Below, one piece after another: positions 1 through 56,866 of a stretch of 56,866 bases of DNA. Each line of letters opens with the position of its first letter. The first letter of the stretch is position 1. The DNA comes from Perkinsus chesapeaki ATCC PRA-425 (taxonomy: Eukaryota; Protista; Perkinsozoa), in NCBI GenBank assembly GCA_013115145.1, contig JAAPAO010000183.1, positions 1-56,866 of the forward strand, read 5' to 3'. A program made the position numbers and the translations under genes. The notes below the pieces were generated by a model. That model did not search any database, was not told the DNA's origin, and saw nothing but the letters and a program-made list of their open reading frames with translations.

Positions 1-1
1 A

Positions 2-532
2 CTACTTCGTATAAAGCCTTTGGGATTGTGTTACCAGAGTCGCCCATCGTCTACCGATAGTATCAATCGACGTCTCGATCACGACTCCGCCCACAAGATC
101 GCGACGAACGCAATAGCTGATGAGCACCCTCCCCATGAAGTGTACAATGAACTTGAGGGCCTCTTGGCGTTGTTCCAAAGGAAGTGACTCGTCGACGACT
201 CTTCTCGAATAGTTCTTCAATCCACCAGCAACGCATACGTCGTTCTTACAGTCTCTAGCGTAGTTGAAGTGACAGTCGGGCGTGTCGGCATAATGTAGAG
301 GAGAAGACCACTTCCAGTTGTAACTATCGTGACCGTACTTGACATTATCAGCCCAACTGGAATAGTTGCTCATCGGAACACCTTTACCCATGATATCATC
401 GATAGCATCTTGAGTTTCATCTTTAATACGATCTTGACTGAGTTGTGCTACAACAGCGTGGCCATCACTTCCCCATGCAAGAGCAACGGGAAGAGTTGTG
501 GCAGCGAGGATTGAGAGGATGGAAAATGTCAT
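2..532 (-). CDS. S1/P1 nuclease paralog A; 3' part frameshifted/degenerate and truncated at the window edge
   Basis: Signal peptide followed by mature N-terminus WGSDGH, then WAD, LHY and KFIVHF motifs. After HFMG the AHQ motif continues only in a shifted frame and decays. Likely start is the ATG at 532 (the ORF track starts at GTG 547). Confidence 0.85.
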   Translation of the reverse strand: MTFSILSILAATTLPVALAWGSDGHAVVAQLSQDRIKDETQDAIDDIMGKGVPMSNYSSWADNVKYGHDSYNWKWSSPLHYADTPDCHFNYARDCKNDVCVAGGLKNYSRRVVDESLPLEQRQEALKFIVHFMGRVLISYCVRRDLVGGVVIETSIDTIGRRWATLVTQSQRLYTK

Positions 533-1135
533 TGAGCAAGAGCCCACTGGAAAAACAATCTATGAACAAGTCTGACAGCCAGAACCATTCTACGTGGTTA
601 GAATATACACTTAGCCCGCAGAAATCTTTGAGCTGAGTATCTTTCTAGCGTTGAAAATCTTAGGTGATATCCGCTAAGGGAATCTTCAGCTTCTAAATTT
701 AGCTTGCACTTATGAAGGAAAGATTGACAAGTCGCTCACTTTCTTCCATGGAATCATGAGCGATCACTGGACACGCCCATGATATCTATCAAGGGAGCTT
801 AGTGCGTGATTTAATGGGCGCTATTTGGCCAACTTAGGATGTGATGAGCCCTATGATGGGGCCCCCATCACACAAGCTTAAAGAAAGAAGATAGTGATAA
901 TTCATTAACTGACACTAACCGTCGGAATTGCGTTTGATGAGACTGACTGATTAACCGGGCACTCAAAGCTTACAATACAACCAAGAAACCTTACTATTAC
1001 AGTAATGAAAACATAAACAACACCTTGAGAGTAGTTTAGAGTATAGGTGTAAAAGGCAAGTAATAGCAACGCGTTATCCGCGACGGATTCTCACAATAAT
1101 AGGATACACGTTAATGAGATAGGCTTACAATTATC

Positions 1136-2191
1136 TTAACAAGAGCAAGGTACATCACTGCCATAGCAGACAGGAACAGTCTGCCAGTACTTGCAATAGG
1201 AGCCAGGATAAGTTAGCTCACACTTTCTATCAGCCTCACTACAGTCTACAGGAGCGGCGGTAGTGGTGGAAGTAGTATCCTCAGGGAAGGCGTTATTCAT
1301 CACCCAAGCGAAGCGAACGGCAGCCTTAGCGAGCTGCTCCTTAACAGCTTCGAAGCGCTCCTCATAGTACTCCATGGGCAACACATCGCCATCGAGAACT
1401 TCGCTGCCATTAGCATGTTTGTACGCATCAGTACAAGCGGTAACAGCGGTTTCAGACGCCATAGTGACAACACATTCATCGAGACCGTTCTTCTCACAGT
1501 CTTCGAGCCACTCGGGGATTTTGTCGTAGAAGGCTCCACCCTCTCCGAGCTCCTTCTCGAGATCGGCTTCGGTGATGCTCCAGAACATATCTCGCTCGGC
1601 TACAGGCGTGTCGTAGTTGAAGTCCTGCTGGATGTACTCATCACCATAATCAGATCCCTCAAACTCATCGATGAGCTTCTCGTCCCAAACCTTGTGCAAT
1701 GTTGCACTCTTATCATCAGCAAACTCGTAGTCAACGTAGATAGCGTTTCCACCGGCGTCAGAGTAGCGGCCCACATGGAGAGGTTGATGAACATCACCCA
1801 TAAAATGGGTAAGGAACTTCAGGGCAACTTGACGTTGCTCAAGTGGTAAGCTCTCATCGACGACTTGACGAGTGTAGTTCTTAATAGCACCAACAACACA
1901 GTAGTCATCCTTACAGTCGTGAGCATAGATGAACTCGCAGTTGTCAGCATCAGCATAATGAAGGCCAGAGGACCACTTCCACTGTTTCTTGTCAGGCCCA
2001 TGAAGGACACTGTCTGCCCATGTCGAGTAGTCGGCAAGCCTAGTGCCCTCGCCCATAATATCGGCCACAGCCTTATTAGCATTGTCATTGAAGTACTTCG
2101 CGGCGGTATCAGCTATAGTAGCATGACCGTCGGGGCCCCAAGCGAAAACAGCAGGGATGGCGAGGACGACGAGACTTGCACGGTTGAACAT
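1136..2191 (-). CDS. S1/P1 nuclease paralog B, secreted, with Thr/Pro linker and C-terminal 6-Cys module
   Basis: Intronless 351-aa ORF. Signal peptide, WGPDGH, WAD, LHY, HFMGDVHQPLH, LHKVWD: all nine Zn ligands of the P1 family are present. Confidence 0.96.
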   Translation of the reverse strand: MFNRASLVVLAIPAVFAWGPDGHATIADTAAKYFNDNANKAVADIMGEGTRLADYSTWADSVLHGPDKKQWKWSSGLHYADADNCEFIYAHDCKDDYCVVGAIKNYTRQVVDESLPLEQRQVALKFLTHFMGDVHQPLHVGRYSDAGGNAIYVDYEFADDKSATLHKVWDEKLIDEFEGSDYGDEYIQQDFNYDTPVAERDMFWSITEADLEKELGEGGAFYDKIPEWLEDCEKNGLDECVVTMASETAVTACTDAYKHANGSEVLDGDVLPMEYYEERFEAVKEQLAKAAVRFAWVMNNAFPEDTTSTTTAAPVDCSEADRKCELTYPGSYCKYWQTVPVCYGSDVPCSC

Positions 2192-3359
2192 AATGTGGAG
2201 AAAATAATAAACTGAGGTAAGACGTTAGTAATGTTACGAATAAAGAGAAGATTAGGTATCACGCAAAACTCAGCTCACACATTGGTGTTGTTTGTCACGT
2301 TTGGTATTTTCACGGAGCTTCGTAACTTGCTAGCCAGCAAACAAAGCTCTAGCTTAGCCGAGCCTCCCGTCCCTTGTGGCGAGGGCTCCTCTACCAGCAA
2401 AGCATCCCTCCTAGTTCATGCCAGCTTATCAGCTGCTCAATGAATCGCTTCAGCACTCTCAGCATCTATTTTTTGACAGTGTAGTGCGCCAAACTGACTT
2501 GTAGACGACAAGATAGGGAGACTAGACAACACAAGGCAGCCCGCAAGTGTCGAGGCCGGATGTTGCGGGCCAATTATGGTCGACATAGTGGGGTCGGTTC
2601 CGTCGCTCACATGTGCTGTACAGCTACAGACTTCCATCCCACTGACTGGAATCCGGGATACATCCACTAACATTTTGGTGATCCCCAAACGGCATGGGGT
2701 AATTCAAATTGGCGTTGACGGCCAGGCCTTGTGCATGCGTGCAACCTCACAAGGACAATCGTCGTTAAGGTCCGACCTACGTGCAGTAGTCTATGCTAGC
2801 CAATTTAGCAATACATAAAGTACGTATGCTGCAGTGCTACAACTAACGATTATCTAACTTGATAAGCAATCTATATGTTCAAGCACTGTTGTTCCCTAGA
2901 GTGGATGAGGCTATCTTCACGCTCCCTTTATGGTAGAGAGCGTGGTTTGCAAGGCCTTCCAACAGTAAGGATAGCCTAACTAGTGGACTAGCCTTCTTCG
3001 GCGTTGGACTACTAGTGAGATAAAAATATTTTCATTTATAGTTATAGTGTTGCTTACGTAATTATATACATAAACTCACGCCTTCCAACTATCACGAAAG
3101 TTAGAATAGAAAATAACGGGTCGGGCCACGACCCGTCAAGCTCTTACACTCAAAACACAACCTTACGCAACTTCAAAGAAACTTGAACCGCTTTGGCGGG
3201 ATAGCTCTACATATAGGATACACAGCCAGAGAAAAAGTCACTGGCCTGCGGTATAAAGTACCGTGGACAATTACATTGCAAGAAGAATCTAAAAAGTAGC
3301 GAATATTTACACGATCTTCTAGCAACTACCCAAAAACAAAGAATACCCATAAAGGGGCC

Positions 3360-4415
3360 TTAACAAGAGCAAGGTACGTTACTGCCATAGCAGACAGGTA
3401 CAGTCTGCCAGTACTTGCAATAGGAGCCAGGATAAGTTAGCTCACACTTCTTATCAGCCGCACCACACTCAACGGGCGAGGGAGAAGTCGTAACAGTAGT
3501 ATCCTCAGGAAAGGCATTATTCATCACCCAAGCGAAGCGAACGGCACCCTTAGCAAGCTGCTCCTTCACAACCTCGACACGATTATTATAGTAATCCATA
3601 GGGAGAACATCACCATTGAGAATCTCTTCACCATCGAGATGTCTGTAAGCATCGGAGCATGCAACAGCGCCAGTCTCCGAAACCATATTGTTGACGCACT
3701 CGTCGAGACCATTGGCTTCACAATCGGCGAGCCACTCGGGGACCTTATCGTGGAAAGCACCACCCTCCTTGAGTTCGTCAAGAATATCAGACTCGGTGAT
3801 GCCCCAGAATATATCTCTGTCGGCCAAAGGAGTGCTATAGTTGAAGTCCTGTTGAACGTAGTCGTCACCAAACTGGCTACCTTCCAACTGATCGATCATC
3901 TTCTCGTCCCAGGCCTTGTGGAGAGCACCATGCTCGAAGTTAGCGAACTTCATATCAACATGAATAGTGTTGCCACCGTAATCAGAACGTCTGCCGACAT
4001 GAAGAGGCTGATGAATGTCACCCATAAAGTGCATGAGGAACTTCAGTGCCACTTGCCTCTGCTCAAGGGGAAGGGTGACATCGGACACTTGACGAGTATA
4101 GTTCTTAATGGCACCAGCAACACAGTAATCGTCCTTGCAGTCTCGGGAGTAGACAAACTGGCAGTTGTCAACGTCGGCGTAATGAAGCCCCGAGGACCAG
4201 GCCCACTCGTCGTGATCGGGACCATGAAGAACGGTATCAGGCCAGCTGGCTGAGTCGGCCATCCTGACACCTTCACCCATAATCTCGGCTACGGCCTTCT
4301 TGGCATTGTCGTTGAAGAACTTGTTACCTGTGTCGGCTACGGTAGCATGACCATCAGGTCCCCATGCGACAATGGCAGGAATGGTTATAGAAGCGAGCAA
4401 GGCCTTGGTGAACAT
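3360..4415 (-). CDS. S1/P1 nuclease paralog C, secreted, with C-terminal 6-Cys module
   Basis: WGPDGH, WPD, LHY, HFMGDIHQPLH, LHKAWD. Probable start is Met58 of the listed ORF (MFTKALL..., ATG at 4415), matching the other signal peptides. Confidence 0.95.
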   Translation of the reverse strand: MFTKALLASITIPAIVAWGPDGHATVADTGNKFFNDNAKKAVAEIMGEGVRMADSASWPDTVLHGPDHDEWAWSSGLHYADVDNCQFVYSRDCKDDYCVAGAIKNYTRQVSDVTLPLEQRQVALKFLMHFMGDIHQPLHVGRRSDYGGNTIHVDMKFANFEHGALHKAWDEKMIDQLEGSQFGDDYVQQDFNYSTPLADRDIFWGITESDILDELKEGGAFHDKVPEWLADCEANGLDECVNNMVSETGAVACSDAYRHLDGEEILNGDVLPMDYYNNRVEVVKEQLAKGAVRFAWVMNNAFPEDTTVTTSPSPVECGAADKKCELTYPGSYCKYWQTVPVCYGSNVPCSC

Positions 4416-5456
4416 AATGAACAAATTACAAGTTGTGGTTGTGTAAGCAAAGTGCTTGGCCTTTAGCTGCCTGCTAGCGTCGAGGCGTAGCTTATAGCGG
4501 CTAAGATTCCCTGGGCCTGCGTCGGTAGACAGCCGGTAAACGGGCGGCTTGGATGAAAGTGACGCTTGCAAGCTCTCTGAATACATTACAGAGAATCATA
4601 TTTGTAGATATTGATGTGCACTAGTTCTAGCAGACCATCGAGGCTTCAACAATAGGTTCCACTGGAGACAACTATTGTGTCCAGGGGCGCAGTAGTTCCC
4701 ATTCGGCCCTTGTACCGGGGTCGACAGAAAAAACAAATAGATACGTAGGCGGTGGTTCTCCGATAATGGGGATCACCGCATATAAGGACGTTGAAGTTGG
4801 CATCCCCACCGTTCCTCGAGCTTCTGGAGGTCCAACGTAGCGTGAGCGTATCGGGGACAGGTCGTTGTGTTGACTCCGCGCGTGGCATCCGGGCTATTGA
4901 TAGCGGTCGGCGAAACCACGCCGCACTATAGTACGCAACACTTGAGGGGCATTGTTATAGTTTCTAGAGTAGCAACTGTAACCAGCTATCATTCTTAGCA
5001 CATACATAAGTACATCGCCACCTTAGTGGGCCATCAGACAACACAGACCAAAGTGTGGAGCTGCTTCACTGAAGCACCATCGCCCACGGGCCACTAGCGT
5101 AATATTTCTGGATCAACTTTACGACTAAGTATGTCCCTTTCAGAGCACTCGCACTGATTATTTCACCCCGCGCTGTGCTATACAGGCTACGATTCACGTT
5201 CGACAACAGGAAGCCATCAATCTTACAGTAGCCGCTTAGTAACACAAGTCTCCTGAAAGATTGGCAAAAACTATGTTACGCTTGAAAGGAACAGAGAAAA
5301 CGCAAAGATTATGTACAACGCCTGTACTACAGGCTACAACATAAAGTTAGTCGCGCACAATACGTCCGCATGCTCGAAGAGCACTGTGAAAAATGAGCTA
5401 TACAAAGGCACCAACAGGCGCGGCAAAAGTCACTAAAAACAAACCGAGATCGGCGT

Positions 5457-6533
5457 CTAGCACGAGCAAGGCGTACTAGTTCCAAAACAGGTAGGCTCAT
5501 CTAACCAGTACTTGCAGTAGGACCCGGGAACCTCCATGGCACATGCCTTATCAGTCTCTGTGCAATCGAAAGGGAGCAGAGTGGTAGTTGCCGTAGTAGG
5601 AGCAGCAGTAGTGGAAGAGCTTGAAGGCAAAATAGTATTAAGCAACCAAGCAAGACGAACACCCCCCTTGGCGATCTGCTCCTCGACAGTGGCAATCCGA
5701 GTGTCGTAGTACTCACGGGGCAGCACCGAGCCTTCGACCACTGGAGTCCCGTCAACATTGGTATAGGCCAACGTGCATGATAGCTGAGCGTCGAGATCGA
5801 CCATGTCATTGAGGCACTGGTCAAAGTCATGCTCACAGTCAGATAACCAAGATTCCACCTGGACAGCATACTCGCCGCCCTTCTGAAGCTTCTTGCCAAT
5901 ACTCTCTACGATAGAACTCCAGAAGCGAGTCCTGTCTCGCTGTGGGACATCCTCGCGCTGCATGATATAGTCGCCGGCGTAGCGGTCCATCTCCCACTGG
6001 TCAAGGAGGCTGAAATCCCATACGAAGTGAAGATTGGTAGTGACAAAGTTGGCGAACTCGATCTTCACGTTCGTGTAGATACCCGTTGAGTCCGATAAGT
6101 TTCCACCGTGCAGCGGCTGGTGGATATCAGCCATAAGGTGGACCACGAACTTCATAGCAGTCTGCCTCTCAGACAAAGGCAGCGACTCGTCAACAACTCG
6201 TTGAGTGTAGTTCTTGAGACCGCCAGCCACGCACAAGTCATCCTTGCAATCGCGGGAGTACACGAAGTGGCAGTCTTGAGTATCAGCATGATGAAGAGCT
6301 CCAGACCATCCCCACACTGAGGTGACATCTTCAGGGCCCTCGAAAGCAGCATAGTCGGGCCAACTGGCATAGTCAGCGAGCCTTACGCCCTCGCCCATAA
6401 TAGCATCATGAGCCTTCCGAGCCTCGGGAGTCAAACGGAACCCAGCAATGGTTGCCACTGCACCATGACCATCAAGGCCCCACGCGGCTGCGAGAGGGAG
6501 GGCGGAGGCGAGGATAGCAATAGAAGAGACCAT
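5457..6533 (-). CDS. S1/P1 nuclease paralog D (most divergent), secreted, with long Ser/Thr linker and 6-Cys module
   Basis: WGLDGH, WPD, LHH, HLMADIHQPLH, LHFVWD; tail ...PGSYCKYWLDEPTCFGTSTPCSC. Confidence 0.95.
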   Translation of the reverse strand: MVSSIAILASALPLAAAWGLDGHGAVATIAGFRLTPEARKAHDAIMGEGVRLADYASWPDYAAFEGPEDVTSVWGWSGALHHADTQDCHFVYSRDCKDDLCVAGGLKNYTQRVVDESLPLSERQTAMKFVVHLMADIHQPLHGGNLSDSTGIYTNVKIEFANFVTTNLHFVWDFSLLDQWEMDRYAGDYIMQREDVPQRDRTRFWSSIVESIGKKLQKGGEYAVQVESWLSDCEHDFDQCLNDMVDLDAQLSCTLAYTNVDGTPVVEGSVLPREYYDTRIATVEEQIAKGGVRLAWLLNTILPSSSSTTAAPTTATTTLLPFDCTETDKACAMEVPGSYCKYWLDEPTCFGTSTPCSC

Positions 6534-7303
6534 AACGGTAGAGATATAAAGTGGATAGCGGTTTTAGTTCACGCGCGCCAGAACGCTAGCCCTACCAAGC
6601 TGTGGATACTTAGCTACGCTTAGGCTGACTGAGGCTGTCCCGCACATCTTGCAACTCGGACTTTCTTGATTACGATCCACTAACATTTGAACAATTGCTT
6701 TGACGAGCTTTCGACGACACAGCGAATTGTACACAAGCTTTTATATACACCAGAGACCTCCTCAGCCTACAACAAGGCGAACACCGTCCCCCCCGGACGA
6801 CTTTTATTCTTCATTAAATACTCATCAAAACCCCGGACGCTTTGATAAAAAGCCCAGTAGGATCTGCAATGGGGCTGAGAGCTTCTATCTACTACTCTAC
6901 AAAAGGCTCTAAAGTGTCTTCATAGTTATACACAATACTCATTAACATCTCTAAAGAATCTCAAGTTCGGTGTAGTACTCGCATTCAAGGTAATGTTACG
7001 ATGTTCTTTGAACTAAATACGCTTCATAATACCCGTGATCAATGTATTGGTTGCAAGAATAAACCAGCAACTGACTAACACAGAGCAACAAGATGCACAT
7101 AGTAAACAAGTCTCCAGCTACAGTGTGAGCTGTTGCTAGCATTATAGTGATAGCGTTGGTAAAACCTACCGGTTAGACCGGTCTATCCATACTGTGTACT
7201 ATAGACCATAGAAAAAGTTAAAATTTTAGAATACACGTTCGGATTACTAGAAATACAGTAGTAATACATAAAGCAAAAAATGGCAGAAACAGCCTTCACG
7301 TTA

Positions 7304-8317
7304 TTAACAAGAGCAAGGTACATCACTGCCATAGCAGACAGGAACAGTCTGCCAGTACTTGCAATAGGAGCCAGGATAAGTTAGCTCACACTTCTTATCA
7401 GCCTCACTACAGTCAATTGGAGCAGGACTGGTAGTGGCCTCTTGATCGGCGAACAAATAGTCCAACAGCCAAGTAAGGCGAACGCCACCTTTTGCTAACT
7501 GTTCCTTGGTAGGCTCGATACGACTTTCATAATATTCCATTGGCAAGACATCATTATCTCTCACAGCAGATCCATTAACATGCTTATAGCTATAATCACA
7601 GGCAGCTTTGGCAGTCTCATCAACCCACTTATCAATACACGCATCAAGTCCATACTTTTCACAGTCCTCGATCCATTCTTCAACGTCACTGGCGTATCTT
7701 CCACCTTTACCAAGCTCGTCGCTCACAGCCTCCTCAGTAATAGCCCAGTAAGGCTCACCGTCAACATGCTCACCACGACCTTGAAATTCATATAGTAGCT
7801 TAGAGTCCCAAGTGGAATGGAGATTAGTACGGTCATAACGACCAAACTCGAGGTCGACGTCGATCTTGTTTCCTCCGAGGTCCTCAGGCTTCCCAGCGTG
7901 TAGCGGCTGATGTGCATCACCAACAAAGTGGACAATGAACTTAAGAGCCTGCTGGCGCTGTTCTAGAGGCAACGACTCGTCAACGACCCTCCTCGAATAG
8001 TTCTTCAACGCACCGGCAACACAAACGTCGTCAGGACAGTCACGAGCATACTCGAACTTGCAGTTAGGCGGATTAACATAATGTAGGGCAGAAGACCACT
8101 TCCAGTTGTAATCATCAGGACCGTACTTGACATCATCAGCCCAACTGGAATAGTTGCTCATCGGAACACCTTTACCCATGATATCATCGATAGCGTCTTG
8201 AGTTTCAACTTTAATACGATCTTGACTGAGCTGTGCTACAACAGCGTGGCCATCACTTCCCCATGCAAGAGCAACGGGAAGGGCTGCGGCAGCGAAAGAT
8301 ACGAGGCGTAGGCTCAT
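7304..8317 (-). CDS. S1/P1 nuclease paralog E, secreted, with 6-Cys module
   Basis: WGSDGH, WADDVK, LHY, HFVGDAHQPLH, LHSTWD; tail nearly identical to that of paralog B. Confidence 0.96.
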   Translation of the reverse strand: MSLRLVSFAAAALPVALAWGSDGHAVVAQLSQDRIKVETQDAIDDIMGKGVPMSNYSSWADDVKYGPDDYNWKWSSALHYVNPPNCKFEYARDCPDDVCVAGALKNYSRRVVDESLPLEQRQQALKFIVHFVGDAHQPLHAGKPEDLGGNKIDVDLEFGRYDRTNLHSTWDSKLLYEFQGRGEHVDGEPYWAITEEAVSDELGKGGRYASDVEEWIEDCEKYGLDACIDKWVDETAKAACDYSYKHVNGSAVRDNDVLPMEYYESRIEPTKEQLAKGGVRLTWLLDYLFADQEATTSPAPIDCSEADKKCELTYPGSYCKYWQTVPVCYGSDVPCSC

Positions 8318-8399
8318 GGAGAGGGAAATTGAAACACGAACTGTAGGAGGCAGTAGACGGCCGTTTCTCGATGGCGAAGACCACTCAACGCTCTACCGT

Positions 8400-9300
8400 A
8401 AACCTCGGGATCCGACGCTAGCAAGTTGTCTACGCTCTACGCTAGAGAGCTAGAAGCTAAAACTTCTTCGCGGGTTCGATCCGCGGCAGGGACATTTTTA
8501 CCCCGAAAACTCAAGGCGACCCCAACAGGCAGACTATCAGCGACCGGCTGGGTCTCACCCCTGATTATGTCCATCAGTTGGATATCCGAAGCCTGCAGCC
8601 TTGATACGAGCTCAAGACCAGGCTGCCAGGCTACTTTGGGTGACCTGGGAATCTGACGTGCGACAGCCGGAGTTGCACATCTGCACGAGCTGATGTGGGG
8701 GAGTTCCCACCGGCATCACCAACCGCGATCAGATCTCGGTGATCAGTTTCTGCACATTCCCGATGAAACACAGCATAAGCTGTTTCAACCGTATCTGCCT
8801 CAGAAGGGCAGAGTTCGAAAGAGAAGCGGGAACGGGCGAATCGGACGATAATGTACCGGTTGGTGACCTGGTATTCGCCATCTGACGTGACAATCCACAG
8901 AGTAAATCCCTTGTCCCTCCCGAAACTGAAAGGATTATCTGGTCAGGTTGATCCGGCGAAGCTGATAAAACTTGACGGAGGAAAGAATCCGGGCGCAAAT
9001 ACAGCTGGACGTGATAATACAGGACGTGACGGAAGGCGACGGGCTGCTTCGTCGTCTTCCGTACTACGAAGTGCGTAGTAATTAGACAGATCCAGTTTAT
9101 CAGTGAAAAGAAGCGGCATGTTGGTTACCGAGCGACGCGTGTCAGCAGTGACAAGGTGCAAAGGTAAAGTCTCCCTCTGCACCTTGTCATTGCTGGGGAT
9201 TTCCCTGGGAAGCGACTGGCAGCTGCTGACCCTAACAATATTGCTGCATCAATCATCTGATGGACGCCCGATGTTTGTGGTTTTTGTATCAACCAGAAAC
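8400..9300 (-). other. Possible multi-exon hypothetical gene (or relic) between nucleases F and E
   Basis: The frame of ORF 8943..9182 continues past a single TGA for about 108 more codons (PDNPFSFGRDKGFTLWIVTSDGEYQVTNRY...GHPK). No family recognised. Confidence 0.3.
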
Positions 9301-9663
9301 TAGTCAGTAAGCTGACAACACAACTCAATCATCGACTCTCAATACCATTATGTATGATACCACTAAGGCTAGCTACGACGCGTCCTAGGTGGTACGATGT
9401 AAGCTTGATGTGTTATTGTAAGTAAGCAGTAGGCCTGTCTACTATGGCACTATTCCAAAGACAAAAAAGTGCAGCGGCGGAAAAAGCAAGAAAGCATGCC
9501 AAATGCATATTGATACACCGTGGGAGATACAATGCCGACACAATGGCAGGACGAATAAACTGGAGCATTTTGTGGATCCTTCGGAGCTCGTATTTGAGAT
9601 AGTGAGTTCGAAGAATCCACTCGCGCTCCTCATTAGTCTCACCGCAACCGGTGGGATGGAGTT

Positions 9664-10566
9664 CTACGAACTTCGTAGGTTAGGAGTTCTAGGAGCATTT
9701 ATACCAACAAACACGTAGTCCAATAGCCAAGTGAGGCGAACGCCACCTTTTGCCAACTGCTCCTTCACCACTTCGATACGACTTTCATAATATTCCATGG
9801 GAAGATAATCATTATTTCTCACAGCAGACCCATTAACATGCTTATAGCTATAATCACAGGCAGCTTTGGCAGTCTCATCGAGCCAGGTATCGATACACGC
9901 ATCAAGTCCATACTTCTCACAGTCCTCGATCCACGCTTGAACATCACTGGCGTATCTTCCGCCTTCAGCAAGCTCCTCGCTCACAGCCTCCTCAGTGATA
10001 GCCCAATACGGCTCATCAGGAGCGCGACGACCTCGTCCTTGGAGCTCGTAAAGGAGAGCCGAGTCCCAAGTGGAATGGAGGTTAGTCTCCTGATGACGCG
10101 CGAAACCGAGGCTAACGCGGATTGCGTTGCCGCCACGGTCTTCGGGTTTGCCGGCATGTATTGGTTGATGAGCGTCCCCAGCAAAGTGGACGATAAATTT
10201 GAGAGCCTCTTCGCGTTGTTGCAACGGCAAAGACGTATCAACCAATCTCCTCGAATAGTTCTTCAACGCACCGGCAACGCAGAAATCGTCAGGACAATCA
10301 CGGGCATAATTCAGCTTGCAATCGGGTGTGTTAACATAATGAAGTGGGCCTGACCATTTCCACTCATCGTAGCTCCTGATCTCATCAGCCCAGCTGGAAT
10401 AGTCGGTCATCGGAACACCTTTACCCATGATATCATCGATAGCATCTTGAGTTTCATCTTTAATACGATCTTGACTGAGTTGTGCTACAACAGCGTGGCC
10501 ATCACTTCCCCATGCAAGAGCAACGGGAAGAGTTGTGGCAGCGAACGGTACGAGGCGAAGGTACAT
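9664..10566 (-). CDS. S1/P1 nuclease paralog F, secreted, no 6-Cys module
   Basis: WGSDGH, WADEIR, LHY, HFAGDAHQPIH, LHSTWD. Probable start is Met22 of the ORF (MYLRLVP..., 10566). The C-terminus may be spliced (see findings). Confidence 0.94.
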   Translation of the reverse strand: MYLRLVPFAATTLPVALAWGSDGHAVVAQLSQDRIKDETQDAIDDIMGKGVPMTDYSSWADEIRSYDEWKWSGPLHYVNTPDCKLNYARDCPDDFCVAGALKNYSRRLVDTSLPLQQREEALKFIVHFAGDAHQPIHAGKPEDRGGNAIRVSLGFARHQETNLHSTWDSALLYELQGRGRRAPDEPYWAITEEAVSEELAEGGRYASDVQAWIEDCEKYGLDACIDTWLDETAKAACDYSYKHVNGSAVRNNDYLPMEYYESRIEVVKEQLAKGGVRLTWLLDYVFVGINAPRTPNLRSS

Positions 10567-12699
10567 ACGAAGGGTGAATGCAACTATGCTCCAATTCGCT
10601 ACTTCGTGCAAGGTTACCGGATCGAGCATCCGAAGTTTTCAAGCTTCGAACGCCGAGTTTTCAATGCCAAAAGTTCAAAATTTGATCACTTCTGTTGCAG
10701 ACGTACAATCAAAGTACCCATGGGACAAAGACCCCACTGGGGAGGCCTCCACATTCACACGGGGCTGGCGTCAATGGCTGGGTGAAATTCGTATCAACTA
10801 AATTGTGTCTGCTGAACCGAATTTGACGCGTGCAACTTGATGCCTGAAAGCTAAGCGCATGCGTGCATTAGAAAGCGCACGGCCGCAGACTGGAAGAGGA
10901 CAACGGTCGAACTCACGGTAGGCTCTGTGGTTGACCTATCAGCGTATGAAGTTCATATTATAAACCAAGAGGTCTAGCTTGCTAGTCTGCTTATCCCAGC
11001 TTGCAGCATGCATCCTGAACAGCGGACAGAGTTGTGTGAGAGCAGAAAATCGAGAGAGGGGAGCATGAATTGTGTCACACTACTTACTGGCAAGCGCACG
11101 CCACGGACTTCATCACCTATCCGGGTAACGGCACCGATCCAATAATTAATGATCAGTGTGGAGTTAGCATGGGTCACCCGCCCATTAAGATGAATGATTC
11201 ATCATGAATCGATAGCGTCTCTTATGGATAAGACGTCAAACGAAAGCAAAACAAGTATAGCTACCCCTGATAAGAAAGACACCCGATGAAGGCTGTGGTC
11301 AGCCGTCGCTCATCAGTGATTCAGCAGGTTGTGCGCAAAATATGGTGGCAGTCTGCCACTGGCAGAGGAGGAGGCTCATGGATTCCCCGTTGCTATCATC
11401 GTGGTGAGTACGCGGGCAGAGCCTACCGGGAACCGTCACAGTAGTCCTGTGGCCGATTCAGCCTGTTCAAATCGGGGTTGCTCATACGGGGACTACCAAT
11501 CGGCCCAATTGAAATTCCTCACTTAGACTTCGATACTGATATTTTCCGTGGGACAGTACCACTGTCACAGTATGGTATGAAGAGCTGCAGGAGACTCAGT
11601 TTTCGTTTTCAGCTTCTGTGCTATGGAGAAGCCTCGACATTCTGCGGAGGCCTCTCGTTCCCATTATGCTGATCATTATACAAGGTCCATACCACTAACC
11701 ATGCATGCTCTCAAAGCCCATTTCTGGAGGCTGTAGATCTTAGTTGTGCCTAGCTCAGACCACATGCCCACACGAGGTATCTCATGGTGTGCGATAATGC
11801 GCATCACGATAGTGTTGGAAAACTCCGCTGTAGAACTCCGTGTTATCATGAACGGCGAAAGAGACATTTCTGGAAGATCCGGAGTGAATAATTGATTTTC
11901 GGTATCTGATAAACCAGACGCCAACAGAGGAGAATTCACTAGCAATACGCATGTCAAAGCTATCAAGCTGTCAAAGCATGTCAAAGATTCTTAAGCCAAA
12001 AGATTCTCAAAAACCCAACAGCACGATCTCGAGAGAGCCCTGGAAATAGCTTGCAAACGGACCGTGCACCGTCATTCCTGTAACGTGGTTTGTGATTCAG
12101 TGTGTACGACTTATATCGTGCAAGACCTATATGCCAAAGTTGATTCGTGTGGTCGAGTGATTACGAATCAGAACCATGAAGATTGTATCGACGAACCATG
12201 CTTTGCTCTAGAGCAAAGATACTTTCAATTTGTTAGACCTGAGTTTCTTTTGATAAAAGGAACTGATTCGCTACTAGCGGTTCATTGCGGTACTTGTGTT
12301 CTCTATCGACCAGAATATTGTCCATAGGATGACAACACAACTCAAATATTAAGTCTCAATACCACTGAGTAAACCATAATGATAAGAGTTCATCCATTTT
12401 GGAGGTGCAATGATGTAAGACGAGATTTTGTTGTAGGTGAGTAGTAGAAATGTCTACTCTGAGAGCTAGAGTAGTGCTCTCGTGCTCTTTCAAGACAGAA
12501 AAATTTCCTAGTTTTCCGAGAAAACTAGTGGCAAAAAAGCGACAACGAAGCCGCATGAATATCGATACAGAACAAGGTGGGCAAATCATCTGGAGCCTTT
12601 TACGGACGATTCGCCTCAATCGGGAGCTATAGTTATCCCACACTCTATGAGGTAGAGTTCATATTGCGAACTTCGCAGGTTAGAGTTCAAATAGATTTT

Positions 12700-13560
12700 T
12701 TAACGCTTGAACAGGTGGTCCAAAAGCCAAGTAAGGCGTACGACGCTCTTTGCCAACTGTTCTTTGGCCACCTCGATCCGGTTGTTATAATACCCAATTG
12801 GTAAGACATCGTTATTCTTCACAGCTGAACCGTCAACATGTTTATAACCGTAATCACAAGCAGCTCTGACAGTTTCATCAGCCCACTTAACGATACACGT
12901 ATCAAGTCCATACTTCTCACAGTCCTGGGTCCACAATCTAACATGATTGGCATACCTTTCATGGAGTACCTTACTGACAGCTCGCTCCGTAACCTTCCAG
13001 TGAGGCTGACCAGGAAGTGGAGGGCCTCGTCTCTGAAGCTCATAGAGTAGAGATGAGTCCCAAGTGGAATGGAGGTTAGTAGGCTGACGGGTGGCGAAAC
13101 CGAGACGGACACCGATTGTGTTTCCACCACGGTCATTAGGTTTACCAGCATGCATCGGTTGATGAGCATCCCCCACAAAATGGACGATAAACTTGAGTGC
13201 CTCTTGGCGTTGCCGCAAAGGCAAACGCGCATCGGCGACCTGTCTCGAGTAGTTCTTCAGCGCACCGACAAAGCAGAAGTCGCGATAACAATCACGGGCA
13301 TGAATGTATCGGCAATCAGGTGTAGTTACAAAATGGAGGCGCGAAGACCATCTCCACGCGATGTTGCTCATAATCTGATCAGCCCAACTGGCATAGCTTG
13401 TCATCGGCACACCTCTACCCATAATACCATCGATAGCACCTCGAGTTCTACCGTGTATACGATCTTGACTGAGTTGTGCTATAACAGCGTGGCCATCACC
13501 TCCCCATGCAAAAATAGCTGGGAGCAGGGTGGCAGCAAGAGACAGAAGACGAAGTTTCAT
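12700..13560 (-). CDS. S1/P1 nuclease paralog G, secreted, catalytic domain only, Arg-rich
   Basis: WGGDGH, WAD, LHF, HFVGDAHQPMH, LHSTWD; ends right after the last helix (LLDHLFKR). Confidence 0.95.
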   Translation of the reverse strand: MKLRLLSLAATLLPAIFAWGGDGHAVIAQLSQDRIHGRTRGAIDGIMGRGVPMTSYASWADQIMSNIAWRWSSRLHFVTTPDCRYIHARDCYRDFCFVGALKNYSRQVADARLPLRQRQEALKFIVHFVGDAHQPMHAGKPNDRGGNTIGVRLGFATRQPTNLHSTWDSSLLYELQRRGPPLPGQPHWKVTERAVSKVLHERYANHVRLWTQDCEKYGLDTCIVKWADETVRAACDYGYKHVDGSAVKNNDVLPIGYYNNRIEVAKEQLAKSVVRLTWLLDHLFKR

Positions 13561-13702
13561 AGGGAATCAAGACGCAATCCACTGACCAAGCACTGGAGAA
13601 CAAGTGACTCGAGCATCTCGCGATTTGGACTCTTAAGCTTAGCAGGCATTATCAGCCGGCTGAGAGCATACGGGCGCTACGCGGCGCACGGCTGCACGCT
13701 GT

Positions 13703-13889
13703 TGTTGAAGGTATTGAAGGTTTTAGCTAAGTGACTTGATATCTTGCTTTCTCACTAATCTTTACTAGACCATAGCTGACATAGCAGAATATCTAAATCT
13801 CATTATTATTCTGTATACACCTCTCGTCAGCAGCTGTATTAGAATCTTGCGTTCTACCAGTTACAGAAGAATTACCCTTGCTTACAACA
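13703..13889 (+). repeat. 5' LTR (187 bp)
   Basis: TGTTGAAGG...CTTACAACA, identical base for base to 19135-19321. Confidence 0.97.
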
Positions 13890-13923
13890 ATCATCCGAGA
13901 ACGTTAACTTCAACCACATTCTG

Positions 13924-16900
13924 ATGGCCCCTAGAAGAAAATCGATCAATTCGCCGACCCCCCCTGCAAGGACTAGTGGTGCCCCCACCAATACCCCTTG
14001 TGGCCCCCCAGTTGCCGAAGCTACTATTGCTCAGCTGCTCGAGAAGATGGAAGCCTTGACCGTCAGAGTAGAGGCCTTGAGTGCCGCCCCCTCTCCTCAA
14101 GGAAACCTTCCCAGCCCGCCTCTATTTGGCAACACCCCTTACAATCCCCCCTGTCCAGAGCCCCATCCTCGAGACCCTCTAGCAGAAGCCCGAACTAAGT
14201 GTCGTCAAATTATACAAGAGGCCCGAAAAGAAGCCCGTCAGGAACTTCAAACGAATGACTTCCCGAAGTTCACAGGTGGCACTGAAGACCTAGAAGTTCA
14301 GGCAGCGGGAGCAGCCCTAATCTCGGCACTGGGGACCGGTCACTTAATTAAAATGAAGAGATCCAAACCTTCCTCTACCATACGAGCCCATCTTAGCAGC
14401 TTCGATCGCCTTTTGACTACTAGCGCTATCTCACCGGGTTCGGTATGTTCTTATTTTTTGCTCTTATACTCTCTCTCTGAGGAGGTGAAGAACCGTATCT
14501 CTTCAGCCACCGACTTTTCCCTCTCAGAGTTCACTAATGTGCCAGCTCTTTTCCAACGCTTCGAGCTCCTGTACAACGACTTGCGGTCCGCCTTACTCAA
14601 AACCTATCAAGATGTGAGTGAGGCGGCTAGACTCCGCCAAGAGTGGCACGAACTCCAACATAAGGATGGCTCTTCTTATTTGGCTTTCCTCTCCGATATC
14701 GACAAGTTCCAGGTTGAGCTGAGACTCCAAGGCGACGTTCTCACAGATGCGGCCGTTTATGATAAGCTGGTCAACTGTTCGTCAGCCCCCTACAACGACT
14801 GGGCCCTACAATACTTGCTTGAAAGTACCCCATTATCTACGGCGAGATCCCAGTTAGAGTCTCGAGCCAAGCTAAGGAGCCTCAGCCTGAAAACCCCTGC
14901 CACGGTATCTACGCCCCCTACAAGTAGTAACACTACTACTACATCTGATGCAGTATCCTATCAAAATCTGTCTACTATTCAAGATAGTCGCCCCAAGTAC
15001 CCCAGGATGAAAGACTTACCCCCCAGTGTCTGCAAAAGGTGTTTTGCTGCTGGGCATAAAGCTCAGGCATGCATGGAGACTCTTCCCAAGTGGATTGAGG
15101 CGAGGTGCCTGGCCTGCGGGCACTTTGGTCATAGTGTCAGTGACTGTAGAATGGCAAAGGACCGGAAGCTAAGGTGCGATAGATGTGGTTTGTCAGGCCA
15201 TCTTTGCTTTGCTTGCCGCAAACCCCCGAAGACCCTGCCTACCTCACCAGCACAAAATTCTGGTGACCCTCAACCTAACCAAGACAAAGCACCTCCGGCC
15301 CCAGTTGATAGTATAAGTGGCTGCGAACCGCTGCTGGACGCGACTCCAAATGCTTCCTGGGTGGCTTCCATTCAGTGTGAACAGCTCAATGAGATTCTTG
15401 CTGATGATTATCACTCTTCACCGCTGCGTGCCTCGGTGGAACTAGTCTCTGTCTCGGAATCATCATGCATAGAATCCTCATCAAGAGTGGTAGTGGCTAT
15501 GTTGGATACTGGCGCTGGGCGAAATTTCATAAACCAAAGGTTGAGATCTAGTCTCCCAGCCAGCTATATTAAATCGACTGCTTCGGTCTCAGCCAAAGCC
15601 ATTCTTGCGGACGGCTCCACTTTTCGATGTTGTGAAGCCGTACTTCTGACCGTTAGAGTACCCCACAAGACGGTGGAAGTCTGGTGTTTGGTAGCCCCTG
15701 CGTCCTTAACAGTAGACTTGATCTTGGGCATGTCTGCGTTGAGGGCTCTATCCTTGTTACTGCACCTAAGCTCAGAGGGTGTGGTTCTCCACGCTGCTGT
15801 TGAGCGACAGGCAGCCCTAGAAGTATCTAGTCCTGATCGATCGGTCTCTAGTGAGACACCCCAGAATCTTGATTTCCTGCATATACTAGCTGATATTGTA
15901 AATGTACCAGAAGCCTTGAATAGTCCTATATCTGATTCTATTAATATGGACTCTTTCCTTTCGGGACTTGAGTCGCCTACTTTGAGTAATGATGTAAGTG
16001 ATGCTGTTTCCGAAGAGCCCCTACCTACGGGCTATAATGAAACTTGTTTTCGAGGTTTTGTCTTAGAGCCTACGACAAGCCCAACCGGTAAGAAGGGTGT
16101 GGTGAAGCGCTTCCAGTACGGTGTACCTTGGCTTAGCTCGAGGAGACTGCCGAAGCCTACAGCCGAAGACATTTGCAGCTTCATTTCGAGACACCAAGCG
16201 TCATCCAACAAGCTGAAACAAGAAGGCACGTTTGATGATTATGCCAAAGTGTTTCAACGTTACATCGATATGGGTGTCTTAGTGAAGGTTGATAAATCAG
16301 AATGGCCACGTGTCACTGGGCTGATTTCTCACTTTGCCGTTCTCAGCCCCTCGAAGTCTACACCTGTGAGACCTGTACTGAATGGCGTGATCTTCCGAGG
16401 CCTTATCGGCTCAGGCCTTGGTAGGACCAAGCCTTCAGATGCGATTTTGAGAGGCACTTTGCCTCACCTGTTCGCCTTTCGTTCACAACCTTCTGTTGCT
16501 ATCGTTGACTTGGAATGTGCTTACTATCAGCTCAGAAACTCAACAGATCCTGATGTAGCTTTTCTTTTCTGTTTGGCCTGGCGCGATAATTTATTCCGCC
16601 TTATTTCCCCTCCTATGGGGAGCCCTCACAGCGCTGCAGCCTTGCAGCATGCTGTGTCTTATATGTGTAAAGAAGCTCAGACCACTTTCGATGCCAAATA
16701 TAAAAGTAAGGCTACTGTTGTTTATTCTGGCTATATGGATGATCTTATTATATGCTGCTCTGAGCCTTCTCTTCTGGCGGAGGCGGTCGACATACTCTTG
16801 TCTACTTGTCGCAAATATGGGTTTCACTGCCAGCCTAAGAAGTGTCGTATCGGAATCCCATCTGAGCTTTCTTGTAAGGTACTCGGTATGCTGTGGACTC

Positions 16901-19140
16901 CGGACGATACACTCTCCGACAATGATGGCCCAGACTTGCTCCCCATGTGTGTCCTCGCCTTCTCCAAGGATAAAGTTATCTACACTCGGCGTGATGTTAT
17001 GAGCGCAATAGCCCAATGTTATGATCCTTTGGGATTTCGGAGCAACTTGTTGCTCCGAATGAGGTACATCTTGAGGCAAGAGCTAGAGAGAGACTCCTGT
17101 ACAGATCTAGATGCCTTCGTTAGCATCGACACCTACAAAGCTCTTCAAACGACCCTAGCCGAATTCAAGCTGGCTCCTGCTGTGGACCGTGTCCTGAAAT
17201 TAGGTCCCGGCGCAGTCTTACTACTCTTTGCTGATGCCTCTTGTTATGGCACTGCAGCTGTAATATGTGATTCTGAGTTTAATGTTGTCCGGTGTAGCGC
17301 CCACTTAATTCAGGCTGTCAAACAGTCTTGGTCTATAGTTCGTAAAGAGCTCCTGTCGTGCCTGGAAGCGGCGCTCTTGTTCGCCGAATCCATGCGCGCG
17401 ATTCAGTCTGTGACGTCATGTGCGCCTACCCCGGAACTTTATACAGATAATGAAGCCAACTATTACCGGTTATCTCGAGCCTTCTCCTTTGCGGAGGACT
17501 CCCCAGACTATGAGGCCTTTAGCGCCCGCTGGAAATCTATGGCGCTACCATCTTGGGAGCGCAAGACTCTGTTCAAGATAGCTACCCTACTGGTACCCTA
17601 TGGTGGTCGTGTGTATCATTTGTCAGGCAAGAGGAACCCTAGTGATGCCTACTCAAGAGGCTTACCAGTAACCCTTCTCCCCAGTGACGATCCGTCGTTG
17701 AAGGAAGCGGTGCGTCAAGCTCGCCTCCGTGCGGACCGGAAACTGAAATTAAGTAATGATGAATCATATTCTTTGATATCTGTTATATGTGACGATGGTT
17801 ATGGTACTATTGGTTCTCTGAAAGATTATGTCAAGGTCAAGCAGGAGGAGGATCCAGATTTCAGAAGACTTCTCAATCCTTCCCCTAATTCGAAGCCCGA
17901 CGCGAGGATAGTTCGGAAGTACTCCGTGGTCTCGGATAGCGCCGGTGCTTATGTCATCAATTCTGTTACTCGTGGCCTGGCTGTACCACGGGAGTTGAGA
18001 CGTGAAGTCTGTGATAAGTTACATTTGTTCTTTGTCCATCTTGGTGCCTACAAAATCTATAAAAGCGTGCAGTCCGAGTTCGATGCGGGCCCTCTATCGG
18101 AGTACTTGAGAGCCCAGCAACGTTGTCCTATCTGTATCGGCCAGCGCAATACTCGGACTGTTCGTCACACTTTGGGTTCTAGGATTACCAGGGCCTCGCA
18201 GCCTTGGGAGCTCCTAGGAATTGATCTCTTAGGTCCTTACAAACAAGAAGGATTCCGAGACGCCTTTCATGACTCTCTTATGTGTTTGCTGGTGGTCGAC
18301 GCTGTGACAGGTTTCATCGCCTATGCCTTGGTTCCCAACAACGCCCCCACTTCCTTGACTATTGCAGCTCTTGAGAGCATCTTCCTGACACATGGTTATC
18401 CTTTGGGCATGTTATCAGACGCCGATGCTCGCTTCACTAGTACAGAAGCGACTACTTGGAGTAAAGCCCTTGGTATACGGTGGTCTAGGAGTCCTGGCCA
18501 TTCGAGCCGTCTTAATGGCTGGCATGAGTCTCGTCATAGATTGGTTAACTTTATGTTGAGATGTTTACTACAACAGCACGAGAACAAGGTTAGCTGGTCT
18601 TCACTTATGCCTAGAGTATGCTTTATTGTCAACAACATTGTCCGGTCTTCGTTATCCTCTTCTACCTTTAGCAGTGACCTCCATTATGTTCATGGCCGCT
18701 GTTTGCCTCCATCGGTATCACCTAACCGCACCTTGTCTAAGGAAGCTACTGAGAGTTTGGACTGTCATATCCCTTTGAGGATGCCTGACCGGGCGGATGC
18801 CGAAAGAATGTTATATGACGTTGCTTGTCGTATATCTGCTGATTGCAAATGGACTCAAGTGAGTGCTGAGAATGATGATGCTACTTTACGCTCGCGCTCT
18901 ACTTTTGCTGATGTATCTATAGCTCGATCTGACTTTTCTTCTATTTCGGTCGGTTCTAAGGTTCTTCGTTACAACTTCGGTCGTAACAAGTTAGGTTGTA
19001 AGTGGCTTACCGACACTGTTTACATTGTCCGTGCTATTAAAGGACAGGTTGCTGTTATCTCTCCTGTCAACTCTCCGTCGCTCTTGTATGAGTATATTGG
19101 TAATTTGAAGATTATCCCTTCCGCGGCGGGGGAGTGTTGA
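13924..19140 (+). CDS. Gag-Pol polyprotein
   Basis: Three CX2CX4HX4C knuckles, protease LDTGAG, RT YMDD, RNase H (ADAS, KELL, YTDN, NPSD), integrase H-X4-H...CPIC plus IDLLGP / SDAD / HES with D(35)E spacing. Confidence 0.97.
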   Translation: MAPRRKSINSPTPPARTSGAPTNTPCGPPVAEATIAQLLEKMEALTVRVEALSAAPSPQGNLPSPPLFGNTPYNPPCPEPHPRDPLAEARTKCRQIIQEARKEARQELQTNDFPKFTGGTEDLEVQAAGAALISALGTGHLIKMKRSKPSSTIRAHLSSFDRLLTTSAISPGSVCSYFLLLYSLSEEVKNRISSATDFSLSEFTNVPALFQRFELLYNDLRSALLKTYQDVSEAARLRQEWHELQHKDGSSYLAFLSDIDKFQVELRLQGDVLTDAAVYDKLVNCSSAPYNDWALQYLLESTPLSTARSQLESRAKLRSLSLKTPATVSTPPTSSNTTTTSDAVSYQNLSTIQDSRPKYPRMKDLPPSVCKRCFAAGHKAQACMETLPKWIEARCLACGHFGHSVSDCRMAKDRKLRCDRCGLSGHLCFACRKPPKTLPTSPAQNSGDPQPNQDKAPPAPVDSISGCEPLLDATPNASWVASIQCEQLNEILADDYHSSPLRASVELVSVSESSCIESSSRVVVAMLDTGAGRNFINQRLRSSLPASYIKSTASVSAKAILADGSTFRCCEAVLLTVRVPHKTVEVWCLVAPASLTVDLILGMSALRALSLLLHLSSEGVVLHAAVERQAALEVSSPDRSVSSETPQNLDFLHILADIVNVPEALNSPISDSINMDSFLSGLESPTLSNDVSDAVSEEPLPTGYNETCFRGFVLEPTTSPTGKKGVVKRFQYGVPWLSSRRLPKPTAEDICSFISRHQASSNKLKQEGTFDDYAKVFQRYIDMGVLVKVDKSEWPRVTGLISHFAVLSPSKSTPVRPVLNGVIFRGLIGSGLGRTKPSDAILRGTLPHLFAFRSQPSVAIVDLECAYYQLRNSTDPDVAFLFCLAWRDNLFRLISPPMGSPHSAAALQHAVSYMCKEAQTTFDAKYKSKATVVYSGYMDDLIICCSEPSLLAEAVDILLSTCRKYGFHCQPKKCRIGIPSELSCKVLGMLWTPDDTLSDNDGPDLLPMCVLAFSKDKVIYTRRDVMSAIAQCYDPLGFRSNLLLRMRYILRQELERDSCTDLDAFVSIDTYKALQTTLAEFKLAPAVDRVLKLGPGAVLLLFADASCYGTAAVICDSEFNVVRCSAHLIQAVKQSWSIVRKELLSCLEAALLFAESMRAIQSVTSCAPTPELYTDNEANYYRLSRAFSFAEDSPDYEAFSARWKSMALPSWERKTLFKIATLLVPYGGRVYHLSGKRNPSDAYSRGLPVTLLPSDDPSLKEAVRQARLRADRKLKLSNDESYSLISVICDDGYGTIGSLKDYVKVKQEEDPDFRRLLNPSPNSKPDARIVRKYSVVSDSAGAYVINSVTRGLAVPRELRREVCDKLHLFFVHLGAYKIYKSVQSEFDAGPLSEYLRAQQRCPICIGQRNTRTVRHTLGSRITRASQPWELLGIDLLGPYKQEGFRDAFHDSLMCLLVVDAVTGFIAYALVPNNAPTSLTIAALESIFLTHGYPLGMLSDADARFTSTEATTWSKALGIRWSRSPGHSSRLNGWHESRHRLVNFMLRCLLQQHENKVSWSSLMPRVCFIVNNIVRSSLSSSTFSSDLHYVHGRCLPPSVSPNRTLSKEATESLDCHIPLRMPDRADAERMLYDVACRISADCKWTQVSAENDDATLRSRSTFADVSIARSDFSSISVGSKVLRYNFGRNKLGCKWLTDTVYIVRAIKGQVAVISPVNSPSLLYEYIGNLKIIPSAAGEC
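19125..19134 (+). other. Polypurine tract (plus-strand primer)
   Basis: GGCGGGGGAG immediately upstream of the TG that starts the 3' LTR. Confidence 0.8.
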
Positions 19141-19321
19141 AGGTATTGAAGGTTTTAGCTAAGTGACTTGATATCTTGCTTTCTCACTAATCTTTACTAG
19201 ACCATAGCTGACATAGCAGAATATCTAAATCTCATTATTATTCTGTATACACCTCTCGTCAGCAGCTGTATTAGAATCTTGCGTTCTACCAGTTACAGAA
19301 GAATTACCCTTGCTTACAACA
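19135..19321 (+). repeat. 3' LTR (187 bp)
   Basis: Identical to the 5' LTR; followed by the TSD CTGT. Confidence 0.97.
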
Positions 19322-19499
19322 CTGTGCAAAGTTGCGGCCTGTGGTCGGAGGCACAAAATGGTTTATGGCTGGTCAACGCCCCGGCGCATCTGATATCTTT
19401 CACAATTGTTAATACCAGCAATCCAGTTGCCCGGTCATCCGACCCATGTGCGTAACGTAGCGACCTTACATCGTAGATATTCGCACTGTACGGCTTCTG

Positions 19500-21000
19500 A
19501 TATCGAACTTTGTTCGGCTCCGACTTGGTTAGCTACGTGCCTGCGTCGCAGGGGCCGGTAGAGAGTATAGAATAGTATAGTCGTCAGACGTAGCCTGTAC
19601 CAACTACGATTGGTTGCCTCGACACCACACTAGCACCCCATGAGCCTTTGCAGCATACTTGTGTTTGTATCTCTAGTAGACTGGGAAGTTACCAGTCAGT
19701 GGCAAATGGCACGAGCGCGTCGTAGCATGTATAGCTGCGTACAGCTAGGCGATAGTAACTATTACGACCAACAACCGGGTACTACCTGGCAGGTGGTAGT
19801 ACCACTTCTCACAGAGGCCGGGAAATGTATACGTGACTCGTGGTTCATGAGAGATATGCCCCAAACCCCCTCTTTGAAAGCGGCCCTTCCGACGGCACTT
19901 ACGCACATTGCGCGACGCCCATATATCTGAGTGCTAAAGCGCTCGGGCTGCACGTAGGAACAATTATGCTCTCACACGTTCTTAAGAGATGTTCCAACGA
20001 TTCTCACTTACGATCACCATGCAACCTAAAGATTCTGAGTTGGTCGGTCTCGGGCGACCTGTGGGGGCTGCTGACTGGAGCAGATATCTCTTACGATTTG
20101 CCGGCATTCGACGACGAGCAGCGGAATAAGATGGTGATCTAGTCTCTTGGGGAATACAAGCTCAGGCGCGCTGATACAATAGGGGGGACCTCGAATGAGG
20201 CTCTCATTATGAGAGTCAGCTTGCGCAAGAGGGGGTAGTGATGACAAAGACCACAACAAGGGCAGATAATAACAACCCGCGCAACCCCCTTAGCTATAGA
20301 TGATTCTAGCACGCATGTACGTCGACTGCATACAGTCCAACAACAGGTTCTGTGATACCGCTCAGTCTGGGCACTTGACTCTGGGATAAGATCTTGAGTT
20401 TTCATAATTTGGATGCCTCGTAAGAGGCCCTATTTGGGTAGCTAGGGATTGATCTGAACTGGTCTCTGTGTTACACTGTGTAACAGTCTGTGTAACTTAC
20501 ACAGAGTGTGTAAGCTTCTCTGGTGTGACGCTTTTCCTTTCTCAATTTCCTGTGGTACACAATCCATGGATGTGCCACTTGACGGGATGCTAGTGAACCG
20601 GAAGAAGTTACTCGGGGATGGCAAATGGAATCCGAGGTATCGAGCACAAAGTACGCCGGGAATGTGCTGTCCCGTGTGTGTCAGAGGTTGATAAGCACTG
20701 GGAATTCTCGGTGAGTAATAACACAACAATTGATCTCAAATCGTCAATGCGATTGTTTTCGCAGTCAAAGGAGCAGAAGCTGCAGGAGACAACAGCGACT
20801 CGCGTTCGCCACAGAGAACAGGTCAAATGTGAACAAGAAAGTAGCAGGAGTAAACATCAGGGCAAAGCCCTCGAACAGGTACTGCTCACTTCCCCTGAAA
20901 GCCCCATCTATGTTAGTAGGTCTCCTCGGATGAGCTTTGCCATTCTGGGCACCACCATTGGTCTGGGTTCGGGTTGTCCCTAAGAACAAGCCGTGTGCCC
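19500..21000. other. Unresolved coding-like region (several short ORFs on both strands)
   Basis: Plausible exon-like frames on + (19640-20142) and - (20026-20989); no recognisable family, strand undetermined. Confidence 0.2.
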
Positions 21001-21097
21001 GGAAGGGGGTATCAGACTACTTACCAATAATAGCGACTCTTATCAGAATAGTCTTTGTAATTACCAATGGGATAGATGCTCGACGGCTTCATTTGTT

Positions 21098-24000
21098 TCA
21101 GAACCCACCGTGTGCCATAGCACCGCCATCTGTAGTGGGAAGCAAATGACTTCCAAGAGATCGCAAATACCGATCCAATTGGGGTAAGGATGTGCAGGTA
21201 AGGCATATGCGAGGATTACGAGTCAGGTTAGTTGTTTGCACTTTGGAGAGTAACGAGAACTTACTAGTCTTTATGAGCATAAAACCTTGACGAATTAATA
21301 ATAGCTAATTAGACCAAGTAGAGTTTCACAAAAAAAAGAAGACATCAAAGGAGCCGTACTTCCCGCAGTATAGTATTAATGATTGGAGACAACTGACCTT
21401 GCAATTCTGTTCACAGCCCAGAGATGATTTGGCGGACACTGCGTCTCATTGGAACACCAAAGCCTCTCTGCGACAGAGGCAGCTCTCGGCCATACTCGAG
21501 TATTAAGTACGCTACCGTCTACCCACTCGCCTGAATTTTCAGGAATACTTCCGCAGTGACGGAACAGACCCACCCCAAACAATTGCTTCGCCGCCTTTGA
21601 TAATCCCCTTGTCATCTGCACGCATGCGAACATCATAAAAATGCGCCCAATCGCTGAAAGACAAGTCGTACCATGGAAGATGAAACATTCTTAGACTTAG
21701 ACTATTAGTGTAGATGGCGATGCCGCCAGGCTAAGACTGTGGTAAGCCCTCCCCTGTCAACTCTACACTCTAGCGGGTAATTCCAGAGAGTCATCTATTG
21801 CACTTCCAAGCTCATATTGAGCGGCCACCGTTGTCTCACCCCGCACTCCGGCGGCCCTAGAGTGATTGGAGGCGACCAAGGCGTTCGATTGAACTGTTTT
21901 TTCGGCTTTCACTAGAATAACTTATCGATTAATATTTCATTAGTATTGCCTCACGAGCTACGATTTGATTTTTCGAGTATCTTTTAGACATCATGCCGAA
22001 CTTTTGAGCTATAGTCCAAATTCAGAAGGATGTTATACAGTCACAGTATCTAATGAAGTACTGTTGATGCACAAACGGTTATCAGCGGTAGCTGCGGTAG
22101 TGGATAGGACGCCGAAGGCTGAGTCGCTTGAAATGCTTACTTTCCATACCGCTTCCCCAAGTCGGACAAGACAAAGTCGGTACTAAATACTAAACTTCGG
22201 TATCTCCCGCTTTGTGCCATCTACAATAGAACAACAACAGCATCGTTGGAAAAACAATGAAATACACAAACTCAATGTCGCAGAGAGTTACACACAATCC
22301 CTTGAAAGAATCAAGAAGCACAACTGGAGCTGTCGTAGCCGGACAATATGCGCACCATGCTGCATGGATTTTTAACACTAGATCTTTCCCAGATGCTACC
22401 CGGGAGATATACATGTCATTTGCGTCGTTAATTCCACGGAGCTGGTTATCCTGAACGTACTAAGTCCGCGCTACATAGGTTGAGTAAACTGTCTTCAATG
22501 GCTAATCCGGTTACAGTTATTTCCAAAAATTTATCCACTAATAAAGAATCTCATTCCCTTTTTAAGCATCCCATAGCATGCAGCAAGCTATTCGAATCAA
22601 ACTCCTTAATAAGCCTCCAACGCACATACCTTTACAGTATCGTCAATACTACGGCTTATGACTTGCCATGTATCAACGACATCTAGCTCGGTGGCGCCCT
22701 CATTCAGAAACTCATCCCACATAGTTATGTTAGCTCCTAGCAAGCAAGGCATACAGCAAATACAATTCTCAAACCGCTCATGATGGATCACAAAGTTCGA
22801 TCCTTGCACAATAGAGTTTAGATAGTCTACTTAGCAATGATCGTAAACTTTACCAGCCAATTTTACTCCACCAAGACTTAGTCTTCGTATACTGTACCTC
22901 CATTGTTATTGCACTGCTACTGAGGTGCCGGCAATACCGATCAATTTGCCCTTCTGCTATCTAAATCTACTTAGAGTCGCAGACTTGACACTAAGATTGC
23001 CTTCACGCACGCGCGCCTTTCAAAGCCGACACTGACAGTGCTAGCGTGCTCGATAAGCGTTCCCGAACTTGCCAGTTAAGTTCTTTATCCTTTTAACAGA
23101 GTTCTCCAGCCAATAGTTGAATAAATCCGATTTGTTGTGGTAACGCCTGAGCGGCACTCAATGATTGATATGCTAGCTCTCTCCCCACCCATGGACCCTT
23201 GTCCAGTTCTTCAAAGCATTTGTGTCCCAAGCATCAGCGATCCCATTGCCACCAAGGTGAAGTATCGGATCACCTATACGAGAGACTCCCGAAATTCAGC
23301 ACTTTTCCGGTGAACCATACAGGGACAATCACAGTAGAGTTATTAAACCCTCTCGATTCAAGTTGCACATAGAGCGGGTAGTCTAACTAAACCATACTCG
23401 GCGATGGACTGTGAACCGTAGACTCGTAGACAAAACGAGTAAACGACCAACTCGGACACGCGTGCAAGAACAGCTGTGCAAGTACTTTTAACGTCTCCGA
23501 ATCACGCAGTATTTTGGAGGAACGAAATCAGCTTTGTCATCGGTGAAGTGTACTTACTTCCATTAAACATATCGACAAATCTCTCGACCACTTCACTAAC
23601 AAACTTCTCAGTCTTCTTGCTAATAGGGTCCATGTAATACTTAGCATTGCCCTTGAGGGAAGGGTATCTAAAAAGACGACTCCTAGAGGGCCCCTACAGT
23701 AATACTTGTTGCGCCCCCCATGAGGACTCATCGCCTACGTGTGTTGGAAAGTTAACATTATAATTAATTATGCGATAACGTCAGCTGCAAGTCAACTGTA
23801 TGTCATTCAATGAAATATATAATATTCTTATAATGTGATTAATAGGCTATCACTGATAGCCAATATTAGTATATTCCAGGCCCCAGTGGAACCCAGAAAA
23901 GCGTTATCCTCCACAGCGGCAAGGAAATTGTCGGGCCCAGCAGAGGTAGATAGCCGCCAGACATCCTAACAACTATTCAACGTGGTAATTAGAAAACACT

Positions 24001-26895
24001 GGGAAACGATTTCTTAGCATTAACTTTAGATTAGGATTAGCTTAGTATTGACTTAAGGAGATTCAGTGGCAAGCACTAGTAGACGATCGGGTGGCATCTA
24101 GTTCATTACCAACCAGGTGGGCTACAAACCGTTCAATATGCACCGTGAGTAGCTCATGGGAGAGATAACACGAATTGTGTTATTTCTAGACTTCTAGGGG
24201 GACGATTCGAACTTGAAGCTCGCGAAACATACCCGCGTATCCAGCTCTCAGTATGCCCAGGTATATCTATCTCAGGAATGACATTAATCGCAAAGGAACG
24301 TGCCATCTTCTGGACTAATGAAATATCATCAGCTGTGTACCTAAGGTATCAAAGGTACTCATTTCTGGTTGTAAAATTTACAATGCTACGAGATATACAC
24401 TGTAAATCTCGATCTACTACAACATTGAGATTATCTTAGTGAGACACACCGTGAAATGCTTTTTCACAACTTTGTCGAGTTGCGGAATTCAATTAAAAAT
24501 AAATATTATAAATCGCAGTAAGTTACCAAAGTTTTTCTTGAAAATACGACAAGCTGGCACAGAATTAACGATTTAAACAAATAGCCTATACTCTCTTAAA
24601 AGGTAACAGGTGATATAACTCCATACAAATTTCTTAAGTGATACAGTATAACTTTTCATACGTCTCACGATCAAGGCTATCTGAAGCGCTGCTGACTCTG
24701 CTGAGTGAGCCGAAGTAGTGGATGCTTAATAGAAGCTTATTTTTGGTTCATCCTAAATTAAAACGAAATGTTAAAGGGGAGACTTACTATGCAGGAGTAT
24801 GACATTTCAATGTTTCACGTATACGATACCAATTTCTATAATTATTCTTTTCTAGAATCGTTCTAAGCCCATGCCTCCTGAATCTGGTTGATGCTACGCA
24901 TTGCAACCCCTCAACCACAAAAGCTACTTGGCTCGGGACGGGTTCCCGTGTTGCAGTCGAGGATACTCTTTAACGTCGATTGAGAAGCTTATATCATCTG
25001 TCGCATGCCAGTGCAGAATGTTCATCTGATCGGTTAGAAAGATAAAGCGATACACAAAATTGCAGTGATAGATATCAGCTTATCCCCACACGACTTTTCC
25101 AGTATATTTTATAATAATGTATCTTCTCCGTTACAGGATATATTTCTTAAGGAAATGTATGGTGGCTGCACCGGATGAAGCCCCTCGTGTGGGCCGATTC
25201 TGTGTCGTTTGTTGGTCGCCGAGGAGGAGTGCGGGCCGCACATTCTCACATGCAGTATAAGAATCCCCAATATGACGCCACACCATCTCGAGAGCCTTTC
25301 AACGAACAGGACGGACCTCCAGCGAGCTCACAGTAAAAGCCTAGAGGCTACTCAGTATCAGGAGTAGCCTCTACTCTCAATCTCCCGAACTACACCTTAC
25401 CTTCACTGATGCCATAAGCTTCAGTGTGTCATATATTTCTGATATAGGTAGGTATCGGCGACCAGTGTCAATGAGCAACCCTCGATGACTGAACGATGGG
25501 TAGTCCAGAATCCTCACGCCTTTCTTCAATATCTTATCGGTATCGTCGTGATTACGCAGTAGCTGGGCCTGAACTTGTATCAACTAGCCGCAGGGCAATG
25601 TATTTCTCGAGAAGCATAAACTGTCCATCATGCGGAGATGCGACAGTGTAGGGAATATGTTCGTAGACCAGGAGGGAATACCAACAAGACTTCTGTGGGA
25701 CTTTCAACTTACCGTTACCAATCGCTGACTGATATACTACTCTATTCCGTCATCAATGTGAGCTGGAAGCAGCATCGAGATAGAGTTTCGGTTTTACACC
25801 GAAAAATGAGATGTAATACTGGGGGCTTGAAAATTCCGTCTTCGCAGAGACTCTATAAGTAGCGAAAACTCGAGGCCACTCACCAAGGTCCCGATAGCAT
25901 ACACAAGACCAGGCTTGTCAAAATACGTTATATCGCACTCGGGATCCTGGCACTTAATCTCGTACTGTCCACTTGGCTCTTTGTCTTTGCCTTCGCAATG
26001 AGTGTGAACCGTGATGTTCAAATCTGAAATCACAAAAGGGTGTTTCAAAATTCCGTGAGCACTTTTGGAAGCCGATTTCTCGTCGACGCATACGAATTTT
26101 TCTACGAAGATTTCAAGGGAGCATCCAGGCAATGAGTGTGAACCGTGACGTTCAAATCTGAAATCACTATCACGAGTAGCGTTACATCCATCTGGGTGAA
26201 CCATACAGTGACAAAAGCAGTATAGGTATTAAAGACTCCCGGCAATTGCACATAGAAAAGTCATACTAAGCCCTTTTTGGTGTTCGACTATAAACTCACA
26301 CACACGAATCGCTGCTCGGCGGTCTCACCTGTTGTGTTGCCGTAAAATGTCTCAAAAAGGAACTCGACGTAAGAGTTTTCATACTTCATGCAAGAAGTGC
26401 TCTTTTTAAAGCCAGCTACATCTTCCAGGGCTGAGGGAGCGTCAATCAGTCTTGGACGTGCGAATGCGAGAATCCATCACATTGCCTTCATTATAATAAC
26501 TGTGGATAAAATCGGCAACGGAAACCTCCAAAAAGTATGGTGTCCCTTGTCTGCAACTATCACTTCGATCGTTACTCAGCCATAGAGACTCCTATATAAT
26601 ATGTAGGCGACGGAAAAAATGATTCCCTTGCGAGAGGAGTAGAGACTGTTCTACAAGTGACAATACGGCACCTTAATCTCAGAGCGGTTTTCAAAACTGG
26701 AGAAATTGCTATTTCCAACTGAGCGGTCGTATAGTTCCGAAACAGCAGTAACTTACCAATCTTGCCAAATTGAACGACTTTCGGAACTGGCCATATGTTG
26801 AGCTGTGGCTGAGGAGGCAGGCTTAAGGGGATGGCCAACCTAATGTGACAGTTGGAGTAAATCAAGGGGAACAGGGAGACGTAGAGGAGCGTCAC
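21098..26895 (-). CDS. Multi-exon GH20 beta-N-acetylhexosaminidase-like gene with substituted catalytic dyad (ends approximate)
   Basis: Exons in the expected order: LNIWPVPK; [22 protein letters not shown]; [14 protein letters not shown]; YTADD...[12 protein letters not shown]; [17 protein letters not shown]; LHLGGNGI; MWDEF...DTWQ; [25 protein letters not shown]. Confidence 0.9.
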
Positions 26896-27169
26896 ACGTT
26901 ATCAGGAGAGATGCGTTTGACGTTCCCTTTTGGTCTGGCAGGTTATCATGTTGCTAAAAGTCATATATTTCCTTCAAATTGAGACACTTTTTGATCCGGA
27001 AAGATATTTCTGGGAGGCTAGATGGTCTTCGGAACAGGAACGCCGACCTGACTTACTCTGACGCACAGGTGAAGCATGATTGCATGAACCCAAATACCTG
27101 AATTATAACGAAGACTACACCAAGGCCGGAAGCCTCTACCATTGCGATGTATTGTAGAGCACGATCGCC

Positions 27170-27603
27170 AGACCGAGACATAAGGTAACAACTAAACCTG
27201 GAGGACCAGAAATGACGAAGAACTGCCTCAACAGAGTCACGTGGACCATCTGACTTAGGTTGAGTCCTGGCCTAGAAATTCCGAATTAGCGTTGCAAGGT
27301 ACTCGAGTAGGGCTATGCCAGAGACTATCTGGAATTTCTGCAGTGCCTCAGCGCTACACTGAGTTGACGAGGTTCAGCAGAGGCGATCTGGTCGCCTCCT
27401 GCGCTCATAATCGCCGCGATCATCAGATGCCAATGCCGCATCTGGCGCAGGTGGCCGGCGACGTGGCTCGCAGTGGGCATGCGTGCAGCATACTACGTAC
27501 GAGGCAACGCTACTTCTGGAATTGTATGCAGATAGCAATATTCCGAGAGTGCCGTAAGTGGGTTCATGAATCGACAGCTAGTCTGACTCAGACGGGCAAG
27601 TAG
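27170..27603 (+). pseudogene. Decayed retroelement pol fragment (integrase zinc-finger region)
   Basis: GH...LRTRQRYFWNCM...ECRK resembles the gypsy integrase H-G...LRQRYFW..M...C motif; surrounding frames are interrupted by stops. Confidence 0.45.
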
Positions 27604-28191
27604 GCCTTGGCTGTGGTGAAAGGTTCGGATGTTTGGTGGAGATTCCTCAAACTACGCCTGCGTGCTAATCAAGAGAGCCCGCCTTGCCCCAGCCGTACAA
27701 GGGTTGGAGTTGACCAGGGACTAGTATTGGAGTGATGACGGAGGACTCTCGGAACTGAGTCCCTGCGGACGGGACCGCTGTGGCGGACTAGTTGCACCGC
27801 ACGTAAACACACTGGAACCAATTAATGTTGACGGGGCGCTGCTAGAAGAAGGAAAATGCTTGGATCCACCGTGACCACGGTGCTTGGGAAGTTGAATTAG
27901 CCGACTCGGACTGGCTATTACACAGGGAGGAGAGCCTCCCCTCTAGAGAAGAGGCAGGCTCAACGGCCTGCATAATGGCTGTGATGGGATGAATGCTAGT
28001 GACAGTCGGTTACAAAATAAGTCGGCGACAATCGTTCATCCTATTGATTAGTAGTAGTCCGCTGATATAGCTGCGATATGTGCTTCAATGGCATCAGAGT
28101 CTGACGATGAGATGATCTGTTTTGCTGTTAAGCTGGATGCCTCAGGTGAATGTGAAACCGTCATAAGTGCTCGAAGCACTCCATGATGAAA

Positions 28192-28506
28192 TCATTTAAC
28201 GCAATACTGTACATTGAATTGAACATGAGATACGCTTAAAGTGTGCTGGCTGATAGAAACGTATAGCGATGTGGCGTGAAGGAGGCTATGTTTAAAGCAC
28301 CTCCTGAAGGGGTGTCTCTTCACATCTGGCCATAATACGAGGGCAAAAGGATGTTCATCTTCAGGAATCGAAGACGCTCCGATCTCCTCCGGGCGTAGTC
28401 GTCTGTAGACAAGATCGTCTGGTCCAGTTTGCTGAATTGCCGATTCTATCGACAACTGATAAGTGGTGTCGATAAGACAGCCAATAAGAAGGAAAGATAT
28501 CCTCAT
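28192..28506 (-). CDS. Secreted GNAT-family paralog, first exon only (downstream exons not found; possibly truncated)
   Basis: MRISFLLIGCLIDTTYQLSIESA...DDLVYRRLRPEEIG matches the family leader at 40.7, 42.3, 47.7, 48.8 and 50.8 kb. Confidence 0.7.
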   Translation of the reverse strand: MRISFLLIGCLIDTTYQLSIESAIQQTGPDDLVYRRLRPEEIGASSIPEDEHPFALVLWPDVKRHPFRRCFKHSLLHATSLYVSISQHTLSVSHVQFNVQYCVK

Positions 28507-28749
28507 TTTCGATAAGAAACTTACAATTACAACTACATGCTTCAGCTTTCTTCATATTCCCCTCGAGCGTGAGGGCCCAATCAAGATGCAGCATAGGTCT
28601 GTCTGCTATGGTAAAGTCTCTTGGGTCGATGGGGAGGGGCGTGATGGAGAGTGCCGTCTGTCAGTGCAGATGTATATTGTCAATCGAATGTTACATGCTA
28701 GCTGTATATATTGCTGCTCCATCAGCCAGGTACATAGATACAGAAACTA

Positions 28750-29685
28750 TAATGTACACACGTGCAGCTTATTCCCTTGTGTCTGCGAGCATCAGGGTGT
28801 TTGTCAACTCGACACTTATGCCCGAGTGGGGAAAACTGCTTACCATTTCTGAGTTGGTCTGAAGCTTTTATAAGCAAAAATCTATTATGGCACCTATCGC
28901 CTGCGTGCGGACCAACTCCCACATACGCACATGCTACTTTTCTTTCGACAATAGAGAGACAGAGTTTCCCAATCTACAAGGACTCTAATCGAGAAAAATA
29001 GATAAATACCACAGCTAGTAACCACAGTAGCCCTACTGGCGCCACTGCGTCATCGTAGCAAAGAAATAATAACGGAAAATGACGACATAATCATCATTGA
29101 GTGGCTTATGTGCGGAGGGAGCCATCTTGTGGGGAAATAGTGAACTTCACGGTGCAAGCGGCGAGCCAGCACAAGCCTCATCCGCGAGCCCTTATCAAGG
29201 ATCGAGGATCAGGGTTGTGATAGACGTTCTGAGAATTGCTGACTGTTGCCCTTGTTCCGTAGCCATCTCCTTATGTAAAGGCACTGTTCAGTTCGTCAGT
29301 CCTCGAGCTTCTTCTTGTCACTGCTTAGTGAGCAGTGCTCAAAACGATATCAGTTCGTGTTGTGGTACGAGGACATCTCGACAACAAGTACCACAACAAT
29401 TATGTCACAGTGATGCTGTGACAGCGTGTAATACACAATCTGTCTATAATGCCCATGTGTGCAGAGACTTAGGCTGCCAACACATGTTGTGGGTCCAGAT
29501 TGATTTCTATCTTGACAGTAGATCTTCGGTGCGGAGGGGCGGAGCTCGCTTGTATTGTATATTGATAGTCTGCCCGTTGAAGGCTTCGAGAGAAAGCGAA
29601 AAATGTTTGTTGTCGGATTCGAACCTAGCTCACTCGAGTGAAAGCTCAGGTGCTTAACGTAGTAAGCTAAAGAAAACCGTTTCAT
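28750..29685 (-). pseudogene. Degraded GNAT-family-like copy
   Basis: Exon-like segment IGKLCLSIVERKVACAYVGV...RNG|gtaag followed by GNKLHVCTL, resembling the family's last two exons (cf. GNKLYIYKY at 49.5 kb). Upstream frames contain stops. Confidence 0.35.
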
Positions 29686-31322
29686 GCGGAGAACTACCTT
29701 GAAAATGTTTTCGATAGTCAGGGGCTTAGAATTTCAAGTTCGCTATATTTCTAGTGAGATCGCATATACATGTGAAGGAAAACGATATATCGCTCGTGGG
29801 GAAAGACACTGTGGTTAAGCCGGAATTTCTGCTCACGGACGGACGGACGCACACGAATGACCGCGCACTGCAGTATAAGGTCCGCTCGCTTCGCTCGCTC
29901 CGCAATTCTCCTGCTTTCCCCAGTGGGGAGTCCCTTCCAAGTTAAATCCGTAGGATTCGACGCGCGTAAAACAGCAGTGGGAGCGACCTGGTGAATCCTA
30001 ACGCACGGTTGCGCTGTGCAGCCTGCACACTATGGAGATTCCCCCGAAACCGGAGCGTCGCCCGACGGTTTCGGCGGTGGAATGGGACCGGGACGAAGTG
30101 TGCGCAGCGCGCTTGAACTACCATCTTGAGCTAGACGGCTGGCGACTTTTGAAGCACTGCCACTAGTGCTGCGGTGGCAGGGTCGGAACTCAGGTTACGC
30201 ACCGTCTGCATCACGCAGCGGTATCCCTGCTTCCCCCTTTTCTTTTTTTTTGCCAAGAGTGTGGTTGGGCCTGGCAGCTCAGCAGTTGTAGCCGTGAGGC
30301 CTAGTTGATGTCTCAATACATCATCTTAGCTTCTCACCTTGCAGCTGCGGTCCTGCTGGGTCTTCGGGCTCCCGTCAGCGCGCGTTTCATGTCTCATGAC
30401 TACGATCCGCTAGCTGGCCGCTGGTACCACCACGGGACCCTCGAACTTCCTCCAATCTCCCACACTCAGCGGTTTTACACAACTTGTCATGTGGGGAGGC
30501 ATCCGGGCAGCGCAAATTTTCAATAGGACTTGCATGAACCCACAAGTTGTATGATACGACAGCTACTGCACGGGCAAATCATCAGTGTCTCCAAAGTCAA
30601 CCATCCACTTTTCTGCGGTCGGTACTATCGACTCGGAAGCTACCGTAGCTCTCCAGAGGGAGGCATACCCACCGCCCGTACGTTAAAAGTAGCTCAGCTC
30701 ATTTAGCTGCACATGAGTCTCCGAGGGGGGGGGCTTGGTAGTGTAGGTAGTCTGTAAGATCAAGTCTTATCGTGGCACAGCCGTGGTGTGACACCACTGG
30801 CGTCCGTGAATTTACGATACAGATTTTACACTGCATTTATTATTTGATGCAAGAATAATACTCCCATTAAACGACCCTTTAGCCCAGTCTGGGCTGCCCA
30901 GATCATTTACTTGACCTAGTTCTAGCCCCCTATAGCCTAAGCAGCCTGCCAGGCCTTTCGGCTCAGACAGGCCCCCTTCGCGAACTCTTCAAGAGCGTCT
31001 ACACCGGAGAGTTAGAGCCTTCCACGAGATAACCTCTTCGGCAAAGTGTGGTCAACCTGGTCTGGATCCAATGCCGTCTATTCCACATGAGTGTTTGGTG
31101 TAAATTTGTATGTAGATTCCAGACATCCCATAGCAGCGACTAATTGTTATGGTTATTTATGTACTATCCCAACTCGTCCAGTTAAATATTACGAAGTCAA
31201 TTAACCACCCAAAATTCACTTTGTAGGTGACAGCAAAGCTTTGTGATTCACACGTAAGCGTTTGGGAACACAGAATGAAGCGGTAGAAGAGCTGGTAATG
31301 GTTATAGTTTACACTGTGAACT

Positions 31323-32306
31323 TTACAGTACAGACAAAAGATATAGAACAAAGAGAGGTAGCACGGTGACCGCAAGTGAAGGGGTCCTTCCATGAGCGTC
31401 ATTAGGCGTAGGGGCAGCTGTAGTGGATGCAGATGAAGAAGCTGTAACGTTGTTTAAGAGCCAAGTTAGACGAACACCGGCTTTCGCTAACTGCTCTTTG
31501 GCTACCTCGATGCGACCGTTGTAATAATCCATTGGAAGATAATCATTATCTCTCACAGCAGACCCATTAACATGCTTATAGCTATAATCACAGGCAGCTT
31601 TGGCAGTCTCATCAACCCACTTATCGATACACGCATCAAGTCCATACTTCTCACAGTCCTCGATCCATTCTTCAACATCACTGGCGTATCTTCCGCCTTT
31701 ATCAAGTTCGTCGCTCACAGCTTCTTCTGTAATTGTCCAGTATGGCTCACTAGGAGCGCGATGGCCTCGTCCTTGGAGCTCGTAAAGGAGAGCCGAGTCC
31801 CAAGTGGAATGGAGATTGGTATGCTGGTGGCGCGCGAAACCGAGATCGACATCAATATTATTCCCGCCCCGGTCCTTGGTGCGGCCGACATGTAATGGCT
31901 GATGAGCATCTCCCACGAAGTGTACAATGAACTTGAGGGCCTCTTGGCGTTGTTCCAAAGGAAGTGACTCGTCGACGACTCTTCTCGAGTAGTTCTTCAA
32001 TCCACCAGCAACACATACGTCGTTCTTACAGTCTCTGGCGTAGTTGAAGTGACAGTCAGGCGTGTCGGCATAATGTAGAGGAGAAGACCACTTCCATTTA
32101 TAGCCGTCGGGACCGTACTTGACATCATCAGCCCAACTGGAATAGTTAGTCATCGGAACACCTTTACCCATGATATCATCGATAGCATCTTGAGTTTCAT
32201 CTTTAATACGACCTTGACTAAGTTGTGCTACAACAGCGTGGCCATCACTTCCCCATGCAAGAGCGACAGGGACACCAATAGCTGCAGCTGATACTAGAAA
32301 GCGCAT
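31323..32306 (-). CDS. S1/P1 nuclease paralog H, with predicted GPI-anchor signal
   Basis: WGSDGH, WADDVK, HFVGDAHQPLH, LHSTWD; C-terminus SSSASTTAAPTP-NDA-HGRTPS-LAVTVLPLFVLYLLSVL. Probable start is Met40 of the ORF (32306). Confidence 0.95.
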   Translation of the reverse strand: MRFLVSAAAIGVPVALAWGSDGHAVVAQLSQGRIKDETQDAIDDIMGKGVPMTNYSSWADDVKYGPDGYKWKWSSPLHYADTPDCHFNYARDCKNDVCVAGGLKNYSRRVVDESLPLEQRQEALKFIVHFVGDAHQPLHVGRTKDRGGNNIDVDLGFARHQHTNLHSTWDSALLYELQGRGHRAPSEPYWTITEEAVSDELDKGGRYASDVEEWIEDCEKYGLDACIDKWVDETAKAACDYSYKHVNGSAVRDNDYLPMDYYNGRIEVAKEQLAKAGVRLTWLLNNVTASSSASTTAAPTPNDAHGRTPSLAVTVLPLFVLYLLSVL

Positions 32307-32452
32307 TATGAAAGATAAGCGAACAAATAACCAAAGGAAGTAGCATGCAAGACAAGACCCAAAAAACAGTTCGAGAGTGGATAACTTTGTTACACTCAAA
32401 TGGACTACTTCAACACAAGACACGTTGATGAAACCATAGTTTACGTGCTGCT

Positions 32453-35400
32453 TTAACAGACAGTTTCACTTTGCAAGTTTGTTCTCTCTGCAATTTTATT
32501 CCTTCGCATTATTTCATCATTCGCTCTCAACGCTTCCTTCGCCGGGATAACCACCATAACGCCGTTCACTAGCTCGAACGTCATCATAGTGTTTTCATCC
32601 GCGACTTCCTCTATTTTCATCACTTCGTCAGCGAGCTGCTTCAAGTTCCTCACCTGAGCATCACAGGCAGCTTTGAAACGGCCAGGAAAAATACAAGATA
32701 CTTCCACTCCATTTAGCTTGGACAATTGGAGACATTTAATATCGTGATAACCCACGGTGAGTTCACTGGCTAAAACCTGATGAAGGATCACGACCTCATC
32801 ATCGACGGACTTCCGTTGGCCATGCGACCACAGCCCACACAGACGTATCTGAAATACCAGATCTATCAAAGGTAACTAGTGTAAATTCTATGAACATATC
32901 TATGATAAGGTCTTATTTGTATTTAATATGTTATATAATCAAGCAGTGTGAGGAACTGCATCACCTCTATACTTCGTGCATCGCATACTGCGTAAGAATC
33001 GTGCCGCGCGATAATAAGCAAGTGATGTTGAGAAAAAAAGCGAAGCAGCTGTTCGGCCGACGGCTTACTGGAGCTTCTGACTCGAAGTTGTCGCCGTATT
33101 CGCATAACAGGAACGGTTCAGTGAGCGGCAGGAAGACCAGCCCGGCAACTATGAAGTATTTGGGGCCGTATCTTGGCTCTACTGGAACAAGTGGCTCGGA
33201 TTTGCTGAAAATGAAACACTGAAATCGTGCAATCGCCGACAATCGGTAACGGGGCTGAAGTATCCTTGTGGATAGCTGGGGGCCATAGGTCAAAATCTAG
33301 CGGGTCCAACGGCAAAGTTACACAGACGGCTAATTGCAGTGATCCTCGAGAGAAATCTTCAAAGTCTGAGTCAGTTTACACAACTTCATTTCCTAGCAAG
33401 CAGGCTCATTCCGGCTAGTGGATCGTTTATGGATTCAAAACTAATGGAATCCATTGAACGGATATTCCAAAGCTGCTCCGAGGTAAGTGAGATCGACGTT
33501 ATGCGCTCTGACAGTTAGAATGCTTTGTTTTCATCGTTTGAAAGAAACACGGTTCTGTCGAGCCTGGTGTGAAAGGCATACGACAGTTAGTATGCTACCT
33601 CAGTTTAAGGTCAAAGTGCTGAATGCTATGATCTCTAAACAGCCCAATCTTTACAGTATCACCAACAAAGTGCCGCTGTAGGAGGTAGATAAAGGGAATC
33701 CTTTCACCCTAAAAACATACGCAGTGAAGATGGGGTGCTCCAAGCTGGCTATTCGATGGTATCAATGTTGAGGCGATTTCACTTCCTGATTTATAATTGA
33801 CTAATTCACGGCCATCGCCAGCATAAGTCAACTGAATTGGCGTTCACTTCTTCAGCTTAAGTAAGCCAACCCTGGTGTGCAGTAGACCACATTCACCAGC
33901 AGCTCCTAACTTAGGAGTCCTAAGGCCCTCACCTGTCTGAAAGGTACGGTCCCATCATTAGCAATCTGAGAGCTATCAATATTCGTTACCACGTCCCCAA
34001 CTTTGAGTATCTCCGCTGCGGGAGCAGTAGAATCAATTCGACGAACTCGAACTCCTGTAACCTATGCAGAAAAGGACGCGATGCAGAATAGTCATAGCAG
34101 CGAAGCTATTCAACTGAATCTACAGGTATTGCTAGGAATCTTGTCGTTGTAAACAACTTATATAATCTGTTTGCTTGAATAGACATAAATTTTTATTATA
34201 TAAATGCACCCGGAAACGAAATAACACTGATCTTCTTCATAGTGCCACGAGGCTGGTGGTTATCTCATGGATTGCTTAACTGGTATACTGTTGACAAATT
34301 CCGTTGTGCCTAGTAAGGATGAAAGCAATGATACATTTTGCCGTGGCGCGTAACGTTCGATAATTGATCCAAAGTATCCGTGTGAATCTCCCATCCATGG
34401 GCCGAGAATGCTGCAGACAAACTCGTCCCACTACAGCACGGTCACCGTGCCACGGTGTGAACATTTCTCATCTTGAACTCCGAGTCCGGTAATAGACTAA
34501 CGCACTACTTACACTATTTGGCATACCCAGATCCTTCCTGATATATGCTGATTCAAGTGGCTGGAAAGCAAAACCTCCGTCACCGAAACCAGTGTACCTT
34601 GGAAAGCGAGGGGAAAACTGGCACCAAATAACAGACGAACACTTGGAAGAGATTCAGTGAGGTTGTTAGAATAGCTCCGCAGAATGGGTTCCGAATCAGA
34701 ACTTCCGATGTATGCCTACACCTTGCTAGCTTGTCACCGACAAGTCGCCGATAAGTGTACGGCATACCGGCTGCGATGGGTATACGAAGACGCTAGATTA
34801 AATTTTGATAGAACGCTGACAGTAGGAAGAAGCGATCCATGACGAATCACGACAATCACAACTCTTTGGCGAGATCTCCAGCCTAGTAGTACAGCTTTGG
34901 TGCACCGCGAGACCTCAAGCCCTGAATCCGATCTTGCCCATGCGAGAGAGGCCCGAATCGGGAGTTCCGATAGTGTCGAATTTTTCTATCGGGGCGATAT
35001 CGATTGCTCCTAGCTCAACATGTACCGCTTACTTGCCATGCTTATGAAAGTCTTCCAGGAAATGCTTGACAATCTCGGTTGGTATAATGTAGCTGATGTT
35101 TTCGGTGCCTTCTCCTCTTAGTGCTTGGAATGCCACTCCGATACACCTGGACCCACGTCGCTCGCCACTTAGTCAGGAGAGCTCCTTACCTGCCATTATT
35201 GTCTACTGCTGGGCCGCCGCTGTTCCCCGGGTTAATTGCCGCGTCGATCTACAAGAGTTGATTTTGCAGTTGAAATGGAATGATTGGGTGACCTGTATTG
35301 CGAGAAGCTTTGGTGCTCCTGCTGAGCCGTGGGCGGTGTACTCTTGTAGGTCGATGCGGCTAACGACACCTAACATATACGCTATGATTCGGAAACAGAT

Positions 35401-38400
35401 CAACCAACGACCCCGGAGATGAATCGGAAAACTCAACTTCAGGAGCCTCTCCGAGTAACACCACACGACCCCGCATTTCGCCAGTTCGAGGCTTGATGGA
35501 AACAAATTCTGATTTTTATCGTCGTTCGCTTCGCTGCTTCTGAGTCCTTTCAGCGCTTCACAAATACCCTGTCCACGGTAAGTTGCCATAGAACCTTCGG
35601 TAACCAATTCAGCCGCGAGTCACGGTAGAATCAGCTCAGAGTATATGCAGAGGAAAAAAAACAAGCGTCATTCTGTGCCGATGGTCATCGGGGCTGCTGA
35701 TGGGATTCACATTCCAATATTAGCCCCAAGAGCGAACAGAGCCGTACTAATCAATAGCAAAGGGTGGACAAGTGATAATAATAGGGCGATGTAGAATATG
35801 GATGGTTGCACACGTCACTTTGACTTGCGATCGCCAGGGACCTCTCAAAACTCCCCGGATTTTGAACGAATTGCCCACTCGCAGTGCATACATATCCGTA
35901 TTTTCCGCGCAGTCAGACTACTGCCCTTATTTGCACCGTGCTAGCCTCTGAACGCCGATGCGCAGCCACTGCTGACTTGTCCAGTCAGCTCTCCTCTCCT
36001 CTGGGTTTCAGACTCGGAGTTTAAGATACGCGGCCAGAGTCTGGCCGCCAGACTCCACGCTTTTTCCACCAGTTCAGCTGTGAGGACTAATGAGTACTTG
36101 CAGAGACCTGGTAGAACATCAGCCTTGCCTTCTACTCGGATGTAAGAGTTCCCCGCAGCTGTTTGTCGACGAAGTTGGCGAGAAGGTGGTAAAGGTTTAC
36201 GCACTCTTGAAGCAATTCTGGACCCAATGTTCATGCATACAACAACAAGTTGGTGTCACCAAATAAAAATCTCTCAAGTGGCAAAATTCCGACCGATCAG
36301 CTTGCCAGCCATGTCTTGCAAGCGTGGTTTGGTCTGTGTGAGCGCGAGTCTGTTCATAGAGCGCCCTACAGCGATCGGAGGGATGGTGTAGCCATGAAGC
36401 CATAGCGAGCATTGCTAGAATTGCTAGAATTGTTAGAATGACCAATGATGGCCCAAAGCTAGATGAGAAAAGCTGCCCGGCCGAGTATGCTCCTATCATG
36501 GGCCTCAAAAAAAGTGTGCTAACGTTCCGTAACGGAACTTCCGTTTTGACTCACCTTGAGATACCGAGGTGTTGTCTCCTCCGACAGGATATCCGACAAC
36601 AGTCACATCGTCACCGAGTTTCTGAAAGAATTAATGTTAGTCTAAATACTGTGTTTTGCGTTTAACACCTTTGTATTTGAAATTCAAACGGTAGCGCATT
36701 TTTCATACTAAAACATCAGGCATTCGCTTGGAAAGTTTTCTAGTCAATGCCTGATCTTTCAATGAAAAATTTCCAATGATGAGAGCGCCTTCAATTCCTG
36801 AAGAATACTCCGCTGGAGCGCTACTGATACCAAGGATCAAGTGACAGAAAGTAAGCGTTTAACTATATTGGATGAACTCGCGTTGAAACACTGTATGGAC
36901 GGCTTTCCTGAAAATGATACTATCATTTATAGATGCGCGTAACATAGGACTCTTCCGTCGACTCTGCTCCAGATTGGAGCCTCCAGTAATTTCACAAACT
37001 GGAAGGGATGTCATTGTAGTCTTGAAGCAATGCATTCATAGATTTCGCGCATTGAAATTCCCTTTACGAAATGAATTTTGTGGCGCTTCAAAGATATTTC
37101 ATTCTCTCCGCGCGTACACGCGAGTATGTTCATTTTCCATTTCCAGTTAAGGAGGACAGACAGCTTACTGGTAATCGCCTAGCTAGCTTAAGTGCTTCCA
37201 AAGTGCCCCAGAACTCTTCCTCTGACTCTGTGTTACCCTAAAAACGTCCGTGAAGTCCAATCTAAAATCAGTGCATATTGCACCAAATCGCTGTGATTGT
37301 TTTTGAGCTGCTGCGAAGGACTCGAGAACTACTGTAGCTTCGCCCAACCTAGTTCTAGCCATCATGTACATATAAGGCCGACCAGCGCTTCCGTGATGGA
37401 ATACAAATTGCCGACGGAGAAAACCCTATTTCCAAGAAGTATAACGATAGCAACAATTGCAACTGTGAGAAAATTTGGGAATCCTGATGGGCTTCGGTAT
37501 CTGCAAGCCCTTAGCGGCATGTATAACCGTAAAAGATATACATATTGAAGTACTATCATTATGAGTGATACCAATCTTACGTCAAACACAGGCTCCAAGA
37601 TGGCCAAGTCGCACTCCGATGCAACACAGAGTGCTCGGCAAACTACCTTCGCAGAGCTGCCTCGAGTTTTCACCTGAGAATAATAAAGTTGAATGATTCA
37701 ACTTTAAGAAGCCTGGTTCAAGTTAATCGCATATAAAATTCGGCCAGGCACAGATCAACGCCGATTTTGAGTGTGGGATTATATTCTTACCTGTATAACT
37801 GCAGCGTGATTCACACTGTGTGCGTTAGTGAGCAAAAGTCGTCGGGATGCGGCACCCATGCCATTCATTGTAAACGCAAATGCAGTGGATGTACCTGAAG
37901 GAAAAATCGTTGTAACAAAATCTCTGATGATGACTGGATATCTGAGGCTTCGAGCTCCAAGGAGCAGAGTAGTTGGGCTCGGAATGCGTGCAAAAAACCT
38001 GAACGAAACAGAAAATTCCACCATCTGGTCCAGGATTCTGACCCTGAATTTGAGTATAAACGAAGTAAACCGAACTTGAAGCACATCGAGTTATTGCAAG
38101 AATACAGCCCGACGCAATAAAATAGAATAAAATACGAAACATTCTATTTCACTGCGTCGGCATGTATAGAAATTAAGGAAACGGGAGAAAGATAGGCAGA
38201 ATTTCTGCCACAGAAACACGGATTAGAGAAGCCGAATAAAAGAGTGATCCTGGGAGGGAATCCTCGATCGAGGGACAAGAAGCATTTCTGCCGCGGAAAT
38301 ATAGAGACAAATTTCTTCTCACTATACGACGGTTCATCGAAACTATTCCCTTCAAGAGAATCCCTCCCAATTGGCAGGTAATCCCCAAGCTAATTCAGCT

Positions 38401-39486
38401 GGCCCAATTGTGCCGTTAAAATCCGAGCATGGAAACGCTCAGCGGGAGAGCTGGCTCTCACCTTCACAACACTGTTGACACCAGGCTGGTCAGTGACGGA
38501 CTCATCGAGGGCCCCATCAGAATCATCGCACGTAGATGGCTGCACACTGAAGTAAACACAGCTCGCAGAACCGTATGTCTTCAAAGGTTCTCAGCATCTG
38601 CGTGCCTTGGCCCAAGCGATAGATATTTTTGTCCGATACAGTTGCTAGAGTAGACCATAGTTTTATGTTTCAGAGAATATACTGGTTCCCTCTGACGTTT
38701 CCTGCTGAGCGTTCAAACATATTTAAGTCTCACAGCACGCAGCATGGGCACTAAAACGTCCACAGAGAAAATCCCACTGAATGCAAACCAGGAAAATATA
38801 TGAGTGGCGTCTTCCTCACGTTCGACTCCCCAACGACCGCCTCGGCGTACTCGGCAGGCGGTATCGTTCCTCTGCGTTGCTGCAACGTGAAGCACCTAAT
38901 ATCAGATAAACATTAATAAGCAGAAGAAAACGCCGAGAAAATTCCGATTACAGGACGGAATACCGATCGTGTTTCACCAACTATTGACACAGTAGTACTG
39001 AGCTTAGCCAAAGTCCCGGTGCTAACGTTGTACATTTGGCTGTTTGTTTGTATATTCTCTAGCAGGCTGACAAAGATGATTCTGTGTTGCAGCTAGAGCA
39101 AGTCTGAGGGTATTGCTATTATTATTCAGCGTATAATCGAAATTTCACTTCCTTTATTCCATTTTTTATTTATTTCTCCTTCGAAGTATTGTTTTGATAC
39201 TCAGATTATACAGAACTAAACTGAAGTCTATGCAAATGGACGACTTTTGTTTTGTATCGAAATTCATACTTTCAGAAATGATGGTAGCATACGAGCTTAG
39301 AGAAACTTCTGAACAAAAGCCTTTCACTATTTTCGAATATATAAAGACCATTTAAACAAAGGTGAGCGTTCAACAAGGTGAATATCCAGTTCCACATTCA
39401 CGTACGTACTACGTACCTTCATCGAAGTTTTCTCGTCTCCGTTTGCGAGGTGATAGGGGGACGAGCAATGGGTTGGTCGAAGACAT
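32453..39486 (-). CDS. Multi-exon Deg/HtrA (protease Do-like, plant DEG2/DEG9-type) serine protease with two PDZ domains; start approximate
   Basis: Exons: NSVVK|VFCTHSEPNYSAPW; LLLTNAHSV (His); ECDLAIL (Asp); EEFWG; VTVVGYPVGGDNTSVSQG; GVVSRID; IDAAINPGNSGGP (Ser); ISYIIPTEIVKHFL; GVRVRRI...NDGTVPFRQGERI; PKYFIVAGLVFLPL; QVLASELTVGY. Candidate start MSSTNPLLVPLSPRKRRR at 39486. Confidence 0.93.
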
Positions 39487-39797
39487 AGTGATAAGCAGGG
39501 CTTACTATCCGTTTCGTGACGTCAACGAAGCCGCGGATCGATGGGGGCAAAGGATCCACCAAGACTTCACTGGGCCCAAGCCCCTATTTAAGACCCCCAT
39601 TTTCAATACGCGTCACGAAGTTTTAGATTCTTCAAGAATCACTCTTGCACACGGTAGTCAATGAGAAATCACTGAGTAATGTGAGTTTCCATTTCGGTTC
39701 AGGAGGAATGTACAAGTGACTCAAAAAAGACTTTTGAAAATTGCACCATCAAATTACGATAAACATACAAGTACACGTACAGTCTATACGAGAACAG

Positions 39798-40686
39798 TTA
39801 GCCGACTATGTGGGGCAAACCTGCCTTCGAAAGGACGGTAATATTGAAACACAAAACTATGAGGAAGTGGACATCTGGCATTTGAGTGACGCATGGTAGC
39901 ATATCATCAGCTTGACCGGGGATGGACAGTACGGAGGAAGAGGTCGGATGAGCGGCGATCTGCCAGAGGAACAGTTAGTCTGATGGCACCACACTTGGCG
40001 ACAAACTTACCAGGATCTTCTCCAATAAAACTGAAGCCTTGTTCTGCACGCAACTTCTCGGCGAATTCCCGGAACGTCTTCCTTCTTTTGGCAGTGAAAT
40101 ATAACGCTACGGTATCAGGTAGTCTTTTAAGTATCTAATAAGTGATCTTGGATGGCAATGATAACGTTTTGAATGATTCAATAAGTTCAATTTGGATCGC
40201 ATAGCGCGATGGCGTGCATACATCTTCGACTGCTAGCCTTAGCATTCTTGACGCTACTCCTTTGTGTTGCCATGCTTTGCGTACTTCGGTGCTTGCTATA
40301 TATATAACGACACCGTTTCTCTCGGGACTAAATCAAATTATTGATGCGGCGATCGAGATTGAATGCTTACAGCTCAGCAAGTACTGCCTCAAGGGGGTTC
40401 TCCTCTATCTTCCATATGACATTTCCCACGACACCCTGAATCGCACCACTGAAGACGGCCAGGCAACGTGTGGAACTACATCAGCAGATTCGAAGCCAGC
40501 TCCTTTCTTCACAGCGACGAAATAATGAAGTGCGGAATGGCTCCGGCCACCCCCTTCAAGAAGTGGCCCATATTCGAGATCATCAGCAGTTAGTTCGGTT
40601 AATGCCTTGGATTGTTCGGCTGATTTTATCGATAATTGATAAGTGACGTTGATAAGACAGATATTAACAAGGAGGGAAGCTCTCAT
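39798..40686 (-). CDS. Secreted GNAT-family acetyltransferase-like protein (multi-exon; 3' end approximate)
   Basis: Leader MRASLLVNICLINVTYQLSIKSA; motif A exon IYIASTEVRKAWQHKGVASRMLRLAVED; next exon ILKRLPDTVALYF...GFSFIGEDP|gtaag. Confidence 0.8.
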
Positions 40687-41524
40687 TAATAATAGTGAGA
40701 TGATACTGTACGTAGGGTAAGATACTTGTCGTAGCACAGTAGCTGGCACAGGCAGACAATCGCATGAACCTCTATGGCTGCTCGAACGCTCCACAAATAT
40801 TCTCAACCAGGCAGGAACAGTCAGCGGGTTTCTGGCCATCGTCCAAATTGAGCTCCTTCGCATTTATACGAGAAGTCATTTATTTGAAGGTTACCTCGCG
40901 CAAAGAAGACGATCGGTTCAAAGTCAATGTAACAATGTATACAAAAAAGCGTTCTTCGGGGCGCTAAAAATGTCTCTGATAGGATCTCCTCCGTGGAATG
41001 TGTTCCTGGAGCAAGAACAAGAGTCCAGTGTGTTCTGTAACAGAACACAACAGAACTTCTGTTATGACCACCGTACCACTATACATATCAATATAGTGCA
41101 TAATATACAACCGAAATGAAGTTAACAATACATGATTTTAATCAGTTACCGAAGTTTCGAGAATTCTGAGGCAGAAATAGTCAGTAAATGATGATGGAGT
41201 GCCGCGAACATTACCGTTCAACACAAAGCTGGATGAAATGAACACCCGACAACTTAATCAGATACACAGACGGAGTGTCTTTCGATCATAGAAGAGCCGG
41301 TCAGAAAGCGGGTAGCTGAAGCGTGGAGGCTGCGGTCGCCATGCGAGTCATTATTGTGCCGAGAAGGACGTACTAAGCCGGTTTTGCAGCGATGTTAATA
41401 ATAAAACTTGTGCAAGGTCCTTTATAGTTAGACGTAGAACACGCTTCGGGATCGCCGTTATTTCACGCGGCATATAGAAAATATATGGAAGGCCTTCGAG
41501 TTGTGCATTATCTTCGTTTATGTG

Positions 41525-42264
41525 TCAGCTTGGATATTTGTAGAGATAGTATTGGTGGCCGGAGGTTTCTGAAAATATACTGAATAACAGAGATTCACTT
41601 CCATATCATTTGGCCAATGGATCATCACAATAACTTACCTGGTTCACCTAAGGGAATGAAGTTATTTTTCTTATACAGTTTAATGGCGGCCACATTATCA
41701 CGATGAACTCTCAGATAAACTGCTATGACATTCGGCCATTTAACTTCCATCTGTTGCAGAAATATATTATTAATATAATATTCTCGACACACATCTTTCA
41801 ACGCTAATGGTAACATCTTAGATGCTACTCCTGTATCTTGCCAATCTTCGTCCACCTCTAAGATTTCTATAATCACAACACCATCCTTCTCCGTCTTCCC
41901 CGGACTGACCAAACGTAACCTTTCATATCGGAGGCATTCCTACAGGTTATCTAGGACGATTCTCGGCACCATCTGAGTCAAGTATGAGCAAACCCATGCC
42001 TTCACATTCTGAAACGAGCAGCCGTTGTCTGGCTTAAGACTGCAATGCCTATACCTCCTCTGTTCCTCTCCGATGGAGGACAGCTCCGAAAACGTGTTCA
42101 AATTCAGCAATTGACGAGTAACCGACTTCCTCGGCAAGTAAACGACTATATTCAAGATCTTCAGCAGTGAGATTGGTTAATGACTTTGACTGTTTGGCTG
42201 ATTTTATAGATAATTGATAAGCGATGTTGATGAGACAGATTATAAGGAGAAGGGAAGCTCTCAT
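41525..42264 (-). CDS. Secreted GNAT-family acetyltransferase-like protein (multi-exon)
   Basis: Leader MRASLLLIICLINIAYQLSIKSA; IEILEVDEDWQDTGVASKML; WPNVIAVYLRVHRDNVAAIKLYKKNNF (motif B); last exon ETSGHQYYLYKYPS*. An in-frame upstream ATG lies at 42294. Confidence 0.88.
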
Positions 42265-42559
42265 TAATAATAACACTGCTAACTGATATGACATACAAGC
42301 CTGACCGACCTCACGCTTGGAAAGCGCCGTTGCGCAGTGTGCGGCTCATGACTACAGTTGCTATCACCGAGCCCTACAGCCACTCCACACTGTTAATTGC
42401 AACTTGAGCTATCGGCAAATATTCGAGCACTCGCCACGGAACTTCATTCCCTCTGGGAGCAGCAAAACACCAAGAAGCGGCACAAACAGACAGTGTCACT
42501 AGATTTCCATGAAAATTTTCTGCACGTAGCGAGGTCATCGCTCTCTACTTTGCGAATTG

Positions 42560-44361
42560 CGCACCTTCCCTCAGGTTTCAGGTTGCCTTCTCCTCCTTCG
42601 GGTTTCAGGTTGCCTTCTTCTCCTTCGGGTTTCAGGTTGCCTTCTTATCNNNNNNNNNNNNNNNNNNNNNNNNNNNNNNNNNNNNNNNNNNNNNNNNNNN
42701 NNNNNNNNNNNNNNNNNNNNNNNNNNNNNNNNNNNNNNNNNNNNNNAGGTTGCCTTCTTCTCCTTCGGGTTTCAGGTTGCCTTCTCCTCCTTCGGGTTTC
42801 AGGTTGCCTTCTTCTCCTTTGAAATTCCGTCGTACTTCATTCGCTCCCAGTGGTGCCCGCCACTAATAAAATGTGTGTAACAACTTAAGAAAACGACACA
42901 GCGCCGCCGTGGTATTCGCAACAGACATTATCACATCATGTCCAGTGATAGTATCATACCACAGAGCAAAATGGCGAACATAATGGTTGATGTATTCTAT
43001 GGGGGGGCGGTTTACGACTTAGTTACAAACTCTAGGAACGTCTGCGAGTTTTTTGACAATTCCATGGACATTCAGCGACACGGTCTGGCGATGTCCCAAT
43101 AAGCAACGCTTGCTCGGAAGGAATTTCAGCCCGTGATCGGCATGCCTGTATTTCACAGATCGTTCACATCTGTTGGCAAGTCGAAGAAAATCTAATATAT
43201 AGCTTAACATGGTTGCCGGACTGAGATTGAGCCTCGAGGGCTACAGCTCTTTGACGAGGAGATCGATCCATGTTCGGTATGACATGTTCCGTTCACTAAG
43301 CAGTTCAATTCGGAGAACGACCGATGAAAAACAACACGGGCTATTGTAGACGAAACGCAAAACCTACGAATAGGGTAGTAATCGGTTGATAAGTAAACAT
43401 GAACATATTATATAAGCCTCGGAGGAACAAGTGATTGATGAAAGGTGTCACCAAACTTTGAAGAAGCGACCCGATCCGGGTAGCTGGGGTGCGAGTTTGG
43501 TCATCACCGTGGGATACGAAATGATGGCGCACCACGAATCGAAAATTCCGACATTCGAGAATAGCAACCGAATCAACTCTCGACAGAGCAGGGATGGCGC
43601 TTCAACCCAGAGCGAGTAAGATGGAACTGCCTCCATGCTGATTTTCGAGTCGGAACTCGCGAGTGCGTGAATTGTTCCCAGAGCATGCTTGATTGAGGTC
43701 TTTTGGTATAGATCATAACATGAATCTCAGACTGAAAATCACACTTAGCAATCGACCGTTGCTCACCTTTTATGGGATCTGCCCGACAGACAGGAAAGTG
43801 ATAGATGTGAGAAAGTATCTACGTAACAGTTTATCGAGTTATTATTAATTATCGTTCAATAATACCAAGTTGATAATCTATAATCACACTAAGTTTTGGA
43901 CCCTTATACGGTCATTTCTACACCACAGTGATTTTCTAGCTTAGCGCAACGTGTGTCTCCACGTTCGAAAGAGACAGGAGTTCAGAGTGCTATATTACAC
44001 TTAGCAATCGTTTAACAGTATGTGATAGCAAGTACAAATCATTTCCCAAGGGTAAGCCGAGCTAGAGTTCTTACTCGTATCATCATCGCGGACGAAGTAT
44101 CCCAAATTCGGTATTCTCTGTACACTTGGTATGGAGTTGTCCATGCGAAATGACCCATCCAAAAAAGAAGCATCCATCATGTTCTCGTCCGCATTCCTTT
44201 CGATGGTAGCTGAAGTTGCGACGTTCTGGAGAAACCGGATATGCGTTTCTGGGTGGAGTTGAAAGATATTTTCCAACTACCGCTAAGAAGCTACCCATCA
44301 AGCAACTCGACAGCGAAGAAACTGACTGCAGGAGAATAAACCAAAGTAAAGCACGCGTCAT
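42560..44361 (-). CDS. Hypothetical multi-exon secreted protein with acidic (PEG[E/G]EGNLK)n repeat
   Basis: Signal-like MTRALLWFILLQSVSSLSSC at 44361; exon-like frames at 44001-44276 and about 43250-43540; repeat exon bounded by ag|...|gt. Linkage of these exons is inferred. Confidence 0.4.
42574..42819 (-). repeat. 27-bp tandem repeat, collapsed by an assembly gap
   Basis: Unit GGTTTCAGGTTGCCTTCT(C/T)CTCCTTCG on +, head to tail with no spacers, on both sides of the N run. Confidence 0.92.
42650..42746. other. Assembly gap (97 N)
   Basis: Run of N. Confidence 1.
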
Positions 44362-46566
44362 CGAAAACGCGTGCTTGCTGCTAGCTATTCATTTATTCGA
44401 TTTCTTATTCGATCTTCGCGAGATCGATATACCTTAATGATCGATAGTATCGATCATACTATCGATTCGATACTACGCTGATAGTATGATCGATACGAGA
44501 CACATACCTTAATCAGGTTACCTTATGAATTACTCCTATCATGTAGCCCAATACACGGATTACACAATTGAAAGTTTGGACAATATTTTCTATGCACAAC
44601 AGGGAGATGTCATTCACGAGCGAAATAGAAGATGCGAAGTTCGGAAATGAGAATAGTTCCAATAAACTTTATCATCGATGCTTCACTCGAGCGAAAATGG
44701 TTCTAGGAGTGCTGAGGAGAGGTCAGCCGCCTAGTAATATCAATTTAGTAGCCTTGGTAGCCGTTAATTTCACTAGAATCGGCGCTTCAGGCGCGCGAGC
44801 CACTCCCCCTTACCTTCCACATAAGTCGAGCTACTGCGCCATATTCTGTTGACTTCTGTGGTGAGCATGCACGGGGAGCAGATCGGGATAATGACAAAGG
44901 TAACTGAGAAGGGAAGCTGCGTCATTGTAAAGTAGAAGAAAATTCGAAAAAAAGAAGGAAATTGGCATGACGTTTTGTGGAAGCAATTAGAAATAATGAC
45001 GAGGCTTAAAAAGACACCTTACTATGGCACGCGACATATCGGCATATTAATAGTATTAATAATTAACAGCTGAGTAATTAATCGTCCTCCATTCCTTCTA
45101 TTGAGTGAATAGTACTAAGTTGATACTGTCATATAGTGCATAATAACACATATATTCTATATCTGAATACCCGTCTCGTATAGTTACGAATCGCTACCGA
45201 AAATCCGCGAAAGAACATAGCCGACAGATTCGGTGGAGGAGGACAGAAATATGGAGCTCATCTCACACGGTCCAAACTCCTCTCCGTACGAATGCCTTTG
45301 CCGTCCGTGGAGTCGCCAAAATCCTGAGAATTCATAAATCATGCCAGACGACAACGCACATGCACCGGCTTGGGCGTAAAACGGTTTTCCAGCAGTGTAA
45401 AACGCGATGTAGTATGCACTGAAACCACAGCGCGTTCTAACACCTGCGCAAAATGCCGTCGTCACTGCGCGTTTTAACATCTCGCGTTTAGCGCGCAATG
45501 GGTGTTAAATCGGACAGCTGACGTTGCGTGATCTGACGTACGTAGAACGCCGCGTTTTTTTCATAACGAGGGGGCATCATTTATGTACATGCTTGACTAC
45601 ACACGAAATTAGAAGCGGGAAATTTTAAGAAATCCCGGTATATTTTTAAAGTGTGTTAAGGAAGAGACGTTTTACGACCATTCGCTAAAAAGGAGGTCCA
45701 ACTCCTGAGTGAGACTGGTTGATGAGGCAGTCATAGAAACAATGCCAGATGACCCCAAAAGGAATGCATCTGATACTCTTCCCGGTCAAGGAAGATACTT
45801 TTTGAATTCATATTAGGAATGATTCCCGATACATTGTCATGTGATTTTCGTGATGCTATACGGACCAATGTGACAGATATTCCAATACTGAAGTACAGGA
45901 CACAATTCATTCAACTCACTCTCATGCTTCTCGAGGATCTCCACGGAACAACTTGGAAGATCGGCAATCTATTCCGAGACGATCTAGACGAAGACCTGAC
46001 GTGATAGAAGGCATTATTTCACCAAGCTGTCAACACTACCGCATGACATCATCGACGTTGCGAGCACGTTTTCGTCGAACAGGATGACCGTGTGAGGGCA
46101 GAGGAATAAGGCTTGATGGGAACGGAGGAGTTGGCATTTGTAATGCAACCCTGCCGCCAATCGGAATGTACACCAGCAATTGCCAACAAGTCCCCCTGTA
46201 CGACCAGGCACAGTACATGCCATGCAAGCACTTGATTGTGTGTGGGTTTATAGTCCAACACCAAAAATGCCTCGGACTACCAATTCTATGTACAGCTGCC
46301 GCGAAGGTTTAATATCTTGCACTTTGGTAATCTTTTAACACAACATCAGAACAAAATTCACATCTAGCAATTGTGCAGGTTATGTCGGTTAGCAGTGAAT
46401 GCCCATCATAGATTGCATGTGACCGTCCGCGCCTCTAGCGAAGACACAAAGACAAGTTAGCGCTCCTCCTTGTTGTTGGTCTTCGAGTCTCCAATAACAC
46501 CCAGATTGCTGATTTCTATATTCCTTCTAGAATCTCTGAATTACCGTCGCCATGACACTGGCGCAC

Positions 46567-47700
46567 CTACATAACATCCGCTTTTGGCAACTTGAGAACA
46601 TACAAGTCATGCTGGGATGAACCTGATTACGGAAAACTGAAATATAACAGAAGGAAGTGCATGTTACCACCAGAGGCCCTCAGGAGGTACAGTACGCGAC
46701 ATCTAGAGATGCGCGGTCTGGAGTCCAGACCGCGCATCTCTAGGGTAAATTTTTTTTGTCGAGTTAGAGCGGGGCAAGCTCGATTTATGGGTAATCGAGT
46801 ATGAAGAATTCAATAGAAAAGAAATTACCTCGAAATTCGACATACTTATCGATAGTTTTGCCCGTCCAGACCGCGCATCCCTAGATGTCGCGTACTGTAT
46901 ACGATTGCTGTTTCCTTTTGCCTCTGAGAAATTTCCCTAGCAAGATTTCGGTTGCATCTTCACACTTTAAACATTCCTCCATCCTCGAGGAGGAAAATCA
47001 CACTCTCGTGGGGCTTGATGAAACCCTGTCGCTAAGAGCTACCCGGGTCTGCTCCCACAAACTCAAATCCGTTGTGTTTCACGTAAAGACTTCTAGCGGC
47101 TTCATTGAATTCGGTGTCCCTTTCAATCTTCAAGTAGGCCGCTATAACGTTCGGCCACTTCTGTCGTATCTTGCACGTGAATTGGTAAATTGCTGACATA
47201 ATAATAATGGTGACATACATCTTCCAAAGCTAATGGTAACATTTTAGATGCTACTCCTTTATTTTGCCAACCTTTGTCTACCTCAACCCATTCAATATAA
47301 ACAACATCATCACCCTTCCTTTTTTCAGCACTGAAAAATACAACGTAATTTATCACGAGCCGTGAAGGTTATTTTTACAGTTGCTTCAACACAGCTTCTG
47401 TTATGTTTTGGGCAAGTTTGGAGTAGACAACTCCTTTAACATTCTGGAATCAGCAGTGCTAATATTCCGCCGCGTGTTCGCGCCACTTACTTCCATTTTC
47501 TTCCCCCCATGAAGGACAGCTCCGAAGACAAGTTCGCTTCCAAGAATCAAAGTCTGACCGACTTCCTCGGCACTCAAACGCCTATAATCAAGATCATCAG
47601 TACTTAGTTCGGTTAGTGGCTTAGACTGTTTGGCTGATTTTATCGATAATTGATAAGTAATGTTGATAAGACAGATGATAAGGAGAAGCGAAACTCTCAT
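46567..47700 (-). CDS. Secreted GNAT-family acetyltransferase-like protein (multi-exon)
   Basis: Leader MRVSLLLIICLINITYQLSIKSA; YIEWVEVDKGWQNKGVASKML; IRQKWPNVIAAYLKI...NEAARSLYVKHNGF; last exon GSSQHDLYVLKLPKADVM*. Confidence 0.87.
46690..46897. mobile_element. 208-bp MITE of Tc1/mariner type, in the last intron of the 47.7-kb GNAT gene
   Basis: 33-bp TIRs CAGTACGCGACATCTAG(A/G)GATGCGCGGTCTGGA with one mismatch, flanked by TA on both sides (46688-89, 46898-99). Confidence 0.88.
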
Positions 47701-48086
47701 TTATACCAATAACAGAATGATAACTGTCATTGTGGAAAAATTTTCACAAGTACCTAAAGGTGGTCACCAATAAAAGGAAGTTTTGTAAAGTTCTACGACT
47801 GCTCGATAACTTTTTAAGTATATTGGAAATACACACGCAACAGTCCAACAACGCAACACAATCTGCAGAGTCAACATCTGTAACACGTGATTGCAGCACG
47901 CAACATGTGACGCGGACAGGACAAGGGTGACACATTATTAAGAACATCACTTCCAAGATAAAGAAAAGAGACACCTACGACTATGCTGTGGTGTGCTCCT
48001 GGTTGAAGGAGGTAGGATACTTGTACAGATATATAGCTCGTCCGGAAAGGCCCGAAAAACACCACAAAACCTGAAGAAAACGGGAA

Positions 48087-48854
48087 TCAATAATATGCAT
48101 GCAGTACATCCTCAAGAAGGGGAGGTTTATCAGCCCTTGTAGATCTCAACAGCTTCCGAGTCCTACCTGGTTCCGTAATGGCGGTGAAGTTATGCTTCTC
48201 GTAGAAATGTACTCTAATTTTATAATACTTTTCGGCATCTTCATCACTATTGTCGACTTCCAAGTACACTGCTATAGTGTTCGGATACTTGTCTCGTATC
48301 TCACAGATGTAATCATTTATCGATGTAATCATTTGTATATATAATAATACATCTTTCAATGCTTTTGGTAACATTTTGGATGCCACACTCTTATTCCGCC
48401 AATCAGGATGTACCCAAATATAATCAATGAAAATAGCATCATTTTCGTCTTCCCTCTCAGGACTGGAAACACGATTTTGCCATGAGATAAATAACTAGAA
48501 TCACGTACAGTGCGGCTAGCACTGCCAGCGGGGCACGCCGTTCCTTGTACCACATCACATACCCAATCGTATCCTGACATAGTTGCCTAATACGTCTGAG
48601 ATGCATTCCTGGGAATTCACTTCCTTTCTGTTGATCTTCTTTCCTTTCTCTACAGCGGCAAAGTAGTGTCGCTTAGACATGAAATCTTTTTCCGTCAATG
48701 GTCTATATTCAAGATCGCCAGCAGTTAGCTCGGTTAATGGCTTCGACTGTTTGGCTGATTGTATCGATAATTGATAAGTGATGCTAATAAGACAGATAAT
48801 AAGGAAGAGGGAAGCTCTCATTAGTAATAATAACAAAATGACAACTGTTGTCAC
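48087..48854 (-). CDS. Secreted GNAT-family acetyltransferase-like protein (multi-exon)
   Basis: Leader MRASLFLIICLISITYQLSIQSA (ATG at 48821, in-frame upstream ATG at 48854); AIFIDYIWVHPDWRNKSVASKML; IRDKYPNTIAVYLEV...FYEKHNF. Confidence 0.85.
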
Positions 48855-49519
48855 AGGAGCGTACTATCTACAATACTTCGCGACCAACATTAGGGAAGAA
48901 CGGCGACCCACGGAGGAGGGCGAAGGGAAACAACGAACCTAACGATGGATAATAAGGAGAAAAATCGATTCGAATGCGAACCAGGAAACGGCGCCGACTT
49001 GTGCGAAGTAGTTTTCATCCTCTTGCTCGGAATGTGTGAGCCATAGCTCATTTGCTAAACGATTGTGAAGAGCTGCGGAATAATGAGCAGCGAACTGTGC
49101 GGGAGAGCCATAACCTCCTCATTGGTTTCGTTTTTATGTCAATAATATACAATATAACAGTAAGACACATCGACCACCATATGAACGTACCAGGTATATA
49201 GGGAAGCTTCCGATCAGCAGCAAACAGCATAATTATTCTTACAAGAGCAAATGTATTTTGCTATGATAATATTGTGATAGAACGCAACCAACTGAAGCAT
49301 GAACAACATCACACACATGATTAATAAATATAGAGGATTGCATAACATCATAAACGCGAGGCATGTGGATAACATTCAGCACTATCATCAAAGTGCAGTA
49401 TGATAAATATTAGTAATATGGGTTATTACTTATATGGTAAGGTACACATCAAATGGTGAAAAGGAGTCAATATAAAATGAATATAATGAATATTAATAAA
49501 GTAGGCATCTGTAGTGTTA

Positions 49520-50840
49520 TCATTTCTTCTTGCCGAGGGGAGAGTATTTGTATATGTACAGCTTGTTACCAATAAATTCTGAGAGGAATGCCGAATGTGG
49601 CCACGAGCTAGCGCCATCAACCCTACCGTAGTCTTCTCCAATATACTTGAATGTGCGACGATCCAACGGAGCAGCGGCAGTGTCACCACTCATAGATACA
49701 ACCACGAAGGTGAGCTCTGGATGCTGGGCCTTAATCTAAAACGTGGATACTCCTCAATGCATCATCACCATTGAGCTGCTGCAGTACGTAGTCCACCGTA
49801 GCCAATATCTTCTCAGTTCCTCCCACATCGCCTGGTTTGTTAACATATCTCAGGAAGGCGGTGACTTTCGAGACGACCATCTTTTGGCTGAACCAAATTG
49901 TCTTCCCAAAATGGAGGTAGGAAGGAGCGGCCTACATGTCTCTTCTTGCATCGGAGGAAATAGCTGGTAGAGACTGCAGGAGTTTCTGCTGAGCCTAAGA
50001 TGAGCCGGATGATACAAGGTAACTTCGTGGATTTACTTCGTATGAAGTGGGACTATCCATAGAAATGCATGACAGGAGGGAAGCATCTCGGAACGCAGGG
50101 AGCTTCAGACCACATGACTTGGGGACACTTCCTGTGTTTGCAACGGGGTAGTGGAACTTGTAAGTCCCTCCGTGACGTGAGTGGGAACCTAGTACACCGG
50201 CATCAGAATAATCACCAAAGCAGGTTGCCAATATGAGCCACAGGAAATAGGTAAAGGCAATAGTTCAGTCGGCTTCATATGGAAGAATGCGAAGTTAACT
50301 CACCATCCGGGAAAAATCCAAGAGCCTCAATCTCCTCCGAAGGGTCATCCGCAAGTACATACATATGGGCGATTTTCACTTCTGGCCACTTCTCACGCGC
50401 CTAAAATGACCAGCATTCGATAGTGAAGATTTGTGAGCCAGTACGTCAATGAGTGCTAGTGCTATCAACCTAGCTTCAATCCCTTTGTTTTCCCAATTCT
50501 TACGAACAGAAAGGAAAAAGTGAACGACTTGAGGATTCTCTTGAGTGGCTTCGACATATCCCACACTCTGAAATGAATTACTTACACTTGTTAATCATTC
50601 AGCTACCTCCTTCCCGTTTGGTGATGGAGCCGAAGCTTTCAGGATAAATCTATCTGGAACTTCAGATGTAGAGGGAAAAAGCTTCTCTCTTTTCGCGGGT
50701 TCATATTCAAGATCATCAGCACTTAGTTCGGTTAATGGCTTAGACTGTTTAACTGATTTTATCGATAATTGATTAGTATTGTTGATAAGACAGATAATAA
50801 GGAAGAGGGAAGCTCTCATTGATAGAATGACAACTGTCAT
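49520..50840 (-). CDS. Secreted GNAT-family paralog, divergent, possibly with two GNAT-like domains
   Basis: Leader MRASLFLIICLINNTNQLSIKSV; FFLSVRKNWENKGIEARLIALAL; AREKWPEVKIAHMYV; second set IKAQHPELTFVVVSM...FKYIGEDYG|gt and GNKLYIYKYSP. Confidence 0.7.
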
Positions 50841-51413
50841 GCTTCATGGATTGGATGGTGACACGCGATGATGCGGAGAAGCAAGAATGACACTCCTTGG
50901 GACCCACTTAAACGAGAGCCAGACTAGTGCAAGGTAACCCAATACCCACTCGAAGAGATCATAACCATTCAAGAGCTCCAACGGAATTAACGAGTATGCC
51001 CGAGAAAGCTATGAGGGCATCGCAGCCGTCTCGTCTCCAATAATCGATGGCGCGCGCCAACCAATCTCCGGCGGAGATTATCTGCACAATTATTGATCCC
51101 CTAATAAAATATCCTCCTTTGGGGGATACAGCGAGCGGGAGGCGAGGGCGAACGCCTCTGTACTAATAAAGGTTCGTTACTAGTAGACCACGAAGCAATC
51201 TTGGTCTAGGTCCGACAGTTGGGATCAGCCACAACTCTGCAAGCTCTATCAATCTCAACAAGGCCTTCACAGTGCTCTTAATTCTCTACCAATAGAGCTG
51301 AAATGCTAACACACGAGCATTTCTGTTATGTTCGTCGAATGCACAATATCAAATAGCCATCACTAAACGTGCCGTCCCGCTCTCCAACTCAAGACGAATG
51401 ACACCAAGAAAAA

Positions 51414-54400
51414 TCAACTTCGTCGAAATTTTTGCATTATGCGTTTCAGCAGACTTTTTTTATTTGAACTCGCCGACTTCTCTCGGATCTCCCGCCGAGC
51501 CAAAGTTCGGTAAGCACCGCTGAAGAATATCGTGAGCACAGTTGTGCTGAGGGCAATGACGTTAAATGGCATACTGAAGTCTGGCATGGGGAGCATCACC
51601 AGGAGGCCGTTTGTGAACCTAAAAAATGTAAACGAATTCCAGAGCTGTCCCATTCTGCACAACACATATTCGGAAGATTCTCGTAATGCTCTTCAAGATT
51701 TATCTCTATCGAGAATAACGGAATTGGACTCGGTTCAATCTTTGAGGAATATCAAAAATCTTCACTTCTAGAATATAATATCTACTGTATATGATCCCAT
51801 CATTCCTCATCTCTGTTTTGTTATTTTCCATTAAAAAAACTTATAACATCTATGTATCTATTTGGTACGCTGTATTCCAGCCAAATGTGATATTCAATCA
51901 ATCTAACTTAAGCCAAAATATATTGTGATAGTCGTGCCCCAGTAACACAATTATTGTCTCCTTCAACCAAGCTGAAGTTGCTCTAGCGTTAAGTGCCAAT
52001 CTGTATGCAGTAAGATAACCTCTTTGGATCCACTAATCACACCAAGCCCGATCGAATTGATAACCAGTTACACGATCGCAATAGAGTCAAAAAATGATAA
52101 ATTTTCCAATTCAAAAACCGTCAAACGTTCCAGATGATCTTACCCAGTGTGTTTATCATCTTCATCATCACCTATTGTCACTTCGTACATCGCAGCTTCC
52201 ATATCAAAACCCTTCTCGCAGGCGTATGAGTAAGACTTAGTGTGAATATGCGATTTCAACACAGGCACCCTCATTTGCCATTCTGATCCACCTGCCACTT
52301 CTACACTCACGTGGAACGAGCTCGCTGTCTTCCAATGATCAGTTGGCTGGAGTTGGATCAAACCCATATTCAATTTCTCGACCTCGCCCGAGTCACCAAT
52401 TTGAACCCCCTTCGAATGCCATAATGGTCGCAAGAAAAATGGCAGCTGGTCGAACACCGAAATTTTCGCCGTTTCATTTCCCCGATTTTTGAGGCTCAAA
52501 AAATACACCGCTCGCACTCGATCAGGATAAGCTTCATCAGCAAGGAAACCACCATCTCGTAGGAGCGATCTCGTCACAGTTACTGGCGGTGGCGGATAAG
52601 GAGGTACCTGAGAGGCGCTCTTTCCGACCTAGAAAATATCTTTTGCCGACGGAACTGTGTTCTCCTCCGTCCGAGAAGATTAAGAGCAGAACTCTACCAG
52701 GAGCATCTCTTCGCAAACTTTCGATTCGCAATCTGCGGCATATAAGTTAACGAAAACCTAACGAGGCCGCGATCTACTACAGTAGCGTGACATTGCACAA
52801 TTGAGGTTTGAGAACGTAACTATCAACCAGAGGTCGATTGGGACTGTCCCTGCGTCTTTCCATCATGCGCGACGCTGAACTTCCGAGAGTGGCCAGGATT
52901 GCCCCATGTTTCCGATAGAAAATATTATTCTGTGGAAACTACCGGACCCACGAGCTTACCAGCAGACAACCAATTAGCATGTAACTCACACTTCCGAGGT
53001 ATCTTCATGTCCCTTCAACTTGAGCGGAAAATTTCTGAGCGAATTCCTTTCGATTTTTCACAACGTGAACAAAATTTTCGGCAGCAAAAATTTCAGAAGA
53101 ATTTTCCCCGCAGACCTACATTCGTTATTTTCGCGTTCTCCATTCCTATAGCAGGACACGGCCGAGATATGGAAGTCTGGAAGTCCATGCCAACAAGTCG
53201 ACGAGCCAGCGCGGAGTCTGGTTCCAGTTGCACTGTGAGCCGAGCGGTCATCCTCATCAGAGACTCTTTGCCATCAGTGGCAGTTTGAATCGAGCCCAAA
53301 AGCCCCAACGAGAAGAATTCACCTAAAAGCCGACGAAGTAATAAGCAATTTCTTTCTTCACGGTATTAGATTCTGCTGCCACACAATCGGCTGTCCCCTT
53401 TTCCCAGAGTAAGTGCTGTGCAACACTACCAATGAGACATATATTCACCAAACTACCGCAGCAACAGTGGATCAGGTAAAACGGTCAGTAGGACGCGAAA
53501 TCGGTTTTACTGTAGAAACAAACATTCCTGCAGAACGCCACTTCCATGGAAAACATTGAAGTCGGGATCTACAAGTCCTGACTGATCCAAACAGTTTTTT
53601 ATGCAAGTATTTCTAGAAAATTCTATTGAAAAAACCGTGTATGTTTTGATGCGACTACTATTCCCGCGCAAAGTTTTGGGCGAGCGAGTTCTCCAAAAAA
53701 GCGTTTGAAACAGTGTTCTGAATCACCGTAGTTCTCCAGCAAGCTTTCTGTAAGAATTTTATCCATCTTAGCGCCACCAGAACATAACCATTAAAATTAT
53801 TGATCTCTCGGAACAGATTAAATTTCAACAAGACAACTATAATCAAATCCATAACTCCAGTAACTTAGCGGCGACTCTCCGTCAAATGGCTTACTTGCAG
53901 CGAACTCAATCTTAGATGCTTCAGCGCCCATCAAAACTGATGCCAAACCGAGGCGATCAGAGCAGGGTAGGACTGCCAGCCAAGGGGTCAAATTTTCCGT
54001 ACCTGATGAAAATCTTCTTAATTTCGAATTTCTTCATTCCTGTGGATCACCGGACAGCCGCGAAGGAGCACGAAGCGGCTGGAAATGAAGTTTCGGCCGT
54101 TTCCAAATGAATGAAGGCAACTCGTGACAAAAATTCTTTCGACGACTTCACCCAGAAATGACATCTTACAAGAACCAAACGATAAATTTCGGACGACCTA
54201 ATTTCCATCGAACTTTCAATTGAGATTGATCAATGAAATATGATTAATATCTAAAGTGTTGTAAGTTGAAGTCTCGATGTAAACTCTTTCACTGAATTAA
54301 GAGCCCCCTCAGTGCAGAGCCGATAATGATGGCAGTGTCTAAGCGTAGAGTCTACGCTGTTAAGCATAATACATCGGAGAGAAATACGGCACGGTTTCTT

Positions 54401-56753
54401 GGAGGAGAAATTCAATTAGCTGGGGATCGAACCTCTGCTTGAATGAGAGCGCGTGTCGGTCGGTGTATGCTGGCGAGCGCCAAGTTGACCCTTGATTGCC
54501 ATCAAGGCATCATCACAGTGGTATATTTTTTCACCCTTGATGTTGGGGGACTAGAGATAAGACACCTTGACTGTGAGGCTAGCGCTCGGACAGCTTGCTC
54601 ACACTAGTCAGGCTCTGACCCTCTGGTCTGTTCCGCCCATCTCGGCGCTCGGGCTTCGGTCCGCGGGCTTGAGATTGGTCGACACCTCTCCCATTTCCAG
54701 GAATTCATTCTATTGAGGAATAGCTGAGACTTGAAATTTTTCGAGAGTCGCTCTGGCAGGTGAGGAACTTCCACCGATAAGAGTGTTGAAAGTGCCACAT
54801 ATGTATGAAACGAAAGAGGGCTTTTATAATAACTTCACAGAACCTGTAAATAGGTCCTATTTCCTATGATCACCGAACACGAGCGTGATGCCAGAAGGGT
54901 GAGTTCGATGAATGCAATGGGTTACCTACAGGTTGGCTCATACGGGAGTCCTTTCCACATCACTCCTTCGGGCGTGACAAATGGCCTTATCCAAGAGAAA
55001 CTGTCATGACTGGGATCTGAAGTGAAACAGCAGAAGTTCTATCCCTTTCAAGGCAACCGAGTAAAACACTTCAACCCCCGTAAGTTCAACTAGCACCTTT
55101 TGCGAGCAAAAAAGCCCTTGGAAACGGATGGCCGAAGCCCCTCCGAGCCGGAGAGAAATACTCTCCCTTGTCAATTATTTCGGCATCAGGCAGAATTTTT
55201 GACAAAATTTCCCGGGAAGATTTTGCCGGAAAATATGCTACTATACTGACTAGACCAAATAGGAGACACGAGATGCATTCTTCCAGACCTCAAATCTCCT
55301 CTATGACATCCGGAGGGATATACGAAGGTAAAGGAGCTCTGTTGGAAAAGTTGAGATATGTCTCTCCATGTCTAGCCATCATGATTTTAAAAATAGGACC
55401 TTGTCAATCTATGCGCGCTTCGCGTGAGTTTCTTAGGCCGTTTTAGCTCGATTAAACATTATGTCCAGCGCGTGTAGATCTCAAACTTGAGGTCTGTTGG
55501 TTTAGACTCAACTTCAATCCTATGGATGCTGCTGACTTGCCATAATAATTTCTACCCGTCCTCAAATGGCTAGATCAAACTAAGCATATCTAACCTCATA
55601 ATTTATATATTATTAATTATCCAGCAGATTATTATATTATTAATAATGTAATATACTATCTACATTTAACAAGTCTATCACCTCCCCCGCTTACCCATCC
55701 CCTCAAAGCTCGCTCCAAGCACTCCACTCAACGACCACGCCAATCTTCGCCATTTCTCTTCTTTCTCCGAGTTACCCATTTTTGCCATCATTATCGCTCC
55801 CGGAGGGAATCTAAATTACTAAATTTAATCCAGCATCAGTCGCCATACAATATATTCATCTGGTCATTACTGTATAATTATGACATTATATACTGTATAC
55901 TACTTTACTATATATATTACTACTGTACATCTTTGGAGACGTCTTTTGAGCTACTGAAAACGAGTAACGCAATAATCTCTTCACAGATAGACTCCTCTCG
56001 TTGGGCTCTACAATCGGTATTTGCCTCGGGGCATTCCAATTTTCGGCGCCATCGTGCGTTCGTGGCGCATGCCTCTGAACCTAGTAACTTTACTGCTGTA
56101 GGGACCGTAGCCGTATCTTGGATCAAGAACTCACTTATTTTCCGAGCTCCCTTCCCCAGTCGCGAGCCTCCCCCACCTTATATGCATATAACATTTATAT
56201 AAGCTCATTTGTCAAGTCCCCCAAACCACAGTATTACATCGTTCTCGGACTGCCCATTTTCGCTTTCCAAACTCCTCGAGTGAGATGCGCCTCAAACCCA
56301 GCTTCAACCTCAGATTCGCCAAGCATATCCAATATGTTTCCAATACCTACGAGGAATATCCTGGCGCGTGACTCCGTCATATGTCTCCGGTAAAAGAGAA
56401 CCATTCCTGGGCTGAGGACACTGTAAAGATTCGTTTGTTTTCTCGTCGGTTGCGAGAAAGTTGATTCACACCTCGTACATCGAATAGCCCAATCATACAT
56501 CATCTAGTCAGCTTGTCAGATGATTAATAATACCGAAATCGCTACTCCTTGAATCATCTTCATCTTCGCAAGTGCTCACAATCAACATTCTTCCGGTTTC
56601 CCCCCATCTACTACCCCTCGGAAAGATATCATACTTATTTCCTTCCCCGGCCATTCTGGTACTATTTACCGTCATCTCGTATACGACCTGAGAGAGAACG
56701 TGTTTATGCTCAAATTCGAAATTCACGTCCCTATCTGATCGCTGTTGCCTCAA
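51414..56753 (-). CDS. PIGT: GPI transamidase component PIG-T / Gpi16 (multi-exon; 5' end at or beyond the window edge)
   Basis: KYDIFPR; EAHLTRGVWK; WRRLAWSLSGVLGASF; GLPYEPT|CTENLTPWLAVLPC; SRPCPAI; VFDQLPFFLRPLWH; CEKGFDMEAA; LLVMLPMPDFSMPFNVIAL followed by a TM segment. Confidence 0.93.
56104..56127 (+). other. Degenerate spliced-leader-like sequence (antisense, inside a predicted 39-nt PIG-T intron)
   Basis: ACCGTAGCC-gt-ATCTTGG-a-TCAAG versus the Perkinsus 22-nt SL ACCGTAGCCATCTTGGCTCAAG: 21/22 identities with a 2-nt insertion. Confidence 0.55.
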
Positions 56754-56866
56754 TTCTCCTCCGTATCAGAATTCCTATCAAAGTAGTACCATATCCTATC
56801 AAACTCCTTTCTATTATATCTCCTCCTCCGTATCACTAGTAACATATTTCCTATCAAACTCCTTTC

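Follow-up and report, generated by a model that had tools for sequence, protein, structure and literature searches.

The locus examined here raises the question of what kind of enzymes are encoded by an array of GNAT-like genes whose products begin with a secretion-type leader, and where such enzymes would act; acetyl-CoA-dependent protein acetylation is usually regarded as cytosolic. The window is the whole of contig JAAPAO010000183.1 from Perkinsus chesapeaki (56,866 nucleotides). This species is a parasite of clams. In an earlier note on this DNA, at least six genes were described as sharing a leader exon, five of them with GNAT exons and a common intron layout. A six-frame motif scan of the window found exactly six leader exons in the sequence assembled on either side of one assembly gap, each of them on the minus strand and within the stretch from 28.5 to 50.8 kb, and spliced models bore out the GNAT exons behind five of them (copies B-F); the sixth, copy A, is a lone leader exon (Table 1). 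The array is tandem but interrupted, and its neighbors are other secreted-enzyme genes (S1/P1 nucleases and a GH20 hexosaminidase-like gene). The same layout of tiny GT-AG introns was found across copies B-F (39-130 nt in family copies), with middle exons of 65/112/112 nt in C and D and 65/106/124 nt in B, in agreement with the stand-alone public paralog model FOL47_005876 (198 aa; exons of 192/65/112/112/116 nt), and the proposed intron layout was thereby upheld.

Table 1. Coordinates of the leader and GNAT-like copies and of the repeats in the array (positions in the window)
Feature	Position	Strand	Basis
Leader start codons, copies A-F	28506, 40686, 42264, 47700, 48821, 50819	minus	motif scan
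Copy A, lone leader exon (leader, first strand, first helix region)	28324..28506	minus	motif scan, tblastn
Copy B, five exons, 184 aa, complete reading frame	39907..40686	minus	spliced model
Copy B exons	40686-40480, 40435-40371, 40327-40222, 40134-40011, 39959-39907	minus	
Copy C, five exons, 180 aa	41525..42264	minus	spliced model
Copy C exons	42264-42055, 42008-41944, 41904-41793, 41750-41639, 41568-41525	minus	
27-nt minisatellite, intergenic, upstream of copy C	42567..42819	none	Tandem Repeats Finder and direct reading
MITE-like high-copy element, 212 nt, where the last exon of copy D was expected	46688..46899	none	
Copy D, exons 1-4 intact	47043..47700	minus	spliced model
Copy D exons	47700-47491, 47443-47379, 47330-47219, 47169-47043	minus	
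Copy E, four exons, 187 aa	47981..48821	minus	spliced model
Copy E exons	48821-48559, 48462-48351, 48299-48167, 48036-47981	minus	
Copy F and second module, eight exons, single 303-aa reading frame	49520..50819	minus	spliced model
Copy F exons 1-4	50819-50607, 50567-50445, 50400-50304, 50188-50037	minus	
Copy F exons 5-8	49994-49936, 49887-49788, 49735-49627, 49578-49520	minus	

The copies differ in their state of preservation. Copy C (introns of 39-70 nt) is fully canonical, with QDTGVA, AVYL, LYKKNNF and the ending YYLYKYP. Copy B, with introns that are all GT-AG (43-87 nt), has the motif A QHKGVA and has lost the motif-B tyrosine (LR for LY). Copy D carries QNKGVA, AAYL and LYVKHNGF; a family-type last exon was not found for it, and its sole in-phase continuation (46923-46703) enters the MITE-like repeat, lacks family similarity and was rejected as a last exon, its "..RIQYATS.." tail being encoded by a terminal inverted repeat of that element. 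Copy E lacks the first intron, has serine for glycine in motif A (RNKSVA), and uses a weak acceptor in its last intron, where the usual acceptor would shift the frame off the conserved IYLYKYP ending. In copy F, whose introns are all GT-AG (39-115 nt), the first module has a degenerate motif A (ENKGIE) and no motif-B helix; its second module is very divergent and ends in KLYIYKYSP, and the order of its exons agrees throughout with public model FOL47_001442, to which it is collinear (E 4e-6 in tblastn for 49735-49631). The second module was not significant against the family HMM and was not accepted as a GNAT; its kinship was read only from the exon phases, the KLYIYKYSP ending and the similarity to the middle of FOL47_001442. 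Copies B, C and E end about 2-12 residues past the last strand. Copy A matched residues 1-63 of C and D at 52-54% identity (tblastn, E 5e-13) and its exon ends at a putative GT donor (28324), with no family exons downstream by tblastn or by reading 27450-28540. A join of this leader to the GH20 gene further downstream, as its signal-peptide exon, was not supported: the public GH20 model begins separately at 27181, there are other hydrophobic starts there, and the join would require a 1.4-kb intron, unusual for this genome. Overall, a complete family-type reading frame is present in C and perhaps in B and E, only one or two copies look fully intact, and the array is partly decaying, all GNAT copies but C showing defects.

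These features were also considered as sequencing errors. The region 46800-50900 was covered, with zero differences and zero indels, by a short-word assembly made independently from a DNA run that may be the source sample, and long-read indel errors were thereby dismissed as the origin of the frame features in copies D-F. In D and F, the breaks that separate motif A from the KWPNV strand are 44-49-nt GT-AG introns found family-wide, and their reading as frameshifts or assembly indels was rejected. A search for RNA runs containing the locus found none; that the copies are expressed, spliced as modeled and translated from the leader start codon is predicted from the DNA.

The family identity of these copies was examined by profiles and by fold. 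The exon 3-4 read-through of copy C scored 22.9 bits against PF00583 (cut-off 20.7), and homologs scored 26-36 bits. Using a family HMM built solely from public Perkinsus proteins outside the window, copy C scored 139 bits end to end, D 124 bits (residues 5-165 only), E 112 bits (residues 5-182), B 71 bits and the first module of F 37 bits. The motif A pattern Q/R-x-x-G-x-G/A is present in B, C and D, is altered at its first glycine in E and is absent from F; motif A is thus degraded in two copies, F being the one that the earlier note had called degraded and E the one in which it had listed Ser for Gly. The motif-B-like segment AVYL...LY.K..F that it had described was recovered in C, D and E. 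As predicted by AlphaFold, the paralog FOL47_005876, which lies on another contig and is 41-62% identical to the exon translations of the window, adopts a GNAT fold (pLDDT 80, pTM 0.74, core above 90), with residues 1-20 disordered, as a leader would be. The expectation of a GNAT fold was thus confirmed for this paralog: its Foldseek top matches were Naa60 structures (probability 1.0), and its Atlas neighbors were GNATs without exception. It is very likely that the family consists of small (~180 aa), Perkinsus-specific GNAT acetyltransferases with the gene anatomy described above.

By profile and fold, the family is nearest to the N-terminal acetyltransferases Ard1, Naa50 and Naa60. Against solved structures, the best profile matches were archaeal (Sulfolobus) Ard1 (SSO0209; E 1.3e-7), Arabidopsis NAA60 (2e-7), NAA50 (2e-6) and human Naa60 (3e-5), with Ard1 and Naa50 aligned from β2 to β6; weaker matches include spermidine and aminoglycoside acetyltransferases. 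The best match by fold was Naa60/NatF (E 2e-7 in Foldseek, TM 0.55-0.65). Motif A (Q/R-x-x-G-x-A), the "YL.V" of strand β5 and the "LY.K..F" of α4 occur in both, although sequence identity is only about 15%. In an alignment with Arabidopsis NAA60, the position of the catalytic histidine is occupied by R, K, E or T in the Perkinsus family, and the catalytic β4 tyrosine is kept in D and in the modeled paralog, whereas C has Ile there, E has Phe and F has His. Ard1 His88 and Glu127 are likewise not conserved, with Glu at the second position in copy E only. In addition, the family lacks the Tyr-Tyr substrate-gripping loop, and its first two helices are far shorter; with these deviations, N-terminal acetyltransferase activity is far from certain. 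The C-terminal amphipathic membrane-binding helices of Naa60 are also missing, and the Perkinsus proteins have an N-terminal secretion-type leader in their place, whereas Ard1 and Naa50 are cytosolic and leaderless. UniRef auto-names some P. olseni members "N-alpha-acetyltransferase 60"; nevertheless, the family is not orthologous to Naa60/NatF, and what it has in common with N-terminal acetyltransferases is resemblance alone.

Signal peptides were assigned by simple rules. The leader starts with Met-Arg and has a hydrophobic core of 9-11 residues, and the first domain strand (DLEY) directly follows the cleavage-site region; a site of the form I-(K/Q/E)-S|(A/V) is predicted after residue 22 in all six copies. 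The positive n-region, the short hydrophobic core and the small residues at -3 and -1 are all those of a cleavable signal, and the 9-residue hydrophobicity maximum (2.5-3.4) is comparable to that of the nuclease leaders of the window. The uncharged stretch of 18-21 residues might instead serve as an uncleaved anchor. The family proteins carry no ER-retention signal, and full-length P. olseni relatives also have hydrophobic leaders, of different sequence. The PEXEL/TEXEL pattern R-x-L-x-E/Q/D was not found; the copies have K-(P/A/S)-L-T-(E/N) at residues 27-31, a motif that A lacks, as do some copies on other contigs; it was set aside as evidence of export, having Lys for Arg and not being universal. 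Plastid targeting by a bipartite leader was also rejected, as just ~10 acidic residues lie between the predicted cleavage site and the first strand.

The leader block, a shared 5' module of ~145 nt made up of about 30 nt of 5' UTR and 39 codons, occurs in 13 copies on three contigs, with an identity peak of 0.82 compared to a background of 0.15-0.3. At the DNA level, the leader of copy E was 84-89% identical to those of other copies (E 1e-38 to 1e-42), and that of copy A was 80% identical over 50 nt. The 84-89% identity among B-F takes in silent sites and the ~30 nt of 5' UTR, and dS was 0.22-0.44 in the leader compared to 0.57 to saturation in the GNAT core. The earlier note had the catalytic part diverging far faster than the leader. 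The leader is indeed far better conserved, but the contrast extends to silent sites; since these and the 5' UTR are also conserved, much of it reflects leader homogenization or nucleotide constraint. Together these comparisons point to concerted evolution or nucleotide-level constraint of the leader module, beyond fast-evolving catalytic domains. In the well-aligned GNAT core, dN/dS was below 1 (C-D 0.26, D-E 0.58), indicating purifying rather than diversifying selection. Conotoxins and frog skin peptides also combine a conserved signal sequence with a divergent mature part, under diversifying selection. The Perkinsus genes resemble them in a leader that is preserved down to its silent sites, ahead of a diverging mature part. 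Conotoxins and skin peptides, however, are short toxins or antimicrobials, and the mature part here is an enzyme fold with a core under purifying selection. What is new here, as read from the sequence, is a leader block conserved at synonymous sites and recurring in 13 copies on three contigs, and the locus offers a clear case of a 5' UTR and leader evolving in concert as the rest of the paralogs diverge to saturation.

The family was found in Perkinsus only, in line with a check that the earlier note had proposed. An 88-aa query returned no non-Perkinsus homologs at E 1e-3 among 1.8 billion representatives; a word-indexed search returned Perkinsus proteins only, and with P0008 alone matched nothing beyond P0008 itself. 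No relevant description of secreted Perkinsus acetyltransferases was found in a literature search, as the earlier note had surmised, and the family proteins are already in public databases as hypothetical proteins.

The account that best explains these data, to which we assign a probability of about 0.6, is that of a Perkinsus-specific GNAT array with a leader evolving in concert and with products that acetylate secretory-pathway proteins in the lumen; lumenal protein acetylation in itself we hold only tentatively, at somewhat less than even odds. The array is evolving by birth and death, with C canonical, B, D, E and F each carrying at least one defect, and A a leftover leader exon. The leader would bring the nascent protein into the ER and then be cut off, and the soluble enzyme would use acetyl-CoA imported into the secretory pathway. 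Its targets would be amino groups of secretory-pathway proteins, most likely new N-termini from processing, acetylated in the lumen or on the way out. Substrate preferences may differ between paralogs, and where the cofactor motif is broken (F, perhaps E and B) the product could be an inactive binder or the gene could be decaying. Mammalian NAT8 and NAT8B (ATase2/ATase1) acetylate lysines in the ER lumen with acetyl-CoA supplied through the AT-1 transporter and by description are alike in being lumen-side GNAT domains of the secretory pathway that depend on imported acetyl-CoA, but they are membrane-anchored, whereas the Perkinsus proteins would be soluble with a cleavable-type leader. In Apicomplexa, which are relatives of Perkinsus, an ER-resident NAT (TgNAT8/Pf3D7_1437000) and widespread N-acetylation of secretory proteins have been described (PMC10038149), and an ER acetyl-CoA transporter has been described in Toxoplasma (PMC11557232); for the N-acetylation of secretory proteins in Toxoplasma and Plasmodium, the enzyme was not found and the leading ER candidate was discounted (PMC10038149). 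The likeness to this ER NAT or "PEXEL NAT" lies in the idea of a myzozoan parasite enzyme that can carry out acetylation inside its secretory pathway; the Perkinsus family differs in being multi-copy and confined to the genus, and kinship with TgNAT8/Pf3D7_1437000 went undetected at E 1e-3 in the search with the 88-aa query. The earlier note had reasoned that GNATs are normally cytosolic, such that a signal peptide would imply ER-lumen action or delivery into host cells. The leader is compatible with the signal-peptide rules, but this reasoning needs changing, as acetyltransferases of the secretory pathway are already described (PMC10038149).

Several other explanations were weighed against lumenal acetylation. 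The earlier note had called this an effector family on the pattern of divergence alone, and a core dN/dS below 1 and a leader conserved at silent sites weaken this reading. We consider it unlikely that the proteins are host-directed effectors, secreted inside clam hemocytes and reaching the host cytosol, where they would acetylate host proteins with host acetyl-CoA in an arms race. Such a role would fit the secretion-type leader without retention signal, the lineage-specific expansion into many divergent paralogs in a parasite, the adjoining secreted-enzyme genes (S1/P1 nucleases, GH20) and the conotoxin-like arms-race pattern of conserved leader and divergent mature part; however, Perkinsus is not known to have a translocation signal or machinery, most of the leader contrast comes from silent sites, and searches of RNA runs and literature (expression, secretome) gave no support. 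The N-terminus could alternatively be an uncleaved anchor that holds Naa60-like enzymes on the ER/Golgi facing the cytosol, where acetyl-CoA is plentiful. Naa60, the top fold match, is membrane-associated and cytosol-facing, and the leader has its uncharged stretch of 18-21 residues and three lysines after the hydrophobic core. The strongly hydrophobic core, however, spans just 9-11 residues and contains Asn, the 19-residue mean hydrophobicity of 1.2-1.8 is borderline, the core is followed by a cleavage site with conserved small residues, and Naa60 itself anchors through the C-terminal helices that this family lacks, making an anchor improbable.

Equally doubtful are small-molecule acetyltransferases, acting in the secretory/vacuolar system or the medium on polyamines, cell-wall amino sugars or host antimicrobial amines. 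With shortened helices and no Tyr-Tyr loop, the active site would be more open than that of N-terminal acetyltransferases, and the spermidine and aminoglycoside acetyltransferase matches and the neighboring GH20 gene lend this some weight, but the best sequence and fold matches were consistently protein N-terminal acetyltransferases, and acetyl-CoA is unavailable outside cells. Finally, the public record presents a single 995-aa model, running from beyond 42306 to 32453, with Pfam GNAT, Trypsin and PDZ domains, in which the GNAT exons would form the N-terminal part of a trypsin-like protease with PDZ. This is very improbable, as B and C each have their own stop after the conserved C-terminal ending, like the 198-aa paralog model, and public models that run several genes together are common in this family (P0002, P0006, P0009, P0014). 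Public gene models of the P. chesapeaki genome fuse or miss such small-intron genes.

A genus-wide, multi-copy NAT-like family with secretion-type leaders provides a candidate class for acetylation in or beyond the myzozoan secretory pathway. A more specific version, with soluble N-terminal acetyltransferases of the lumen acetylating N-termini exposed by cleavage and a 5' module kept uniform by gene conversion or by an mRNA-level function, is at this point a speculation with low odds; if it is true, these would be the first genetically recognizable such enzymes in Myzozoa and a model for the acetylator of processed export proteins in malaria parasites. Localization and function are testable, since Perkinsus marinus can be transfected and edited (PMC8062965).

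Two repeats were characterized alongside the array. The assembly gap (42650-42746) lies inside the minisatellite, where the same 27-nt unit flanks it at 42567-42646 and at 42747-42819. The start codon of copy C lies ~390 nt downstream of the gap, no family exon spans the gap, and the ORFs that cross the gap are translated 27-nt repeat. The MITE-like element has 35-nt terminal inverted repeats (46688-46722 and 46865-46899; 97% complementary) and a contig word depth of 1377 compared to ~77-83 alongside, and several other contigs match it with 4-6 differences.

Sequence comparisons indicate a real, Perkinsus-restricted family of GNAT genes that resemble N-terminal acetyltransferases (NATs) and carry a secretion-type leader, and the array in the window appears to be partly decaying while its 5' module evolves in concert. 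A six-frame motif scan of the window, which takes in all 56,866 nt of contig JAAPAO010000183.1 (P. chesapeaki assembly GCA_013115145.1), found exactly six copies of the leader (the shared hydrophobic N-terminal exon), all on the minus strand and designated A to F. Identity between the leader DNA of copy E and that of B, C, D and F was 84-89% (E-values 1e-38 to 1e-42); between E and A it was 80% over 50 nt. Gene models were obtained by three-frame reading of each copy, with exons joined at GT-AG sites only. B (184 aa) and C (180 aa) were both complete five-exon genes with introns of 39-87 nt. In C and D the middle exons measured 65, 112 and 112 nt; those of B measured 65, 106 and 124 nt. Since the public model of a paralogue on another contig, FOL47_005876, agrees with this layout (exons of 192/65/112/112/116 nt, introns of 44/57/44/71 nt), the common intron layout described in the earlier note is real and has independent backing. 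Frameshifts in D and F were apparent only, representing the small fourth intron of the family and not damage. Short-word assembly contigs of one DNA run showed zero differences and zero indels over 46800-50900, a comparison that rules out assembler indels but does not represent an independent individual, as the assembly itself may derive from that sample. The spliced window proteins matched a family HMM, built exclusively from public Perkinsus proteins outside the window, near end-to-end (C 139, D 124, E 112, B 71 and F 37 bits); these matches of B-F, together with the six leaders, bear out the multi-copy leader-bearing GNAT family that the earlier note had proposed.

C carried all family features (QDTGVA, AVYL, LYKKNNF and a YYLYKYP ending). 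B retained a good motif A (QHKGVA), and its motif-B tyrosine was replaced by Arg. E had lost the first intron, the first Gly of its motif A was changed to Ser, and the conserved IYLYKYP ending was reached through a weak acceptor only. Exons 1-4 of D were intact, and a 212-nt MITE-like element occupied the expected site of the last exon, which lies 51-130 nt downstream of the preceding exon elsewhere in family copies; the only in-phase continuation of D ran into this element. The word depth of the element in the DNA run was ~1377 vs ~80 nearby (~18x), and the element is therefore present in many genomic copies. The motif A of F read ENKGIE, as expected from the degraded copy (WENKGIE) reported earlier, and its motif-B helix was absent. 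F ran on via four further small introns into a second, very divergent module, giving a single 303-aa frame collinear with the public fused model FOL47_001442; the second module had no significant similarity to the family HMM. A consisted of exon 1 alone, and a search downstream of it found no family exon.

Positions of features in the window and of further leader-block copies on two other P. chesapeaki contigs (L001, L002)
Feature	Position (nt)	Strand	Remark
S1/P1 nuclease genes	1-13.6 kb		intronless, tandem array
Large LTR retroelement	13.9-19.1 kb
GH20 hexosaminidase-like gene	23041-27181	minus	374-aa public model
Leader A, start codon	28506	minus
Further S1/P1 nuclease gene	31323-32423		31.3-32.4 kb
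Trypsin/PDZ protease gene			downstream of GNAT exons, within public 995-aa model
Leader B, start codon	40686	minus
Leader C, start codon	42264	minus
27-nt minisatellite	42567-42819		unit TCCTTCGGGTTTCAGGTTGCCTTCTTC; repeat unit flanks gap on both sides
MITE-like element, 212 nt	46688-46899		35-nt terminal inverted repeats, 97% complementary; inner 20-nt perfect palindrome
Leader D, start codon	47700	minus
Leader E, start codon	48821	minus
Leader F, start codon	50819	minus
(A/T)CAG then TT, examples	47726-47731, 48847-48852, 50840-50845
Leader-block copies, L002	7298-11700		four
Leader-block copies, L001	591-6900		three

The GNAT fold was supported by prediction. The exon 3-4 read-through of C and several homologues passed the Pfam GNAT profile, and the structure was modelled on the paralogue FOL47_005876, 41-62% identical to the exon translations of the window, rather than on a window protein. 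The paralogue model had a pLDDT of 80 (core >90, first 20 residues disordered); human and plant Naa60 came first in Foldseek (probability 1.0, TM 0.55-0.65), and the Atlas neighbours were GNATs without exception, Naa60 clusters included. When the family profile was compared with solved structures, N-terminal acetyltransferases ranked first (Sulfolobus Ard1 1.3e-7, Arabidopsis NAA60 2e-7, NAA50 2e-6, human Naa60 3e-5). However, features that define Naa60 and Ard1 are missing from the Perkinsus family: its catalytic base positions vary, it has no Tyr-Tyr substrate loop, its first and second helices are far shorter, and the C-terminal membrane helices of Naa60 are lacking. The family is NAT-like and orthologous to none of these enzymes, and its substrate is not readable from sequence. 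As for taxonomic range, an HMMER search of 1.8 billion cluster representatives and a word-indexed profile search yielded no homologues beyond P. olseni and P. chesapeaki proteins; most of these are named 'hypothetical' and some are auto-named 'N-alpha-acetyltransferase 60'. No account of Perkinsus acetyltransferases that are secreted or lumenal turned up in the literature searched, consistent with the claim that the family was undescribed.

The contrast between leader and catalytic part had been taken as effector-type divergence. The leader is indeed far more conserved, but with low silent-site divergence in the leader and core dN/dS below 1 (C-D 0.26, D-E 0.58), this contrast does not prove that the enzyme is under diversifying selection. 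Silent-site divergence was 0.22-0.44 over the 39 leader codons, compared with 0.57 to saturated over an ungapped 41-codon core (β4, motif A and β5), and silent sites were saturated over the remainder of the genes. The conserved block began ~30 nt ahead of the start codon and ran to ~120 nt into the coding sequence, with its flanks at background identity, and its 5' edge was a YAG followed by T, the YAG being found at the aligned position in 13/13 copies on three contigs. The closest pair in the leader was D-F, whereas the closest pairs in the core were C-D and D-E. Third-position GC in B-F was 0.28-0.38 in leader codons 1-39 vs 0.43-0.48 in the remaining codons, a modest AT shift of the leader. 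Taken together, the silent-site, block-edge, closest-pair, third-position GC and core dN/dS results indicate that the contrast is due largely to a 5' module that is homogenised or under constraint at the nucleotide level. The YAG is a possible spliced-leader acceptor. The edge, between (A/T)CAG and TT, lies ~26-33 nt upstream of the start codons, with CAG in 10 and TAG in 3 of the 13 copies. D and F each have an upstream ATG just 5' of the YAG, which trans-splicing at this site would remove. In one L002 copy, near 7323, CTG replaces the start codon.

All six leaders shared one plan: they open with Met-Arg and have a core of 9-11 strongly hydrophobic residues and, after residue 22, a conserved putative cleavage site between Ile-x-Ser and Ala/Val; uncharged residues numbered 18-21 in B-F and 10 in A. 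The leaders of the neighbouring nucleases are closely alike in plan, and there the N-terminal Trp of the mature enzyme sets the position of cleavage. Because full-length P. olseni relatives also have N-terminal hydrophobic leaders, different in sequence, a secretory start appears to be a property of the whole family. The most likely role predicted for these enzymes is acetylation within the secretory pathway or beyond it. In both Toxoplasma and Plasmodium, N-acetylation is widespread among secretory proteins; Apicomplexa have a known ER-resident NAT, which has been discounted for exported proteins, the enzyme acting on those being still unidentified (PMC10038149), and an ER acetyl-CoA transporter is present in Toxoplasma (PMC11557232). 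Alternatively, the hydrophobic leader may be an uncleaved anchor rather than a cleaved signal peptide, and as an anchor it may leave the enzyme facing the cytosol. Further alternatives are that the enzymes are delivered into host cells, or that they act on small molecules rather than proteins. Directly after the predicted cleavage site, residues 26-32 form a conserved S-K-P-L-T-E-L (47605-47625 in D), which is reminiscent of the x-L-x-E core in export motifs of Apicomplexa, with Lys in Perkinsus replacing Arg.

The public annotation has no stand-alone model for any family copy over 21.3-42.3 kb of the window. A public 995-aa model on the minus strand, from 32453 to beyond 42306, combines GNAT, Trypsin and PDZ domains and is probably chimeric, joining copies B and/or C to a distinct HtrA/Deg-like protease gene, of which the ORF at 32453-32869 is the PDZ-containing end. 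The sole N run of the window (42650-42746) falls within the minisatellite, ~390 nt upstream of the C start codon, and is spanned by no family exon. The GH20-like gene has the same orientation as the lone leader exon A and is located 1.1 kb downstream of it; splicing between the two was looked for, and no evidence of it was found. The nuclease copy at 31323-32423 ends in a C-terminal hydrophobic tail (..LPLFVLYLLSVL), unlike most complete nuclease copies at 1-13 kb, which end in a cysteine-rich module.
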